A model generated the notes under the pieces. That model was given only the letters and a program-made list of their open reading frames with translations. It was not told the origin of the DNA and made no database searches. This document shows positions 1 to 64,000 of a stretch of 64,000 nucleotides of DNA, in pieces. Origin of the DNA: Haplodiscus bocki (Eukaryota). Position 1 is the stretch's first letter; every line of letters starts with the position of its first letter. A program made the position numbers and the translations under genes. The stretch is taken from NCBI GenBank assembly GCA_965655095.1, contig OZ296648.1:175336001-175400000 (forward strand). Direction: 5' to 3'.

Positions 1-1150
1 AAAACTTCTTCATAAAACGGGCAGGATGATGTGCCCATTTTTTATCTGCGCATTTAAAGCAGTCAACAGTATTTTCTTACAATTGGGATAAAGTTATCCT
101 TTTTCTGGTCCAACATTCTTGCTTTAATTTTGTTATGAGGATGGGCAGTTGAGTTTTATTATTTTTGTTGCAGTCACTTTTGTTGATTCATTAGAACGGC
201 TGACATGTCAGCTGAAAGTGTATGTCAGTCAAAGTTCACACATAGGAATTGACGAAGAAACAGTCCATTGAGTCTGCTGACGGTTTTTCATGGTGACCAC
301 CACAAAACATTCAGTCATTGCCTGGAACTGAACTGTCAGTCGACGTCGAGCTAAGTCAAATTTTCGTTCACTCATGCCAAAAGCCAGAAAAGTGGCTGCA
401 ACAAATATCTAGTAGTCGTAGCAACTGAAGGTGAGGAAAAGTTGTGGTTTTGAAAATGATGTGTAAGAGCTACCCTGATGGCTGGAAGGGGAACCTAAAG
501 TGTCGAAACTAAAAGACAAGCGTGAGCTAAACGCCAATCAAGAGTGACCTGAACTATGGATAGTTACTATTTTGCTTGATCCAGTAAATTGTTCGTCTTG
601 GAGTTAGGCTGGGAACGAATTTAGAGCTTTCTTGGCAATCCGGTATTGTCATTTTTGTTGACAATTTGGGAGTGTTTTGCTGTGATCAGGGATCATAATC
701 AGCGGCTTTGTGTTCAATCGATTTTTAGCATTCAGGAGGCTTTTGTGGTTTTTATACAACAGAAGTAGCGTGCGACCGAAGGAGTCGATTGGGACCGAAA
801 TTTGGACAGAAACTCTGGGCGGATCGGAGCTCCTAATTGGTTTTCTTTCGGACGTAGAAGTGTCAGTGTGCGATCTAATGCTGAACACAGACTGATACCT
901 CTAGGAATCTTGGAGTGGGAGATAAATTCAATTCCCTGTCTCATCTCGCTGAATTTTTTTTTGAACTGTTCCATCGTGTTTCAACTTCAACCTCTTACTG
1001 GGTATTTCTTGATTTCGTTTCCTGTTTATTATGCTCCGATTTAATTAACCAATTTGGTTGTCCCAGTTATATTCAACCTACAAATCATTACATTTGATGG
1101 CATTTCAAGTGACATCTCTTTAACCCTTTTTAATCTGCTGAAAAAGTTTT
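1..1150 (-). mobile_element. Decayed L1/Tx1-like LINE remnant (ORF1 end)
   Basis: Minus-strand PNCQQ-ND motif (~645-670) parallels the decayed knuckle PNSQS-NDHTART at 7750-7790. A-rich coding strand with many stops. Confidence 0.35.
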
Positions 1151-2199
1151 GCTTCCTGGCTTTTTGGTTGGACGTAATTGGAATTTTTGTATAGCGATTG
1201 TTTATAAAAAATTGCCTGCTAGAGCTATTTAAATAGCAACGAGACCCACCATTGATAGGTTGCTGTAAGTCGAAGCGTTAGGCTTTTATTTTGCTGAGGA
1301 ACCTCGCAGGCCTCAAGTTACAAACTCCTTCCTTGCCAGTGGCTATAAATTTCTGTGATTCTCATCCCTCTTCACCGTATCGTAACCAACGGTGCTACGA
1401 TTTTATTGCACTTTAACTCAAAAGTCTAAAATTTGTAGAACTTAATTCAAATATAACATACTGGAGATTTTTGCCCATCTTTCTAATGTGACATATCAGC
1501 GGACGAGAAATGCGACTGAAATTCTGTTGAAATTTCGATGAATTTTGCAGCAAAATCCGAATGGTTTGGTTCTACATTGTTTTCTATTTGGCTTGCAAAA
1601 AGTGGTTCAATCAGTGAACGTGTTTTGACTTCTGATTGCTGCTGATCTTGAGCGGCAAATATGTATGGAAGAATTTTTACCGTGCTCTGGGAACTTCAAA
1701 TGTTTCGTAGTTCTAAATTGTCATACTTTGGGTTTGAAAACTTGAAATTGGCTTCAGTTTTATTTAGAGGAACAGCTTTGGGCATGGGGTGTAAAATAAA
1801 ATATTTGATTTTTGCGACTTCGAAAAAATTTGGTATAATGAAAGTGTGGTTATGGTGGCAGTACAAAATTACCAATTCGAGAACACCAATTCTCCCAGAC
1901 TACTCAGATTCAACTACTTAAATAGTTAATACCTTGCGAAATTTTATTCAATACTATATATGTTTTTGACAGCATCCCAATGCTATATGTTTGAAAACGC
2001 TCATAAGTACTGAATTTTGATGTTGTCTGTAAATATTTGTGGTGTTAGATCAAAATAACGCCTCAAACTTTTACTGAAAATTGCTTTCTTAGAATTACAG
2101 TGGGGTGAACAATTGGGCATACCAGGGAGTATCACGAGTCTGTCCAATCGTGTCGAAAACTACTGAGAAACATTGTTAAAATTCCTTTCCTTTGAAAGT

Positions 2200-4330
2200 C
2201 GAAAAATTTGAGCTCCAAATTTCCATAAAATTTGCGAAAAAACTATTTTTTGCTGAGTTTCGGAGCTTTTTTTCATATTTTAGTTTTTTTAGGTTTTTGT
2301 ATAATTCTAGTTTCGTCAGTTTTTATACTGTTATTTTTCCAAAACTTAATGCTTGTTCCCACGCCATTTTACCACTTCGTCCGAGAAAGATTTTTCCTCG
2401 ACATGTGAGAATAAATTGACGATTTTGTTTGAAAACACAGCAAAGCAACGTGAGAGTACAGGAGCGACGATAGGGATCGTCACAGTACTGGTGAGAAGAA
2501 ACAACTACAAATGAATTAAATTTTCTTTCTTGTTCAGTTTTTACTTCTTTCCCAAACATTAAACTTAGAAAGGTGTGAGTTCCCTGACATTTTGAGTATA
2601 TTGTTTAGGAAAGAAGCTTTTTTGTTCGTTTTTTTTTGAACTGTAAAGTCCCCATGGTCCTTTTTGTACTCTCACGCAGTTTTCTGTTTCAACAAAAAAC
2701 TGAACATTAATCAAAATGTCGCAAAAACTTCGAGTATAACGACTGAATAAGAAAAAGTGTGAACCCGGGACATTCTGAATTCATTTATTCCAACTCACAG
2801 GACAGTGGAATAAAAGTGAAGTTAGGATCCTATTAAAACCCCGAAAGTTTTCCGACGTCTTCTTCGCCTTTGGCAGCTATAGTTGTTCGCGGGCGTCAAA
2901 TATTTGGATATTCGGTTTTCACAGAAACTAATCTGTATATCTTTCAAAAACAGGATGTCTCCCCAAAAAGAATTCGGCGCTGCAAGACAAAGTTGTGTTC
3001 TTTCCCATTTGGTATACTCATTTTCTTCCGCAAGACATGTGAGAGGGAGGTGATTTTCTGCTTCATTTGTCTTGGTCACATATCTGCTTTTTCCTGAGAT
3101 GCTCCAGAATTTTCTTCTTAGCACAAAAATTTACTGCATAATTTCGCGTTTTCGCAAACTTTCAACTCCGAAATAGATTGTTTTGAGTATCAGGCTGGTT
3201 CAACGGTGCTGATTCAACTACTAGCTATCTAAATCGGATGATGAGGAGCTAGGATTGTCTGTTTTTGATTCTTGGTGCGAAATGTGTGAGCTGATGTTTG
3301 AAAAAGCGAAGTTTGTTTATTGTGTCTTTCGTTAAAAGAGTTTGTCTTGATGAATTATGTTGGAATTGTGTCCATGCAGTACTGGTTCAACTAATTGGAA
3401 CCAGAGGTTGTTGGTTAGTAGCTGAGATGATCTTTCATAAATTTTTAGTGCGAAATGTCCGAAATGTGTTTGGAAAATCAAGGAAACCTTGATGTCGTTC
3501 GTCCAAGGCGTTTTTCTTTGGTTTGATGCTGTCAATTTTTCTGTAAACGGAATATTCGCTGCCCGAATGATCCATAGAAGAGCAGGGATGGTTAGATTCA
3601 TGTTTTTCTGGCACAATTTTTACCTAGTTGAATAAAAATAAAAAATTGTTTTTTTTTGTCTTTTGTCAGGATTTTTTTTGGGAAATTAATTGTTCATCGC
3701 TTTCGTGCATGTAGTCTTTGTTCGATTTCTGGTTTACAGAGATTATCTTAATTGTTTTTTGTCACTAAAAATCTTGACCTGTGTTTCGAAAGTTGGACAA
3801 GTTTTTTCTGGTGCCTTTTGCCGAAAATGACTTTTTTCGATTATGCTGCGTTTTTTGTCGAAATTTTTTGCTGACTAACGATTAGATGTCAGTTACTGCG
3901 CCTGAATCCACCAAAATTTCTAGCAAGAGTTCAAATTACTAACAGGGTATCTACTGCTAACTTTTGGCTGTACAGTGATTTGAATCTCATAATTTTGCTG
4001 GGCTCTCTTATTTTTGGTGTAACCGTTTTTTCAAAATTTTCTTGATAACTTTCAGGAAGAGTCTTTTTTGTCGCCATTGTCTGCAAAGCAGAGCTTTGCT
4101 TCTGTCTCCTATTCATAGCGCCTAAAACTAGGTATCTTTGGTGGTTATGATTCCGGACAGTTTTCGCCAGACAAAGCTGTTTCCTGAATTGATCAATTCG
4201 TCAATCCAGCCTTTTTGACCGGGACTTTGTCTTGTGAATCTAATTGGGAACACGTGAACTAAATATGGTGACGTGTTTATAACCTATGTTTGCAACTGTT
4301 TCAATCAACTTCTAGAGACGAAATTTTTCT
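2200..4330 (-). mobile_element. Decayed L1/Tx1-like LINE ORF2 (APE endonuclease to RT)
   Basis: Motifs in the expected order on the - strand: IQET (4178-4189), GDFN-like (~3905), IPFTEK as PFTDH-like (~3545), PGS (~2765), DPLS-like (~2475). Frameshifted. Confidence 0.6.
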
Positions 4331-4489
4331 GGAAAGAAAAACAGGAAAAGGGTTAGTTTGATGTTCTAATAGATCTGTCTTCGACGGCTTTTTGTAGAAT
4401 ATGAACTGTTACAGCGGCTTTGTTTTTTTCCCTCGATCATCTGTCAAAGACTCAAATGAGAATAGCAACTTTGTTCTTCGGCCAGAAAT

Positions 4490-5740
4490 TCCTACAAATG
4501 TTCGAACGTGCAAGGTATTAACATGTGGAAACGTCCCATTAAAACGGACATGGGGCAATTAAAGGGCCACGTGCCTGAGGGAAAGATTTCTGAAACTGGA
4601 TCACCAGCTCCCAATGCGACAAACGGCTGAGAGGGACGTCGATCCCAGGCTATGCAGCATAACCCATTAAACAGTCAAAAGGAAGGTTTAACGAATTGGA
4701 ATGATAGTGACAGACCGTTCCACGGATAGCCACTGACTGGCTAAAGCAAACGGGACTGAAGAAAGCCAATAGAATCACTAACACTAAATAAGATCCCACT
4801 TTGGAGCTGCTTTGAAGGAGGTACTAAATTCCGAATCGACTTGTTGAACACCTTGCCCAAATTTGTACCATTAAGCATTGGTACCACAAAAAGGAGCTGG
4901 ATCTGAAGTGTTCCTCTCCTGCCTCCCACCGAGAGATGTCACAGTATGCACCGATGGGTTTGTGAACCACAAGAAAGGCGGAGCGGGGTAGTGTTTAACT
5001 CCCGGGATCGAGTTATAAAACTGAAGGAAGGAGCAGGCAAAATCTGCTGGTCTTAAGACGCTGAGACAAAGGCCTTAGTACTGGCACTAGAAAAGAAGCT
5101 GAAACTACCCTGAAGAGACCCTGACAATCTTCAGTGACTCACTCTCCGTTCTAAATCCTACGGAGAAGCCCTTCCAACCAAGTGTCCCAAAAATATCGCC
5201 GAATATAGTAGCATCTGAGAAGCACCTTACTGACGTCTGCGTGTCAGCTCCTTGTGGCATTGGGAATGAGAAGGCTGTGAGCGTAGACGGGGAAGTGCTG
5301 GCTGTGAGTTATATGGAACCAGTCTCTCTCGAGACAACTACAGCCGCACTGAGAAAAGGAAGTAGAGAAGCCGCTTGGAAGCTTCTGAGGAACTCGACCA
5401 AGCCCTTGAAAAACAAGAAGCTGGATTCCTGAAAAGATCGGGTACTGTGGCACCAGTACATGACCGGTCAATCAACCTCCGATCATTGATCCCTGGCAAT
5501 TTTCAGTCATAACGCCAAGCCAACGTGAAATTCGTGTGGCAGTGAGAAAAGCACAAAACACATCTTGTACGGGTGTAGCAGAGGAGTCTCGTTGGGACAA
5601 AGCAGGAGACCTGTTCAACGCAGATGACCCGATCCAGAGCCCGAGAAGCCTGATAATGTTGTAAAAGGGTGTAGAAAAACACTCGTAAAATCCGCGGAAG
5701 AGCTGAGAAGAGGTCCTGAAGAAGAAGAGGAAGAGAAAGG
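4490..5740 (+). mobile_element. 5'-truncated I-group (RNase H-bearing) LINE remnant
   Basis: VCTDGF...GGAG (~4945-4990), AETKAL..AL, LTIFSDSLSVL (~5121-5153) and VSAPCGIGNEKA (WVPxHxGxxGNExAD-like), then C-terminal HILYGC and a GAA-rich tail at ~5718-5740. Confidence 0.8.
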
Positions 5741-5799
5741 CACGATATAGTTTCAACTATTGCTATTGAAATGCTAATGCGGCAGCTTCACTTCTATTT

Positions 5800-8700
5800 C
5801 TGCAACCAGAGACGAAAACGCTGTTAGATCTACACAGGCAGTTTTTGCAATAGGACCTGAGTGTTAAATTCATATTGTACTATTGGGAGTTCTATTTGGA
5901 AGCAAACCCGTAGCGTCTTTGATAGCCCTGTTAGGTTGAATTGATTGGCTTTTTACGAAACGTAGACCGAGCAGAAGCTACTTTATGTTAGAGAGCAACA
6001 AATGAACAAAACAGACACGTAACGGTCAGAAGTCAGTCATGGCTCAATCAGTTATTCTACATAGACCTTCATTCTTCTTGGAACTGACTTTTAGACTCTT
6101 GCTCAATTAAATCGTAGTGAGCTTGTTAACGATACAGGCAAAAAGGCTGATATCTAGAAAAGTTTATAACCTCTCTTGACAGGAAAATTTGTAACTCTGT
6201 TGTGTGGGGGTTCTTTTGTAAACGATACGCCTAACCCTTCGAAATACAATTTCTGATGAGCTGGGTTTCTCGTTGCCGTTTGCTAGGCTTTTGTGGAGGT
6301 TTTGAAGAAAACCGTTTCTTTCCACAATAGAGATGACTTCGATTACATGCCAGGAATTTTTCTTCTTACCAATACTGTTGTTGTGGAGATTTAACGGACT
6401 TCAATAATTAAACCATTAACACTATTGTGACGAGTTTTACTGGACATACTTTAGAAATCAAATGGTACAGAATAATATCAAGAATGAATCTCGAAGAGTT
6501 CGAAGTTTCGTTGCAATCAATCAGTCAAAATTACTAGTCGAGGTATGACTGCTTTTGTGGGTTCTCTCCGGTTGCAGAGTTCGAACTTTGTCTATTTGCT
6601 CTCCCAACAGGCGTCTCCGATTGAACGCGAAATCTTTTGTCGGGCAAACTTCACTAACCTTCTTCGATATACCTGCAGTCTGACCAATATACGCTGTGCG
6701 GATTTTCGAGATCTGGACCATACATTCCGCCCACGGATGTGGTCTCGCCCCACAAGCAATTTATTCCAATCAGATTTTAAAACAAACTCTGATTTCCTAA
6801 AAACTTTAATCCCAAATGAAGTCAAAGGCGAGCAGTCTCACTGGTCAACACCGTTTCGTTGAGTGTTTGACGAATTTTTCTGGTTTTGACGGCGCTGTTT
6901 CCTTCGGCCGCTGTGGGCTTCCATTTCGCGCCGTTTTCGTTATCCTTCTCTTCGGTCACTTCCTCTGCCAACATTACTAGTGCAAATTTCTGTTCTTTCC
7001 ACTTTCCTGGCTTTTTTGATGTTTTTTTCAGCATCAACTGGTAGTCTTGTTCAAGAGAATGACTAAATGTTTAGTGTCTTTGTTCTATAAAAGTGAATTT
7101 ATTAGAAATTGAGCAAACGATTTTCTTTTTTTTTTACCAGTCTTTCGATAAATTTCGTGCATAATGTTTTTTTTCCAGGAGCGGAGTATTTTCGTTCCCC
7201 CTAAAATTGTATTGTGAAGATTGTCTGTCTGATTTCAAACATATTTGTCAACCTGGTCTTCAACGTATTTCTTGGCTTTCTATACTTTTCTGTATCTATC
7301 TTCACATGTTTTTCCGCAACTGGTCAAAAGGAGATTTTAGGTATCTTTCCTCAAATTTTTCTCTCAGGTGGGTCTTTTTTCCTACTGTTGGTACATTTCA
7401 ACGACGATCAGTTAGCGCCACTAATGAGCTCTCTAACTTGCTTCAATAAATCGTTGTTCATTTTTTCCCAACACGGACCATTTCTACTTGCGAATTCTTA
7501 CTTTGAGGTAGATTTTTTCAATCTGTTATTTTTTCGGGTTTTTCCACAAATGTTTCGGGGCTGCGCTTGCTTGGAACACTGTGTGTCATGTCGAACGCTT
7601 TTTGTGAAGCTTAAAGCAGAGGGTGGGACTTTTTCGTGGTCAATATCTCATAATTTGTCCACTTTAGTCCATGTTTTTTCCGGGGCGTTCATCCAGGAAA
7701 TGCTCGTATGTTTTCACTTCTTTCCCAAAAGCCCGTTCGGTGTACATTCAGGTTCTAGCGGTGTGGTCATTTGCTTTGGCTATTCGGAGAGTAATTAGCG
7801 AGTTACTCCGATTTTTGACAATTTCCAAGCTCTCTTGGCTTTTTTCCATATCGCGACTTGAGGGAAAAATGTGCATTCAACCCGGCTTATGTCCAGTTGA
7901 AAATTTGGTTATTTTTATTCCTGTTCAAAGTTTGCTTATTTGACGTCATCAGTTTGTCTAGTAGTGTACTGTATACGTTCAAAATTGACTTTTTGTTTGA
8001 CATTTGGCCGGCACGGCACGTATTTTTCGTGTTGTAAAAAGTGCTATCTTGCTTAACAGCAACATCGTCGGGTATGTTTGGTTTGTCAATATTTTGTGTC
8101 AGACAGTGCAGCATGTACTTGCTTGTTGCGGCATTGCTTACTACGCGAGTCTTTATATTTTGCAGATTTGTTTGCAGTCTTTTTTGCGTAGCATATAAAG
8201 ACTTGATTGGCAGGTTCAATTTCTGAGTCCCAAGTAATCTGGCAGGTACTTGTATCACTTCGTCTTTTTGGAACAAGCTTTTCATTGACAGCGATTATGT
8301 TTTGTTTCTAAAATAGTCGTCTAAATGTGTCAATCACATCTGCGATCATAGATTTGAATGTTTTGAAGTATCTTTGCTCTCAAGTGGCTAGTCAGTGTTT
8401 GTTGTGAAGTTGAGTTTTCACCGTGTTTGATCTTCGTTGATCTTCGTCTGAATGGCTAAATATTATTACCGAACGTTTTTTTAGCTTTTTGGGCGTTTTC
8501 AACAGTTCTGACTTTTGTTCACTAAGATGCTTGAATGATTTCTATCTTTTCAGGGTAGTTAGTCCTTTCAAACATCGCCGTTTGAGACTCCCAAGTTTTT
8601 TCTGTTGGGTGGATGAACTTTTTAATTGACCCGTATTTTCTGAGTCAGCCAAAAAAGCTCCATTGTTTTAATTTTCCTCTTTCTAATCTTTTTGTCATCC

Positions 8701-9050
8701 CGTTTTCGTCATTTTCCATTTTTAAGCTGAACGTAGTTTTTATTAGCGAATTCCTGATTTTTCCCATCGTGAAGATTTCTTTCTTTGATTTTTGTGTTTG
8801 ATTTTTAGTGAAATATGCGTATACATTTCATACCGGCGCGCAATTGATTCTGATACACGTACCGCCGGTCTTTGCAAAATCGTCATTACTTTCCGTGCTT
8901 TTTCTGATGGTTCCCTTGTAGCTTTTCGTTGGGTCGGTATTGACCTTTTTGGCACTGCTTGCTCGACCAAGGTAATGCTAAAACTACTGATAAACGTTTT
9001 TCTCTTCAAGTTTGAGTTGATCCTGTAACTCCCTGCTGGAAGCTCTTAGA
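5800..9050 (-). mobile_element. Decayed L1/Tx1-like LINE: ORF1 plus endonuclease
   Basis: LRKYGSIKKFIHP (RRM-like, ~8607-8645), TGIKIT (~7907-7924) and a decayed CCHC knuckle PNSQS-NDHTART (~7750-7790), followed by an EN-like segment (6820-6300). Many stops and frameshifts. Confidence 0.55.
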
Positions 9051-10479
9051 AGCACCAATATTTTGGTGCAGGTGCTTTCCTACCCTGCTCATGGAGAGCA
9101 GCTGTCATGTGAAGTTGTTTAGCGCGTTATCGCGTTGCTAATATTGTTTCTTAATACATGAGGATCCTCATTTTTCATCGAAAGTTTTTGTCGCCTACGA
9201 AAGTTACTCTCCGAGCTTGTCTGTTGCTTTGGCATCGTGTAAATTTTGATAACAGGTCCGCTGCTGAACGATTTCAGATGATCAGACTGTGGCATTCTTT
9301 CCGATTACGCTGGCAACACCGAGTGGTCAACGTGGACTCTACATTTTTTGTTGTATCGTTCACAACTCGCCTTCTGCGTTATTCGCAAGATTTTTTTGCA
9401 ATTTCACTCCAGTTAGAAGATTTTTTTCTGACGAGTTTCGACTTTTTTCGCCGAGGTTTGAAAGTGTTGCGAGAGGAACTAAAGTGTTTTTTTCCAAAAT
9501 CAGCTTTTGTTCCGACCATCGACAAGAAATATTGCTAAACTCGTCCAAAAATCAGTCATTTTCATTACGAAATCATCTTTTGCGCGAAGTTTATCTGAAC
9601 CCTATACTTTTGGGAATTTTTTGTGATGTCAGCAAAAACCACTATTCTTTTGTTTTGAGTGTACAAAAGCTAAATTTTGCTGTTTTTCTTGCAACTTTCG
9701 CTCTTTTGGCTTACCAACCATCTGTTTAGCGATGCATAAAACGTAGTTCAAAAGGAGTTGTTAATTTTTGAGTAATGCTGTATGCTTTGAGTGTCGTGGC
9801 CGGAAAATTGTCTTTTTCCGGTTCTAAGTTTGGCCAAAATTAGATTTCCCCCAATTTTCCTCATTTTTTTCACAGATCAACTTTCTAGCTGCTTTGCCAG
9901 TCTCACAGACCTTACAAAAGGACAATCTTGATGATTACAGCAGATATTTCCGATAATATTCCTTTGTGATGTTTTTGTGTGACCTGATTGGGGTTTTGGA
10001 CGCTCTAAAGTAGGCCAGAAGTGGCTGTAATCGTTTTTCCACGTTTCGTTCTCCTGTGTTCCACGTCAGCTGTCTAGTAAGTAGGGAAAACCAATACCAT
10101 ACTGAAACACGAAAAGTTGCTCTTTACGGCAGAATCCTCCAAGACTGTTCATTGTTGGGTTTTTCGGTGGCTCAAAGAGGAGAAGCGATTTCTCTGGGGG
10201 GGGGGGGGGTTGGTGGGAGGAATTTCACACTTTTGTTCTCTAAGTCTGTTTTTAAGCTACAACTGCATCAAAAATCAATATAGGAGGACAAATTAGTTTT
10301 TAGCAGCCCGTTTTTTTCCTCATATTTTCCGCAGTTTTCCCGTGATCTCAACTGACTAGTCAGAGTTTGTTATTGCGAAGTTCGGCTCCGTTTCTGCGTT
10401 AAATGTGTAAATCCAGTGATGTGCATTTATAATTAGGATAATAGAATCCTTTAAATGATCCTCTAATTATTCATGCTGT

Positions 10480-11450
10480 TTTATCCAAAAAAATTGAATG
10501 ATTCTTGTCTTTGAAAAAGAAGGACTTGAAGAGAATCGAACCTTATGCATACCAGTTTAGATATCTTGTTATTATGACGACTTACTTGAGGAGTTTGGCA
10601 CAAATTGTTTCGGGAATTTCACCGTCACGAGGTAATGCGAAGAAACATCGTTTGGTCGAAACTTACTATAACAGACTTTCAATGGATTTAGTAAAGGTAT
10701 ACTTCAATGATTTGTTTACTGAACATAAGATTACGATGTTGTTCCGGCGGAAGAAAAATGTGAAAGGATTTTACACATCCGGAAATTTGACGTTTGATTT
10801 TTCTGGTCAGCATATGTTCCTAAGCCGCCGATTTGCAATTGTGTTTTGAAAACTATCTCCCTTCAAAACGGTAAAAACCCTTCGGAATTGAAAGAAGTTG
10901 GCATCACTGGAAAGTCACTGACTTTTAGGCCATGTGTTTGAATGCCAGTCTTGAAAGGGTTTCGAATGCACTTTCCTTATTCTGGAATTATACCCTTTCT
11001 GAGTCATAAAGGATACAAAATGAGACGCACCTGAATGGATAGCTAGCAGTTGGGAGCCTCTTATTTGGAGACAACTCGCTTATTTTACAGCATTATTTTT
11101 TACTATGTGTTCCGACATGAGACATGGGTCATTCGGTGAAGGTGGATGATACATCCATTGGAAAAACAGGGATAGATCAGTTGAGTTCAGATGATTTCTC
11201 GCTTCATATAAATCCTTCGAAGAATTGCGGGTTTATTAGCTTGAGTTTATCTGTCGCCGATTCCGGGTAACTGAACCTCATATCTGCCATACTTAATATT
11301 CGCGTATCGATATCATAATACTCCTGGACAAGTGTTCACTCAATTGAAATGTGTTACTAAAGATTACATAACCTGACTGTTAGAAAACATATCGAGAAGT
11401 TATTCATCAAGCTTACACGAACCTGGACTAACATCTTGATCGTCGAATCG
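10480..11450 (+). mobile_element. Decayed Ty3/Gypsy integrase
   Basis: Across frames: LVIM..LR, EFH..RG..K.RL..YY....MD (HHCC region), LTFDFSG (HIDFAGP-like) and PxNG-like (~11030). Stops present and no LTRs found. Confidence 0.55.
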
Positions 11451-11519
11451 ATGTCTAAAGTTATTCCCACAGAATTCTGACAATTTCAAATTAGATAAAC
11501 ATTTATGTGTGTTTACTAT

Positions 11520-11640
11520 GGCTGTACCGGAATTCCGGTCCAGTCGGATTTCCGATCCCGATTCAGAAAAATTGCGGTTCTAATTTGAACTAATTTGTTA
11601 TCCGGAACTAATTTTGATATCCGGTCGGATTTCAGAAAAT
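11520..11640. repeat. CCGG/TCCGA-rich palindromic cluster, possible MITE end
   Basis: Perfect 14-bp palindrome accggaattccggt at 11526-11539, plus repeated gtcggattt and ttcagaaaa motifs. Confidence 0.45.
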
Positions 11641-12724
11641 AGAAACATGGAATATCCCACAGCTGAACTATGAATTTCATCTCGATATGCTTCAATATCC
11701 AACCGAAAAGCACCCTTTTGGGAAAAGTCTCATCTCGCTGTTGTGCAGAAACATCAAAACTTTGATCAGGATGACAGAAAAGTCAATTATTCATGCTAAT
11801 TTGTTTCGAGTTTTGTGGTATTAAATCGGCATCTCTAGCCCACAATAAAGTTATTAATTGAAATGGAAATTTTGTGAATTAGGTCCGATCGGAGTTTTAA
11901 CTGGTGTTCCGAAACAGCCTTAGATTTCATTGAAAAATGGTCCGCTGTGGAAAGTTTTTTGCTTTTATGAATTGCCCACTGTTCCGTAAACTAAGAACGA
12001 AGATCTCTGATTACTAAAGTTGTTAACATCTGTATACGGATTGGTTTGCACAATCTATGTGACGGTTATTCTGAATTCCACCTTCGGTCGCTTGATTCCA
12101 ATCTTATTGGTGTAATTTACTTTGTTTTTGGCCTACGCCAGAATTGTTTTCTCAACCACCTGATTTTTGTGGGAATGTGTTTCATAGTTTCGAATCTGTT
12201 TGTGAGTATAATGTTTTCATTCTAAGATTGCGCAAATGTTCAAACCTTTGCAGACGTAATGTGAAAAAGTACTTCATTACATGAAGTAGAATGATATGAG
12301 TAGTCCTGTAGCTGCTTTGAGACATCTTTATGGTGTTCAATTCAATGTGTATACTTTTTTCCGCTCTTCTGCCAATTTCGACTTAATATCTCTAAATTAC
12401 TTCGCCGCTTTACATTCATCGCTCCCATTGCTGGCCTCTCCAACTTGAAAATGAAAACTGCAACGTGAACATTTGTAACGTTTCCAAAATTAAGCGCATC
12501 AGGGCGTCTTTCGACAACCCTTTTCCCTAGAAAGTCTTCTGTTGAAATTTATAGGTTTTGTTCGATGCATCCGAAGACTGAAAGGTCGAAGACTCCGAAA
12601 GCTTCTGTTTGCAAATTAGTAGTTGAAGAAAGCATTGACGTTGGTATGGATAATTGTTTATCATCTGCTATATTTGTATTTTTTTCTGGAGTCATGTGTT
12701 TTTAAACTTTTTAACTGAAACTAA

Positions 12725-13020
12725 GAGTGTGTATTGGAGACCGGATAGCGTACAATTTTTTATCCTGTCCAAAACTCGATTTTCTTGACGTCATCAGAGA
12801 GTCTAGTCATCTAGAGTAATTGGTCAAATACGCTTCTTTTGGCAGGTACTTCTTCATTTTCGTTGTTTACCGTGAAACTTTCTTGAACATTGGGCCGAAA
12901 AATGGCCTAATCTGAAAGGACATGATGGACATATCGATTTTTCAAATATGAGACCCTGTGAGATCTAGTTTCAATTTGACTTTTTCGAACTGACAGCTGG
13001 TGTAGAGAAATGACATCTCT
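12725..13020 (-). repeat. Dispersed repeat, copy 1 (LINE ORF1-like fragment)
   Basis: Colinear with 57810-58120 (shared tttatcctgtccaaaac, ttgacgtcatcagagagtctagtcatc, tgacagctggtgtaga). More weakly similar to 7900-7950. Confidence 0.85.
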
Positions 13021-13129
13021 GCTCTTGATTTGAAATGTCTTTTCGGTTCCGTGAGTTCAGATGACGTTTCAAATTGTGTTGCGAAATTTGGCTTCGCCTC
13101 CGTGTCAGGAATTCGGGAACTTTTAGTTT

Positions 13130-13850
13130 CGGGAATTGGTTTAAGTGCTACTGGGTTTCCTTTTTTCTTTTGACGCTTTTTCGTACGACATTTTGCGACC
13201 TCGTCTGCAAAAAGAATACGAGCGACTTTTCAAGAAATTTGATCAAACGTAGCAAACCATGTGCAGACGGCAAGGACCATACAGACCATTGTAGTAGAAG
13301 TAAAAGTGCACAAATCAAAAAAACAATATGAGAATTTTTTCTTACCCCGTCAGTTAAATAGAAATATTAACCTGGAAAATTTTCATCTTTTTGCCCCATT
13401 TCTGAGGAAAACGGAACGGGGGTTGTAGAAGAACCTTTTGTTATCCCAAAAGTTTTCTAAGTCCTATCCATCTTGGGTGGCTATGTTTTCGATGCCTTTT
13501 TCGTCTGATATTTCGTGACCTCGTATGAGATTAGAAATTTGAATGAAACCTTTGAAAATTTTCAATTTTTTAAACTCAGGAAAGCTTCGTGTGAATACGT
13601 GGTGAACCAACCCTCCGGACCATCGTTTTAAGGTTGAGAGAGCGCGCCAGTCAACAAAATTCTGATTTTTTCCTGTTTACCAGTCAATAAACTTATATAA
13701 GATGAAAGTGAAGACCCTGGACACCTTTGAATTCATTTATCCCAATTCGCGGCAAAAGGGAGTAAGAAGCGAGGGGGCCTTATAGTTATCCCAAAATTTT
13801 CCCGAAATCCTATCCGCCTGGAACGAGTGTGTTTTGAATATACTTCTGCA
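13130..13850 (+). repeat. Diverged ~340-bp tandem repeat, same family as 61330-61860
   Basis: Recurring gaccat...gagagcgcgc-like (13284, 13618) and gttatcccaaaa...tcctatcc (13440, 13784) motifs. Confidence 0.65.
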
Positions 13851-15109
13851 TAAATTTTTTGGCACATAATTTGCGAAATGTTCCGCCTTTTTCATAATGC
13901 CTGGCTGCAACCACTTCCAGTAAGTATTTAAACAAAACTCCCAGCTGTCCGGGATTTTTTGTCGCACTGCTGGTTTTAGAACAAAACTTTTTCCAGAAAA
14001 GTCACACTTATGTTTTCTACAGCACAATTTACACTTCTCGAATTTTGAAGTTTTCAATTTTTTTTTCAATAGGGTTTAAAGAAGTGCTACTATTTCATTC
14101 GACTTTGAGAGCAAGTTTGTCATTTTGTCCGTTTTCTTAAAAACACTACTTTCCGTTTTTCATTCTACGATAAATTTGTTACTTTTTGGTGGTGAAATTT
14201 TGAAGTCATGGAAGACACGATTATCGATTGGCAAGTTAACGTCAAAAAACGGACGCGATGAGTTCATGATTCTGCATGCATATTGAAACATGGCGGAAAA
14301 TAGTAAATTTAAGTAAAAAAGACTATTATAGTTTCCACAATAACAGTACCGTGTGTGATAGAGATAAAACAGGACTGATGTTCGCTCTACGTATGGGCAA
14401 GACCGCCGCAGCTTTTGTTTTTTTTTTGTTGAAGGAATGTGAAATGCCTTGGCCGATATTTAACGCCTTTTTAGCTGCTTAAAGGTCTCTCTGTGACACC
14501 CGTACTTAGTTAAATAGCGGCCGCCGAACAAAGACTCTGCTCTTGCTCCACTTACTGTGAGTGATGTCCTTTAATTTCCTCTGCTTTTCGCCCCTATGTA
14601 CAGATGTTTCCTCTCTTGAGCAAATGAGAAAAAAATAGTTGAAATTCAACTGATCGGAAATTGATTGTTGTATTGCAGGATTAGAGACAAGGTGCTTCAT
14701 AAAGTAGATTACAGTTCTTTTAGTTTGTTGCTGCTTCATGCCATAATCCCGTGCAAAGTCCCGCTTGTCCAATTGTCCTTCATTCTCGGGCAGTTTCGTT
14801 ATTTCGTGCCCTGGCTTGAGCGTTTTGACCAGATTATAATGAAATACTGCAGGTTCAGTTAGGTTGTAACTACTGTTGGTTGATTAGCAAAAACCAAACT
14901 TACCAGTAATGTTTTCACGTTGATTTCTGTCGCTCTGAACATCCTTGGTTAGTGTAGAGTTTGAGATTTTGAATATTTTTCGCCCCTGGGTTGCTATGGA
15001 AGGAAAATCATCCACTCAACGTGTTCGTTTTACATTTGCTTGCCAATTCTCAATTCATGAGATATTATAAGGTTGAAAAGCTTGAAGTGTTGAAAGATCA
15101 ATTTTTAGC

Positions 15110-15394
15110 AAATTGCCATAGAATGTGAATGAAATATAAGAGTTTAAAAACGTATGAATATAGAGTTTTTTCGTGAAAAAACTTCGAAAAAAACCGAAAT
15201 TTGAAAAATTGGGAAAAAGCAGCAAGTTTGATTAAGAATGCGGATAAAATGCTAATATTTCTTAAATTGTCTGAGATTCTTTCGACTCTCTTTTTAAAAA
15301 TGGGGAAGATTGACCGATGTGATAGGGTTGGGTAAATTTTCCTTTAAAAAAGTTGGAAGGTGGAAATTGTCCCGGTAATAACCGGGTGTCTTGT
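15110..15394 (+). mobile_element. DINE-1/HINE-like element, type-1 3' end
   Basis: Ends cccggt-aata-accggg hairpin plus tgtcttgt. The preceding cctttaaaaaagttgg matches 35045. Confidence 0.6.
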
Positions 15395-16024
15395 AATGGT
15401 TAAATAGTACAATGGTTACAGTTACAATTTACAGTAACAATGGTTTAGTTGTTACAGTTATGACTTATAGTTTCTGTTCCCCGATGAATAAGGAACTAAA
15501 AATAGCGCCATTAGCTTGGATATACTTTTTACTGCATTTTTGTTTCTACGGATTTTTAACGAGGACTAACACTGATAGTTGATACCCTGGGCTAAGTTTT
15601 AGCCTCAGGGGTAGTTAACAGGAAGGCTTTTTGTTTTATGGCGTAACCTTTTCGATATTTTTTTCATTCTGATATGTCGACATTGCGACATATATAGTTG
15701 AAAGAAAGTGATTGCTTGAATGAAAATTTCACATTCCGAAAGATTGAAGCTTTTGATGCATGGATCATGAGCTATGAAAAGCTATTAAAAATGTATCTTA
15801 GCATTCCTCTCTCTCAACTTTTGCTATAAGTTGGTCTTCGCCAGTGCTAGAAAATGCAGCTAATTATTACACCGACCTTTTTTTTAAAATCTAAAAACTC
15901 CAATTTTGGTAAATTTTATAGGTTAAATGCTGGTGAAAACGTTTTTTAAAAGATCACAATGAAATGTCTACTTTTTCCCTATTTTTCCCCTGTAACGTTT
16001 TTTCAAGCATGCAATTGCAGTCTA

Positions 16025-16293
16025 TAACAAGCATGGCCAAGTACTCAAAAGCAGCAAAGCTCCCTTCTAGGAAATTTTTCGGTACTGTGAGTCCAAGAAA
16101 GTTTCGACCAAAATCGTGATACCCCTCTTATGCATATTTTTTATTTCGCTACCAGAAACATTCAGAAACACCAAAAGCGCCCCACTCACGATTTTTTCCG
16201 TGAGACAAAAGTTTTTATATCCCCTCTATGGTTTACCGAAATTTTCGCGCCCGACAGATGGGCAGCGCCGACTTTGAGCTGTTCTCACTTGTT
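16025..16293 (+). mobile_element. HINE-like element, type-2 3' end, carrying satellite units
   Basis: aaatttttcggtactgtgag...cgtgatacccctcttatgcata is the same unit as 39450-39520 and the reverse of 63770-63900. Ends gggcagcgccgactttgagctgttctcacttgtt. Confidence 0.6.
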
Positions 16294-17353
16294 GATGTCG
16301 AAGCTGAAAGAATTCAATATTATAAGGACATCATGCCTTCACCTTTTTCCCTAGCACTTGAAACTTCGAATTTTAAATGTAATAAAATTGTAAAGTTGCT
16401 CACTTCTTTTACATCTGCCACTGTTATTGTAACGTAAATGTAGTAAAGTAGAAGTTACATATAAAGTTCACGATTACAATACTAACCATTTTAACACTTG
16501 TGCATTATGTGCTTTTGAGTAAACTAGATTTTTTTGCAATTCATCGAATAAATCTAACAGTTTGTGCTGCTTTTTTCAACTCGTGAAAATGCACCATCAA
16601 ACTTTTTTTTAAATTTTTCGGTTTTTCTTGAAAGCAGACCAACTCGTCAGACTATTTTCAATGGTTTTGTTATTGTACCTTTCAAAGAAATACTGAGCTT
16701 GATTGCAACTGTTTATTCAACCGTAATGGCCTAACGTATTGTTTATTGACGAAAAGATTGCATCTATTTTAATTTTTAACTAAGTCGTTCAGTGAATCGT
16801 AAAACAATTAGTTAATCATGCCAAACTGGCTTTTCTCAAATTACTTCTGATTGTTTATAAGTATCGAAGCCGTACTGAACAAAGCGAAGACCTTACGACT
16901 GCATCCAACTTTTTTACAGAAAAGATTGCTGTATATTTTGTTCATTAGTGTTACTTTGTTGTTTAGTTTTGCAAATTAGTTTGAATTTTGTGCGCTCATG
17001 ATTTTGTCAATTGCTGAGTGCCAATTAGCTCATTTTACTCTCTGTTTTGCAGTTGGTGCTCGCCTGTTTCTCTTGCTAATCAAAGGTGGTGCTTTCTATG
17101 ATAACACTATGATATAATTATTTAAATTCAATTTATGACTTTATGGTTTATTCGATGAAACTTATAACGCCCATACAAAATCTTCCACCGAACAACATCC
17201 ACTTTTTATTCGTTGGGTGCAAGTATGCCTGTGGAATTACACTTCACTGTGCCGCAAGGTGAAAATTGACAACCGCGAAAGTTTGGCAGTACGAAAGATC
17301 CTCAATCGCGAAGATTCATTAGAATTGGTCGGAATTATCCAATTAAATTTCAG

Positions 17354-17850
17354 ACGAGCGATTAAAATTTCGGCGTAATGACAGGACTCCTCAGGTGACG
17401 GCTCAGCTTGTAAATTACGATGTCAGTGAATTGCCGGCCCGAATCTTCTCAACCCAATGTCAATAGCCGTGTTTCATTATTTCATTTTGAAATAGGCTGT
17501 TTTTGACACGGCTGTGTGTCGTCATCATTAATCTTAATTTTATCACTCCACCTGTCGGACTTGCTCCATATACAATGACATCAAGGTCATTACTGGCTCC
17601 AACCCGTGTCGTTGTGAGCACAACAAATTCTCTACACTCTCTTCGTTTTTTCGATGACCAAGTAGAGTTATCTATAGGAAATAGGAAAGGATGTCGCGTA
17701 TCCGCATCCCAGCATCAGGACTTTTTGAGTTTTTTAAGGATTATGAAATTTACGGTTACAAGACCTTTGCTACTGGGATACTTTGTAATTGGACGTTCGG
17801 TACTACGGCCGACTCGATGCTGTGTCAGTACAGCAATACTATATCGTTAT
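17354..17850 (+). pseudogene. Possible decayed ionotropic glutamate receptor M3/S2 fragment
   Basis: Across frames: ELPARIF, LFLTRL, FFDDQVELS (cf. NR1 YFRRQVELS), WTF..ADSM..Y. Stops present. Confidence 0.25.
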
Positions 17851-19266
17851 TATTAAAAATTTTTCTAGACCCACAATTTGAAACTTCTCAAATTCTGTTC
17901 AAGTATACACTACTCATGGTGTATGATGAATAACGAGAGTTTAAACAATTCCCATAAAAACGAATTGATCGAATATAACCATTCAAGTTTACATTCTGAT
18001 CAATCAGCGCGTTTTGTCTAGTGCAGAAATTAAACGTACAGATAATCATCGAAGTCATAAATCTGATAGGGCCGTACAGAGAAATCTTCAAAGCAAAAAT
18101 TCTATCAGATTGCAATGGTTTATTGTCGGAAAAACTTCGAACGAACATACAGAAAGATTGAAAATGCCAATCGAGGCGATTTTTGTTATACTCTTATGTT
18201 TTTGTTGTGACTTCGAATTTTAGGGAAGAAAAATTGATGTTGGAATGTTACACTGTCAAATTATAAATCAAAATTGTCACTGAAGATTGCCTCACTGAAA
18301 CTGTAAACAAAAAATAGACATAGTAAATTTACGCCTAAAAATTTGGAATTGCATGTTTTAACATTAGTTATAGCGCTCACTGACGGCAACTTGTCAATTT
18401 TTCAAAAGTGACTGAAATTCTGATTTTGTAAACATATTGCCGTCCTCCAGAGACAGCTTTACATGTATTAAGATAACAAAAAATGATGTCTTCTGAACCG
18501 TTAAAAATTCAAAGGGAGTGAAAACCCTCAGAGTTACGCCCCTTTCTGATTCCTGTTGGTTACCATCTGTCTTTATTATTTTAAGTGCTAAATTTGCCAT
18601 GTTAGTAAATTTTTGCTATTTACAGCGATAACGTAAAGCAAACGGTGTTGGTCGAAACTGTCAGTTTTATGGTTACTACCAACAACCAAAAGTCACACGT
18701 TATAATTACATGATAGGATTTTGATTGTTTACTTTTGATAAGTCAAGCAATTAGAGAAACCGGTATGGAATTAAAACAATATGTTTCGGTGTTCGTAACA
18801 TTATCTCTTGTTCTGAAAAAAAATAAGATAATATTTACAAAGCTTGTATGAATAAAATTATCGAACATTGTCTCAAACCTCCATAGTTTATAAAACGTAA
18901 TTCTTTTTCACAGCACTATTGTATCGTATTAGGACTGAACGCTGATTAACTTTAAAAGCTTCCTTGTTCATTGTAATTACTATATCTGTTAAATTCAAAA
19001 CAAATTAGTCCCGGTTTTCTTGTATTTTCACATGAATTTTGCTTTCGAATTTTTTGGATTTTCGCATTAGCTAATGCCATACTAAGTTTTAGGAAAACAG
19101 CATATGGCAGTTCTTTTTGACATATCGTTTCGAACAAAAATCGGCCAAATCTTGATTGTGATTTTTCGCCTCATATTTTTGACAATCAAAGAAAAATCAA
19201 TGAGTTAGTAGGGTCATTTTTCTTTTTTTTTCAGTGAACTTCGCTGATTTATATATAATGAGTTTC

Positions 19267-19430
19267 GACAGTGGGGTTAGGAAAGATTGATCTAGCAGTA
19301 GATCCGGGTTCGAATCTCTCTCACCATAGTCTTTTGTTTCTGCTCAAATTTGTCAGAAATCCCTATAGCACAGCTGGTAGGACAGCAGGTTGAGGCGCTT
19401 GTTACGTGTTCGAATCCCAACATTTACCCA
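19267..19430 (+). pseudogene. Two tandem tRNA-like cassettes
   Basis: ggggttagga...gggttcgaatc and tagcacagctggtaggaca...gttcgaatccc (A and B boxes). No intact cloverleaf. Confidence 0.6.
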
Positions 19431-19649
19431 TATTTTTTACTTCATTGTTGCAATTTTGAGAATCGCTTTTTTTACCATCGAAAATATTAATTTCCCACGT
19501 AATCTTTCCATCGGAAATATTCAATTCATTAGCACAGTGCGCTGCGTTTCCCAGAAAATACCAATATCACGCAGACTTCGTGTCGGAGATTTGCTAGGGT
19601 GTTGTGTAGTTCATTTATGTGGTGTCACCGCGGTTAGGTAGGTAAATCG

Positions 19650-22600
19650 TAGGTAGCGGCTTCACATCCTTTCATTATTTCAGAGCCCATCTTCAGAAAC
19701 TTTAATAGATTGTTGACAACTTTTTGTCCCGAAATTCTGTTTTTCTATACTTTTGAGGTTTTGGTAACTTAGCTTCTATCGAATCCGATGGCGAAAGATT
19801 TTAAGCGACGACACTGACTTCTTTACCAGAAAAAGACATAGCTAGGTTAGGACGCTTCTGTTTCTTTCGTTGCCATCCTTCTTGCTTTCTACGTTGCTTC
19901 GTTACTTTTATGAACCTTTCATCGATATATTTTTTTTAATTTTCCTCAATTTTGAAGCTTTTTCTCACAAAAGCTGTTTTTTTCGATGTTATCCGGGGTT
20001 TTTTGATAAATTGATCTTGTATCCTCAATCTTCGAAGTTCTACCTAATTAAAGCAACTCTCCTACATCGAAAATGTACGTGGAAAACTGGACCTTCGTAG
20101 TTTTTTGATTATGCAAGTTTATGAGCCTTTGCTTAAAAACAACTGTCGTTTCTAAAATTTGGATTTTTTCCCTGACAAGTTCCTTCGAACATCCGGTCCT
20201 CAAAACATCGTAAATTGAGATTCTCTTGTCTAGAACACTGCGATAAGTACTGCCGTCTATTTTGAGAGGCCAAGAGCTGGTACTTAACGGATTTCCTTCT
20301 AGCTGAAATGGATGCTTTCGAAGAGAATGGAATAGATTTCTTTCAAGCTGGATTTCTTTCGTCGTGGATTTTTATTTCAGCTTTCATTATACCGAATGTC
20401 AATAGTCAAACAAATCAAGGGCTTTGTTTCATGAATCCGAGTAGTAATAGGTCGAAAATTGCAAATTGTGTTTTATTATTTTTACTGATCACTAAAAATC
20501 GTTTTGCTGCTTAAACAATTGACTGATGTTCTATCACAATTTCAAAGGGCAGTTTCTAATCGGTAAAGTACTTTTAACACAGTACTCTATTTTTCGTTCC
20601 GTGCATCAGAATTCTGAGAGGGCAACAATGCAAACTAGGGTCATAGTGGTGATCTTCTTCATTTTTCAGGTCTGTTTTTGGAAACTATGTGTTCGTTCTT
20701 CCAAGTTCTCAGTCGACAGCTTCCGTTTAGTAGATGCTTCTGGGTTTTATTATTAAGGGCTATTCCTTGCCTTGGAGATGTGACACGCCAGAGATTGAAA
20801 AATTCGATTTGGTTTCTCTCGATATTGAAACTCAGTTTTGTCCAGAATCAGCAGCGATTTTTTCTATGATGGTGTCAACCGGCAGAATCGAATTTGAAAT
20901 CATTCAATATTTTTGTCTTGGATTTCTGTTCCCTGCATAGCAAAGGCGGCCGATCGAGTTTCTGAACATCGCATGATTTTTCTCGATTCTCCAATTTCTT
21001 TTTCCTCCACAACTATCATCTGACTTCCTTGAATGAATGTCCAACGACGGTTTTACCATTGCAGAAGGCTTTGCCATGGAGTTTCTACCTGTTTTTTTTT
21101 GTTGCCATTGAAATCTGCTGCTTGCAATGGTTTTTTTTTTGGTACTCGATTTCCTCTTCTTTCACTGAGACCCAGGGCTGACTCCCTCCATCAAAATTTC
21201 AAATGACAGTAACAACTTTGAGCTCCCACTTATGTCTTGTTTCCAGCAAGTCCCCCTTTTTCGAGCTGGACAGAAACAACATACTTTTTCACTTTTCAAA
21301 GGTTTTTCGACATCAAATTGTAACAGTCTGTCTGATATCTTTCCACTTTCCTAACGTTTTATCTTCATAAAATATCGATTTCCACTTTTAGAAATGAGAC
21401 ATGTTTCTCAAACATCTCCTTTGAGTAACTGTATAAACTTTCGGCACCTCAAACACCTAAGGCTCGATTCGAAGTCACTTCACCTGGAACATGTCGTTTT
21501 GTCATCTTTACAGTCAAAATCCATCTAAAGACATCTGGTTTTCATATTCTCGATATTCAAGGCCACTTTCCGCGAAAGCCACTGTAAGGATCTCTTCGAT
21601 TTCCCTTTTCTGAAGATCTCAGTCAACCGTTTGACACTTCCAGAAGGCTGTTCCATATTTGTTTGTTGGGTTTCGTTCATGGCGTCGGAGAGTTGATGGG
21701 TGATTATGCCTAAAATTTCGCGCACGTATGAATATTCTTAATGTTCACAGTCAATTCTTCGCAAAACACTGGTCAAAGTCCATACGTCAAAATCTCAATC
21801 GAAAGTTTCGAATTTATGGAAGGTTTTTCAGTAATATTCTGTTTTTTTTTCGTTCCCCGCAACTGAAACTTGAGGGGTGATTGTGCCAAAAGTTGCATTT
21901 GCCTGTGATTTTTTTTAAACAATCTATGTCTTTTTACTCTATAACTAACTGGTACAATTCTTCCTGAAAAATCGGGGTCGGATTTTTTCTACTTGTTGGT
22001 CAGTTAATATGGAAATATTGTGCTTTAAATTCCCTCTATTGGAAAGACAGGCAATGAAAATTACTGAATAAGGCATGCGATGGTCACTCTTTTCCAGTAG
22101 CAAACCTATTTTCCTGTAAAAGCAAAAAGTGGCATTCTTCCATCGACGCATGATTTGAAAACTTTCAAATTGGGCAGGATTGTTCAGCAAAAGATTTTCG
22201 ACGATTTGATACTGGCAGGGGAAATCTCTGTGGCATGAAATGGGGGAAACTGCGTTTTTGCATGATTTTTCCTGTTATTCAAACTCATTCGTCTTCAAAA
22301 CATTTTTTTCGATTGCTGGATTTCCTTCGCCAAACTCTCAGCCGAGAGTTTTTTCTAGGAGGTCACTCAATAGAATTAACTTGGGGACGTTCCTTGCATC
22401 AAACATTACAAGTTGAAATTGGCATGCATGTATGATCGTTCTTGATATTCAAAGTCCTTCTTATTTGAGACAGATTTTTTCCATGACTGCCTTAATCGGC
22501 AATGTTTTGAATTCAGAAGATTGTACAATTTCGAGATCCTGGGTTTCGGTCTCCTCAACGAGTTTTTCGGTCGATTAGGTGAAAAGTTTCATGTATATGT

Positions 22601-23330
22601 ATCCTTGTTGTTCTTAAGGAATCCACTCGGAAAATTTTTAATTTACGTTAGTAGTTGTAGTGTTATTCTGTATTTTTTAAACTCTTTGTCGAACGCCGTT
22701 TTGCGACCTTGTCCAGAATAGGGAACTCATGACACACTCCTCCTTATTTTTCAAAACCAAGCAAAGTTTGCGGGCTAAAAAGGAGGAGCTTTATTTAAGG
22801 CGAGAGCGTCCAAATCAGAAGAAGTTACAAAATCTTGGGCGGATATGTTGTTGGAAATCATTTTCCTTCAAAACTATCAAATAGATTTTTTTTCAATTGA
22901 AGCGTCAATCGACAGTCTTTCACTTGTAGCTTCCTATAGTTTAGTTTTTTGTTTGATTCCTGGCTTTGGCAACCTTATAGATTAGAATGGCAAAAACTGC
23001 TAATGATGTTCATTTTCATCGAGAAACTATCTAATTACATTTCAAAAAAGTTACCGGCTGGACTTCTTTCGTCAAGGTGTCTATGTAAATTGTTCCTTCC
23101 AGATGTGGAAGTTACTCGTTTTTCATCTTGTGGATTTTTTTCTTTGCTTTGGCCCCTTGATAGGCCGAAAATGAAAAAAGTGCTATTTGAATAGGTTTTC
23201 TATATACTCAATTGATTTTTTTAAAGAGTGTTGTTTTTCTACTAACATGGTGTCACCAGACAGAAGTTTTTCAGGAGGTTCTTTGAGATGACAAAACATC
23301 AGGTGGAATAAAGTCGACCCGTCCATCACA
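19650..23330 (-). mobile_element. Decayed L1/Tx1-like LINE ORF2
   Basis: In order on the - strand: DH..PI (~22420-22440), VSPGS (21167-21183), RNWR (20988-20999), RQG (~20765-20785). Heavily frameshifted. Confidence 0.6.
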
Positions 23331-23384
23331 CGCACAAGACGATTAGGAGGTTTGATTTAGCTTGTAACTCGACTAACAGGAACC

Positions 23385-23460
23385 TGTTGGCTTTGTGGTT
23401 AGTGACGGTGGCCAGATGCACTTTTCTAGGTGCGTCTGGGTTCGAACTCGATCTTGAGTT
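23385..23460 (+). pseudogene. tRNA-like cassette
   Basis: tggctttgtggttag (A box) ... gggttcgaactc (B box). Confidence 0.55.
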
Positions 23461-23469
23461 TTTGCTGAT

Positions 23470-25400
23470 CTACATTTTTGAGTTTTTCCCATTTTGGCAT
23501 GTTTTTTTTTTGGTAAATGAATCAAAGGGATTATTCAACAATACATGTATTTTTCGGAGGCAGTCGGATAAATTTCAGTTTCTTCAATGAGAGAGTTCTT
23601 TGTTTTATATTGGGAAACTTTGGCTTTCCGACAGGTTTTTTTCAGTTCTTCAACAGTAGTGCTGTTGTGAGTTACCGGAGTCCTAAAAACTTTGCTTTGA
23701 CTTCTTTGCGAAGCTCCACTTCGACTCTCTTTTATTTGCGACTAGCAAGCGTATGGAATAGGTTCGTGAACTTTGTGCCCATTTGTTTAAAGCTTTTATG
23801 GGCGGTTTAATAATATGGTAATAGGAGTTTGACGACGGATTAGTTTTGCTGCCTGGTTTGCTTTGCTTTTCAAGGGTGTAAGTTGGAATTGAATGAACAG
23901 GTTGGCAGCGAACTTTCAAGGAAAGATGTTTGTATAATTTCAGTACTTGTGTCGATTTAGTCTTGATGTTTGGAATGAACTCTTCTCTTGATTGTTTCTC
24001 GTTGACATTTATGCTTCTGACTCAATCCGTCCTGTGTTACTTCAAAATGGGCAACAGTGAGAAACAGCGTTTTAGGAGGAACGCCAGTTTTACGTTTTCC
24101 ATACAAAATATCTCGCAGCTGCATTTTTTTCAGGAGAATACTTGTTTGATTTGTGCAATCGGGCGCTTTTTCGCAGCCTTGCTATGTGCTGAATCTGTGA
24201 AGAGGCGGGGGTATATGGTTTCATTAGTTCCAAGTCAGATTGGTTTAGTTGTAGCTTGAACTTCGGACATTTTCACTCGCGTCTTTTTTCAAAGTCGTTT
24301 TTCCCGAAGAGTACTCAATATATTGCTGCCATCAAGTGCTCCTTGAAAAGACTATGATATCGTGTTCCTGTGGAATAACCGGATGTGCTCTTTCATATGT
24401 TCCGCTTGACATGTCTTTCCTTGTAATTTGAAGTTCGAAAAATAGTTATAGTTATATTTTTTAGTCCTTCTTATTGAAGAATACTGTTTTGATGTCTTCC
24501 AATCATCAGTCGAAATCTAGCAATATGGAGAATGTGAGATGAAACAGGCGTGTCCTGTTTCGCTCGTTTCATTTCTACGCATAGATTTTTTGTTTTGTTT
24601 TTTGATGTCCGAAAATTTTCAACTGGTGTTTTTCACGGAGACTATCGGCTGGATTGCGGCCGTCGTATACTCAATGTGAATTCCGACAGTTAGGCTTGTT
24701 TTGTAACAGCTCTCTTTTTGATTCCAGCACAAACTTTTCTGTTACTGTGAATTTCATGAGAATAAGTTGCTGCTTTCGTCTGTGCCCTTCCTCACATTCG
24801 TCGCTTGTGCATGCAAAGCGCAGCTTCGCATCTGCTCAAAACATCTCTGTCTTGGTACTTTGCTCCGGAGCACTGAATAATTGATAATGTGAAGGTGAGT
24901 GGTGGAAATAATCTTTGAGGGAAGTTTTCGAACACTAGATTCAAAACATTCCTTTGCTTCATTTTTTTACAACATTAGCAAAAGCTCCTCAGAAAGCATT
25001 GCAGTCGTGCGAAAAGTATGCATGTGCTATGCGGCTACCTTATATTTCATTTTCACTCATACTTGCTTTTTGAAGTTTTTAACACATTAATTTGTTTTTG
25101 CTCGGCCTTCCAGTTTTCCTTAGGGCTACTTGTGAGCATCTGTTTCTTTGAATTGGTTTCTTCGGAGTTAAGTTTTTTTTTTAAAAAAAAATTAGCCATC
25201 TGAGAATATTCGATTGATTGGCATTGGTTGCTCACGAGATCGGAAAATGAATTGATATTTGTAGCGGTCACTTTGCATTCCGAAACTTAAGTGCTTTTCG
25301 TTTCTGCCGTAGTGTCGGATTTCGTTGATTTTCATATAGTTGAATTTGCGTTCAAAAAATGGCCGAGTGTTGTAGATCATAACTTAGAATAAAGCTAGTT
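23470..25400 (-). mobile_element. Decayed LINE ORF1-like remnant (possibly the 5' part of the 19650-23330 copy)
   Basis: YSTGTR (24359-24378) parallels the TGIKI motif of the 5800-9050 copy. A-rich coding strand. Confidence 0.45.
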
Positions 25401-25864
25401 ATTTTAAATTTCTTTTTTGATTTAACTTTTCCGGAAAAACAGTCCTAATTTTTGCAAAAATTCTAGAATTTGATCAACTTTTATTTACAGTAGTAAATAG
25501 TAAATTTTTGCGGTATGAACTAGAGACCGAATGCATACTAACGGACGGATGATTCAATTCTCTATCTTTTAGTTTTTTTTTGGGATGCCGGAATCCACGT
25601 CCAGTTCATTAATTAAATTCATTGTGATCAAAGCTTTCCAGCTCAAAGGGAGAGAATTTGTTACCTATATTCTACAGACCTCACAAGCGAAAGACCAGTT
25701 CAGAACCGCTTGTTAAATTGGGTATTTAGCTGAACGGTTGGTTGAAACTTACAATTTTTATGGAGAGACTTAGATGAAGAGCACAAACAGCCATGGTCAA
25801 AAGACAGCTACCGCTACAAATTCATTGTTTGTAAGATCTTCCATTTATTTCCAAAATATACTTT

Positions 25865-25893
25865 GGATCTTTTCTGTTGACCCCCCCCCCCCC

Positions 25894-25945
<52 letters not shown>

Positions 25946-26100
25946 AGTAGTAACGATACTTTTTAAGCCCTCCCCCACATGCTAAAGCGAGTTCTTCTCT
26001 GATTGCATGAATTTCACTGAAGCGTTAGTTTAACCATTGCGCCACTTATTATTTCGCATATCCATTATGCTGTGGAGGGAGGGGAGTTGACAGAAGATTC
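25865..26100. mobile_element. Older, inverted copy of the same MITE family
   Basis: Left end ggatcttttctgttgacccc, right end ggggagttgacagaagattc. Internal ttcgcatatccattat is the near reverse complement of ataatggatatgtgaa in the 61636 copy. TSD decayed. Confidence 0.8.
25881..25944. repeat. C16-(AC)24 microsatellite inside the MITE end
   Basis: Read directly from the sequence. Confidence 0.98.
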
Positions 26101-26228
26101 TAAGCGTTCAACTGTTTTATATTCTATTATTACTCTTGCACAAGCAATTGTTCTAACACTATTAAATTTTTTTTCGATCCTTCCACAACGGACACAAGCC
26201 CCTAGATTTTTACCAAAAGGAAGGAAGA

Positions 26229-26294
26229 TGCTTAGGCTCGAACCTGGGACCGTGCGCGCTGCAGTTGAATGCTCTACTGACTGTGCCATTGTCG
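26229..26294 (-). pseudogene. tRNA-Cys(GCA)-derived cassette
   Basis: Reverse complement tggcacagtcagtagagcattcaactgcagcgcgcacggtcccaggttcgagcc matches tRNA-Cys TAGAGCATTTGACTGCAG...GGTCCCCGGTTC. Anticodon and acceptor stems are broken. Confidence 0.75.
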
Positions 26295-28759
26295 TTTGAG
26301 AATCTTTGTTTTTACCTAAAATATCAAGGGAATGAAATATTATAGCGTTTCTTACTTGTATATAAATGTACTTGTAAAATTAACTGCGTTTCTCTTGTTA
26401 TCAGTAGTATTCGTAGTATTGTTCCCCTTTTCAAAATCAGTGATGATTAGTCGATTTGTTCCCTAGTATTGCCTTGGCGCAAGTTTTGCGAAGCACAGCT
26501 TCCCTTCTGTGTTCAGAATTCAGGTTTGCGGTCATCGATTCTTTTGGTTGACTTGGCCAGGATGAAGTACCAAGGCTCTGAACTTGTTGGCGAAAAATAT
26601 ATTCGGAGGTGTTCAACGCAGTTTGTTTTAAGGTATGATGGGTGCCTTTTCCGTTATTGCACTCAGCAGACTAATCACCCTGTTAGTACTGCCATCTATG
26701 TATTCTCTTAGCTACTTGCACAGTACCATCGGAAAAGATTCCGACTGTATTTTGTGAAAACAGTTTCAGACTCTTCCTAGTTTTCACTAATACTCAAAAA
26801 CAACGGTAAGTAGTAAGTCATAGTGGGAGCAAAAGTTTCTGAGAACTTTGTGTTATTTACAAATGATGTTTGGTTGAAAACTAGGAATGTTATTACGGTA
26901 GTTAGCAAGTTTGATAATTACATGAGGTAAAATAGGAATTACATGACAACTTTTGTTTTTTTTTTCAAGCGTCTCAAACTCGAGCATTGTTTTTTACATT
27001 TCTTTTACTTCGAAAGATACTGCGAAACGTTTGTTCTTATAACTTTTCTCAAAAAATGTTTGTGGGGAAGCCCAAAAGCGCTAAAGTTCTGTCCGAAAGT
27101 AATCTATCAATTTAGAGTCCAAGTTTTTTTCTGGCAGTACTGTACTGACGCCTATGCATTCAGCGAATTCATTTTTTGCGAGTTAGTAGACATCAACCGC
27201 ATTTCACAAATTTCTAGTAATTTTCAAGAAGCTGGCTGCTTAGTGAAGCTACTCGAAGCAGATAATTATCTTTTATTCAATGAAATTTGCTTAGCTCAGT
27301 AGGACTGGGGGAAATAATGGGAAGACCCCAAAGCGTTTTACGCTTTTTACTAAGTGAATAAAACAGACATATGAAGGCCACCCTTATAACATCTAATATG
27401 AGAAACGTCTTAGGCTAATTAAGGTAAATTCGCTAATTTTTTGGTTGACTTTAGACAGTTTTTGATTTTGCATTTGTAACTACTGCTAAGTGTGTTATAT
27501 AATACTTCTCGCCAAACTTGTACCAAAAGACTCCCCTAAACCTCTTGAAGCCACTGATACCTCTTGACATCAAAATTATGTTTTTCTACAAAAATGGAGG
27601 ATATAAGTTTGCAAATTTCAAAGTTCCATGTAAATACATGTAATTTCAGTATATAACTTTTTTAAATTAGATTTTCATTCCGAATTTCGCCGTAACTCTG
27701 GAATGGTCAGGGTAAAACTTGCAGGAAAAAATTTTTTAGGTCGATCAAAAATTGAAAAAAAAAACGCGCACTTCAGCTAAATTTGTCCAAAAATGGCTAT
27801 TCGTAACTTTTGCATTATTCGATAGAAGTTCCAAATAGAAACGGTTGTAAACTAATTAAATTTCTAATAATCTGTTAGTGAGGACATTTTTGGAAATTCG
27901 TGATGGTTTTGATGATGTTAGATTTTGATATTGGTGCTTTGCGGCATTTGTTTTTGTTTTTGCTGTAGACTAACTTAGAGCGGCGAGTTTCTTCCAGTTC
28001 TTTTGTTTGGACAGTTGCCTCGTCTAAAAGGTGCATTGATTGCTATTTTCTCCAGCTTTTCAGTGAAATTACCGTGCAGGCTACAAGAAATCCAACGTCC
28101 TTTGAAAATGTTATGTGAAAGAATTACGGGAAAATCGTTCAACGTGATGGAACTTTGTAATTTGTTCAGCTGGTATAAGGAAAACGACGAACTTAGCGGC
28201 AACACAATCTAATAAAGTCAATAATCACTAGATGGCGCCTTATAGGAAATGATGATTTGGACTTTTGGCGTTGTGAAGTATACACCCAGTTTATTTAAGA
28301 ATTTTTCTGAGAACCTGTTGTTCAATTTTGGACCCCAATGTTCTTAATTTTGTTCGTATTTCAGCATCGAAATGATCTTGTTTTGCTATGTTTTGGCCTC
28401 GAACATTTCTTAATTAAGTTAATAAAATAGCTAACTCCTACATGAAAAAAAGTTTGATTATGCGAAATGCCTGAAAAAATGAGCATGTCATACATGTATG
28501 AGAAGTCTTGCGCTTCCATTTTACGTTAATAAGCAATGAGAATTATTGAAACACGTGGCAGCAAGGATCAGTAAGATTGAAATAACAAGTTTATGCATTG
28601 AAAGTTTTATTTCTGCTTTGATGTTAATTAAGCTGGCGAAGCGCCAGCTTACTACCGTCGACTCGAGTTTTCTATATCGTATCGTTCACAACTGGCACAA
28701 GATGATGGTGGAATGAATCTAGCAAAAGTCAGGTAACATTTGGGCCAGTTTATTTATGA

Positions 28760-28817
28760 ACACAGCCATGTGCATTTGGTTAAAACGCCCGTCGGGGTTC
28801 GAGTCCCGTCTTAGCCA
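28760..28817 (+). pseudogene. tRNA-like cassette
   Basis: tggttaaaacgc ... ggggttcgagtccc ... gcca. Confidence 0.55.
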
Positions 28818-30014
28818 AATTTCTTTTGCGCTAGATATTTCTGTTTTTTTTTCAATTTGGCATCGTTTTTTGGAAAAAATCCTAATTCTCTATCGGGAGA
28901 TATCTCTTTTCTGTTTTCGGAATTTTGTTTGCACGTTTACTCTAAATAGAAATTTTCTGATCTGTTCGACTTTTTTGCGATCTTAAATGGTAAAAAATAA
29001 TTAAATTCTATCGTTTTCGGTATTTCGTGCTAGAAATCAGACTGTTTCAAATAAATTTCGTTTTTTTTTCGCTTAATTTTTTCATGCCAAGTCAAATATT
29101 CTGGTGCTGAACTAATTGGAATTAATACCATTTTCAATTAATGCTTCTGTTATTAGTTGGAAAAAATTGTAAATAGCCTGAGTTTTACTTTTTCGCAACA
29201 TTTGCCAAACGAATAATTTTTTTAGCTGGGCATCCAGCACAAATCATTACGCAATTTTGCATTTTTCGGACTCATTTCAAAATCTGAAAGTGTCAATGAA
29301 AGAAATGCTGGTTCTAGTGTTTTAAAGTTGGGCAGAAGGTGCAAATTTTCCGATTTTCCTAATAAGTTCGGATTTTCGCTTTCACGAAGCAGAAATGTAG
29401 ACAAACAGTATAATATTCCTCATTCAGGTTTTTTCGTTGCTTTTGTGGCGTGTTTGATGTGTTCTGGCTATGAGCAGCTAAAATCGGTATTTTCCGGAAT
29501 GTTTGCAATTTTATTTTACATTTCATTTCTCAAGCCACTAGGCTAAAGTTGCAATTTCCGAAACACTAAGCTAATCGAACATGATCCAGTGTCAGAAATA
29601 TAGCTTATTACAGCAGGATTTTCAAAAGTTGAGCGTTTCCAAGTTATTCGGTTGTTTTTGTATCGCTTGTTTTTGACGTTTCGCTCGTTCGCTTTCTACT
29701 AGTTCAGCTACACGGGAATTAGAAACCAATAAAATTTAGTTTTCAATATTTTGTTAAATGTAAATTAAGTAGCTTGAAAACCTTTTCCCTTTTTTACTCC
29801 GCGACTAGCAAATTTTGCGTTTCTTGGCCTTCCTATTGAACTTCGTGATTATGCGTCCACTTCTTTATTGAGGTTTTTTGTTGGTTTTTGGAAAACAGTT
29901 TTTTTTCACATTTGGAGGGCCGTCTTTTTTCCTTTCAAATAATGTTGGGCAAGTTTACTCCGAACTGAATTTTCCTGACTTTTGCGAAATTTTTCGCAGA
30001 GATTTCAAACTGTT

Positions 30015-30500
30015 AATTACACTTACGCAAACAATTGTATTCTCACAGGCTTCTGATTTCTTTTTTCCTGATCCGCTCATGACTCGCGCAAAATTTTCAC
30101 CTGAGAGGGGAAAGAGTGTCCTAGGCTGGAACCTGGGAACGTTGACGCCGCAGTCGCATGCTTTACTGACTGTGCCCGTGTCGGTCGAGAATCTATATAT
30201 TTTTTCAAAATGTCAGGCAGAACAAGTTTTTGGCGTTTCTTACACGAATATACATGTAGAAGAACCAACTGTCTTTCTGTACACTTGTTATCAGTAGGAT
30301 TCGTAGTGTGATGGCCCCTTCTAAAATGAGTGAAATTTAGTCTGTTTTTCACCTGTATTTCGTTGAAGCAAGTGTTGTGAAGCCCAGCCTGGTGTCTGCG
30401 TTGCTTATGTTTCACAGTGTTATATCATAGGCTTCCGTTTTTCGATCCGTCACAACTCGCATTTGTTACTAGATTCTAACTATCCCAAGTTTTGTGCGTG
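30015..30500 (-). repeat. tRNA-Cys-containing ~400-bp repeat unit
   Basis: Colinear with 26130-26520 on both sides of the tRNA cassette (30122-30178), including ttgttatcagtag.attcgtagt. Confidence 0.8.
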
Positions 30501-31739
30501 TGTTCTAGCCTTCGTGCAAAAGAAGACAAAACGTGCGATTCTTTTTTTCCTGGTAAAACGCTTTTCTAGGATTGTAACGATGCACTTTTCTTCGTGGTCC
30601 ACCAACTTCGGTATTTTTTTTTGCGTACGCTCTGTTTACTTGGAACGCTGATTGAAACAAAAGGATTCTGAAGCCACTGACAGTGGGTTGGATTCGATGT
30701 ATGGGCTTTATCGCATCTAAAATTATTCTGGGAACGTCCAAAGATTTCTGCAGCCGTAGCCGGCTGATATTTGTTCCCGGATTCTGTTTTTTTTTTCATT
30801 TTGTGCCAGAAGCAATATCAAACTTTACTTTTTTTGAGAAAACTTCGGACCTTCGGTCAAAAATTGTTTGTCCGCTACCAGTATGGTTTTTTAACTGATC
30901 CACAGGTAGCGGGTTCAGGTCTCAGCATGAACATCGAATTCAACTCCGATATAGGAATTCTTCGCGCCATGCGGCCGGCACCGACTTATGCCGTTCCCAG
31001 TTTCCTAGTGTTTTGAAGTGCGGCGTCTATTGGAGTGCAAAGTAATGCAACTCGGAGCACAAAAGTAGTGAGATATTGTAGATTAACTGAATTTTTTGGT
31101 AATTTCGAATAGGCTTGGATGGTTTTTCAATGCTCAGTTGGTCAGAATATCTATTACCTGGTTTGCTCCAGAAATTTGCCCTTATGCTGTTCTCAGGAGG
31201 CTTCTTGCTTCTAGGATAAACCAATGGGGTACAGAAATACGAGAATGGCTATATAGAGCTAGATGTGTCAAAGCTGTTCCTCAGGAAATTTTTTTCGGTT
31301 TAACTTAGAAACAGGAAATAGTTAATTTTCGACTCATGCTCGGCAGCTTTCTGTTTTTGCTTTTCAGCTATAATTGCATTGAAAATCTACGGGGGGACAT
31401 ATCTGCGAATTATCCGTGAAGTATGAAGCTTTTTGATTGAAAATGGTCGTTTTCAGCTTCCTAGTTCCTAAATTTATGTAGTTTTACAATTTTTGCATGA
31501 TTTTGCTTTTTTGATCAGCGATTCAAATTTTTGATTCCGAATACAGCTAATTGGAGAGTATGGAACCTGGAGAACTTTCACCCTTTTTGGATAACTCAAT
31601 CCAAAATGGTTTTGTGTTAGTGTAAGCCTAGAATTCCGATAGTGTATGATTTTCCATAGTTTTCTTCTTGCTCCTCAGAACAGTTTTTGACCTTTTAATG
31701 CATCCGAAGCACTTCAAGTTCAGGTTCTACTGCTACGTG

Positions 31740-31860
31740 TTCTTACACAACTGGCTAAGTTTCCGAGATTTCGGCCCAATAGTGGGCCATTATCATAAGG
31801 AACTTGGGGCCTTCTGCGCTCCAGTCGATTGCTCTACTAACTGTTCCATTGCAGCTTTAG
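31740..31860 (-). repeat. Decayed tRNA-Cys cassette copy
   Basis: cagtcgattgctctactaactgttccattg matches cagttgaatgctctactgactgtgccattg at 26262. Confidence 0.65.
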
Positions 31861-31999
31861 ATCGAGTGTTTTCCTTTTCAGCATTAGTGGGTACAGCTTT
31901 GAGTTTTGCTCAGCAATATTGGGTACTTCGATTCATCTTGCAAGCTTGGTGATTTTTCATCGGCCGTCACAACTTTTGGTTGTTTTTTTTAATCTCTGT

Positions 32000-34300
32000 G
32001 ATTTTATCGCCATTGAAAATGGCGCAGGTCGCAGTTTCATCCGTGAGAAACTGAATGCTAAGGCCCGTATTTTTCTTTTACGTCTGCGACGTTTTGTTGG
32101 AATATTTCAATAAAAAATTGTTTGCCGGGATTTCCAGCTTTGGGTTTGTCAGGGTTTGTTTTGATTCCTCATTTTCCTGGATCAGAGAGTTGATTAGTTG
32201 AAAGGAAAGCCTTACCGCAGTGAGTCAAACAATGAATTCACCTTAACAGGTCTAGGTTCAAATGAGACAAATCCAGAGTAGCTGTCACTTCTACTTCGAT
32301 TTCCATTTGGAGCATATGGACAATCGCTGCCGCCTCTTTGGCCTGGTGATCGGTTAGTTGAACTGGGAGATTTTGTTCGATTCGGCTAGTTCTGAGATTA
32401 AGTTTCTCTCAATTGGGGAGCTGTGTTTTCATCTGTATTTTTTTTGAATGCCCAACAATTATTGATTGTGTCATCCAATTTTTTGCATTATGTACAAAGC
32501 AAGTGAAATCTTGCTTCATCTTGTTTTTCTTCCGGATCATACATGGCGTTGATCTGATGATTGTCCGCCGTATTGCTGATTTCAGTCAGAGTTTTTCAAT
32601 GTTCGTGAAACGTCAGTCAGTGGTTCCACCAGATTTAGTAGAGTCGATGGTTGTGGGCCGGATGTTACAAAATTTTCTATTGAGCTCTTGTCTTTTTTAT
32701 ATTAACGTCTGCAATGCGTCCCCTGTTTTGTTGGGATCTTCGATCTTTGGTTGGTCAGCTTCTTGTTCAAGTCGTGAGTTGTTGAAACGCGTACAAGTTA
32801 GTCTTTAATCTTACCATTTCTTTGGTTTTCACACGCTCTTTCGCACTTGCATCTTCGTCGGAAGAGGTCAGCCGTCCCTTTTCAACTTGTTTTTCGTTGT
32901 AAATAGATCCTCAGAATTTCGTCGTTCTGTCTTTCCAGAACCTCAACTTCGATTTGCAATCGTTTTTGCATTTTCTCATTTGCGAATTCCGTCCCACGGT
33001 AATTGAGTTTCTAGTGAGTCGAACCTTTCGGAAGCTGGTCCTCGTAAGATAGATCTAAAAAGGCTTTCCTTCGGTCGTCATCTATGATTTTCTTTCTGGT
33101 TTGATTAGTTTGCCTCGACAGAAACTGATTTTCTTTCGTAGTTTTGGAATAAACGCTGTCGGAACTTCACTTGAGTCAATTCGGTTAATCTTCTCTGATG
33201 CTAGGTCTGGGTATGCTACGTCGTTTGCCATTTTCTATTTGATCAATGGCTCTAATTTAGTGGTCTTTGCCGTTCCATTTTGTGTTCACTTGGATTTTAC
33301 TTCTACTTTTTTCCACACAAACAATTTCTGTGATTGGAGTTTCTTTGCCCCTTCACTGTTCTTGTGTTGGAGTGTCTCTGCTCTTTCACAATATCATCTA
33401 TGAATTTTGAAATAATTTTGTGGACAGATCTGCTTTTTAAAGCCCTAACGTGGAGTAAATCCAAGGAAGCAGGCGAGGTGAAATTTGGGTTTTCCAATTT
33501 CTTGCGAAAACGTCGCTGGTACCGTTTATTATAAAGATCACTCTTGTATCAAAATAACATTCTTACACTGAACGCGCCCATGCAAATACCGAAGCTGACA
33601 TCTGTGGATACTGTTTATTCTCAGTTTCAAGAGTATAATTTTTGGTCCTGGTTTGGTTTTCTATTATCTATTTCAGTTACTACATTGTATAATATTGCAA
33701 AAACGCCTTGCCATTCAGGAAAATTTGCTCTAAATTTGCCAATTTCTGAAGATAGATCCCACTGGGGAAAAACCCAATCAAAATATGTTCATTCGTTTTT
33801 TTTGGTCGTACAAATTGAGGAGTGAACATTGTTTTTTACTCTGGTCGCACCAGATGATGTAAACCGGTTGTTTTGTGGTTAATCGACTCGCTTTCTCACT
33901 TGTATCAGTCGGAAAAATGTACTGAATGTACTTTGCAGGTCTTTTTTTTCGTTGAAGTTTTTAAGTCTGAACTTTTCGGATATTATGAAACAAATTCAGG
34001 ACGCTTGGACCGTTGATTTTGAGAAAGTTATAAACTGGAGAAGAAAGTGGAGAAAATTACTGTTGCATTCATCTTGTTCCTCTTTGGAATAAACGTTAAT
34101 TTATTTCTCCACCTCAGGACAGTTGTTCTCTGGCATGGCCTTTTCCTATTTGCTGAACATTTTGTGTTTCTCTCTAAGAGCGTTGCTATTCGTTTAGAAA
34201 ATTATAAATGCTCAAATCAATTGGCTTCGGATTTAATTATATCCTCTGGTGAGTTTCCGTGGATATTTTCTTTTAGGAAATTGGACTGAACTTGATGGGT
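32000..34300 (-). mobile_element. Decayed LINE ORF1 plus EN start
   Basis: SGI..L...I..G motif (~33720-33765) and a QET-like RET (~32400-32410). Confidence 0.4.
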
Positions 34301-34359
34301 AGCGAATTCCTACACACTGTAGAAACGTCCAAATTTTGAGGTAAGATTTGGGAAAGGAA

Positions 34360-35097
34360 CGTGTCCTGGTGGTCTAGAGGGTAGGACTGAGGGCGGTTAG
34401 GCCGAATTTTTTTTGAGTTCCTGACCATATTTATAATATGGATGAAAAATCATCTACTCCAGTTTCGTGTTTTTTTTACCCGTTGTTTGCCACTTGCGAT
34501 CTTGTTTAACGATGTTGGCCGTTTTCCCACACGTTCGCAAAAATATTCGTGTGGGCACATAGAATGCAGTTTTGACCACCCTGCCGAAAGTTTTTCTCAA
34601 AGTCCCGAAGTTTTTCATTCAAGGTCCGTAAATGACAAAAAATTTCCCCGTAATGTTGGTCTGGGCGTTTAGAAAGCTGTTTCAGCAACCCTGCCATAAA
34701 CTCTCCGCCAAATGTCCGCGCCCGTTCAGCTCAAAATCCGAAAATAATCATGAAAATCCCTATTTTTCTAAAATTATTCATTTTTCCTCAAAAAATTCCT
34801 CTGGACTTGTAGAATGCAGTTTTGACAACCCTGGCAAGTTTTTTGGTTTCGTTTTGAAAACATCGTTTTTCAAAATCGCTGAATTTGGAATTTTTACTGT
34901 AGAATTCGTATCAATTGATTTTTTTTCTTGAAAATGTCTTTTCCTTTTTAATTGTGGGATTATTTTGCAAAAGATCAGAAAATTTTTAAATATCGAAATA
35001 TTACAAAATTAGAAGAAAGTTTTTTCAAAGAAAAATAGTGCCATCCTTTTAAAAGTTGGTGGGAGGAAAATTTGCCGGTGCTAGCCGGCCGTCTTGT
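34360..35097 (+). mobile_element. HINE-like element: tRNA-Glu-like 5' half, three tandem units, type-1 end
   Basis: tcctggtggtctagagggtaggact resembles tRNA-Glu TCCCTGGTGGTCTAGTGGTTAGGATT. agaatgcagttttgac.accctg-like units at 34561, 34671 and 34811. Ends gccggtgctagccggccgtcttgt. Confidence 0.6.
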
Positions 35098-38000
35098 TTC
35101 AAATCCAGCTGACTTCGTCAGTTGTGAAGTTGGCTTTCTGGTTTAATGAGCCAATCAGTAAAAATTTAGTTTTTTTTTCGTTCCATCAAAGCGGCAAGCA
35201 TTCTTGCTTCTGGAGGCTCGTTTATCATGTTTCAATTAATGTAAATCATTTCGTGGATACCAAAAGCACTGAATTGGCCACCTACAACTAAAATGATCAT
35301 TGGAATAATTTTAATTCATTGTGTTTGTTTTCTGGCATTGTTTCTGATTTATCACTTTCAGGAGCGTTTTCTCAGGTTTTTTCTACAAGGAAGGCCAGTT
35401 TAATTTTCGGTACAAATGGAAGGTTTAGAAATTTATAGTGAAAAGCAGTATTACAGGATCCCTTGCACGTTCAGGTTTCAATAGTACATTTTATGGTTGC
35501 AAAACACGATAAAGTAAAAATCAACTGCTTAATATCCAAGTTTATCGAACTCAGTTAAATGCGAATATCATAGTTTATTTTTTAAAGTTTTTATGGGATG
35601 TGTTTTTCGTATTCGTTCGTCTGCAATAATCATGCTGTTTTAATCAATATGAATCGATAGGAAAGAATTATCCTAACTTGTGTTTTGGTAACCAGGTAGA
35701 TTCACTTGTGACGAAAACCCTATTGTTTTCAAGCTGTTCCCATACTCTTCTCCATTTATGCACTCGTTCAGACGTGAAAGTTTCTGTTTAAATGCTGCCG
35801 TTTTCTTAAACATAACCTCATTTAATACTAAATAGTTGGCATAGAGGTAAAAGACGTTACGCACTATTGAATGGCTGTATGATCGAGCCATCTTCCATGC
35901 AATGTCTTTGTTACCTGAGTAACACAATTTGCTGCAGGCTAGTAGCTTTAAAAACTAAGATCTGTCAATCACAAGTGGCTAAGAAGAGGCGATGGCTCAA
36001 GATCAATAGATCTACAACGACTCATTAAACCGGGACCTGTCCCATAGGACAACAACAAGAAAGAATGATATCTGCTGCTGAATTCATTTCATCATTACCA
36101 CATGCATGGATGAAAGTTGGAAAGTAATGGTGTGTGGCGCAATTTTTAACTGTGGAGAGGAGCAGGAAGACAGCTAATTTGAAAGCATTCCATCCCAATT
36201 TTTGAGCGAAGCAACTAACAACTACACCACTCCTTGCCTTTCCTTCTGTCCGCTGCTGTCATTGATGTTTCCAATTTCCTCCACATTTTTTCCCTTTCCA
36301 CATATGGTTTTTTCCACGGACACTGTCGATTATGAAAGTTACTTAACATAAAATCTCTACTTTCGAGTATTCCTGTTTATATGCTGCACCTCTAACTTTC
36401 ATAATTTCATCTGCAGAATTTTTTCACAGTTTTTAAGACGTTCATATCATTTTATTGACAATATCATACGGTTGGCACGCTACTTTCATGTGTAAGTATA
36501 ATACAATTTGATTTTTTGGTCGCGCTTTCGAAAATGAAAATAGAATGCTCACGTAATTGCAAACTGGGGTTTCAAGTGGTCGAGATGTAGAATGAGGAGA
36601 TTTCAACTGATTTAAACTTTGACCGTGTACTGATTTTTTCGTCTTTTAATTTTTAATCCGAAAATTGCTGACCAAAAGCTATTCTTTTTATACTCGATCA
36701 AAAGCAAATTTCTTGCCTTGAACTTCATACAGTGGGTCGCCGTTGGACGGAACTTCCGATCATCAACGGTTTTAGTAAAATGAACTACATTTGCAACGAA
36801 AAAAAGCTCACAATTGTCACCAAAATGCGAGTGTTAATTTATGAACAAGTAAATTCAGTGATGTATACTTGAGAGGAAAGGAGGAAAAACTTTTCATTTT
36901 GTAATTAATGCATTCAGCAGATTGTCTCAATTTTTTGGGTCAACTCGACCGATATGCTGAAACGTTGGTTAAACTTTAACGATGCAAGACGGAACAGCTG
37001 AACATGATTTGCGAACCTGGCTTGACTTGAACGATGACAAAAAATTGTCTTGAAGACATCAGGCTGCTATGACCTAAAGCAAACATTTGCTTTAGTTATT
37101 GCATCAAACTTTTCCAGCAATTTATAGAAGATACATCGTTCAATGCATGAAAGGTTCGAGATAGTTTGGAGGTGCCTATTTGAACCATCTGGTGCTTGTG
37201 TTAATAATGCAATGGGAAAACAGTGATACTGTAAATGAAAGTTTACATCCACTGAATTGTTACTTGCACTTAAGTTTTGGCTAATTCAAAATGCAAGTTA
37301 AATCAATTTTGAATCGATTTGTTCAGTTGTGTAACTTTTTATTACCTCGCGTAAAATAGGGAATCAATATTTCATTGTGTTTGCGAATTCTTCTAGTCTT
37401 ATAATAGATTCTTTTATGAGCTTATAACGGAAGTCAATCGATCGTGTTCGTGATAAATTTGCTTCGGAAAAAAACGAGTCTGAAGAATTTTTCTCACTCC
37501 GAGCTGCTTGCTATTCACTTAGGTCTCGTAAGAGGTAGAGAAGAAATTCACCAGGACTGAGGGTCTTTGCTATTCATGTTTTGAGTTCCAAGTTTTTTGC
37601 CAGTTTAAGCATTCAACTTTTGCTTGCAACTGCAAATATTTATAGAAGTTGTACAATTTACTACAATTACTTTATGCCAATCTTAAGGTTAGAAATGAAT
37701 ATGGCAATTTCAACACACAGCTGTGATCTTTGTCCCAAGACGCAGTTACGTATTCACATTTTGAACTTTCAACGTTTGCTGCGAGAATCGTCAAATTTCC
37801 TCCCTGCATCAAATTTCAAATCCCATTGAAATTCTAGGTCACTCAATAATCACCGACCAAATGCTTAGAAAACAAATCGACGAATTCGTGAATTGAAGCA
37901 GGTACCAAATTATATGTGGAGGTTGCAGGGGGGAAATGTTTTCTCGGCTAAATGCAAGTCTGTTGGTCTGTTTTTTGCATAGTTGGTCTTTTTGCTGCAC

Positions 38001-38499
38001 ATACGTGTACATCTTTACCATTAATTACACTCAATCTTCACTTTTTGATTTTGTGACCCTAGCTTCTGAGAGAGCGCTTGCTGCCTCGTTACGCTACTTC
38101 TCTGGTAATCAAACTTGCTCGATACCATCCAAATTAATTCGAAATTTCAATTTCGGGAAATTCACAAGAAACAGCTAATGAGAACGGCTGATTTTCCGGG
38201 TTTTCGTACCTTTCCGCTCGTTTTTTTTTATATGGAGAGAAAATGATAGTTTTAATATCCAGGCATTTTTGGGTAAAATTTGAAAAATTATAAATGGCGC
38301 GAGCAAAACTGTTGCTATAAATAGTATGATGGTACTCAAATACTAGATCCGGATTGAACGAGGAAAATTCCTATGAGTATGTTACAATAAATAGCATGAT
38401 GATGTTAGTAATGACTTGTATAGAAAAAATCTTGTTACGAGTTTCAGTTTGTATTGAAAATCCTCTATTTTTGTCTAAAAAACGGGCTAGTACATAGTA

Positions 38500-39180
38500 A
38501 ATTATAAAAGGTTTGGGTTACAGCAAATTATCCATTTTAAACGTCGAACACGGCAATTTAGACAAGTTGCTTGGCAGTTTTGGGCAGAACACAGTTTTTT
38601 CTAATAGCGGATCTCTTATTGCCCCGTCAAAACAACGTTCAACCGTTGAGGAATTGAGTTTTTCCAAATTTTGTTCCCCAGCATTTCTGATTCTCGATTT
38701 GCAAGCGTACGTAGAGTTGCTTTGGAAAGTTTGGCCGATTCAGGTGAGGATCCATAAAAGTTCACTAAATATTTTGAAAAAAATTGAACCGGTTTTTGAA
38801 GCGTCGACTAAATACCATGACGTCATCGGAAACTCGATTTTGATCGATGAAATATTTTCACGAAATTGACATCTGAGCGTGTAAATTTTCTGATTTGAAT
38901 CTTCGTAAATGTGACTCTTGATCGGTGCTAGAGATTTTGGTGTTCATATTTGCCATAGCATGCTGCTATTGTGCAAATTTTCAAGGTTTTTTCTAATTTG
39001 TCCCAGTTTTAGAACTAACGTCTTCTCGAGGACTTCTCCAGTCCAGTGTTGATCCAGTTGTTTTTTCCAATGGTACCAAGTGGCATCGAATGTTTTAGAA
39101 GCCCTTGGGTTGTTGAAAACATTTTCTCGTTCTGACAGTTTCGTGAATTTTTTCAGTATCTCTGGTATTTTATAATTTCT
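38500..39180 (-). mobile_element. Decayed LINE ORF2 EN-RT linker fragment
   Basis: G..WK.N-like (~39060-39080), AGE and DG...DP motifs in order on the - strand. Confidence 0.35.
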
Positions 39181-39309
39181 AAATCCCGTTACAAATCCAT
39201 ACCTTGTTATTTTTCACCGCATATGTAATATGCAAGAAAAATTATTCATTCAGTGGGGTCGTTCTTCTTTTTTTTCAGACCAAAATTGCCAACTTTTTAT
39301 TCAGAAATA

Positions 39310-39665
39310 AATGACAGCAGTTGGGTTAGGACAACAGGGTTCTCAAGCAATAGGTTCGAGGCTCGAGTCTTTGTCGTGCCAAATAGTTTTACTATTTATC
39401 CCTAACATTTTTCGATACCCGAAATTAGTGAAACACAAAAGGGTTCCCCTACGAAATTTTTCGGCACTGAGACAAAAAAATTTTCACCGGAAACTCGTGA
39501 TACCCTTTTGCATAAAGTAAAGAAATCAGTGGTGGAATTGATGTTAGTAAAAACTCTTTGAAAACTAAATTCAAAACAGTAGTTTTGTTTTTAACCGTTT
39601 GCAAAAGTTGATCAAAATATTTGTGGTTGGGCGAAAAATATGCCGGTGCTGGCCGGCCGTCTTGT
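39310..39665 (+). mobile_element. HINE-like element: tRNA-like cassette, one satellite unit, type-1 end
   Basis: gggttaggaca...ggttcgag at ~39323-39360. 39400-39665 is the reverse-complement homolog of 63605-63960. Ends tatgccggtgctggccggccgtcttgt. Confidence 0.7.
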
Positions 39666-41536
39666 TTCGAATTGCCGCATCTAACAATAGTTCTCGTTGG
39701 TTTTATAAAAAAATCTTTTATTTGTAGTTTCCGTCATTTTTCTGTTGATCAGTGTGCTCAAAAGACTGATTGCAACATACCCGAAGTTTTCTCCTTATAC
39801 TTCCTTATCTGCATCGCTTTTTTTAACCTTAGACCTTGTGTATATACTACTACAGATCACCATATGGATTGAGAGGGATTACTGCCAAATATATATTGTT
39901 TTGTTTTAGCGGATTGCCTTTGCAATTTGAATCTTATCTACCTACTTCTGTTCTAGTTCCAATTTAAACAGGAAATTAACTATGCAGCAAACAGGATGTA
40001 TTAATTTTTACAATCCGTTCAATCGCCAAGTTTCTGCTACGATGCAGAAAAATCTATTTTTCGCTATACTCATACGGAGTTTTTCAATTTGAGATTAATG
40101 CTTATCTTACATTCGGATAAAGTCCAGTTTGTTTGAGAGGAACAAAAAATATCGAGATAAATACGACAGGTTTCTTTTTATATTTTTCCTGGATTCGAGA
40201 TTAGTCCGCAATGACTGCAGCGGCCATAATTTGAGCTGGTAGAAGTACATGTAATGAGAAAAACGGTTCACTTGTTAGTTGAAGGTTAATTGTTCTCGTT
40301 GTATTGTGAGATTATCATGATCATCATCTCCGTTTTTTGTGTCAAACTGTCTCCTTGATTTTGTTGCTGTTTTTCTAACATTTTTTCTGTTTCGTTTTGT
40401 TTCTCCACCTCAATGTAGTCAATCTAGCAACATCGATCCTCCCAGGTTTATGTCCCTGCCCAGCTTAATTATCAATATGAGGCAGTTATGTTTCGCCTGA
40501 TGACAGTTTGGCATTGAAGTTTTACCCGGAATTCTGCTCAATTGGCAGTTGATAATTGCGCCAAAAACAAAGACACGTTCATACCCCAGCACATTTGTAC
40601 GTCAATGCGCAGCAATTATCCCCTGCATTTTGTACACTGTTGGAGGCTTTTGTTTCCTAATGATTTCCTCTCCTTGTTTTGCCTTTTTTCTCCAAATTAT
40701 TTACAAATTTGTACTTGAAAAACATTTTTTTTTCTGCTGCATAACTCCTTGGGTCATTGAGCTCGCTCGAGTTTGTTTATGAAACCGATTAATGGCTTGC
40801 AAAAGTTAATAACAAATTGACACCCCTGTTGAACCGTAAGGCCATTCGCTTAAATAAGTGAAGACAAAGCAGATGTTAGCGGTATATAATCCTGTTTAAT
40901 CCGTCCGCAGAAAATGAAAGTTATAATCTTTGAGCTATTTTTATCTTATCAATCCAGTGTTCATATGTGCTTGTCTCAAGTGGACGTGTGCCGTAAAGCC
41001 AATTTTACCATTCAAAACTCGTGCTCTAAATGGAAAGAATGTTGGCGTGACTTACCATGTCACCATTGCTTGGATCGGCACGTTTGGCATTGTAATGAGT
41101 AGAGCAAGCACCATATTCCAAGAAGCAAAGCCATGTTTTTGTGTCTGCAAATGCCATGGAATCTGAAGCAAAATCGCCTGAAATTTAATTCAACAAGCAT
41201 TATTTATATCTTTAGTTCCGTCTCCTTTGGTTACGAGGTGTCGGCTTCAAATTGTACGGCGTTGGTGAAAACGTCTGATTGAGGAGATTGTAATATTTTA
41301 TTCTGGTGCCTAATGGTGCCATTGTAGTCTACGTAACGGTCAGTTATAGATGAGACTGATACTTATTGACTTTTCTTCGAAGAGTACTAATCAAACTACT
41401 TACTCTGTTTACCCTCATTTTTACAAGCAAATCAACAGTTTATCGAATCATTTATAATTCACAAGATTTTTGATTCTACTTTTTACAGTTTTACTGTTTA
41501 CATAAAAGTAAATCCTGTTAAGGCTTTTTCTCAAAC

Positions 41537-42048
41537 ATGACTTCTTTCTTTAGATCGAAAAACAAGCAGCGCAGTAAAGCTCCCAATCTTTTGACTCCTC
41601 TCGACTTCGCAAACCAACATTTGACCAAATCTGCCGAGCATATATACCCAGAAAGCGGGCCCTGTGTGTACCCAAACGCGCATACTCTAACCCCGGAAGG
41701 CATTACCTGCAACAGTTTATATAGTAGCCCCGTTTATATTCCCCCCACTCCTACAGCGATGAGTCTGACGGAAGCGAACGCGCTTATTAAAAAACAACAG
41801 GCGAGGATAGAGGAACTGGAAAATGTTATCAGAGAACGTGACGTAGAGATCGAGGGTCTCAAAGCCAAGTTAGATATGACGCAATCGATCCTGGATTTCA
41901 AAGATTCGGAAAGCGGCAACAAAGAGAACAATGGTGCTGGCGATGGTGGCAAACGCAGTGTTTACAAACAAAGAGGTATTGGAATATCGGCGGAACCCGC
42001 GCAGAACCTCGGTGATATTAAACTGGTCAAGCATAATAAAACCATGAG
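41537..42048 (+). CDS. PRKG1: cGMP-dependent protein kinase type I-like (foraging/egl-4 type), first coding exon: N-terminal extension, leucine zipper, autoinhibitory pseudosubstrate
   Basis: The ORF reads MSLTEANALIKKQQARIEELENVIRERDVEIEGLKAKLDMTQSIL (heptad zipper), then KQRGIGISAEP, matching the PKG pseudosubstrate (RAQGISAEP in PKG-Ialpha). It ends at donor AG|gttagt (42048/42049), phase 2, which fits exon 2. Confidence 0.93.
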
Positions 42049-44027
42049 GTTAGTTACGTTTTTAATTTTTAAATGAAATTCTATCAACAAAAAGTTTGTG
42101 TCTTCTGGAAGTCAACTGTTTCCCATGGCCTCCAATCTGTTAAAATTTGACCTGAATGGTCACTAGAAAAGGTTAGTTTGAAAGAGTTTCTGTTTATGTC
42201 GTTCTCGGACAGATAATATAAATGAAAATTCAAATGAAATAAATTCATTATGGTGAATTTTTTGCCTGATAGTAATCAAATATTATGCCAGGTATCATAC
42301 AGCTTTCAGTTTTTTGCTTGTTACTTGTTCAAGTATCTGAATTCGTTCAACCGCAAAACTGTCTATTGTCATGTATAAATCAAATTTTACAAGGCCATCT
42401 GCTTTTGATAAAATCACTGCTTTGCGTCACCTCCAAACCGAATGTGATTATTTATCATAGCATTTATCTCAGCCATTCCATGGAAATCGATAAATATTCC
42501 CTGAGGGAAAATAAACCGTGGACTAATGGGCGTGGCCTCTTTGCGAGTCATTGGCTATCTACTGGTGCAATCAAAAGGCTGAATTCAATTGGGTTTCACA
42601 ATACAGACAAGTCGAATCCAGAAAATGTAAATTACCATTCGTTCAGCCGTTCTTTTGTGCCGTTCATCTTTTTGCAACCTAACAACCTTTGTGAAAAATC
42701 CGGCCTCTGAGGTGCCGTATTTCATGTTCAAGCTCATTCAACTGTTTTAGCAGTTTTCGTGATTTCACCGGAAAGCTCGGTCACTCCGGTTTCTTGCTTC
42801 TTGTTCCCTTATCATATACGGCGCAATCCTTGGAAAGGCGATGGCTACACACTTTAACCTTGGTCGTGCAAAACAAACAGTGTACCAAAGTTCCGTTGAA
42901 GCTATTATTGCTTCATTTGTACCCATATGAGAAATTTCCTAGTTCTAAGTCGGCGAAAGATTGGGAATTTTGCTGTTTCGATGATAGCTGAAAATATTCT
43001 TTGTCAGATTCGGGAAAATGGTCTCAAACCATTGTCGATCAACACCCCCCCCCCCCATTTTCTCAGAGACTACCAACCGCATAAGTATGAAATTTGACAC
43101 ACATATACTAGAAGCTATGCGGAACCCAAGGAACCCGGTCCGAACCCCATCCGACTCCAATGTCCCGAGCAACAATTAGCACTTTAGTGGCTATGAATCG
43201 GCTAATCTTAGCAGGAATAGCAATTTTGCATATAACTGTAAGTAGTATCGATGTATTAACCTTCGTAGGACGCTTTCGGCAGGATTGATATCATTTTACC
43301 TCGGTCGATGGTCTTATGTGAACAAACGGTTTTCGATGATGTAATGCTTTAGGACTTCGGACTGATCTTTTTCCTGAGTATTTGGCACAAGAGCATTTCT
43401 AGACCTCTTGTGTGCATGTACACGCATGACGAGGATCTGTTGCATTTAAAAACATTCATTTATTAAAATTTTTTTGTGACCTGATTATAGATTTTCAAAA
43501 TTCGCTAGAAATATGAAAAGAAGGACGCGATATCAAGTGAATAAACGTTCACCTAATGATATAAAAAATATCACGTATGCGAGAATGTAATGGCGTTGTC
43601 ATAAAATACGCCGTATTTAAACGCGCAAGTATGTGTAAACGATAAACTTAATTGAGGAGGAAGTAGAAAGTACAACTTAATTAGAGAGCTGGGAGCAAGT
43701 TGAGTCTTGCAGAGACATACTACTTGGCTGGAAGAGTGTCTTGTCGCTAGCTCCGTTAGCTACAAGCTGAGTTGGAGATGATGGACTTACAACTCCGGGC
43801 TTTGTCATTTTGTTGAAGTCGGAGCTTCAGTAGTTGTTACTTGTATGGAATGTACTTAGCTGAATTGTGGATTTTCGTTGTATTGGGTCTATCGCTTGTA
43901 TTTATTTAGATTTTTTGCGCCATATCATTTATAACTACTCATTATAATTCAATTTAAAATAATTATTCAACGCAAACGTTTTTAAAATAGATTTTGTCAA
44001 TAAGTTCGTTTTTCACGAAATTATTAC

Positions 44028-44355
44028 ACATTGGCCGTAGAATGCGACTGATTTAGTGAAATTTCTCAAAACGTTCGGGTTTTTTTTCGAAAAAAAGACT
44101 TTAGTGTTTTCAAAAATGCTAAAGGTGCCATTTTGGTTGTCGAAGGCGTGTCGCGTGTCGAATGGTAATATTTCCAGAAAATGTTTTTTCCGCCTTTTTC
44201 ATGAGGATTTTTTTGCAAAAATTCAGATTTTTTTCAAAATTGGAATGATTAGAAAAAATAATGAGTGTTTTTCGAAGAAAATACGTTTTCATCTTTATAA
44301 AAGCCTTCCTTACGAGGAGGTGCAAAAATATGCCAGTGGTAGCCGGCCGTTTTGT
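44028..44355 (+). mobile_element. HINE-like element, type-1 end
   Basis: Ends aaaaatatgccagtggtagccggccgttttgt. Its start cattggccgtagaatgcgactg resembles 15110. Confidence 0.6.
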
Positions 44356-45507
44356 CAACGTATTCGAGTTGATCATCTATCTTCACGAGAACTAATCGAA
44401 TAATTGTCGTCTGTTTTCTCTGTTTGTCTAGTTGGACCGAATGAGAAGCTTAGAGAGAAAACGTGCGCGGCTAGATAGAATGAGAAGATTCTTATCCACC
44501 TAAGAAGAACGTCTGTGGTAAAGTTAGATTCTTGCCAAATTCTGTCCCTCAAAATCTAAAAAATATATTTCATCAGAGTTTAAGCCGTTGTAAATGTAAT
44601 ATAAAATTGAGCTTTATTAAATCGATTCTTCCCGAAGTTTCTTTTCCCCGGTTGCTTGAGCCCGACAGAACCTACTTCAGGAAATGGGATAATTTGGTCA
44701 CTAAAGCTATGTCGAAGATTTATAGAAAGAATTTCATCTGCTCTCGAGTGAATGCTTCTGGTTTTTTGAGAGACGGGATTTTTATTGTTACTTGAAGGAG
44801 GTATGAATTGAAAAGGGGGATCTAGAATGTAATTTTAAATCAACTCTCGAAAGTTCCACATGCTCAAATTCATGATTTATCCGCAAGAAAAAAATAGTGA
44901 CGTTTTCGCTTTCTTTGTTTATCCGGATCGAAAGCTCTTTCAGTCTTTCTCTTATATTGGTGTCTGTTTGCATTGAGGAGCGTGAGACCTCTTATTGGCT
45001 GTGAATGTCTACGGTGATGACATGCATAAGCGACTAATGAATAAGTTATAACAACTGGAATTTGGTTTTGAGATCTTGTTGATGTTATGTACGGTGCCGA
45101 GACTGGTTTTGATTTTCCTGGTATGCTGGTTTGTTGATTGTTGGTAATCTTGTGAATAATTGAAAATTGGGAATAATTTATCACAAATTGAACGAAGGAG
45201 AGAGCAGGATGTCAATTAGTCTGACCTGAGCTGTTGTATGAAGCAAAGTTTGCATTCATTAATCCTTTTTTGGGCAAATGGTATTTTTTGGAGTTTTCTC
45301 ATCTTCACAATGATTTGGAACTGATGCATAGCAGAACAAAATACAATATAGCCTTCATCATTTTTTGTAAAGCTGTTACTACGTCTTAGTCGTTGATTTA
45401 CTTTCAATAAAAAGCCGACTATTACAAAGGCTAGTTTTATTTCACTGCCTAAACGTCCAAAATGTTTTACCAAAATTTAACGACCAACCCAAAATGACTA
45501 GTACTCT

Positions 45508-45570
45508 AGAAGGACCCGTTAGTATAAAAGGTAGGACAAAAGATTTGGGTTCGAGACTACGCAAGTCCAA
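45508..45570 (+). pseudogene. tRNA-like cassette related to 50255
   Basis: tagaaggaccc...ggtaggacaaaa...gggttcgagact. Confidence 0.6.
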
Positions 45571-46106
45571 AAGAAATAACGGAAAACGAACCGTTTTATT
45601 GAAGTTGTGTAGAGGTTTGCAACCAAATACCTCCAACAAAAGAATTTATGATACCTTCCTTGTATATATTGTACCCGCCTCCTCTGCATTGTTTCAAAAA
45701 TCATATGTTTCCGTTGGCTATCTCCACCGGGTGAAATAAACGATAGTCAGAAATAAATTACTGCAATTTTTGGTTAGTATTCATCCCATGTTTTAATCTT
45801 CAAAATCAAGAATAATATGTAATTATGGCAAAGTGTGTGAGTGTTCTATTTTTTGAATGGCGAAGAGGAATTTTTGACGGGATTTCGATTTCAATTTAAA
45901 TTGCCTTTTGAATTTTTTTTTGTCCGTAGCTTGAAACGTTCGGAAGTTGTTAGCAGACGGTTGCTTATTCATGCGGCCTACCAAGGTGTTCAATTTTTGG
46001 TCATTTCCGGTATGTTTTAAATAATTTCCGATTTGTTGGTCAGTTCAAGTGTCAGTATTATTCTCGAAACTGTTCCCGCACCCACAGCAAAAATCGGTAA
46101 TGAAAC

Positions 46107-46290
46107 ATGAGTTCCGAATCTTTTGAGTCAGACGATGTAACGCCTTTGCTTGTGGAGTTTGCAAACGAGGTCGACGTGTACGATCAAATTGCCCAGAAGT
46201 ATAGAAACAAAGCCTTCAACGATAGAGGAAACTCAGCAGACTTCAAAATTGCACATTTTGGATCTGAAATGAAAACAATCAATTTTTTTG
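46107..46290 (+). CDS. Candidate first coding exon of the nested gene
   Basis: ATG-initiated, protein-like frame MSSESFESDDVTPLLVEF... ending at phase-1 donor G|gtaaaa, compatible with the acceptor at 49769. No homology recognised. Confidence 0.3.
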
Positions 46291-46779
46291 GTAAAAGAAT
46301 CTAGGTTGTCGAGAGACGCACCATTTGTTTTTGTTAGTCATTTTTTTTCGACGGTGAAAATCGATCCCGTGAGATTTATATCTGTAGTTTTAAGCTGTAA
46401 GTCGAAACAAGTTTGTTTACGTCTCATTTTTAGGCTTTTCAAAACGTCTACGCAAGTTATGAAAATTTTCCTTTGAACATAGCCTGAAGAATGATACACT
46501 GATTGAAAGATTTTTGCAAAATGCTATCAAATAATGATATCGTTAGCCAGCTAACTAACTCATTTATATTATTTAAAATCAATGAAAAAAATCACAGATA
46601 ACAAGAGGTATTAGAACTGAGGAGATATACCAAAAAGGTAAAGTTTGGAAGACATTTTTTTAGAAACAGATGATTAGCAGATTGACAAACAACAACATGG
46701 TTGCTGCTTTCGGAGACGTGAGATTTAAAACTTTCATGCAGTTAGGTGGACCAGATAGTAAATTAGGCATCAATATTGG

Positions 46780-48400
46780 AAGCTTCAATTACTACCTAAT
46801 TGATAAACTGGTTTTTTATGAGCGCCAGAATTTATGGAATTTCTTATAGAATCTCCGGGCCGACCAGGGTTGCCATCTGAACTGATAGGAGCTACGAAAC
46901 CTAATACTCCAGCTATTAAAGTCATTTTACCGAACGCACCCACCTGCTTGCAAGCCGCGTTTTGCATTGAAATGTCCAGTGGAACTTCATCTGAGCCATG
47001 ATACTGCTATTCTCAGCATGCTACTATCCTGGTGGGTTGGTTTATCTTCCGTTATCGAGCTGACCTTGTTGTGCCCACCCATCCTAATTTGTTGTTGAAC
47101 ACTTCCACTTTGACTTCCGAGGCTGACATAGTCGTTGTTCTCAGGTGCGTGAAGACAACTGGGGACTGCAGAAAGGACATGGTGCTCGGCAAAACAGCCA
47201 TGTTGTTTTAACTGACTACTGGACGCATGTGATGCTGTAGGTATTTTCAGGGCTCATTATGTTGAAACCAAAGTTGGCCTCCCTAATTTTCCGGCCTGCC
47301 CCCATATGGCTGGTTTTTCACAGGCAAACTGGCTTGAGATATTGGTTCCTTTTGGAGAGGTAATGACGCAGCTATATTACTGTTTTCTTTGTCTATACGG
47401 TGACAAAGCTTTTATGGACGGAAGGAGGCGGAAGATTCTGAAAATTACTACTCGAGATTTTGCTGATCGGAGGCACAAACTTCGAGAACCGGCTCATTGC
47501 CTGCTACGTGTTCGACAGTAGAATCCAGGCCTTAGGCTGGGAAGGAGATGTTTTGAATAGAAAATTTCTGCCAGTTTTGAACGGTCTGTGCAGCATGTGG
47601 TGGCTGGTGGTGTTCCAGAGAGGTTTGATGGATCAGTTTTGAACGATTGGCATTTTAGGGCGCTCTGTTGAGTATCATATAGGTATCAATTTGCTGGATA
47701 ATGACGCTCGACCTCCGGAAGAACTGCTTAACGACTTGCGACCGAGGTTTGGATGGTAAATCTGCACAGTGCGACAAAATTGACCCAAGAAGAGGCAAAG
47801 GAGAGAGACTGCTACTGGTTTCGAATTCGACTGCTTGGAGATCCATAGCGATTCTTTGAAAAATTGGATGATCGGCAGCGATCTATTCCTACTTAATGCC
47901 TGCCGTTGCATTTTTGGAGGCGCCAGAAAGTCGTCAAGGTTAACCGAAGAGATGATATCACGGTGACATCAATTGCAAGACTTCTGACGCCAGACTTTCA
48001 TGGGAGCACGATGTCTTCTGTTCGGTTTTGTGAATCGGGCACTATAGAAGAGGGTTCTATTTGTGGTGCAAGATTTTGCTCATCAGGATTCCCGCACATG
48101 ATCGTATTGTTGTCAAAGGTGTCCAGCAAGTTTGAATTGGAGGCTGGGGAAAGGGTAACAAAAGAAGAAATGGACAATTGAAGATAACGATACAACCAGC
48201 ACAAACCTATGCCAAGATGTTTCAAGCCCCAAATTTTCCACTGTTCGGCTGGACAGCTTGCCAGATATGTGTGGTGGTGTATGACAAATTATTTGCCCCA
48301 GTTGCAATATCCGCTTCCTCAAAGAGAGATCAGCATGTATCGTCTAAAGAATCGGTATGATGTGCTCGCGATTCCTCTCTGTAAAGAATTAGAGTTTGCA
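46780..48400 (-). mobile_element. Decayed I-group/Nimb-like LINE, EN plus RT start
   Basis: TIMCG (GDFN region), LAIDVT, LPII (SDHLPI-like), GSDEV (SPGxD-like) and VAPIS..GNP...S (PIPKPGK...SYRPI-like) in order. Confidence 0.55.
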
Positions 48401-48836
48401 CGTTGGCGTGGCCTCAAATAAACACCGTTTTATGAGATGAAAGTGTTGCCTTCTCGGAATATTTTTACTTCTGGAAAGAATTGACCATGAAACAACTGTC
48501 GGGAATTGGCTTTCGAGACAGAAGAGGTTATTCTACTCGATAAGCAAACAACTGCTATTTTTGAATTAACTCGTCGCTTTTGATTCTAACTATATTTCCA
48601 TAGGTGGTTTTTTTTTCAAATGTTCTTTGTTTTGCTATTTTGTGTGATTGGTGCTAGTAATGATCATGTGTGACTAATTAGCAAAAGAGGTTGTTGTATC
48701 CAGAACTGAGATTTGAGTTGTCGGGTTCTGTGGTCTGTCGGTTTTCTGTTTTGACCTTTTTTTTCACCTGCAACAAATATGCAATTTTGATGGGCTGAAA
48801 GCTCTGCTTAAATTGAAAAGAGCGCGCCAGTCTTTC

Positions 48837-48855
48837 ATGCACAATGAGGATATGG
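48837..48855 (+). CDS. Alternative candidate first mini-exon (MHNEDM) of the nested gene
   Basis: ATG at 48837 and a strong phase-1 donor G|gtaaga at 48856, compatible with the acceptor at 49769. Confidence 0.25.
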
Positions 48856-49769
48856 GTAAGAATTACTTTGCTTTCAACAGAGCACCGCAACCCTTTGTCA
48901 GTTCTCATTATTACAATGGCTTAAAGTTCGAGTCGGTGCACTCGAGATACTTGGAGAAGATGCAACAAGAGGCTGAAGCTGTTCAACTCAAACAGAACAC
49001 TTTGTAGAATACTTTCCCTGCAACTGTTTGCATGTTTAAGATGAACAAACCGAATGTGATTGGGACACGCATTTGACCAAAATACTTACAGTTTGAGGCA
49101 GCGTAAAGGGAACTTCGTGTAATTGAAGTTCGCCTACTGTGAAGAAATGTCAGGAATCCAAGTTTTTCGGTTTTTAATAACGAATTTCTGCAAAAGTATG
49201 CGTAGTGATTCCGTCACCAAATGTTATCAGAGCTTCAGCTAAGGTTGTGCGATATTCAGTTTTTTTCCGTTCGATCAATTATTAATCGATAACGTTAACG
49301 ATATTCGATTCGGTACTTTTTGAGAACGTACGAGAAAAACACTTAGCTGTTCATTTGAATGGATCTTTTTTCACTAAAACATGTCTGATAAACTGCCTTA
49401 AGTCAGAAATTTTCCGTCTGCCAGCAAATGACGCCTGCATTACGCTGTTCATCTGCAGTTCTCAGGATTGTCATCAAAATTTGTGCTTATTCAGTGAGAA
49501 CCCAGGAAGCCTTCTCGTTTTGATTCCAGCTTTTAAGTTTCTCAGAACATTTCGATAATGTGCTTCTATTTCAACAATCGAATGTTGGAATGTGCGATTA
49601 TCAACTCCGGATTACTGTACACCCTTAGCTTCATCTACGGTTCATACCAGCTATTGTACTTTTATTTAATCTACCAACATGAAAAACATATCGAGTGCCA
49701 ATTTTTCTGCCGCCCTTCAACTTACTGAGTCACTAGTCTTTTAGTTTTGATTTTTTTTGTGTTTGACAG

Positions 49770-50054
49770 CAGTTTGCGTTTATTATCGAAGTAGCAGTAT
49801 TCTACAAACGTGGTTTCGCGAAATCAGAATAGGAGCTGAGGGTACTAGATCTCACCGAAGATTGATTGACCCCGATGATCTAAAGCGACATCATTGGTTG
49901 ACAATCAATGAAACTATGTGTCAGGGTCCTTGCTCTTTCATGAATTTTTTCTTCACTGCGTGCAACCTTATGACTGTTCTGCGTTTGAGCCACAACAAGT
50001 GTCCCTTGGCCATTGCGCTCATTCTTTTCATCATAACCACTTTTGGAATCTTCG
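49770..50054 (+). CDS. Probable internal exon of the nested PLAC8-like gene
   Basis: Strong acceptor ttttttttgtgtttgacag| (phase 1). Open frame ...HHWLTINETMCQGPCSFMNFFFTACNLMTV... resembles the PLAC8 N-terminal W..C...C pattern, followed by a TM helix. The phase-1 donor G|gttgac is weak but fits the acceptor at 55768. Confidence 0.5.
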
Positions 50055-50254
50055 GTTGACTAAGCTGCTTTTTCTTGACCTTCAATCTCTATTACAATTC
50101 ACATCTCAAATCGCCTGATTGGTAGTCGGCGTTTTTTAAAAGAGAAAGTGACCCACTATTACAATGATTTTTTAAATATATTTGTTTTTAAGACTCGAAA
50201 TCGACGAAATTCTACAAAAATTCTGAACTCCCAACGCAAAGTGATTGGTACATT

Positions 50255-50645
50255 AGAAGGCCCCGGTGGCCTAAAGGGTAGGACAAAAAGGTCCGTACGG
50301 CATACATCCGGGTTCGAGACTCGATAGGTCCCAAAAGTTTTTGGGGAAAAACGTTCATTTTTGGATGCTCTCTGTATTTCTATGGTTTTATCACCCCCTG
50401 ATTTTTCTGCTGTCCCGGCCTTCGCTATACAGGGTAAGACAAAAAGTTTGTGAGCCATAGATAGGGCCTCGGGACTAGGTAAGTCCTTTTTTTCGAAAAA
50501 AGCGTCTAGTTTTAGTTTTTCAACCCCCGTCCCAAAGTTTACGATAAACCTATGGATCTTCAAACTTAAGGATGAACAAAAGGGGATCCCCATGGATATT
50601 TTCAGCCGTACGGGCGGCGCGGACTTTGGACGTTCGCGGGTTGTT
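50255..50645 (+). mobile_element. HINE-like element with two tandem tRNA-like cassettes, type-2 end
   Basis: ggccccggtggcctaaagggtaggaca...gggttcgagac (50259-50332) and a second decayed cassette (~50413-50485). Ends gggcggcgcggactttggacgttcgcgggttgtt. Confidence 0.6.
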
Positions 50646-51434
50646 TTCTTTTATGCAAGGATCTTCATTCGGCGCTTTGTGACGGAAGGAGTTTGACTGT
50701 TACAAAAGGTTTGGGTTTCAAGGGTGTAGATGAAGTGTTCAATCAAATTGGTTAAAGATCACAACCCCACCCCGCGCAAAATTTCAATGGGGTGGATATA
50801 ATAAACTAATTGAGCAAAAGATCTGCGATACATAAATACCAGGGGTTGGATTCTTTTGTTAATATTTCTATCAATTTATGCTATTTAATTGTTCATAGAA
50901 ACAAAAAAATAGTCGTGTTCTATATGTTAATGAACCCGTCAAAATGTACTCTAGGAAATTTAACATTATTACAAGGTGATATTTAAGGTGTTTAATTGTT
51001 CGTTTTTGCCGTTGGGGAATCAGAAATACGAGTTAATCTTCTTCACTGACTGGAAAATGCATATGAGAGACTTCGTTCGTTTCATCGCGCAGTAAGTTTG
51101 TGCCGTATTTACATTTGCCTGAAATTTGAAATTTTTTAGTAGCGTGCAAACCAATTGCTTAATTCTGAGAAATGTGGAAGTTCCCTCGTTTCCTATCATC
51201 TCTCAGAAATATGTCAATAAAGTCAATCCAAAGATGAAAAATGTTTAAATATTGTTTTATTCGAAAAAAATCCAAAATCTGAAATACGGAATTACTTTTG
51301 GAATACTGTTCAGAATCGGAAGCGATGTGTTCGGTACCGCGACGCTACATCGTCCTTTACATCCACTGCGCAGGCGGTATGTGTGTCCTCGCTACGCCTG
51401 GAGATACCTACGTTTCGCTTTTGTATCAATTTAA

Positions 51435-52190
51435 TATTTACACTTGCGCAAACCAAGTTTTTGTCACGGGCTTCTGCGGAATTTTCCGATCCTTTTACAA
51501 GTCGTATTCATGCCTACATTCTAATATAACCTAGATTTTGTTCATGTTTTCTCGCTCAGTTGCAGAAACTGGTTCACGTGGCCTATTTTCCAGCGTGTGC
51601 GCTTGTTTGTAAGGCGAATTAACTGCTATAGTTGTTCGCACTTGTTTAAAACTTTATGAGAATTTATTGAAATAAATAACTTTCCGTTCAATTGTTTAAT
51701 TAGTAATTTTGGTAGTACCGTGGTTCCTTTAACAATCCGTTAGTTGTTCGATTTGTTCACTATATTCCGTTGCCGCAATTGCTGCGAAGCACAGCTTCGT
51801 CTCTGTGTTAAATAAAGTTCATGTCTCACTGCGTNNNNNNNNNNNNNNNNNNNNNNNNNNNNNNNNNNNNNNNNNNNNNNNNNNNNNNNNNNNNNNNNNN
51901 NNNNNNNNNNNNNNNNNNNNNNNNNNNNNNNNNNNNNNNNNNNNNNNNNNNNNNNNNNNNNNNNNNNNNNNNNNNNNNNNNNNNNNNNNNNNNCTTTGAA
52001 CTGTCATATTAAATCTCATTACACTTGCGCAAGCAAAGGCGTCTGCTGGCTTTTTTTCGATCCGTTCACAACTCGCATTTGGACTTGGATTTCGATCAGA
52101 GAAGGAAGTGTCCCAGGCACCAACTTATGACCCTTATCGCCGTAGTTTCATGCTCTAGTGACCGTGCATTGCCGCTTAAGAATCGGTATT
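51435..52190 (-). repeat. Tandem copies of the tRNA-Cys unit spanning the gap
   Basis: acacttgcgcaa at 51440 and 52021, gcgaagcacagctt at 51784 (also 26488), and a decayed tRNA cassette at 52112-52170. Confidence 0.65.
51835..51993. other. Assembly gap (159 N)
   Basis: Run of N. Confidence 1.
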
Positions 52191-52699
52191 TTGATTTTAA
52201 ATATAAAGTGATGTGGCCGTCTTGCGTAGCACAGCGAAGTACATGCAAAGAGTTGTGAATTTGATCCAACTAATTTTGATTGAAGTATTGGGTACTAGAA
52301 GCCTTCTTATTTTACTCTTAGATGCAAACCCCCCTTCCTATTTTTCAAAAAAAGTGACTACCGATGCCAAATTTGTTCAGAATGCCTGATTATTGCGTTC
52401 CAAAAAATCTTTTTAGAAAGCAAGCACGGATGAATTTTAGTGATACCCTTTGTACATATTCCAATTTTTATGAAAAAATGGCGAGAACTAGTGAGTTTTC
52501 CAGGCAATGTATAAAGTACCACAAAGGCCTTCTTGAAAATTTTGATCTGTGAGACAATATTCTCTCGAGAAAAATGCTATTCTAATTTGTTCAAGTACAA
52601 ATGGTTCCTCTCATGAATATTTTGAGCTCTCCACAGGTTTGGGTCGTTGTTGAAGTTCCTAAGAATATCAGTGTGAAAAGTTTCATAAAGCCACTTTCC

Positions 52700-54520
52700 T
52701 TTTGAATACTTGTGCGTTGAAGTTGTCTGAAAAAATTGTATTTGGGAGAAGTTTGATGCGGGAGTGGATTATAGTGGTTGCATTTTTGTATGTGAATTGT
52801 TACTTTACTTTATCGTCCAATAGTTCCTCTAATTTTACCTTTTGGGGTTTACTTCGGAAGTGTGACTTACAACCTAGCATCAGCGGCTTTGCACACTCAC
52901 CATTACTTGGATTATTACGGTTCTTTTCGAATAATGTACCACGCGTTCTTCATTCAAAAGTTTTTATTACCGTTTTTGACCAACTTGACGAAAGTAAGGT
53001 GTGGAAAAGTATATTTATTATTTCTTGAAAGTGAATATCGACTAAACAAAATTTGCAATCAGTATTCTAATTCGGAAGGACTTGCAACTTTCTAATTCAA
53101 CTCTAAGCTACAAAGAATAGCCAAAAACCCGTAGAAAAGTTGAGAAAGCCAATTTGGAAGTTTTAATTTAAGACTATGTAATTCATTTATTGAACGTACC
53201 ATTATTCGATTTGCTACTGCAGCCCCAGGCGATGATTACGCTCTACATAACCATGTGAATGAAAAGTTTGCAGCAAAAATGTCCTTTTTAATGATACCTG
53301 GTACTGCCACTAGTTTTTGTTTTAACCCTTTGTAATATCGAAGCCGAACGTGAAAGACATTATAGGTACGACGTTGACCTTTTTTTCCAAACCTGACATA
53401 AATGAAGTGGACACTTCTGCCTCACTTGCTTGTTACTTCATCACTGGAGTTTGTAGTGTACTTACAGATACCACGTATGACCGCTAGATGGATAAAGTAT
53501 AGAGTCTAAATTTACTTCTTAGACCGCCAGGTTTCTGTTTTAGTAATATCTTTTTAAATGGGTGTTTTTAAGGGGTTGGTAATTTGCAAATTTTCTGAAT
53601 TTTTCGCTGTTTTGGTTTTTGAATCATTTTCTAATCATCTTTTTTATAGACATACAGAACAAACCAATAGTAAACATTGAAGTTTGAGGAGTTATTCAGT
53701 TTCGAAAATTGTGTGAAAATTGGTTTTTTTGCAGCATTTTAGAGTAGGGCTAAAGTAGCTAATATCTTGATTTTTTCGTATCACTTTCGCTTTCCATATC
53801 AACTTTCTAGCAGCTAGGCAAAACTGATACGGTATAGAAGCAAAAATTTTGTCGAATGAGAGTTTTTTACGGTACTTTTGAGTGAAAGAGATAGCTAATT
53901 TTGTGAGTTTTTGCTCTTGTTATATAATTCTGCTCTTCGGCTACAGGTGCAACAAAACATCCTAAAAAACTTGCTAAGGGAAGCTTCAAAGAAATTGAAA
54001 TAACATTTGGAGAATATTCGTTTAAAAGTTTCGAGTCCGCTAACATAGCCGTTTTCGCATTACTATTGGAATTTTATGCATATTTCTGGCTCCCAAGTCA
54101 ACTCTATAAGTACGCATCGCCAATTGGATAAAAAGGATCAAGTGGAAACTTTCAGCGAACTTGAAAATTTGTTGCAAAGGGGTACTTTTGATTCTCTTGA
54201 AATCAGTCAAAAAGCATCTGAGTTCAAAACTTTTTCGCAATTTTCCCTCTCTTGCCTTTCAATTCAACTTAGCTACAAATCTATTATGAAATAACGCAGC
54301 TAGATATAATATGACATTTTTCTCGGAACTCTGAAACTTTCAACGAAAAATAGGGTTTTTAGTTGGCGCTTTCGAAAAAATTGATCACAATTGGAGTTAC
54401 TTTTTAGTCGCTATTGTAATTACTTTTTTCATAAGATTGCGGAACTCACATCCAACTATTCCACTTTAAAGGAGTTGGTTAAGTTGACGGCCTTCTTAAT
54501 GTGAATTGTACCATTGATTC
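52700..54520 (+). pseudogene. Possible decayed LRR-repeat coding remnant
   Basis: FLTNLTKV..L..NKI..EGL and LQRGTFDSLE..IQLSYKSI resemble LRR consensus pieces. Broken by stops. Confidence 0.25.
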
Positions 54521-55768
54521 CAATTAGTCCAAAATCGCCAAAGGTAGTTTTACGTTATTTTTACTTTTTATTTGCCCAAGTGGACAAAAAAGCTCCGAAA
54601 GCATGGGCCACAGGATCGGAACTCGGTATAGGCTGCAATTTTTTACCTTTTATGTCGGATACTAAACAATAATCTACCTACTGTCGGGAATTTTTGGACC
54701 TTCGATCCCATGTTTTTTTCGTAGTAATCCCCTTCTGAAGTCTAACGATTCGATGAGTGAGTTCTGATACCATTGTAAGCTATGTGTTCTTAATTGTGTA
54801 CCAAAAGTTATACCAAAATACAGTTTTCTTCAAACATCCAAATCGCATCCGTCCTATGAGTATTTTTGAGCCATACGGGCGGCAGTGACGTGTTTTTTCG
54901 TAAGACAGCAAACTCACTTCGAATCAATCCACTTTTTGTGCAGAGTTGAAGTCTTGCTTTTTTATGGCAAATTGTTGTTTTTGATGCTACGAAATGTACC
55001 ATACCGTCCAAAACTATAAATATCAAAATGAATCAAAAAAATGTTCGTGATACGCTCTTTGCATATACTGGATTTTTTTGAGAAGGCAAACATTGAAATT
55101 CTTCGTGATTGCCACCTTTCATAAACTGAAATTTTTTGGGAAATCTGCTGCTCCAGTATCCGCCGTTCTTCTAACACGAAAAACTCGCCAACCTCCGCAT
55201 ATTGATAATACTTTTGTTCTGTGGTTGAAAGTAAAGTAATCGGACTTAGGCCTTTTTTGACCAGACAAGGCGCATATTTATCCGACCTTAGACTACTCTG
55301 CATTTGCTGGCTTAAAATTGGGGGATTTTTAAGCTTACCGTTGATATGCTGTATTATTGTGAGAAAAATCAAAGTCATGTTTCCAAAGTCGCTCCCGAAA
55401 GTAAACTATTTTTAAGAATTTCCCTGATGCCCCTGACTTATACCTTGGTTGTCCGCCACTCGAATATGCGTCACTCAAGTGCCTCAAGTAGATTGAAAAC
55501 ACACGTCTTGCTGTTACAAATATCACTTCATCAGTTTTTTAGGCCTCTATCTGCTTAGAAAATTTGTTTCCAGAGCCAATAGCGAGTCTGTTCGAGCCAT
55601 AAGGTGCTATTTTTCATTTGGTAGCCTGAAAATGTGGGTTTTGATTCTTTTGCTTCGATATTCGAGTCCTGGCAGGTGCGTATTTTAGAAATTGTATTGA
55701 AAAAGTTTACTATTATGAATTTTTAATTTGCAAACACCATGGTTATGTGTTTGTTACTTTGAAGATAG

Positions 55769-56067
55769 TTCTTGACAATGATCATGACTACGACTCCGCC
55801 CACAACACAACAGTTGCCCCTTTCATGGACTTGGGTACCCTGGAAGGCAAACTGTATCTCTACTCGCTCTCATCGCTGGCTTTTTTGACCCTTGTGTGCT
55901 GGATCTTGTTAAGTGTAGTGCGAAACAAATTCAGAGACAACTTTGCGATCAGTCCTCAGCAATCAATTTTATCCGACATGTTCTACATGGGCTGCTGTAC
56001 TAGTTGTGCGGCCAAGCAAATGTCTCACAAGGCCGAAAAGTTCCACATAAATATCATGCAAGTGTGA
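55769..56067 (+). CDS. PLAC8/cornifelin-family protein, terminal exon (nested in the PKG intron)
   Basis: Stop-free frame with a hydrophobic helix, then VRNKFRDNFAI...SDMFYMGCCTSCAAKQM, the R-x3-R-x4-I...D...CCxxCxxxQ C-terminal PLAC8 pattern. Acceptor candidates are aag| at 55764 or tag| at 55768. ATTAAA hexamers follow at ~56240-56280. Confidence 0.72.
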
Positions 56068-56959
56068 TCTATAAATGAAGTATTGCGGCCATTGAGAAGT
56101 CATTGAGGAGAGTGCAAAGGAAACTGTTGAGGACGCAAATGGAAACAACGTTCTGTAAAGTTATAAGTGGTGTCTGTTCAGTGACTTTAAATCTTCACAA
56201 TTGAACGTTCTTGGTTTGATGTGATGTTCTTTTCGTAATTAAACTTTGTCTTGTTTATTAAACGTATTCCTATTAAAGGTGAACTTTCTGGCAACAGTGA
56301 ACAATTTAGTTGGTCAAAGATGTAATTGTTTTTCCTCCTTGAAAATAATCCATATTTGTACTTAAGTGCTGACGAGTAGTGACGACTGAAGTTGTTCCTG
56401 CCCGTTGTGCCAAAAATACTGGGAGGGATGCTTTGATGTTTTTGAAATTCATGATTTGTTCAAAAATTCAGTGAACCCAACGTGCTTTATCACATTTTCT
56501 GTCCTAAAAATTTCGTTGCGCAATACTCAAACGCAATGTTTTTTTTATAACTTTTGAGTCTCCGATATGCAAGGCTCCAATTGTGTTGCCACATTTCGGA
56601 AGCTTCACTTCGCCTCGTTACACTGGTCCAAGCAAGTGTTTTGTACGTGAGTTTTCCCCGAATGACATTAATCGCAATGTCTGCGTTACACGGCTGCGGA
56701 TGTTGATGAACGAACAAACGCGAAAGATTAGTAAGATATTACACTATTTAAAAGAGCAAAGAGAAGATGACCCTATGTAGATAATCAAAGTGGGAGAATT
56801 ATTAATTTTGAAATAAGCAAAGACAAAAATTGAGACGAACGACATACATGAATTGAAAGTCTGCATAAGTTTTGTATCTGATGTATGCTCCTCAATTTTA
56901 TTCACTTGGATTATGAAGCGAAGTTAATGTCTAATCATGCGCTGTCAACTGATTACATC

Positions 56960-57640
56960 TTTGACTGGCATGTGGTTGACTTTGGGTGGTTCGGAAAAGT
57001 CCTGCTGTACCTTGACTTGCTTAGCTTGGCATTAGCCCAACAAGCATTAGCATCTTCAAAATTAATCATTAGCCTGCTTCGAAAAAATCTGGTTCCTCTC
57101 AGACACAATAACAAGCTCCGCGAGAGAGTGAAAGATATTTTGGTTTTTAGTCATGCTGATTTGACACTTTGAAGAGCTCTTTAGGTACAGAAGTTCAATT
57201 AGTTGCTGGTTGAATGCTGTAGTCAGCCCTCAAAGCAACTACAAATAGCGGCGTGGAGGAAGAGTTTTCATTGTCGATATTTAACTCATGGTATCCATTT
57301 AGTTTTCGGTTCAATGTTTCGTGTAGATGTCTCCAGACTTTCCACGTGACTCTTTGAGACGGCTAGAGGGTTGAAATCTGTGACTTCGTTCTGACGTCTT
57401 GACACGAAGCTTCCCATGGAGCACGTTGAGCCTGGCGGGAAAAAAGTTGTGCGCCAAAAAATATCGTGATAATACTACGCTTGACTTTGTCATTCATTAG
57501 CCGGGGATTTGTTTTTATTTTCCGCCCATATTTTCATTATATGGAAAGAAAATCATTCATTCGACGTGCAGGTTCTTTTTACATAAACTTTGCCAATTAC
57601 ACGATGGAGTTTATAAGAACCTCGAAGATTCGAGAAGGAA
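56960..57640 (+). pseudogene. Decayed, apparently intronless tyrosine-kinase-like domain
   Basis: FGWFGKVLL (Gly loop, ~56980-57007), VEICDF (~57370-57390) about 130 codons later, then KLPMEHVEPG (LPxxWxAPE-like) and PY. Multiple stops and frameshifts. Confidence 0.5.
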
Positions 57641-57720
57641 GGTTGGCATATGGGTAAACGCAGTGTATGTGCGTGTGGGAGCACAAATGTTGCGTGTTCG
57701 AGTCTCGGAAGGGATTCAAA
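57640..57720 (+). pseudogene. tRNA-like cassette
   Basis: tggcatatgggtaaacgc ... gttcgagtctc. Confidence 0.45.
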
Positions 57721-57809
57721 TTTTTTCGACTAAAAACACGTTCAATTCAAAAAATGATCTATCCGGGCGAAAATTTAGGGTTTTTTTTACACATTCTGAT
57801 TGAACGGAA

Positions 57810-58120
57810 AAATGTGTATTGGAAACCGGTTACTGTTTAACTTTTTTTATCCTGTCCAAAACTTGCATTTTTTGACGTCATCAGAGAGTCTAGTCATCCA
57901 TAGTAATCTGTCAAAAACGCCTCTTTTCGCAGGTACTCGTTCATTTTCGTTGTTTACTGTGCAACTTGTTTAAACATTAGGCACCAAAATGGCCTAACTT
58001 GAAAAGACATGGTTGACATATCAATTTTTCGAGACTGAGACCCCGTGAGATGTATTTGTTCCAATTTGATTTTTTCGAATAAACTCAAATGACAGCTGGT
58101 GTAGATCAACACATCTGATC
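57810..58120 (-). repeat. Dispersed repeat, copy 2 (LINE ORF1-like fragment)
   Basis: Same-orientation match to 12725-13020. Confidence 0.85.
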
Positions 58121-59739
58121 GGGGTTTGTTTTTCTTTTGGGCTCTGCTTTTCAATTTTTAGGAAAGATTTATTCGCAATGCCTGTGACGACAAAATTTTG
58201 GGCGGAGGACCTATATTTTTTTTCATAAAACAAGCGATGGAGCGTTTCCCAAAATTTTTGGTATATTTCTCTCGAATTTTTTTGGATTACCATAAGGGGG
58301 ATATCACAAAAGTTTTTGGAATTACCTCTTCCGAAAAATTTTGAAGAAATTATATCACTTGAAAAATTTTGATAGATGGATATCTGCCCGCGTTTTAAAG
58401 AATGCAATTTTCTTATAAGCATTTTGAAGCTGTTCTGAATGGTCGACTTCAAATATGCATGGTACTTTTTCTGTTGGTAGGTAGTGTCGGTTAAAATATG
58501 CAAGGTTATTGATATTAGTTAGAACGTCGTACAGAGTGAGGTTTGTCGTCTTGAAAAAAAACCAAGTACTATAGTCGGGCTTTCAAGTATAACAAAAAGC
58601 GCCATTTATAAATGGGACATTAGTTTTTTTTGTATCAGCTAGTTAATAAATTTTTGTGATTAAGATTGTGTTCACGCCGACTTTCTGCATAGGACCCCTC
58701 CTTAGCAAGTTTTTTTTTTGTTTTGAAAGCAAAGATATAGCGCACTACGCTGAAAGAAGCTAGCAATGCAAAAAGCTTCTGTCATCATAGAATTGAACCT
58801 TAGGGTTCCGCCGACTCTTCGTTGTCTGATTATTAACTACAGAGTAGTTGCTTTCAATAAAATTAGATATCGGGAGAAAACTAGAATTGGCACAGCTGTG
58901 ATAAATGCATTTCATATCAATGCAAAGGCTTTAAGAAATTGTCTCCAGGGTGCAGGTTTCTGCATCGTTATATTGCGGGTTTGGTTTAAAGGCGGCAAAA
59001 ATCAATTTTTTGCCGAAATTCAAGAAAATGAGCGTTTGCTTCATTTTAGTTTGAACATACGTTTGTAAAAATTTAATTTCTTTTCATGTCGGTGAAGTTC
59101 CTGGAGCGTGAACGTTGCGCGTTTGTACAATTTTCCAAAACATGCTTCACATCTTTCCGTTTCTCTGTAATCAATGATGTAATCATTGCGCTATTTTGTA
59201 GTAATACCATTTTCTCCGATTTCTTTGCGAAGTAAATTTACTTGCGATAATCCAGTGCCAATTTCTGTTTTTCTGAATGGTTAGTTGTTCAACTGCAAAT
59301 GCAGATCATCACTTGATATAACTTTTCCAGTCAGTTTGATTTAATGAACGTAGATGAGACTCTCTTGATTTATATCTACTGGTGTGATAAGAGATGAAAA
59401 ATAATGAAATGGCCCTCGAGAAACTATTCTCCCCCTGATCTAAGGTAGAAGTTACATTTAAGGAAGAGGTGCGTGAACTATTTGGTGGCTGTAAACACCG
59501 ATCCTTTAGGTGCAAATCGATTATCTGCTACGTCCCCAAGGTCACCGAGCACTTATGAGGGAGCTGCGCATTTATATTCTCTTTACCATACTCTCGATTT
59601 ATTTTCCCTTCCTTCTTGCCTTTCAAGGCTAGATTATGAAAGCAAGCAGCGCATTATCAAGTTGCCGATACTGTTAGCATTTTTTACAGCTCCTGAATAG
59701 AGTGGATAGCATTGCTTGCTGTTCAAGAAGTTCGATTTG

Positions 59740-60080
59740 GGGTGGGGGGGAAGGTTAAGTGAGGTAATTTGACGTGGCAATGGGCGAGGAGTGAGTTAAC
59801 AGGGCGGGCGGTTTGATTGGTGAAGATCTAAAGTGAGTGGGCGTTCGGTGCAAGTCCAACCCAGAATTTTCAAAATGCGGTACTTTTCTTGAGCAGAAAA
59901 AGCAATTGTTCCCCTCAGATAATAAAGTGGCTACGTAAAATGGATGTCTAAGTGTATTGGGTGTGATGTCTAAATCTGTGTAGAGCCTTTTATTTCATCT
60001 CAATCCAGGTGTGTCTTTAAAAATGTAGACGTCATCTCTGAAGTTACGTAATAATATGACGTAACTCGTGACGTATCACA
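59740..60080 (+). promoter_or_regulatory. Promoter/enhancer-like motif cluster in the PKG intron
   Basis: GC box gggcgggcgg (~59802), attgg CCAAT box (~59816), tgacgtgg (~59770) and clustered ACGT bZIP-type sites gacgtca, ttacgtaa, tgacgtaa, tgacgta (60028-60076). Confidence 0.35.
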
Positions 60081-61329
60081 TAAAGTCGTACCTGGAAATT
60101 CATAAATCAGTGGTAATCAAATTAAATTTGAACACACGCAGCACTTTTTGTTAAGGATTGCAAAGACATGCATTGCAAGAAATTAAAGTACCTCAAAGTC
60201 TTTTTATTGAACATTTTGTGAGTACACAAATCCGGGGAATCAAAGAAAATGTTCTTTTCGGAACTCACAGTGTAAAGAACCACGTGGTGCTTTCTTTGGG
60301 CCTTTAATTTCGCTTTATTATATTTGCCTTAGGTTTTTCAAAGCAACAAAATAATCAGATTTCGGCCGCCAATATATATCGCCTATGTTGTGTGCCCCAT
60401 GTTTCTCGCTTTATTTCAGTAACATTGTTGGTAGTTTTCCAACCAACGCATCTTGGTTTCTTCTCAGCGGCTTGGCAGCAATCCTGTGAGGTAGCAAATT
60501 AAATTGTGTCAAATTTCCTGTTATGGTATGAAAATCAGACATGAAAGGGTAACATAATCCTTCAGAAGTGCAGTCGCAAACGCTCTTGCATCTTCAGAAC
60601 CATCAAAAACTATCGATGTTTTTTTCAGAAAAGAAGTATGTGGAGATTGAGCATAGACCTGTAATTGAATAGATTTTTCAACGATTTAAGATCAATTTAA
60701 ACGAAACACTTTTGTGACTTCAAAAAATGCTTGAACGCGTTTATAGTTAGCATTTGTTTTGTTCGGGAAAACCCCTAACGCTCGTTTTGACTTTTGATTA
60801 AACGAGCCAGAACGCTGCGAAATAGGTACATATGTACCTGTATTGTTGTCTTATTTGCAGAACCGGGGAAAATGATTTTTTTGCCTATCCTTTCGAGATT
60901 TTTTACTGGAATTTTTTTCTAGAGCTCTTCTGAACGATCTTTTAAACTTTTGGGACTTCGGAAATTTTAATCTTGCGAAGTAGTTGTGGTGTTACTCGGT
61001 TGTTAGACGCTTTGGCGAAATTTTGGCAAAAGGTGGCAAATTTGATGGATGGTTTAGCGAAAAGGTGGCAAATTAAAATGGTAATATTTCTTAAGAATTC
61101 CTTTTTCTACTGAAATTCAGGTTTTTTCCTGCAAACATTTTCAATTCGGATTAAGTGAAAAAATTGCTGAAGAATGCATATAGGAGTGTTTTAAGGACTT
61201 CGGAAAATTATTATTTTACGAAGTTCCTAAAGTGTTACTCGGTCTTTTTCACGCCTTTCCGTACACTTGTGCATTCTTCCGACTTGAGCGTTTTTGTGCG
61301 AACTTTTGAGGAAAAAATATTTTTCTTTC

Positions 61330-61860
61330 GGAAAGCAGCAAAGGAGACCATCATAGTAGGAGTGAGAGCGCGCAAAGCAAGAAAAATTTGATTTTTTTTG
61401 TTTAAAATGTCCTTTTGCATTGGATTTTTGTGCGAATTTTTGGGAAAAAAAATTGTCGACACGCAGCAAAGTTGCGTGGCAGTACAAGGCGGAATATGTG
61501 GACCATCACTGTAGCGGTGAGAGCGCGCAAATAATATAAAAGTGTAAATCCTGGGACATTTTGATTTCACTCCGCAGGAAAACGGATTAAGAGTTGAGGT
61601 TATGGTTATTCCAAAGAACGGTTATTCCAAAGAACGGATCTTTTCTGTTAACTCCCTCCCCCCCACACACACACTCATTTAATCCCCCCCCCCCCACGCC
61701 ATAATGGATATGTGAATTTTAGCCTATCAGAGACGAGATCGCTTCTGCGTGGGGGGAGTTAAATTTTGAGCTTCTACTGTGGAAGGGGGAGTTAACAGAA
61801 AAGATCCCAAAGAACTTTCCGAAGTCTTATCCACTTCGGGCGGCTATGTTTTGTTATGAT
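61330..61860 (+). repeat. Copy of the 13130-13850 repeat family, interrupted by a MITE
   Basis: gaccatca...gtgagagcgcgcaaa occurs twice (~61347, ~61501). aggaaaacgga, gttattccaaa and aagtcttatcca...ggctatgtttt match 13400-13490. Confidence 0.7.
61636..61807. mobile_element. 172-bp MITE with 21-bp perfect TIRs and 8-bp TSD (Merlin-like or Mutator-like termini)
   Basis: TIR ggatcttttctgttaactccc / gggagttaacagaaaagatcc. TSD caaagaac at 61628-61635 and 61808-61815. Confidence 0.92.
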
Positions 61861-63227
61861 ATTGTGACGCATGCAGCTAGACTTCTCACTTGAATAAACT
61901 TCAAGAGCTTTGAAATTTACTGACTGTTTTGCTGCATGTACGTCATCGCCTTTTGGTGCTTTTGAATAAGACCAGGCGGTTCTTTTGATCAACAACCAGA
62001 TCAGTATTTTGTGCATTCAGACGTGCGAGTAAAGACAGATGAGTCATTGAAGTCTGTCTCGTTGAAGTGAAATCGCAATTACACTCAAACTGTATTGATG
62101 CAATTCAACAAAATGTACTGCACTTTACGCCAAAACTTGATGAAATATATACTTGGTTCGATTTTGAACATTTCCAAATGATCCAGACCAGATCATGTTT
62201 CTTTTATCCCCCCAAACGCATCGGGGGTAATTGAAAATCAGATTTCAAGTGCCGCGAAACTATATCGACATAACTGTAAAATGAACGCTAAATTATACCG
62301 ACCTCCTAGAAAGTGTCTCATAGGAAAAAAATGCAATCAAATTTCTGTTTCAATCAATAGCGATACAAAATCCACTTAGAAGGACTTTAGACGAAAAGAT
62401 AATCTAATCAATGGGTGTTCTAATTACCCCAGTGCCTATTGAAAACGCCCAAATGAAACAAATAATAAAATAAATTCAGATTACTGTAGTATAAGCATTC
62501 AGAGGCAGAGGGAAAGGTTGAAATTTGCTGCACCTGGCGGTATTAGAGAAAGATGGTCATCCACTCCAGTGCAATGCGATGTGCAATTTCAATTTTACAG
62601 TTGAATGATTCTTCTTACTCAACGGAGCTAACTTTCGTGTCTAATTATTACTTAGTTATTGGTTTTTGATTTTTAATTGACAACTGTGTCTCTCAGTTTA
62701 AAATGGCGAGTTCTTGCAACTTCTCAGAGTGTGGCATGAGTCACTCATGGCCCCTGAAACGTGCATTTATTTTTTGACAACTTATTTGCATGTAGAGAAA
62801 ACAGAAGTTTTTGATAGGTTTTGTTGTAGATGTTTGTTTCATGAGAATCTTTGTTGTTGGCATTTTCGAAAATTTATCTACCGAAGAAATTGAAATGAAT
62901 TGCATTTAGGTTGTGGTATTTCAGTTTTTATTAATTGGTATTCCTAATTATCGATAATTAGGCTAGTTTGCTTTTATCAGAGAAACAATTTTGATGGCAG
63001 TGCGTTATCATTTTACAAAATCGGCTGTTGTCTCATTATTAAAATCGGCGGTTTTGTCCTGCTCCCGTAATGACTATTAAGCAGACTGGTCCATGGACAA
63101 CAGTTGACTTTAATGGGGTCTATTGATGAAAATAGTACCTATTAGCTGCAAACCTGGTAGGCAGTATTGCTATCTTTCAATTGATTCAATGTTTGAATTA
63201 GCTGTATTTTGTATTTCATGGTTTCAG

Positions 63228-63394
63228 ACAGAAGCAGCTCATAGAAGATGCCATAATCCGGAATGACTTTTTGAAGAAGCTGGACCACACTCAGATAGCT
63301 GACATTGTGGACTGTATGGCACCCAGAATGACCAGGGCCCATGACCTTATCATCAAAGAAGGTGAAGTAGGTGACGAAGTATACGTCATTGAAG
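63228..63394 (+). CDS. PRKG1: PKG coding exon 2 (start of cNMP-binding domain A), missed by the ORF track
   Basis: Acceptor tttcag|A, phase 2. Translation (R)QKQLIEDAIIRNDFLKKLDHTQIADIVDCMAPRMTRAHDLIIKEGEVGDEVYVIE(G) aligns with PKG-I KDLIKEAILDNDFMKNL...IVDCM...IIKEGDVG..VYV. Donor G|gttagt at 63395. Confidence 0.95.
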
Positions 63395-63604
63395 GTTAGT
63401 CACGCTCTAACAACGCAATGATTCAACATTATGCCTACTCTCAAAGGTACATTTAAAGAGAGCGCAAGCTAGCCCCTCTTGAATTTTTCGGGCCAATTTA
63501 TGCTCAAAGTGCCGAAATCATGTTAAATTTTACAATTTTTCTTGCTAAGCCTCGAACTATTTGAAAAATTTCTAAATCCGCCCTTGCCTATTTGAAGTAA
63601 TATA

Positions 63605-64000
63605 ACAAGACGACCGGCTAGCACCGGCATATTTTTCGCAGGAATACAAATATTTTGATCAACATATTTGCCGACAGTTAAAAACGAGACTACTGTTTAA
63701 AATCTGGTTTGCGAAAGTTTTCTACAAACATCAATTCCACCACTGATTTCTATATTCTATGCAAAAGAGGGGGGTATCACTTTTCGTTCAAAATTTTTTG
63801 TCTCACAGTACCGAAAAATTTTGTTGGGGATAACTTCGGTGAATCAGAAAATTTCGGGTAGCGAAAAATTTTATGCATAAGAAGGGGATATCACTAAACT
63901 CCGTTGAAAAATCTTTGTCTCACAGTGCCGATAAAATTCGTAGGAGAACCCTTCTGTGTTTCGAAAGAATTCTGGTATCGAAAATTTTCAAGCAAAGGAG
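63605..64000 (-). mobile_element. HINE-like element with a 117-bp satellite array running off the window
   Basis: Starts acaagacgaccggctagcaccggcata (reverse of the type-1 end). gtctcacagt recurs at 63800 and 63917. Confidence 0.75.

What the first reader, a model, noticed from the sequence alone, without database searches (positions are those of the whole stretch)
15110..64000. Modular DINE/HINE-like elements that swap cargo, including tRNA-derived Pol III cassettes and satellites
Seen: at least eight elements end in one of two conserved hairpin-plus-CTTGT(T)-like termini. Type 1 ends lie at 15394, 35097, 39665, 44355 and 63605 (reversed), and type 2 ends at 16293, ~31003 (decayed) and 50645. 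Their interiors differ: a 117-bp satellite (16060, 39400, 63780), a different ~110-140-bp unit (34561-34830), tRNA-like cassettes (34362, 39312, 50259, 50413), or a tRNA-Cys unit upstream (30015). The same satellite is found with both end types. Known: Drosophila DINE-1 and bivalve HINEs end in a stem-loop plus CTTGTT and seed tandem repeats. Inference: a rolling-circle vehicle family that recombines ends and spreads tRNA-derived promoters. It would look like a SINE at one end and a Helentron at the other.
Basis: partly seen in the sequence, partly recalled or inferred. Interest (0 to 1): 0.72.

Follow-up and report, generated by a model that had tools for sequence, protein, structure and literature searches.

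The report
Rolling-circle hitchhiker elements carrying tRNA relics
The window is peppered with short, non-coding passengers of rolling-circle (Helentron-type) transposons, a known kind of element; their one unusual feature is that several families carry decayed copies of tRNA genes next to the usual satellite-like repeats.

Summary
The type-1 end (11-12-nt inverted repeat, GC hairpin, CTTGT(T)) occurs 4 times in the window against 0 expected, and at least 8,422 times in this 1.5-Gb animal genome. The type-2 end occurs at least 442 times. All elements have the layout of non-autonomous Helentron/HLE2 elements (HINE, DINE-1-like). That layout is a 5' subterminal repeat complementary to a 3' repeat, then a 3' stem-loop, T-rich insertion sites without duplication, and central tandem repeats.

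I resolve at least five families:
- T1a: tRNA relic plus a 117-bp array.
- T1b: other repeats.
- T2a: 117-bp units.
- T2b: two tRNA-like units.
- T3: palindromic repeats and a reversed tRNA-Cys-like relic.

Cargo really is shared across end types. The tRNA-like pieces are not tRNA genes, since ARAGORN and Rfam find none. The T1a module is nevertheless a decayed tRNA-Arg(TCG) copy at a fixed internal position.

Not supported:
- a SINE-like end;
- the assignment of the unit at 30015 to the end at ~31003;
- the piece at 34362 as cargo.

Not shown: Pol III activity. I did not find an autonomous partner with these ends. The assembly gap touches none of the elements. This scan had already noted similar elements elsewhere in the same genome.

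The parts
14975..15394 (+). Old T1-type HINE (T1c). The 5' repeat is TATTTTTCGCCCC. The 3' hairpin is CCCGGT-AATA-ACCGGG followed by TGTCTTGT.
   Evidence: (D3). The hairpin keeps its pairing through a G:C to C:G swap relative to T1a/T1b.
15903..16293 (+). T2a HINE. Its 5' end is decayed. It holds two 117-bp-like units, the 3' repeat AGCGCCGACT, the hairpin AGCTG-TTCT-CA(G)CT and a TGTT tail.
   Evidence: (442 genomic ends).
19156..19230 (+). Solitary 5' fragment of T1a.
26115..26513 (+). T3 HINE-like element. It has a palindromic repeat (CTTGCGCAAG type) near both ends, a reversed tRNA-Cys-like relic at about 26233-26300, and the 3' hairpin CACAG-N8-CTGTG followed by TT.
   Evidence: D2, D6, D8; at least 4,079 first-look candidates; matches bounded at 26114-26513.
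30015..30402 (+). Second T3 copy.
30955..31003 (+). Possible decayed T2-like 3' end. Only the terminus is similar.
   Evidence: z 5.3 for the terminal 60 nt; the interior is not significant.
31793..31886 (+). T3 fragment (tRNA-like part).
   Evidence: (D2).
34355..34412 (+). Unassigned tRNA-like 5' half followed by a T run. It abuts the T1b element but lies outside it.
   Evidence: It shares 21 of 23 nt with the start of T2b unit 1. Other T1b copies begin at 34418.
34418..35098 (+). T1b HINE. Its first ~8 nt are lost or mutated. The interior holds 110-140-bp repeats, and the 3' end is identical in type to T1a.
   Evidence: D3, D4; at least 3,302 candidates.
39204..39666 (+). Complete T1a HINE: 5' repeat, tRNA-Arg-derived relic (about 39308-39384), one 117-bp unit, 3' region, hairpin and CTTGTT.
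   Evidence: (other copies diverge exactly before 39207 and after 39666/39667).
43910..44355 (+). Old T1b-like HINE (T1d). The 5' repeat is ATTTTTTGCGCC and the 3' repeat is GGTGCAAAAATA. The hairpin is decayed.
   Evidence: (66-67% identity to T1b).
45465..45541 (+). T2b fragment, including the start of a tRNA-like unit.
   Evidence: (D9).
50123..50646 (+). T2b HINE. The 5' repeat is TAGTCGGCG. It holds two tRNA-like units (about 50259-50335 and 50410-50490), each followed by a T run, and a T2-type 3' end.
   Evidence: (at least 651 candidates; matches bounded at 50123 to about 50646 and running through both units).
51692..51809 (+). 3' part of a T3 copy. It ends 25 nt before the assembly gap.
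   Evidence: (D6).
51835..51993 (.). Assembly gap (N). It is not part of any element and was not filled.
   Evidence: Separate T3 copies lie on either side.
52018..52211 (+). 5' part of another T3 copy. It begins 24 nt after the gap.
57512..57598 (+). Solitary 5' fragment of T1b.
63604..64000 (-). T1a HINE in reverse orientation, with at least 3 units of 117 bp. It runs off the end of the window.
   Evidence: (I1, I2, D5).

Best explanation
The elements are several related families of non-autonomous Helentron/HLE2-type rolling-circle transposons (HINEs, DINE-1-like). Each has a short repeat 0-4 nt from its 5' end that is complementary to a repeat near the 3' end. A GC-rich stem-loop follows that 3' repeat, then a T-rich tail (CTTGT(T), or TGTGTT in T3).

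Inferred mechanism: a RepHel transposase supplied in trans recognises these ends and nicks at the T-rich border. It moves the element through a single-stranded or circular intermediate into T-rich sites without duplicating the target. Head-to-tail arrays arise either from concatemers or from re-insertion at an element's own 3' border. Interiors are free cargo: a 117-bp satellite-like unit that expands from 1 to more than 11 copies, other 110-140-bp repeats, and captured tRNA gene copies with their downstream T run, now decayed. Families with different ends share cargo and families with the same ends differ in cargo. The interiors were therefore exchanged or re-captured, most likely by read-through of a 3' end into an adjacent element or by recombination between elements.

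Shown here: the architecture, copy numbers, sharp borders, empty sites, tandem junctions, the tRNA origin of the T1a module, and module sharing. Inferred: the enzymology, the exchange route and the identity of the transposase.
For: Abundance and sharp ends:
- 8,422 genomic hits for the T1 end and 442 for the T2a end, with 0 hits in the reversed-pattern controls.
- Similarity stops right after CTTGTT in 30 of 30 T1 loci.
- Contigs of other copies diverge before 39207 and after 39666/39667.

Architecture:
- T1a consists of a ~190-bp 5' region, a variable array and a ~150-bp 3' region.
- The 5' and 3' repeats are complementary and differ between families in matching ways: TTTTTCG/CGAAAAA (T1a), TTTTCCG/CGGAAAA (T1b), TTTTTGC/GCAAAAA (T1d), AGTCGGCGCT/AGCGCCGACT (T2a), CTTGCGCAAG (T3).
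- The 3' hairpins fold as expected.

Insertion sites:
- A T1a copy (L014) and a T2a copy (L047) sit in the T run of T3 copies. Three uninterrupted T3 paralogues show no target duplication.

Tandem insertion:
- There are 20 exact T1-to-T1a junctions, 18 of them with CTTGT abutting TATTTTTCGCC directly. They include four consecutive junctions at C7:69,075,496-69,080,467.

Cargo sharing:
- The 117-bp unit is shared by T1a and T2a (z 20.7).
- The tRNA-like module is shared by T1a and T2b (z 8.2).
- The 5' ends of T1a and T1b are homologous (z 14.7) although the interiors are unrelated.

tRNA origin:
- The T1a module consensus aligns end to end with this genome's tRNA-Arg(TCG) gene (z 6.8, 0 of 1000 shuffles).
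- A covariance model built from four real tRNA-Arg genes hits the module full length (model positions 1-73) in six T1a copies, 109-191 nt from the 5' end. The best hit is 24 bits with E 1.9e-4 in 555 kb.

Transposase supply:
- Helentron-type proteins exist in this genome. One frame encodes OTU, Rep, PIF1 helicase and AP endonuclease.

The layout matches the published definitions of HINEs (PMC4067079) and of HLE2 elements (PMC11417382).
Against: - No autonomous element with T1, T2 or T3 ends was found. The one Helentron family whose 3' end I could map ends differently (...CTCTCCGAGTGCCTTTTT at L073:5411).
- None of 15 RepHel loci contains these ends within the element.
- None of the 100 listed exact T1 ends on C1 lies within 10 kb of a listed RepHel hit.
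- The exact border is ambiguous by 1-4 nt. The TTRT in front of the 5' repeat and the T after CTTGT may belong to the element or to the target.
- The empty-site evidence rests on two insertions in ~78%-identical paralogues.
- The exchange route is inferred. Exact junctions between different end types gave 0 hits.
- The contig data showed no empty allele.
Confidence: 0.85

Rival explanations
1. The tRNA-like units are working Pol III genes or promoters that the elements spread.
For: T2b unit 1 keeps an A-box-like TGGCCTAAAGGG and a B-box-like GGTTCGAGACT about 43 nt apart, followed by a T5 run. The T1a relic is followed by a T run. Another HINE family in this genome carries units that ARAGORN still calls tRNA (L104).
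Against: No window unit is called by ARAGORN or by Rfam's tRNA model, even at E up to 10 on 1.1 kb. The T1a relic has a 5-nt deletion in the D-arm (A-box) region and mispaired stems. The T3 relic is in reverse orientation, which argues against a required direction. No RNA run is available.
Confidence: 0.15
2. The shared interiors were never swapped. T1 and T2 families descend from one ancestral element, and only the ends were replaced or diverged while tracking different transposases. Alternatively, each family captured the same genomic satellite and tRNA locus independently.
For: T1 and T2 both end in CTTGTT and have the same overall layout. Exact junctions between different end types were not found. 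HINE ends are known to diverge together with their partner (PMC4067079).
Against: Apart from CTTGTT, the T1 and T2 ends show no alignable similarity. The 117-bp units, by contrast, are ~82% identical, so the interior would have to be better conserved than the functional ends. T1a combines both modules, whereas T2a and T2b each carry one, which fits a mosaic better than a simple tree.
Confidence: 0.2
3. The elements are tRNA-derived SINEs or composites of SINE and satellite, spread by reverse transcription.
For: tRNA-related sequence with box-like motifs is present in T1a, T2b and T3.
Against: The relic is internal (109-191 nt from the 5' end in T1a) or reversed (T3). Elements begin with an inverted repeat and end in a hairpin plus CTTGTT. 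They have no A-rich or simple-repeat tail and no target duplication.
Confidence: 0.02
4. The elements are cut-and-paste MITEs.
For: They are short, non-coding, abundant and contain inverted repeats.
Against: The ends are asymmetric. The 3' repeat is followed by 25-30 nt of hairpin and tail that have no counterpart at the 5' end. There is no target duplication at the two empty sites, and head-to-tail junctions are precise.
Confidence: 0.03

Closest known systems
HINEs of the mite Metaseiulus, Culex and Drosophila (DINE-1), as defined by Thomas, Vadnagara and Pritham 2014 (PMC4067079)
   Same: Subterminal inverted repeats a few nt from the 5' end and upstream of a 3' palindrome. T-rich or TT insertion sites without duplication. 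A variable number of T at the borders. Central tandem repeats. No coding capacity. High copy number. T3 even has palindromic repeats, as the mite families do.
   Different: The partner Helentron with matching ends has not been identified here. The interiors include decayed tRNA gene copies, which that paper does not mention (the word tRNA does not occur in its text).
Cg_HINE elements of the Pacific oyster, which carry Cg170-like satellite repeats (PMC7492417)
   Same: Short satellite-like arrays lie between conserved left and right flanks that carry a subterminal repeat and a palindrome. Related monomers occur in several element families with different flanks. Insertion is into TT without duplication.
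   Different: The sequences are different. The microsatellite block described in the oyster left flank was not seen here. The tRNA-derived modules are not reported there.
HLE2 (Helentron/Helitron2) terminal structure as used by HELIANO (PMC11417382)
   Same: Inverted repeats of 12-16 nt at both ends, a stem-loop after the right repeat, and insertion between T and T.
   Different: HLE2 families are defined together with a RepHel protein lineage, which is missing for these families. The genome holds both AP-endonuclease and GIY-YIG RepHel types, and either could be the driver.
Non-autonomous elements of other classes that embed small-RNA-gene-like sequence, such as the Helenus and Ajax LTR elements (PMC10886601; abstract only)
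   Same: A non-SINE, non-autonomous transposon carries a tRNA-like sequence as a standing part of the family.
   Different: The transposition class and the position of the tRNA-like part are different. I did not read that paper in full.

Membership tests
HINE / non-autonomous HLE2 (Helentron-type) | A short inverted repeat near the 5' end, complementary to a repeat near the 3' end (about 11-16 nt) | tested here: met
   T1a TATTTTTCGCC / GGCGAAAAATA. T1b TATTTTCCGMCC / GGGCGGAAAATA. T2a (T)AGTCGGCGCT / AGCGCCGACT. T3 CTTGCGCAAG-type at both ends.
HINE / non-autonomous HLE2 (Helentron-type) | [quoted passage not shown] | tested here: met
   A 5-6-bp GC stem is predicted in T1a, T1b, T1c, T2a and T3. 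It is conserved in thousands of copies, with one compensated pair in T1c.
HINE / non-autonomous HLE2 (Helentron-type) | Insertion into T-rich or T-T sites without target-site duplication | tested here: met
   Two insertions (L014, L047) lie in the T run of T3 copies, with three uninterrupted paralogues and no duplication. Only two sites were available, and the paralogues are ~78% identical.
HINE / non-autonomous HLE2 (Helentron-type) | Central tandem repeats of variable copy number; no coding capacity | tested here: met
   There are 1 to more than 11 units of 116-123 bp. Element length is 466-1,370 bp (median 943) among copies complete within 1.5 kb.
HINE / non-autonomous HLE2 (Helentron-type) | Ends shared with an autonomous Helentron in the same genome | tested here: inconclusive
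   A Helentron protein (OTU, Rep, PIF1, AP endonuclease) is present, but the 3' end of that family differs. Fifteen RepHel loci lack these ends.
Canonical Helitron (HLE1) | 5' TC, 3' hairpin plus CTRR, insertion between A and T | tested here: not met
   The ends are TATT... and ...CTTGT(T), and the flanks are T-rich.
tRNA-derived SINE | A tRNA-related head with A and B boxes at the 5' end, a 3' tail, and flanking duplications | tested here: not met
   The relic is internal or reversed. There is no tail and no duplication.
tRNA gene | A cloverleaf recognised by ARAGORN or by Rfam RF00005 | tested here: not met
   No calls in the window at default or 95% thresholds, and no RF00005 hit at E up to 10 on the eight excised pieces. 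Only a tRNA-Arg-specific model detects the T1a relic, and only in other copies.
MITE (cut-and-paste) | Terminal inverted repeats at the very ends, plus a target-site duplication | tested here: not met
   The 3' repeat is followed by 25-30 nt of hairpin and tail. No duplication is seen.

The most novel reading that the evidence does not exclude
In this genome, Helentron-type passengers act as regular vehicles for tRNA genes. They capture tRNA loci at the DNA level, together with the downstream terminator, and amplify them singly or as arrays. They also pass them between families with different ends. This would feed the genome's very large load of tRNA-like sequence and perhaps its long tandem tRNA arrays. 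Some units, such as T2b unit 1 or the near-intact units of the L104 family, might still recruit Pol III or TFIIIC and so affect chromatin or the element's own mobilisation.
Probability: 0.2. Interest if true: 0.65.

Novelty: new variant of a known kind. Interest (0 to 1): 0.42.

Why it matters
HINEs are already known as seeds of satellite DNA. If they also capture and multiply tRNA genes as a matter of course, they become a DNA-level route, alongside SINE retroposition, by which Pol III-type sequence spreads through an animal genome. They would also be a possible source of tandem tRNA arrays and of TFIIIC-type boundary sites.

In practical terms, these families amount to tens of thousands of copies. 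They must be annotated as Helentron-type elements rather than as SINEs, MITEs or satellites. They also explain at least one assembly gap that is flanked by repeats in this window.

Tried and rejected
- tRNA detection: ARAGORN (default, -ps, -ps85) and Rfam (gathering threshold; E up to 10 on the whole window and on eight excised pieces) found no tRNA at any claimed cassette. At -ps75 ARAGORN 'tRNAs' in the window, which is noise.
- TRF found no 117-bp array in the window.
Three 10-kb regions and twelve 3.5-kb RepHel loci held no T1, T2 or T3 ends. One Helentron family's 3' end was mapped and is different. After no further loci could be cut out.
- A first attempt to fetch an earlier finding used the wrong coordinates (L103). 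The second attempt (L104) found it.
- Exact junctions between different end types (T2a to T1a, T1 to T2) gave 0 hits.
- Read laying gave contigs only. There was no empty allele and no RNA evidence. Its summed depths are not copy numbers, so I did not use them as such.
- Single decayed units (T2b units 1 and 2, 45479, and the window's own 39312) are not individually significant against real tRNAs. Only the T1a consensus and better-preserved copies are.
- The T3 relic scored only z 2.1 against the available real tRNAs (Lys, Arg, Thr, Ile). Its likeness to tRNA-Cys rests on my reading of the sequence against a remembered tRNA-Cys, so it is a lead, not a test.
- My regular expression for the T2a 5' flank also caught the reverse complement of the 3' repeat, so I discarded that profile.
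- The protein atlas was busy.

Full report
**Setting.** The window is C1:175,336,001-175,400,000 of a 1.5-Gb animal genome with at least 12 large chromosomes. Its G+C content is about 37%. The organism's name is withheld; the sequencing runs list it only as 'organism A'.

**Are the ends real?** Yes.
- The type-1 end with up to 3 mismatches hits the window 4 times, against 0 in 100 shuffles. A fifth, diverged copy at 15394 belongs to the same repeat family (D3).
- Genome-wide, the 25-mer with up to 2 mismatches occurs 8,422 times, and its reversed control 0 times.
- In 30 sampled loci, similarity ends immediately after CTTGTT.
- The type-2 end of 16293 occurs 442 times against 0 in the control and is equally sharp.

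**Anatomy of T1a.**
- Mutual BLAST of 1.5 kb upstream of 30 T1 ends gives a three-part element. It has a ~150-bp single-copy 3' region, an array of ~117-bp units of very variable length, and a ~190-bp 5' region, beyond which similarity stops.
- TRF finds arrays of 116-123-bp units with up to 11 copies and higher-order periods.
- Elements complete within 1.5 kb are 466-1,370 bp long.
- The 5' border is (TTRT)TATTTTTCGCCGCATATG.
- The 5' repeat TATTTTTCGCC is the reverse complement of GGCGAAAAATA. That 3' repeat sits directly upstream of the hairpin GCCGGT-GCTA-GCCGGC, which is followed by CGTCTTGT(T).
- The window copy 39204-39666 is complete, with one unit. The reversed copy 63604-64000 has at least 3 units and runs off the window.

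**Other families.**
- T1b (34418-35098; at least 3,302 first-look candidates, 67-75% identity) has a 5' end homologous to that of T1a (z 14.7) and the same 3' end. Its interior is unrelated and contains 110-140-bp repeats.
- The inverted repeats of T1b differ from those of T1a at matching positions (TTTTCCG/CGGAAAA against TTTTTCG/CGAAAAA). The old copy 43910-44355 shows a third matched state (TTTTTGC/GCAAAAA).
- The old copy 14975-15394 keeps the hairpin through a G:C to C:G swap.
- T2a (about 15903-16293) starts with (T)TAGTCGGCGCT and ends with AGCGCCGACT-TT, a short hairpin and TGTT. Its interior holds about two 117-bp-like units.
- T2b (50123-50646; at least 651 candidates) has the same 5' repeat and a homologous 3' end. 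Genomic copies align from 50123 to about 50646, straight through both tRNA-like units.
- T3 (26115-26513, 30015-30402, and pieces at 31793, 51692 and 52018; at least 4,079 candidates at 77-80% identity) has a palindromic CTTGCGCAAG-type repeat near both ends, as the mite HINEs do. It ends in CACAG-N8-CTGTG followed by TT, and holds a reversed tRNA-Cys-like relic.
- In all, about 15 pieces of these families lie in the window.

**Insertion behaviour.**
- By chance, one sampled T1a copy (L014) and one T2a copy (L047) sit in the T run of T3 elements. Three uninterrupted T3 copies (L004, window 26 kb, window 30 kb) serve as paralogous empty sites. The flanks rejoin within the T run and nothing is duplicated.
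- Genome-wide there are 20 exact T1-to-T1a head-to-tail junctions. In 18 of them CTTGT abuts TATTTTTCGCC directly. Four consecutive junctions lie 1.05-2.24 kb apart on C7. Such tandem arrays are expected from rolling-circle concatemers or from re-insertion at the element's own T-rich 3' border.
- The exact border remains ambiguous by 1-4 nt. The four bases before the 5' repeat are T, T, A/G/T, T in 95-100% of copies, and the base after CTTGT is T in all sampled copies. That sample was partly chosen with a pattern ending in TT.
- Contigs of other copies diverge before 39207 and after 39666 or 39667.

**Are the cassettes tRNA-derived?**
- They are not tRNA genes. ARAGORN and Rfam call none, even on 1.1 kb of excised pieces at E up to 10.
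- The T1a family consensus of the module aligns end to end with a real tRNA-Arg(TCG) gene of this genome (z 6.8, 0 of 1000 shuffles). It aligns less well with tRNA-Thr, Lys and Ile.
- A covariance model built from four real tRNA-Arg genes matches the module over model positions 1-73 in six T1a copies. Each match lies 109-191 nt from the 5' end. The best is 24 bits with E 1.9e-4 in 555 kb.
- In these alignments the acceptor and T arms pair, the D arm has a 5-nt deletion, and a T run follows.
- The B-box-like GGTTCGRG lies 145-168 nt from the 5' repeat in 11 of 17 copies.
- The T2b units are homologous to the T1a module (z 8.2) and to each other (z 8.9). The fragments at 45479 and 34362 match T2b unit 1 (z 14.5 and 9.0).
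- The 34362 fragment lies just outside the T1b consensus, so it is not T1b cargo.
- The relic is thus a standing, fixed-position part of T1a and T2b. Together with its terminator-like T run, this points to capture of a tRNA locus as DNA rather than to a SINE insertion.
- Pol III competence is not shown, and for T1a it is doubtful.

**Mosaic structure.**
- T1a carries both the tRNA relic and the 117-bp array. T2a carries the 117-bp units only (about 82% identical to those of T1a, z 20.7). T2b carries tRNA-like units only, and T1b carries neither.
- Outside CTTGTT, the T1 and T2 ends do not align. Cargo is therefore shared across end types, and end types are shared across cargo.
- I infer exchange by read-through of a 3' end into an adjacent element, or by recombination. 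One T2a-to-T1a juxtaposition exists (L044), but exact-pattern searches for junctions between different end types returned none. The route remains an inference.

**Autonomous partner.**
- The genome holds at least 147 matches to the Helitron Rep domain, many in open frames of 2,000-2,780 codons.
- One frame encodes OTU, Rep, PIF1 helicase and AP endonuclease, the classical Helentron layout. Two others end in a GIY-YIG nuclease.
- The 3' end of the AP-endonuclease family was mapped from where some 25 copies at 92-99% identity stop matching (L073:5411). It has its own palindrome and ends in GCCTTTTT, not in a T1, T2 or T3 end.
- No sampled RepHel locus holds the HINE ends within the element.

**Assembly gap.** The gap at 51835-51993 lies between the complete 3' end of one T3 copy (51809) and the 5' start of another (52018). 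None of the claimed elements spans it, and no conclusion here depends on continuity across it. I did not try to fill it.

**Earlier notes of this scan.** Other windows of the same genome were already flagged for HINE-like elements with tRNA-like repeats and co-varying ends. I fetched one of them (L104). It carries a 142-bp array whose units ARAGORN still calls tRNA (5 of about 10 units), and the tRNA-Arg model scores them at 20-42 bits. It is a different family from those described here, but it shows that tRNA cargo recurs in this genome's HINEs.

**Verdict.** This is a well-supported annotation of a known kind of element, non-autonomous Helentron/HLE2 families that seed satellite-like arrays. 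One less familiar feature is well supported for T1a and supported by homology for T2b: captured tRNA genes as family-level cargo, shared between families with different ends. The HINE papers I could search do not mention tRNA cargo, though that is no proof of novelty.

Noticed in passing
G000 C3:133.75-134.31 Mb; C9:18.63-18.98 Mb; C1:134.82-135.01 Mb; C23:0.10-0.31 Mb: RepHel (Helitron-like) open frames of 1,800-2,780 codons recur about every 15 kb in long clusters, on both strands. Two sampled members end in a GIY-YIG nuclease. They look like tandem arrays of large autonomous rolling-circle elements.
   Followed up: partly
L073 (G000 C1:147,369,000-147,379,000): A young Helentron family whose open frame encodes OTU, Rep, PIF1 helicase and AP endonuclease. 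About 25 copies are 92-99% identical over the 3' untranslated part, and the 3' end lies at L073:5411. A reversed T1-like HINE 3' region lies 1.3 kb downstream (L073:6723-6871).
   Followed up: partly
G000 C7:23.68-23.78 Mb, C4:107.93-108.14 Mb, C11:32.11-32.18 Mb: Long tandem arrays of tRNA-Arg(TCG), tRNA-Lys(TTT) and tRNA-Thr(TGT) genes at 1.4-1.7-kb spacing. One member of the Lys array reads as Ile(TAT). The first-look count of tRNA-like candidates in the genome is about 138,000.
   Followed up: no
window 12756-12970 and 57843-58057; also 7940-7983: Another dispersed repeat (215 nt, 84% identical) containing TTGACGTCATCAG. It is unrelated to the HINE families.
   Followed up: no
window 25896-25944: A perfect (CA)24.5 microsatellite about 170 bp upstream of the T3 copy at 26115.
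   Followed up: no
window 53764-53844: A weak mir-184-like hairpin (23.5 bits, E 1.1), far below Rfam's threshold of 54.1 bits. It is probably chance.
   Followed up: no
L104 (G000 C1:157,487,300-157,489,099): A separate HINE-like element with about 10 units of 142 bp. Each unit holds a reverse-strand tRNA-like gene (ARAGORN: Phe, anticodon AAA) and a 14-bp minisatellite.
   Followed up: partly
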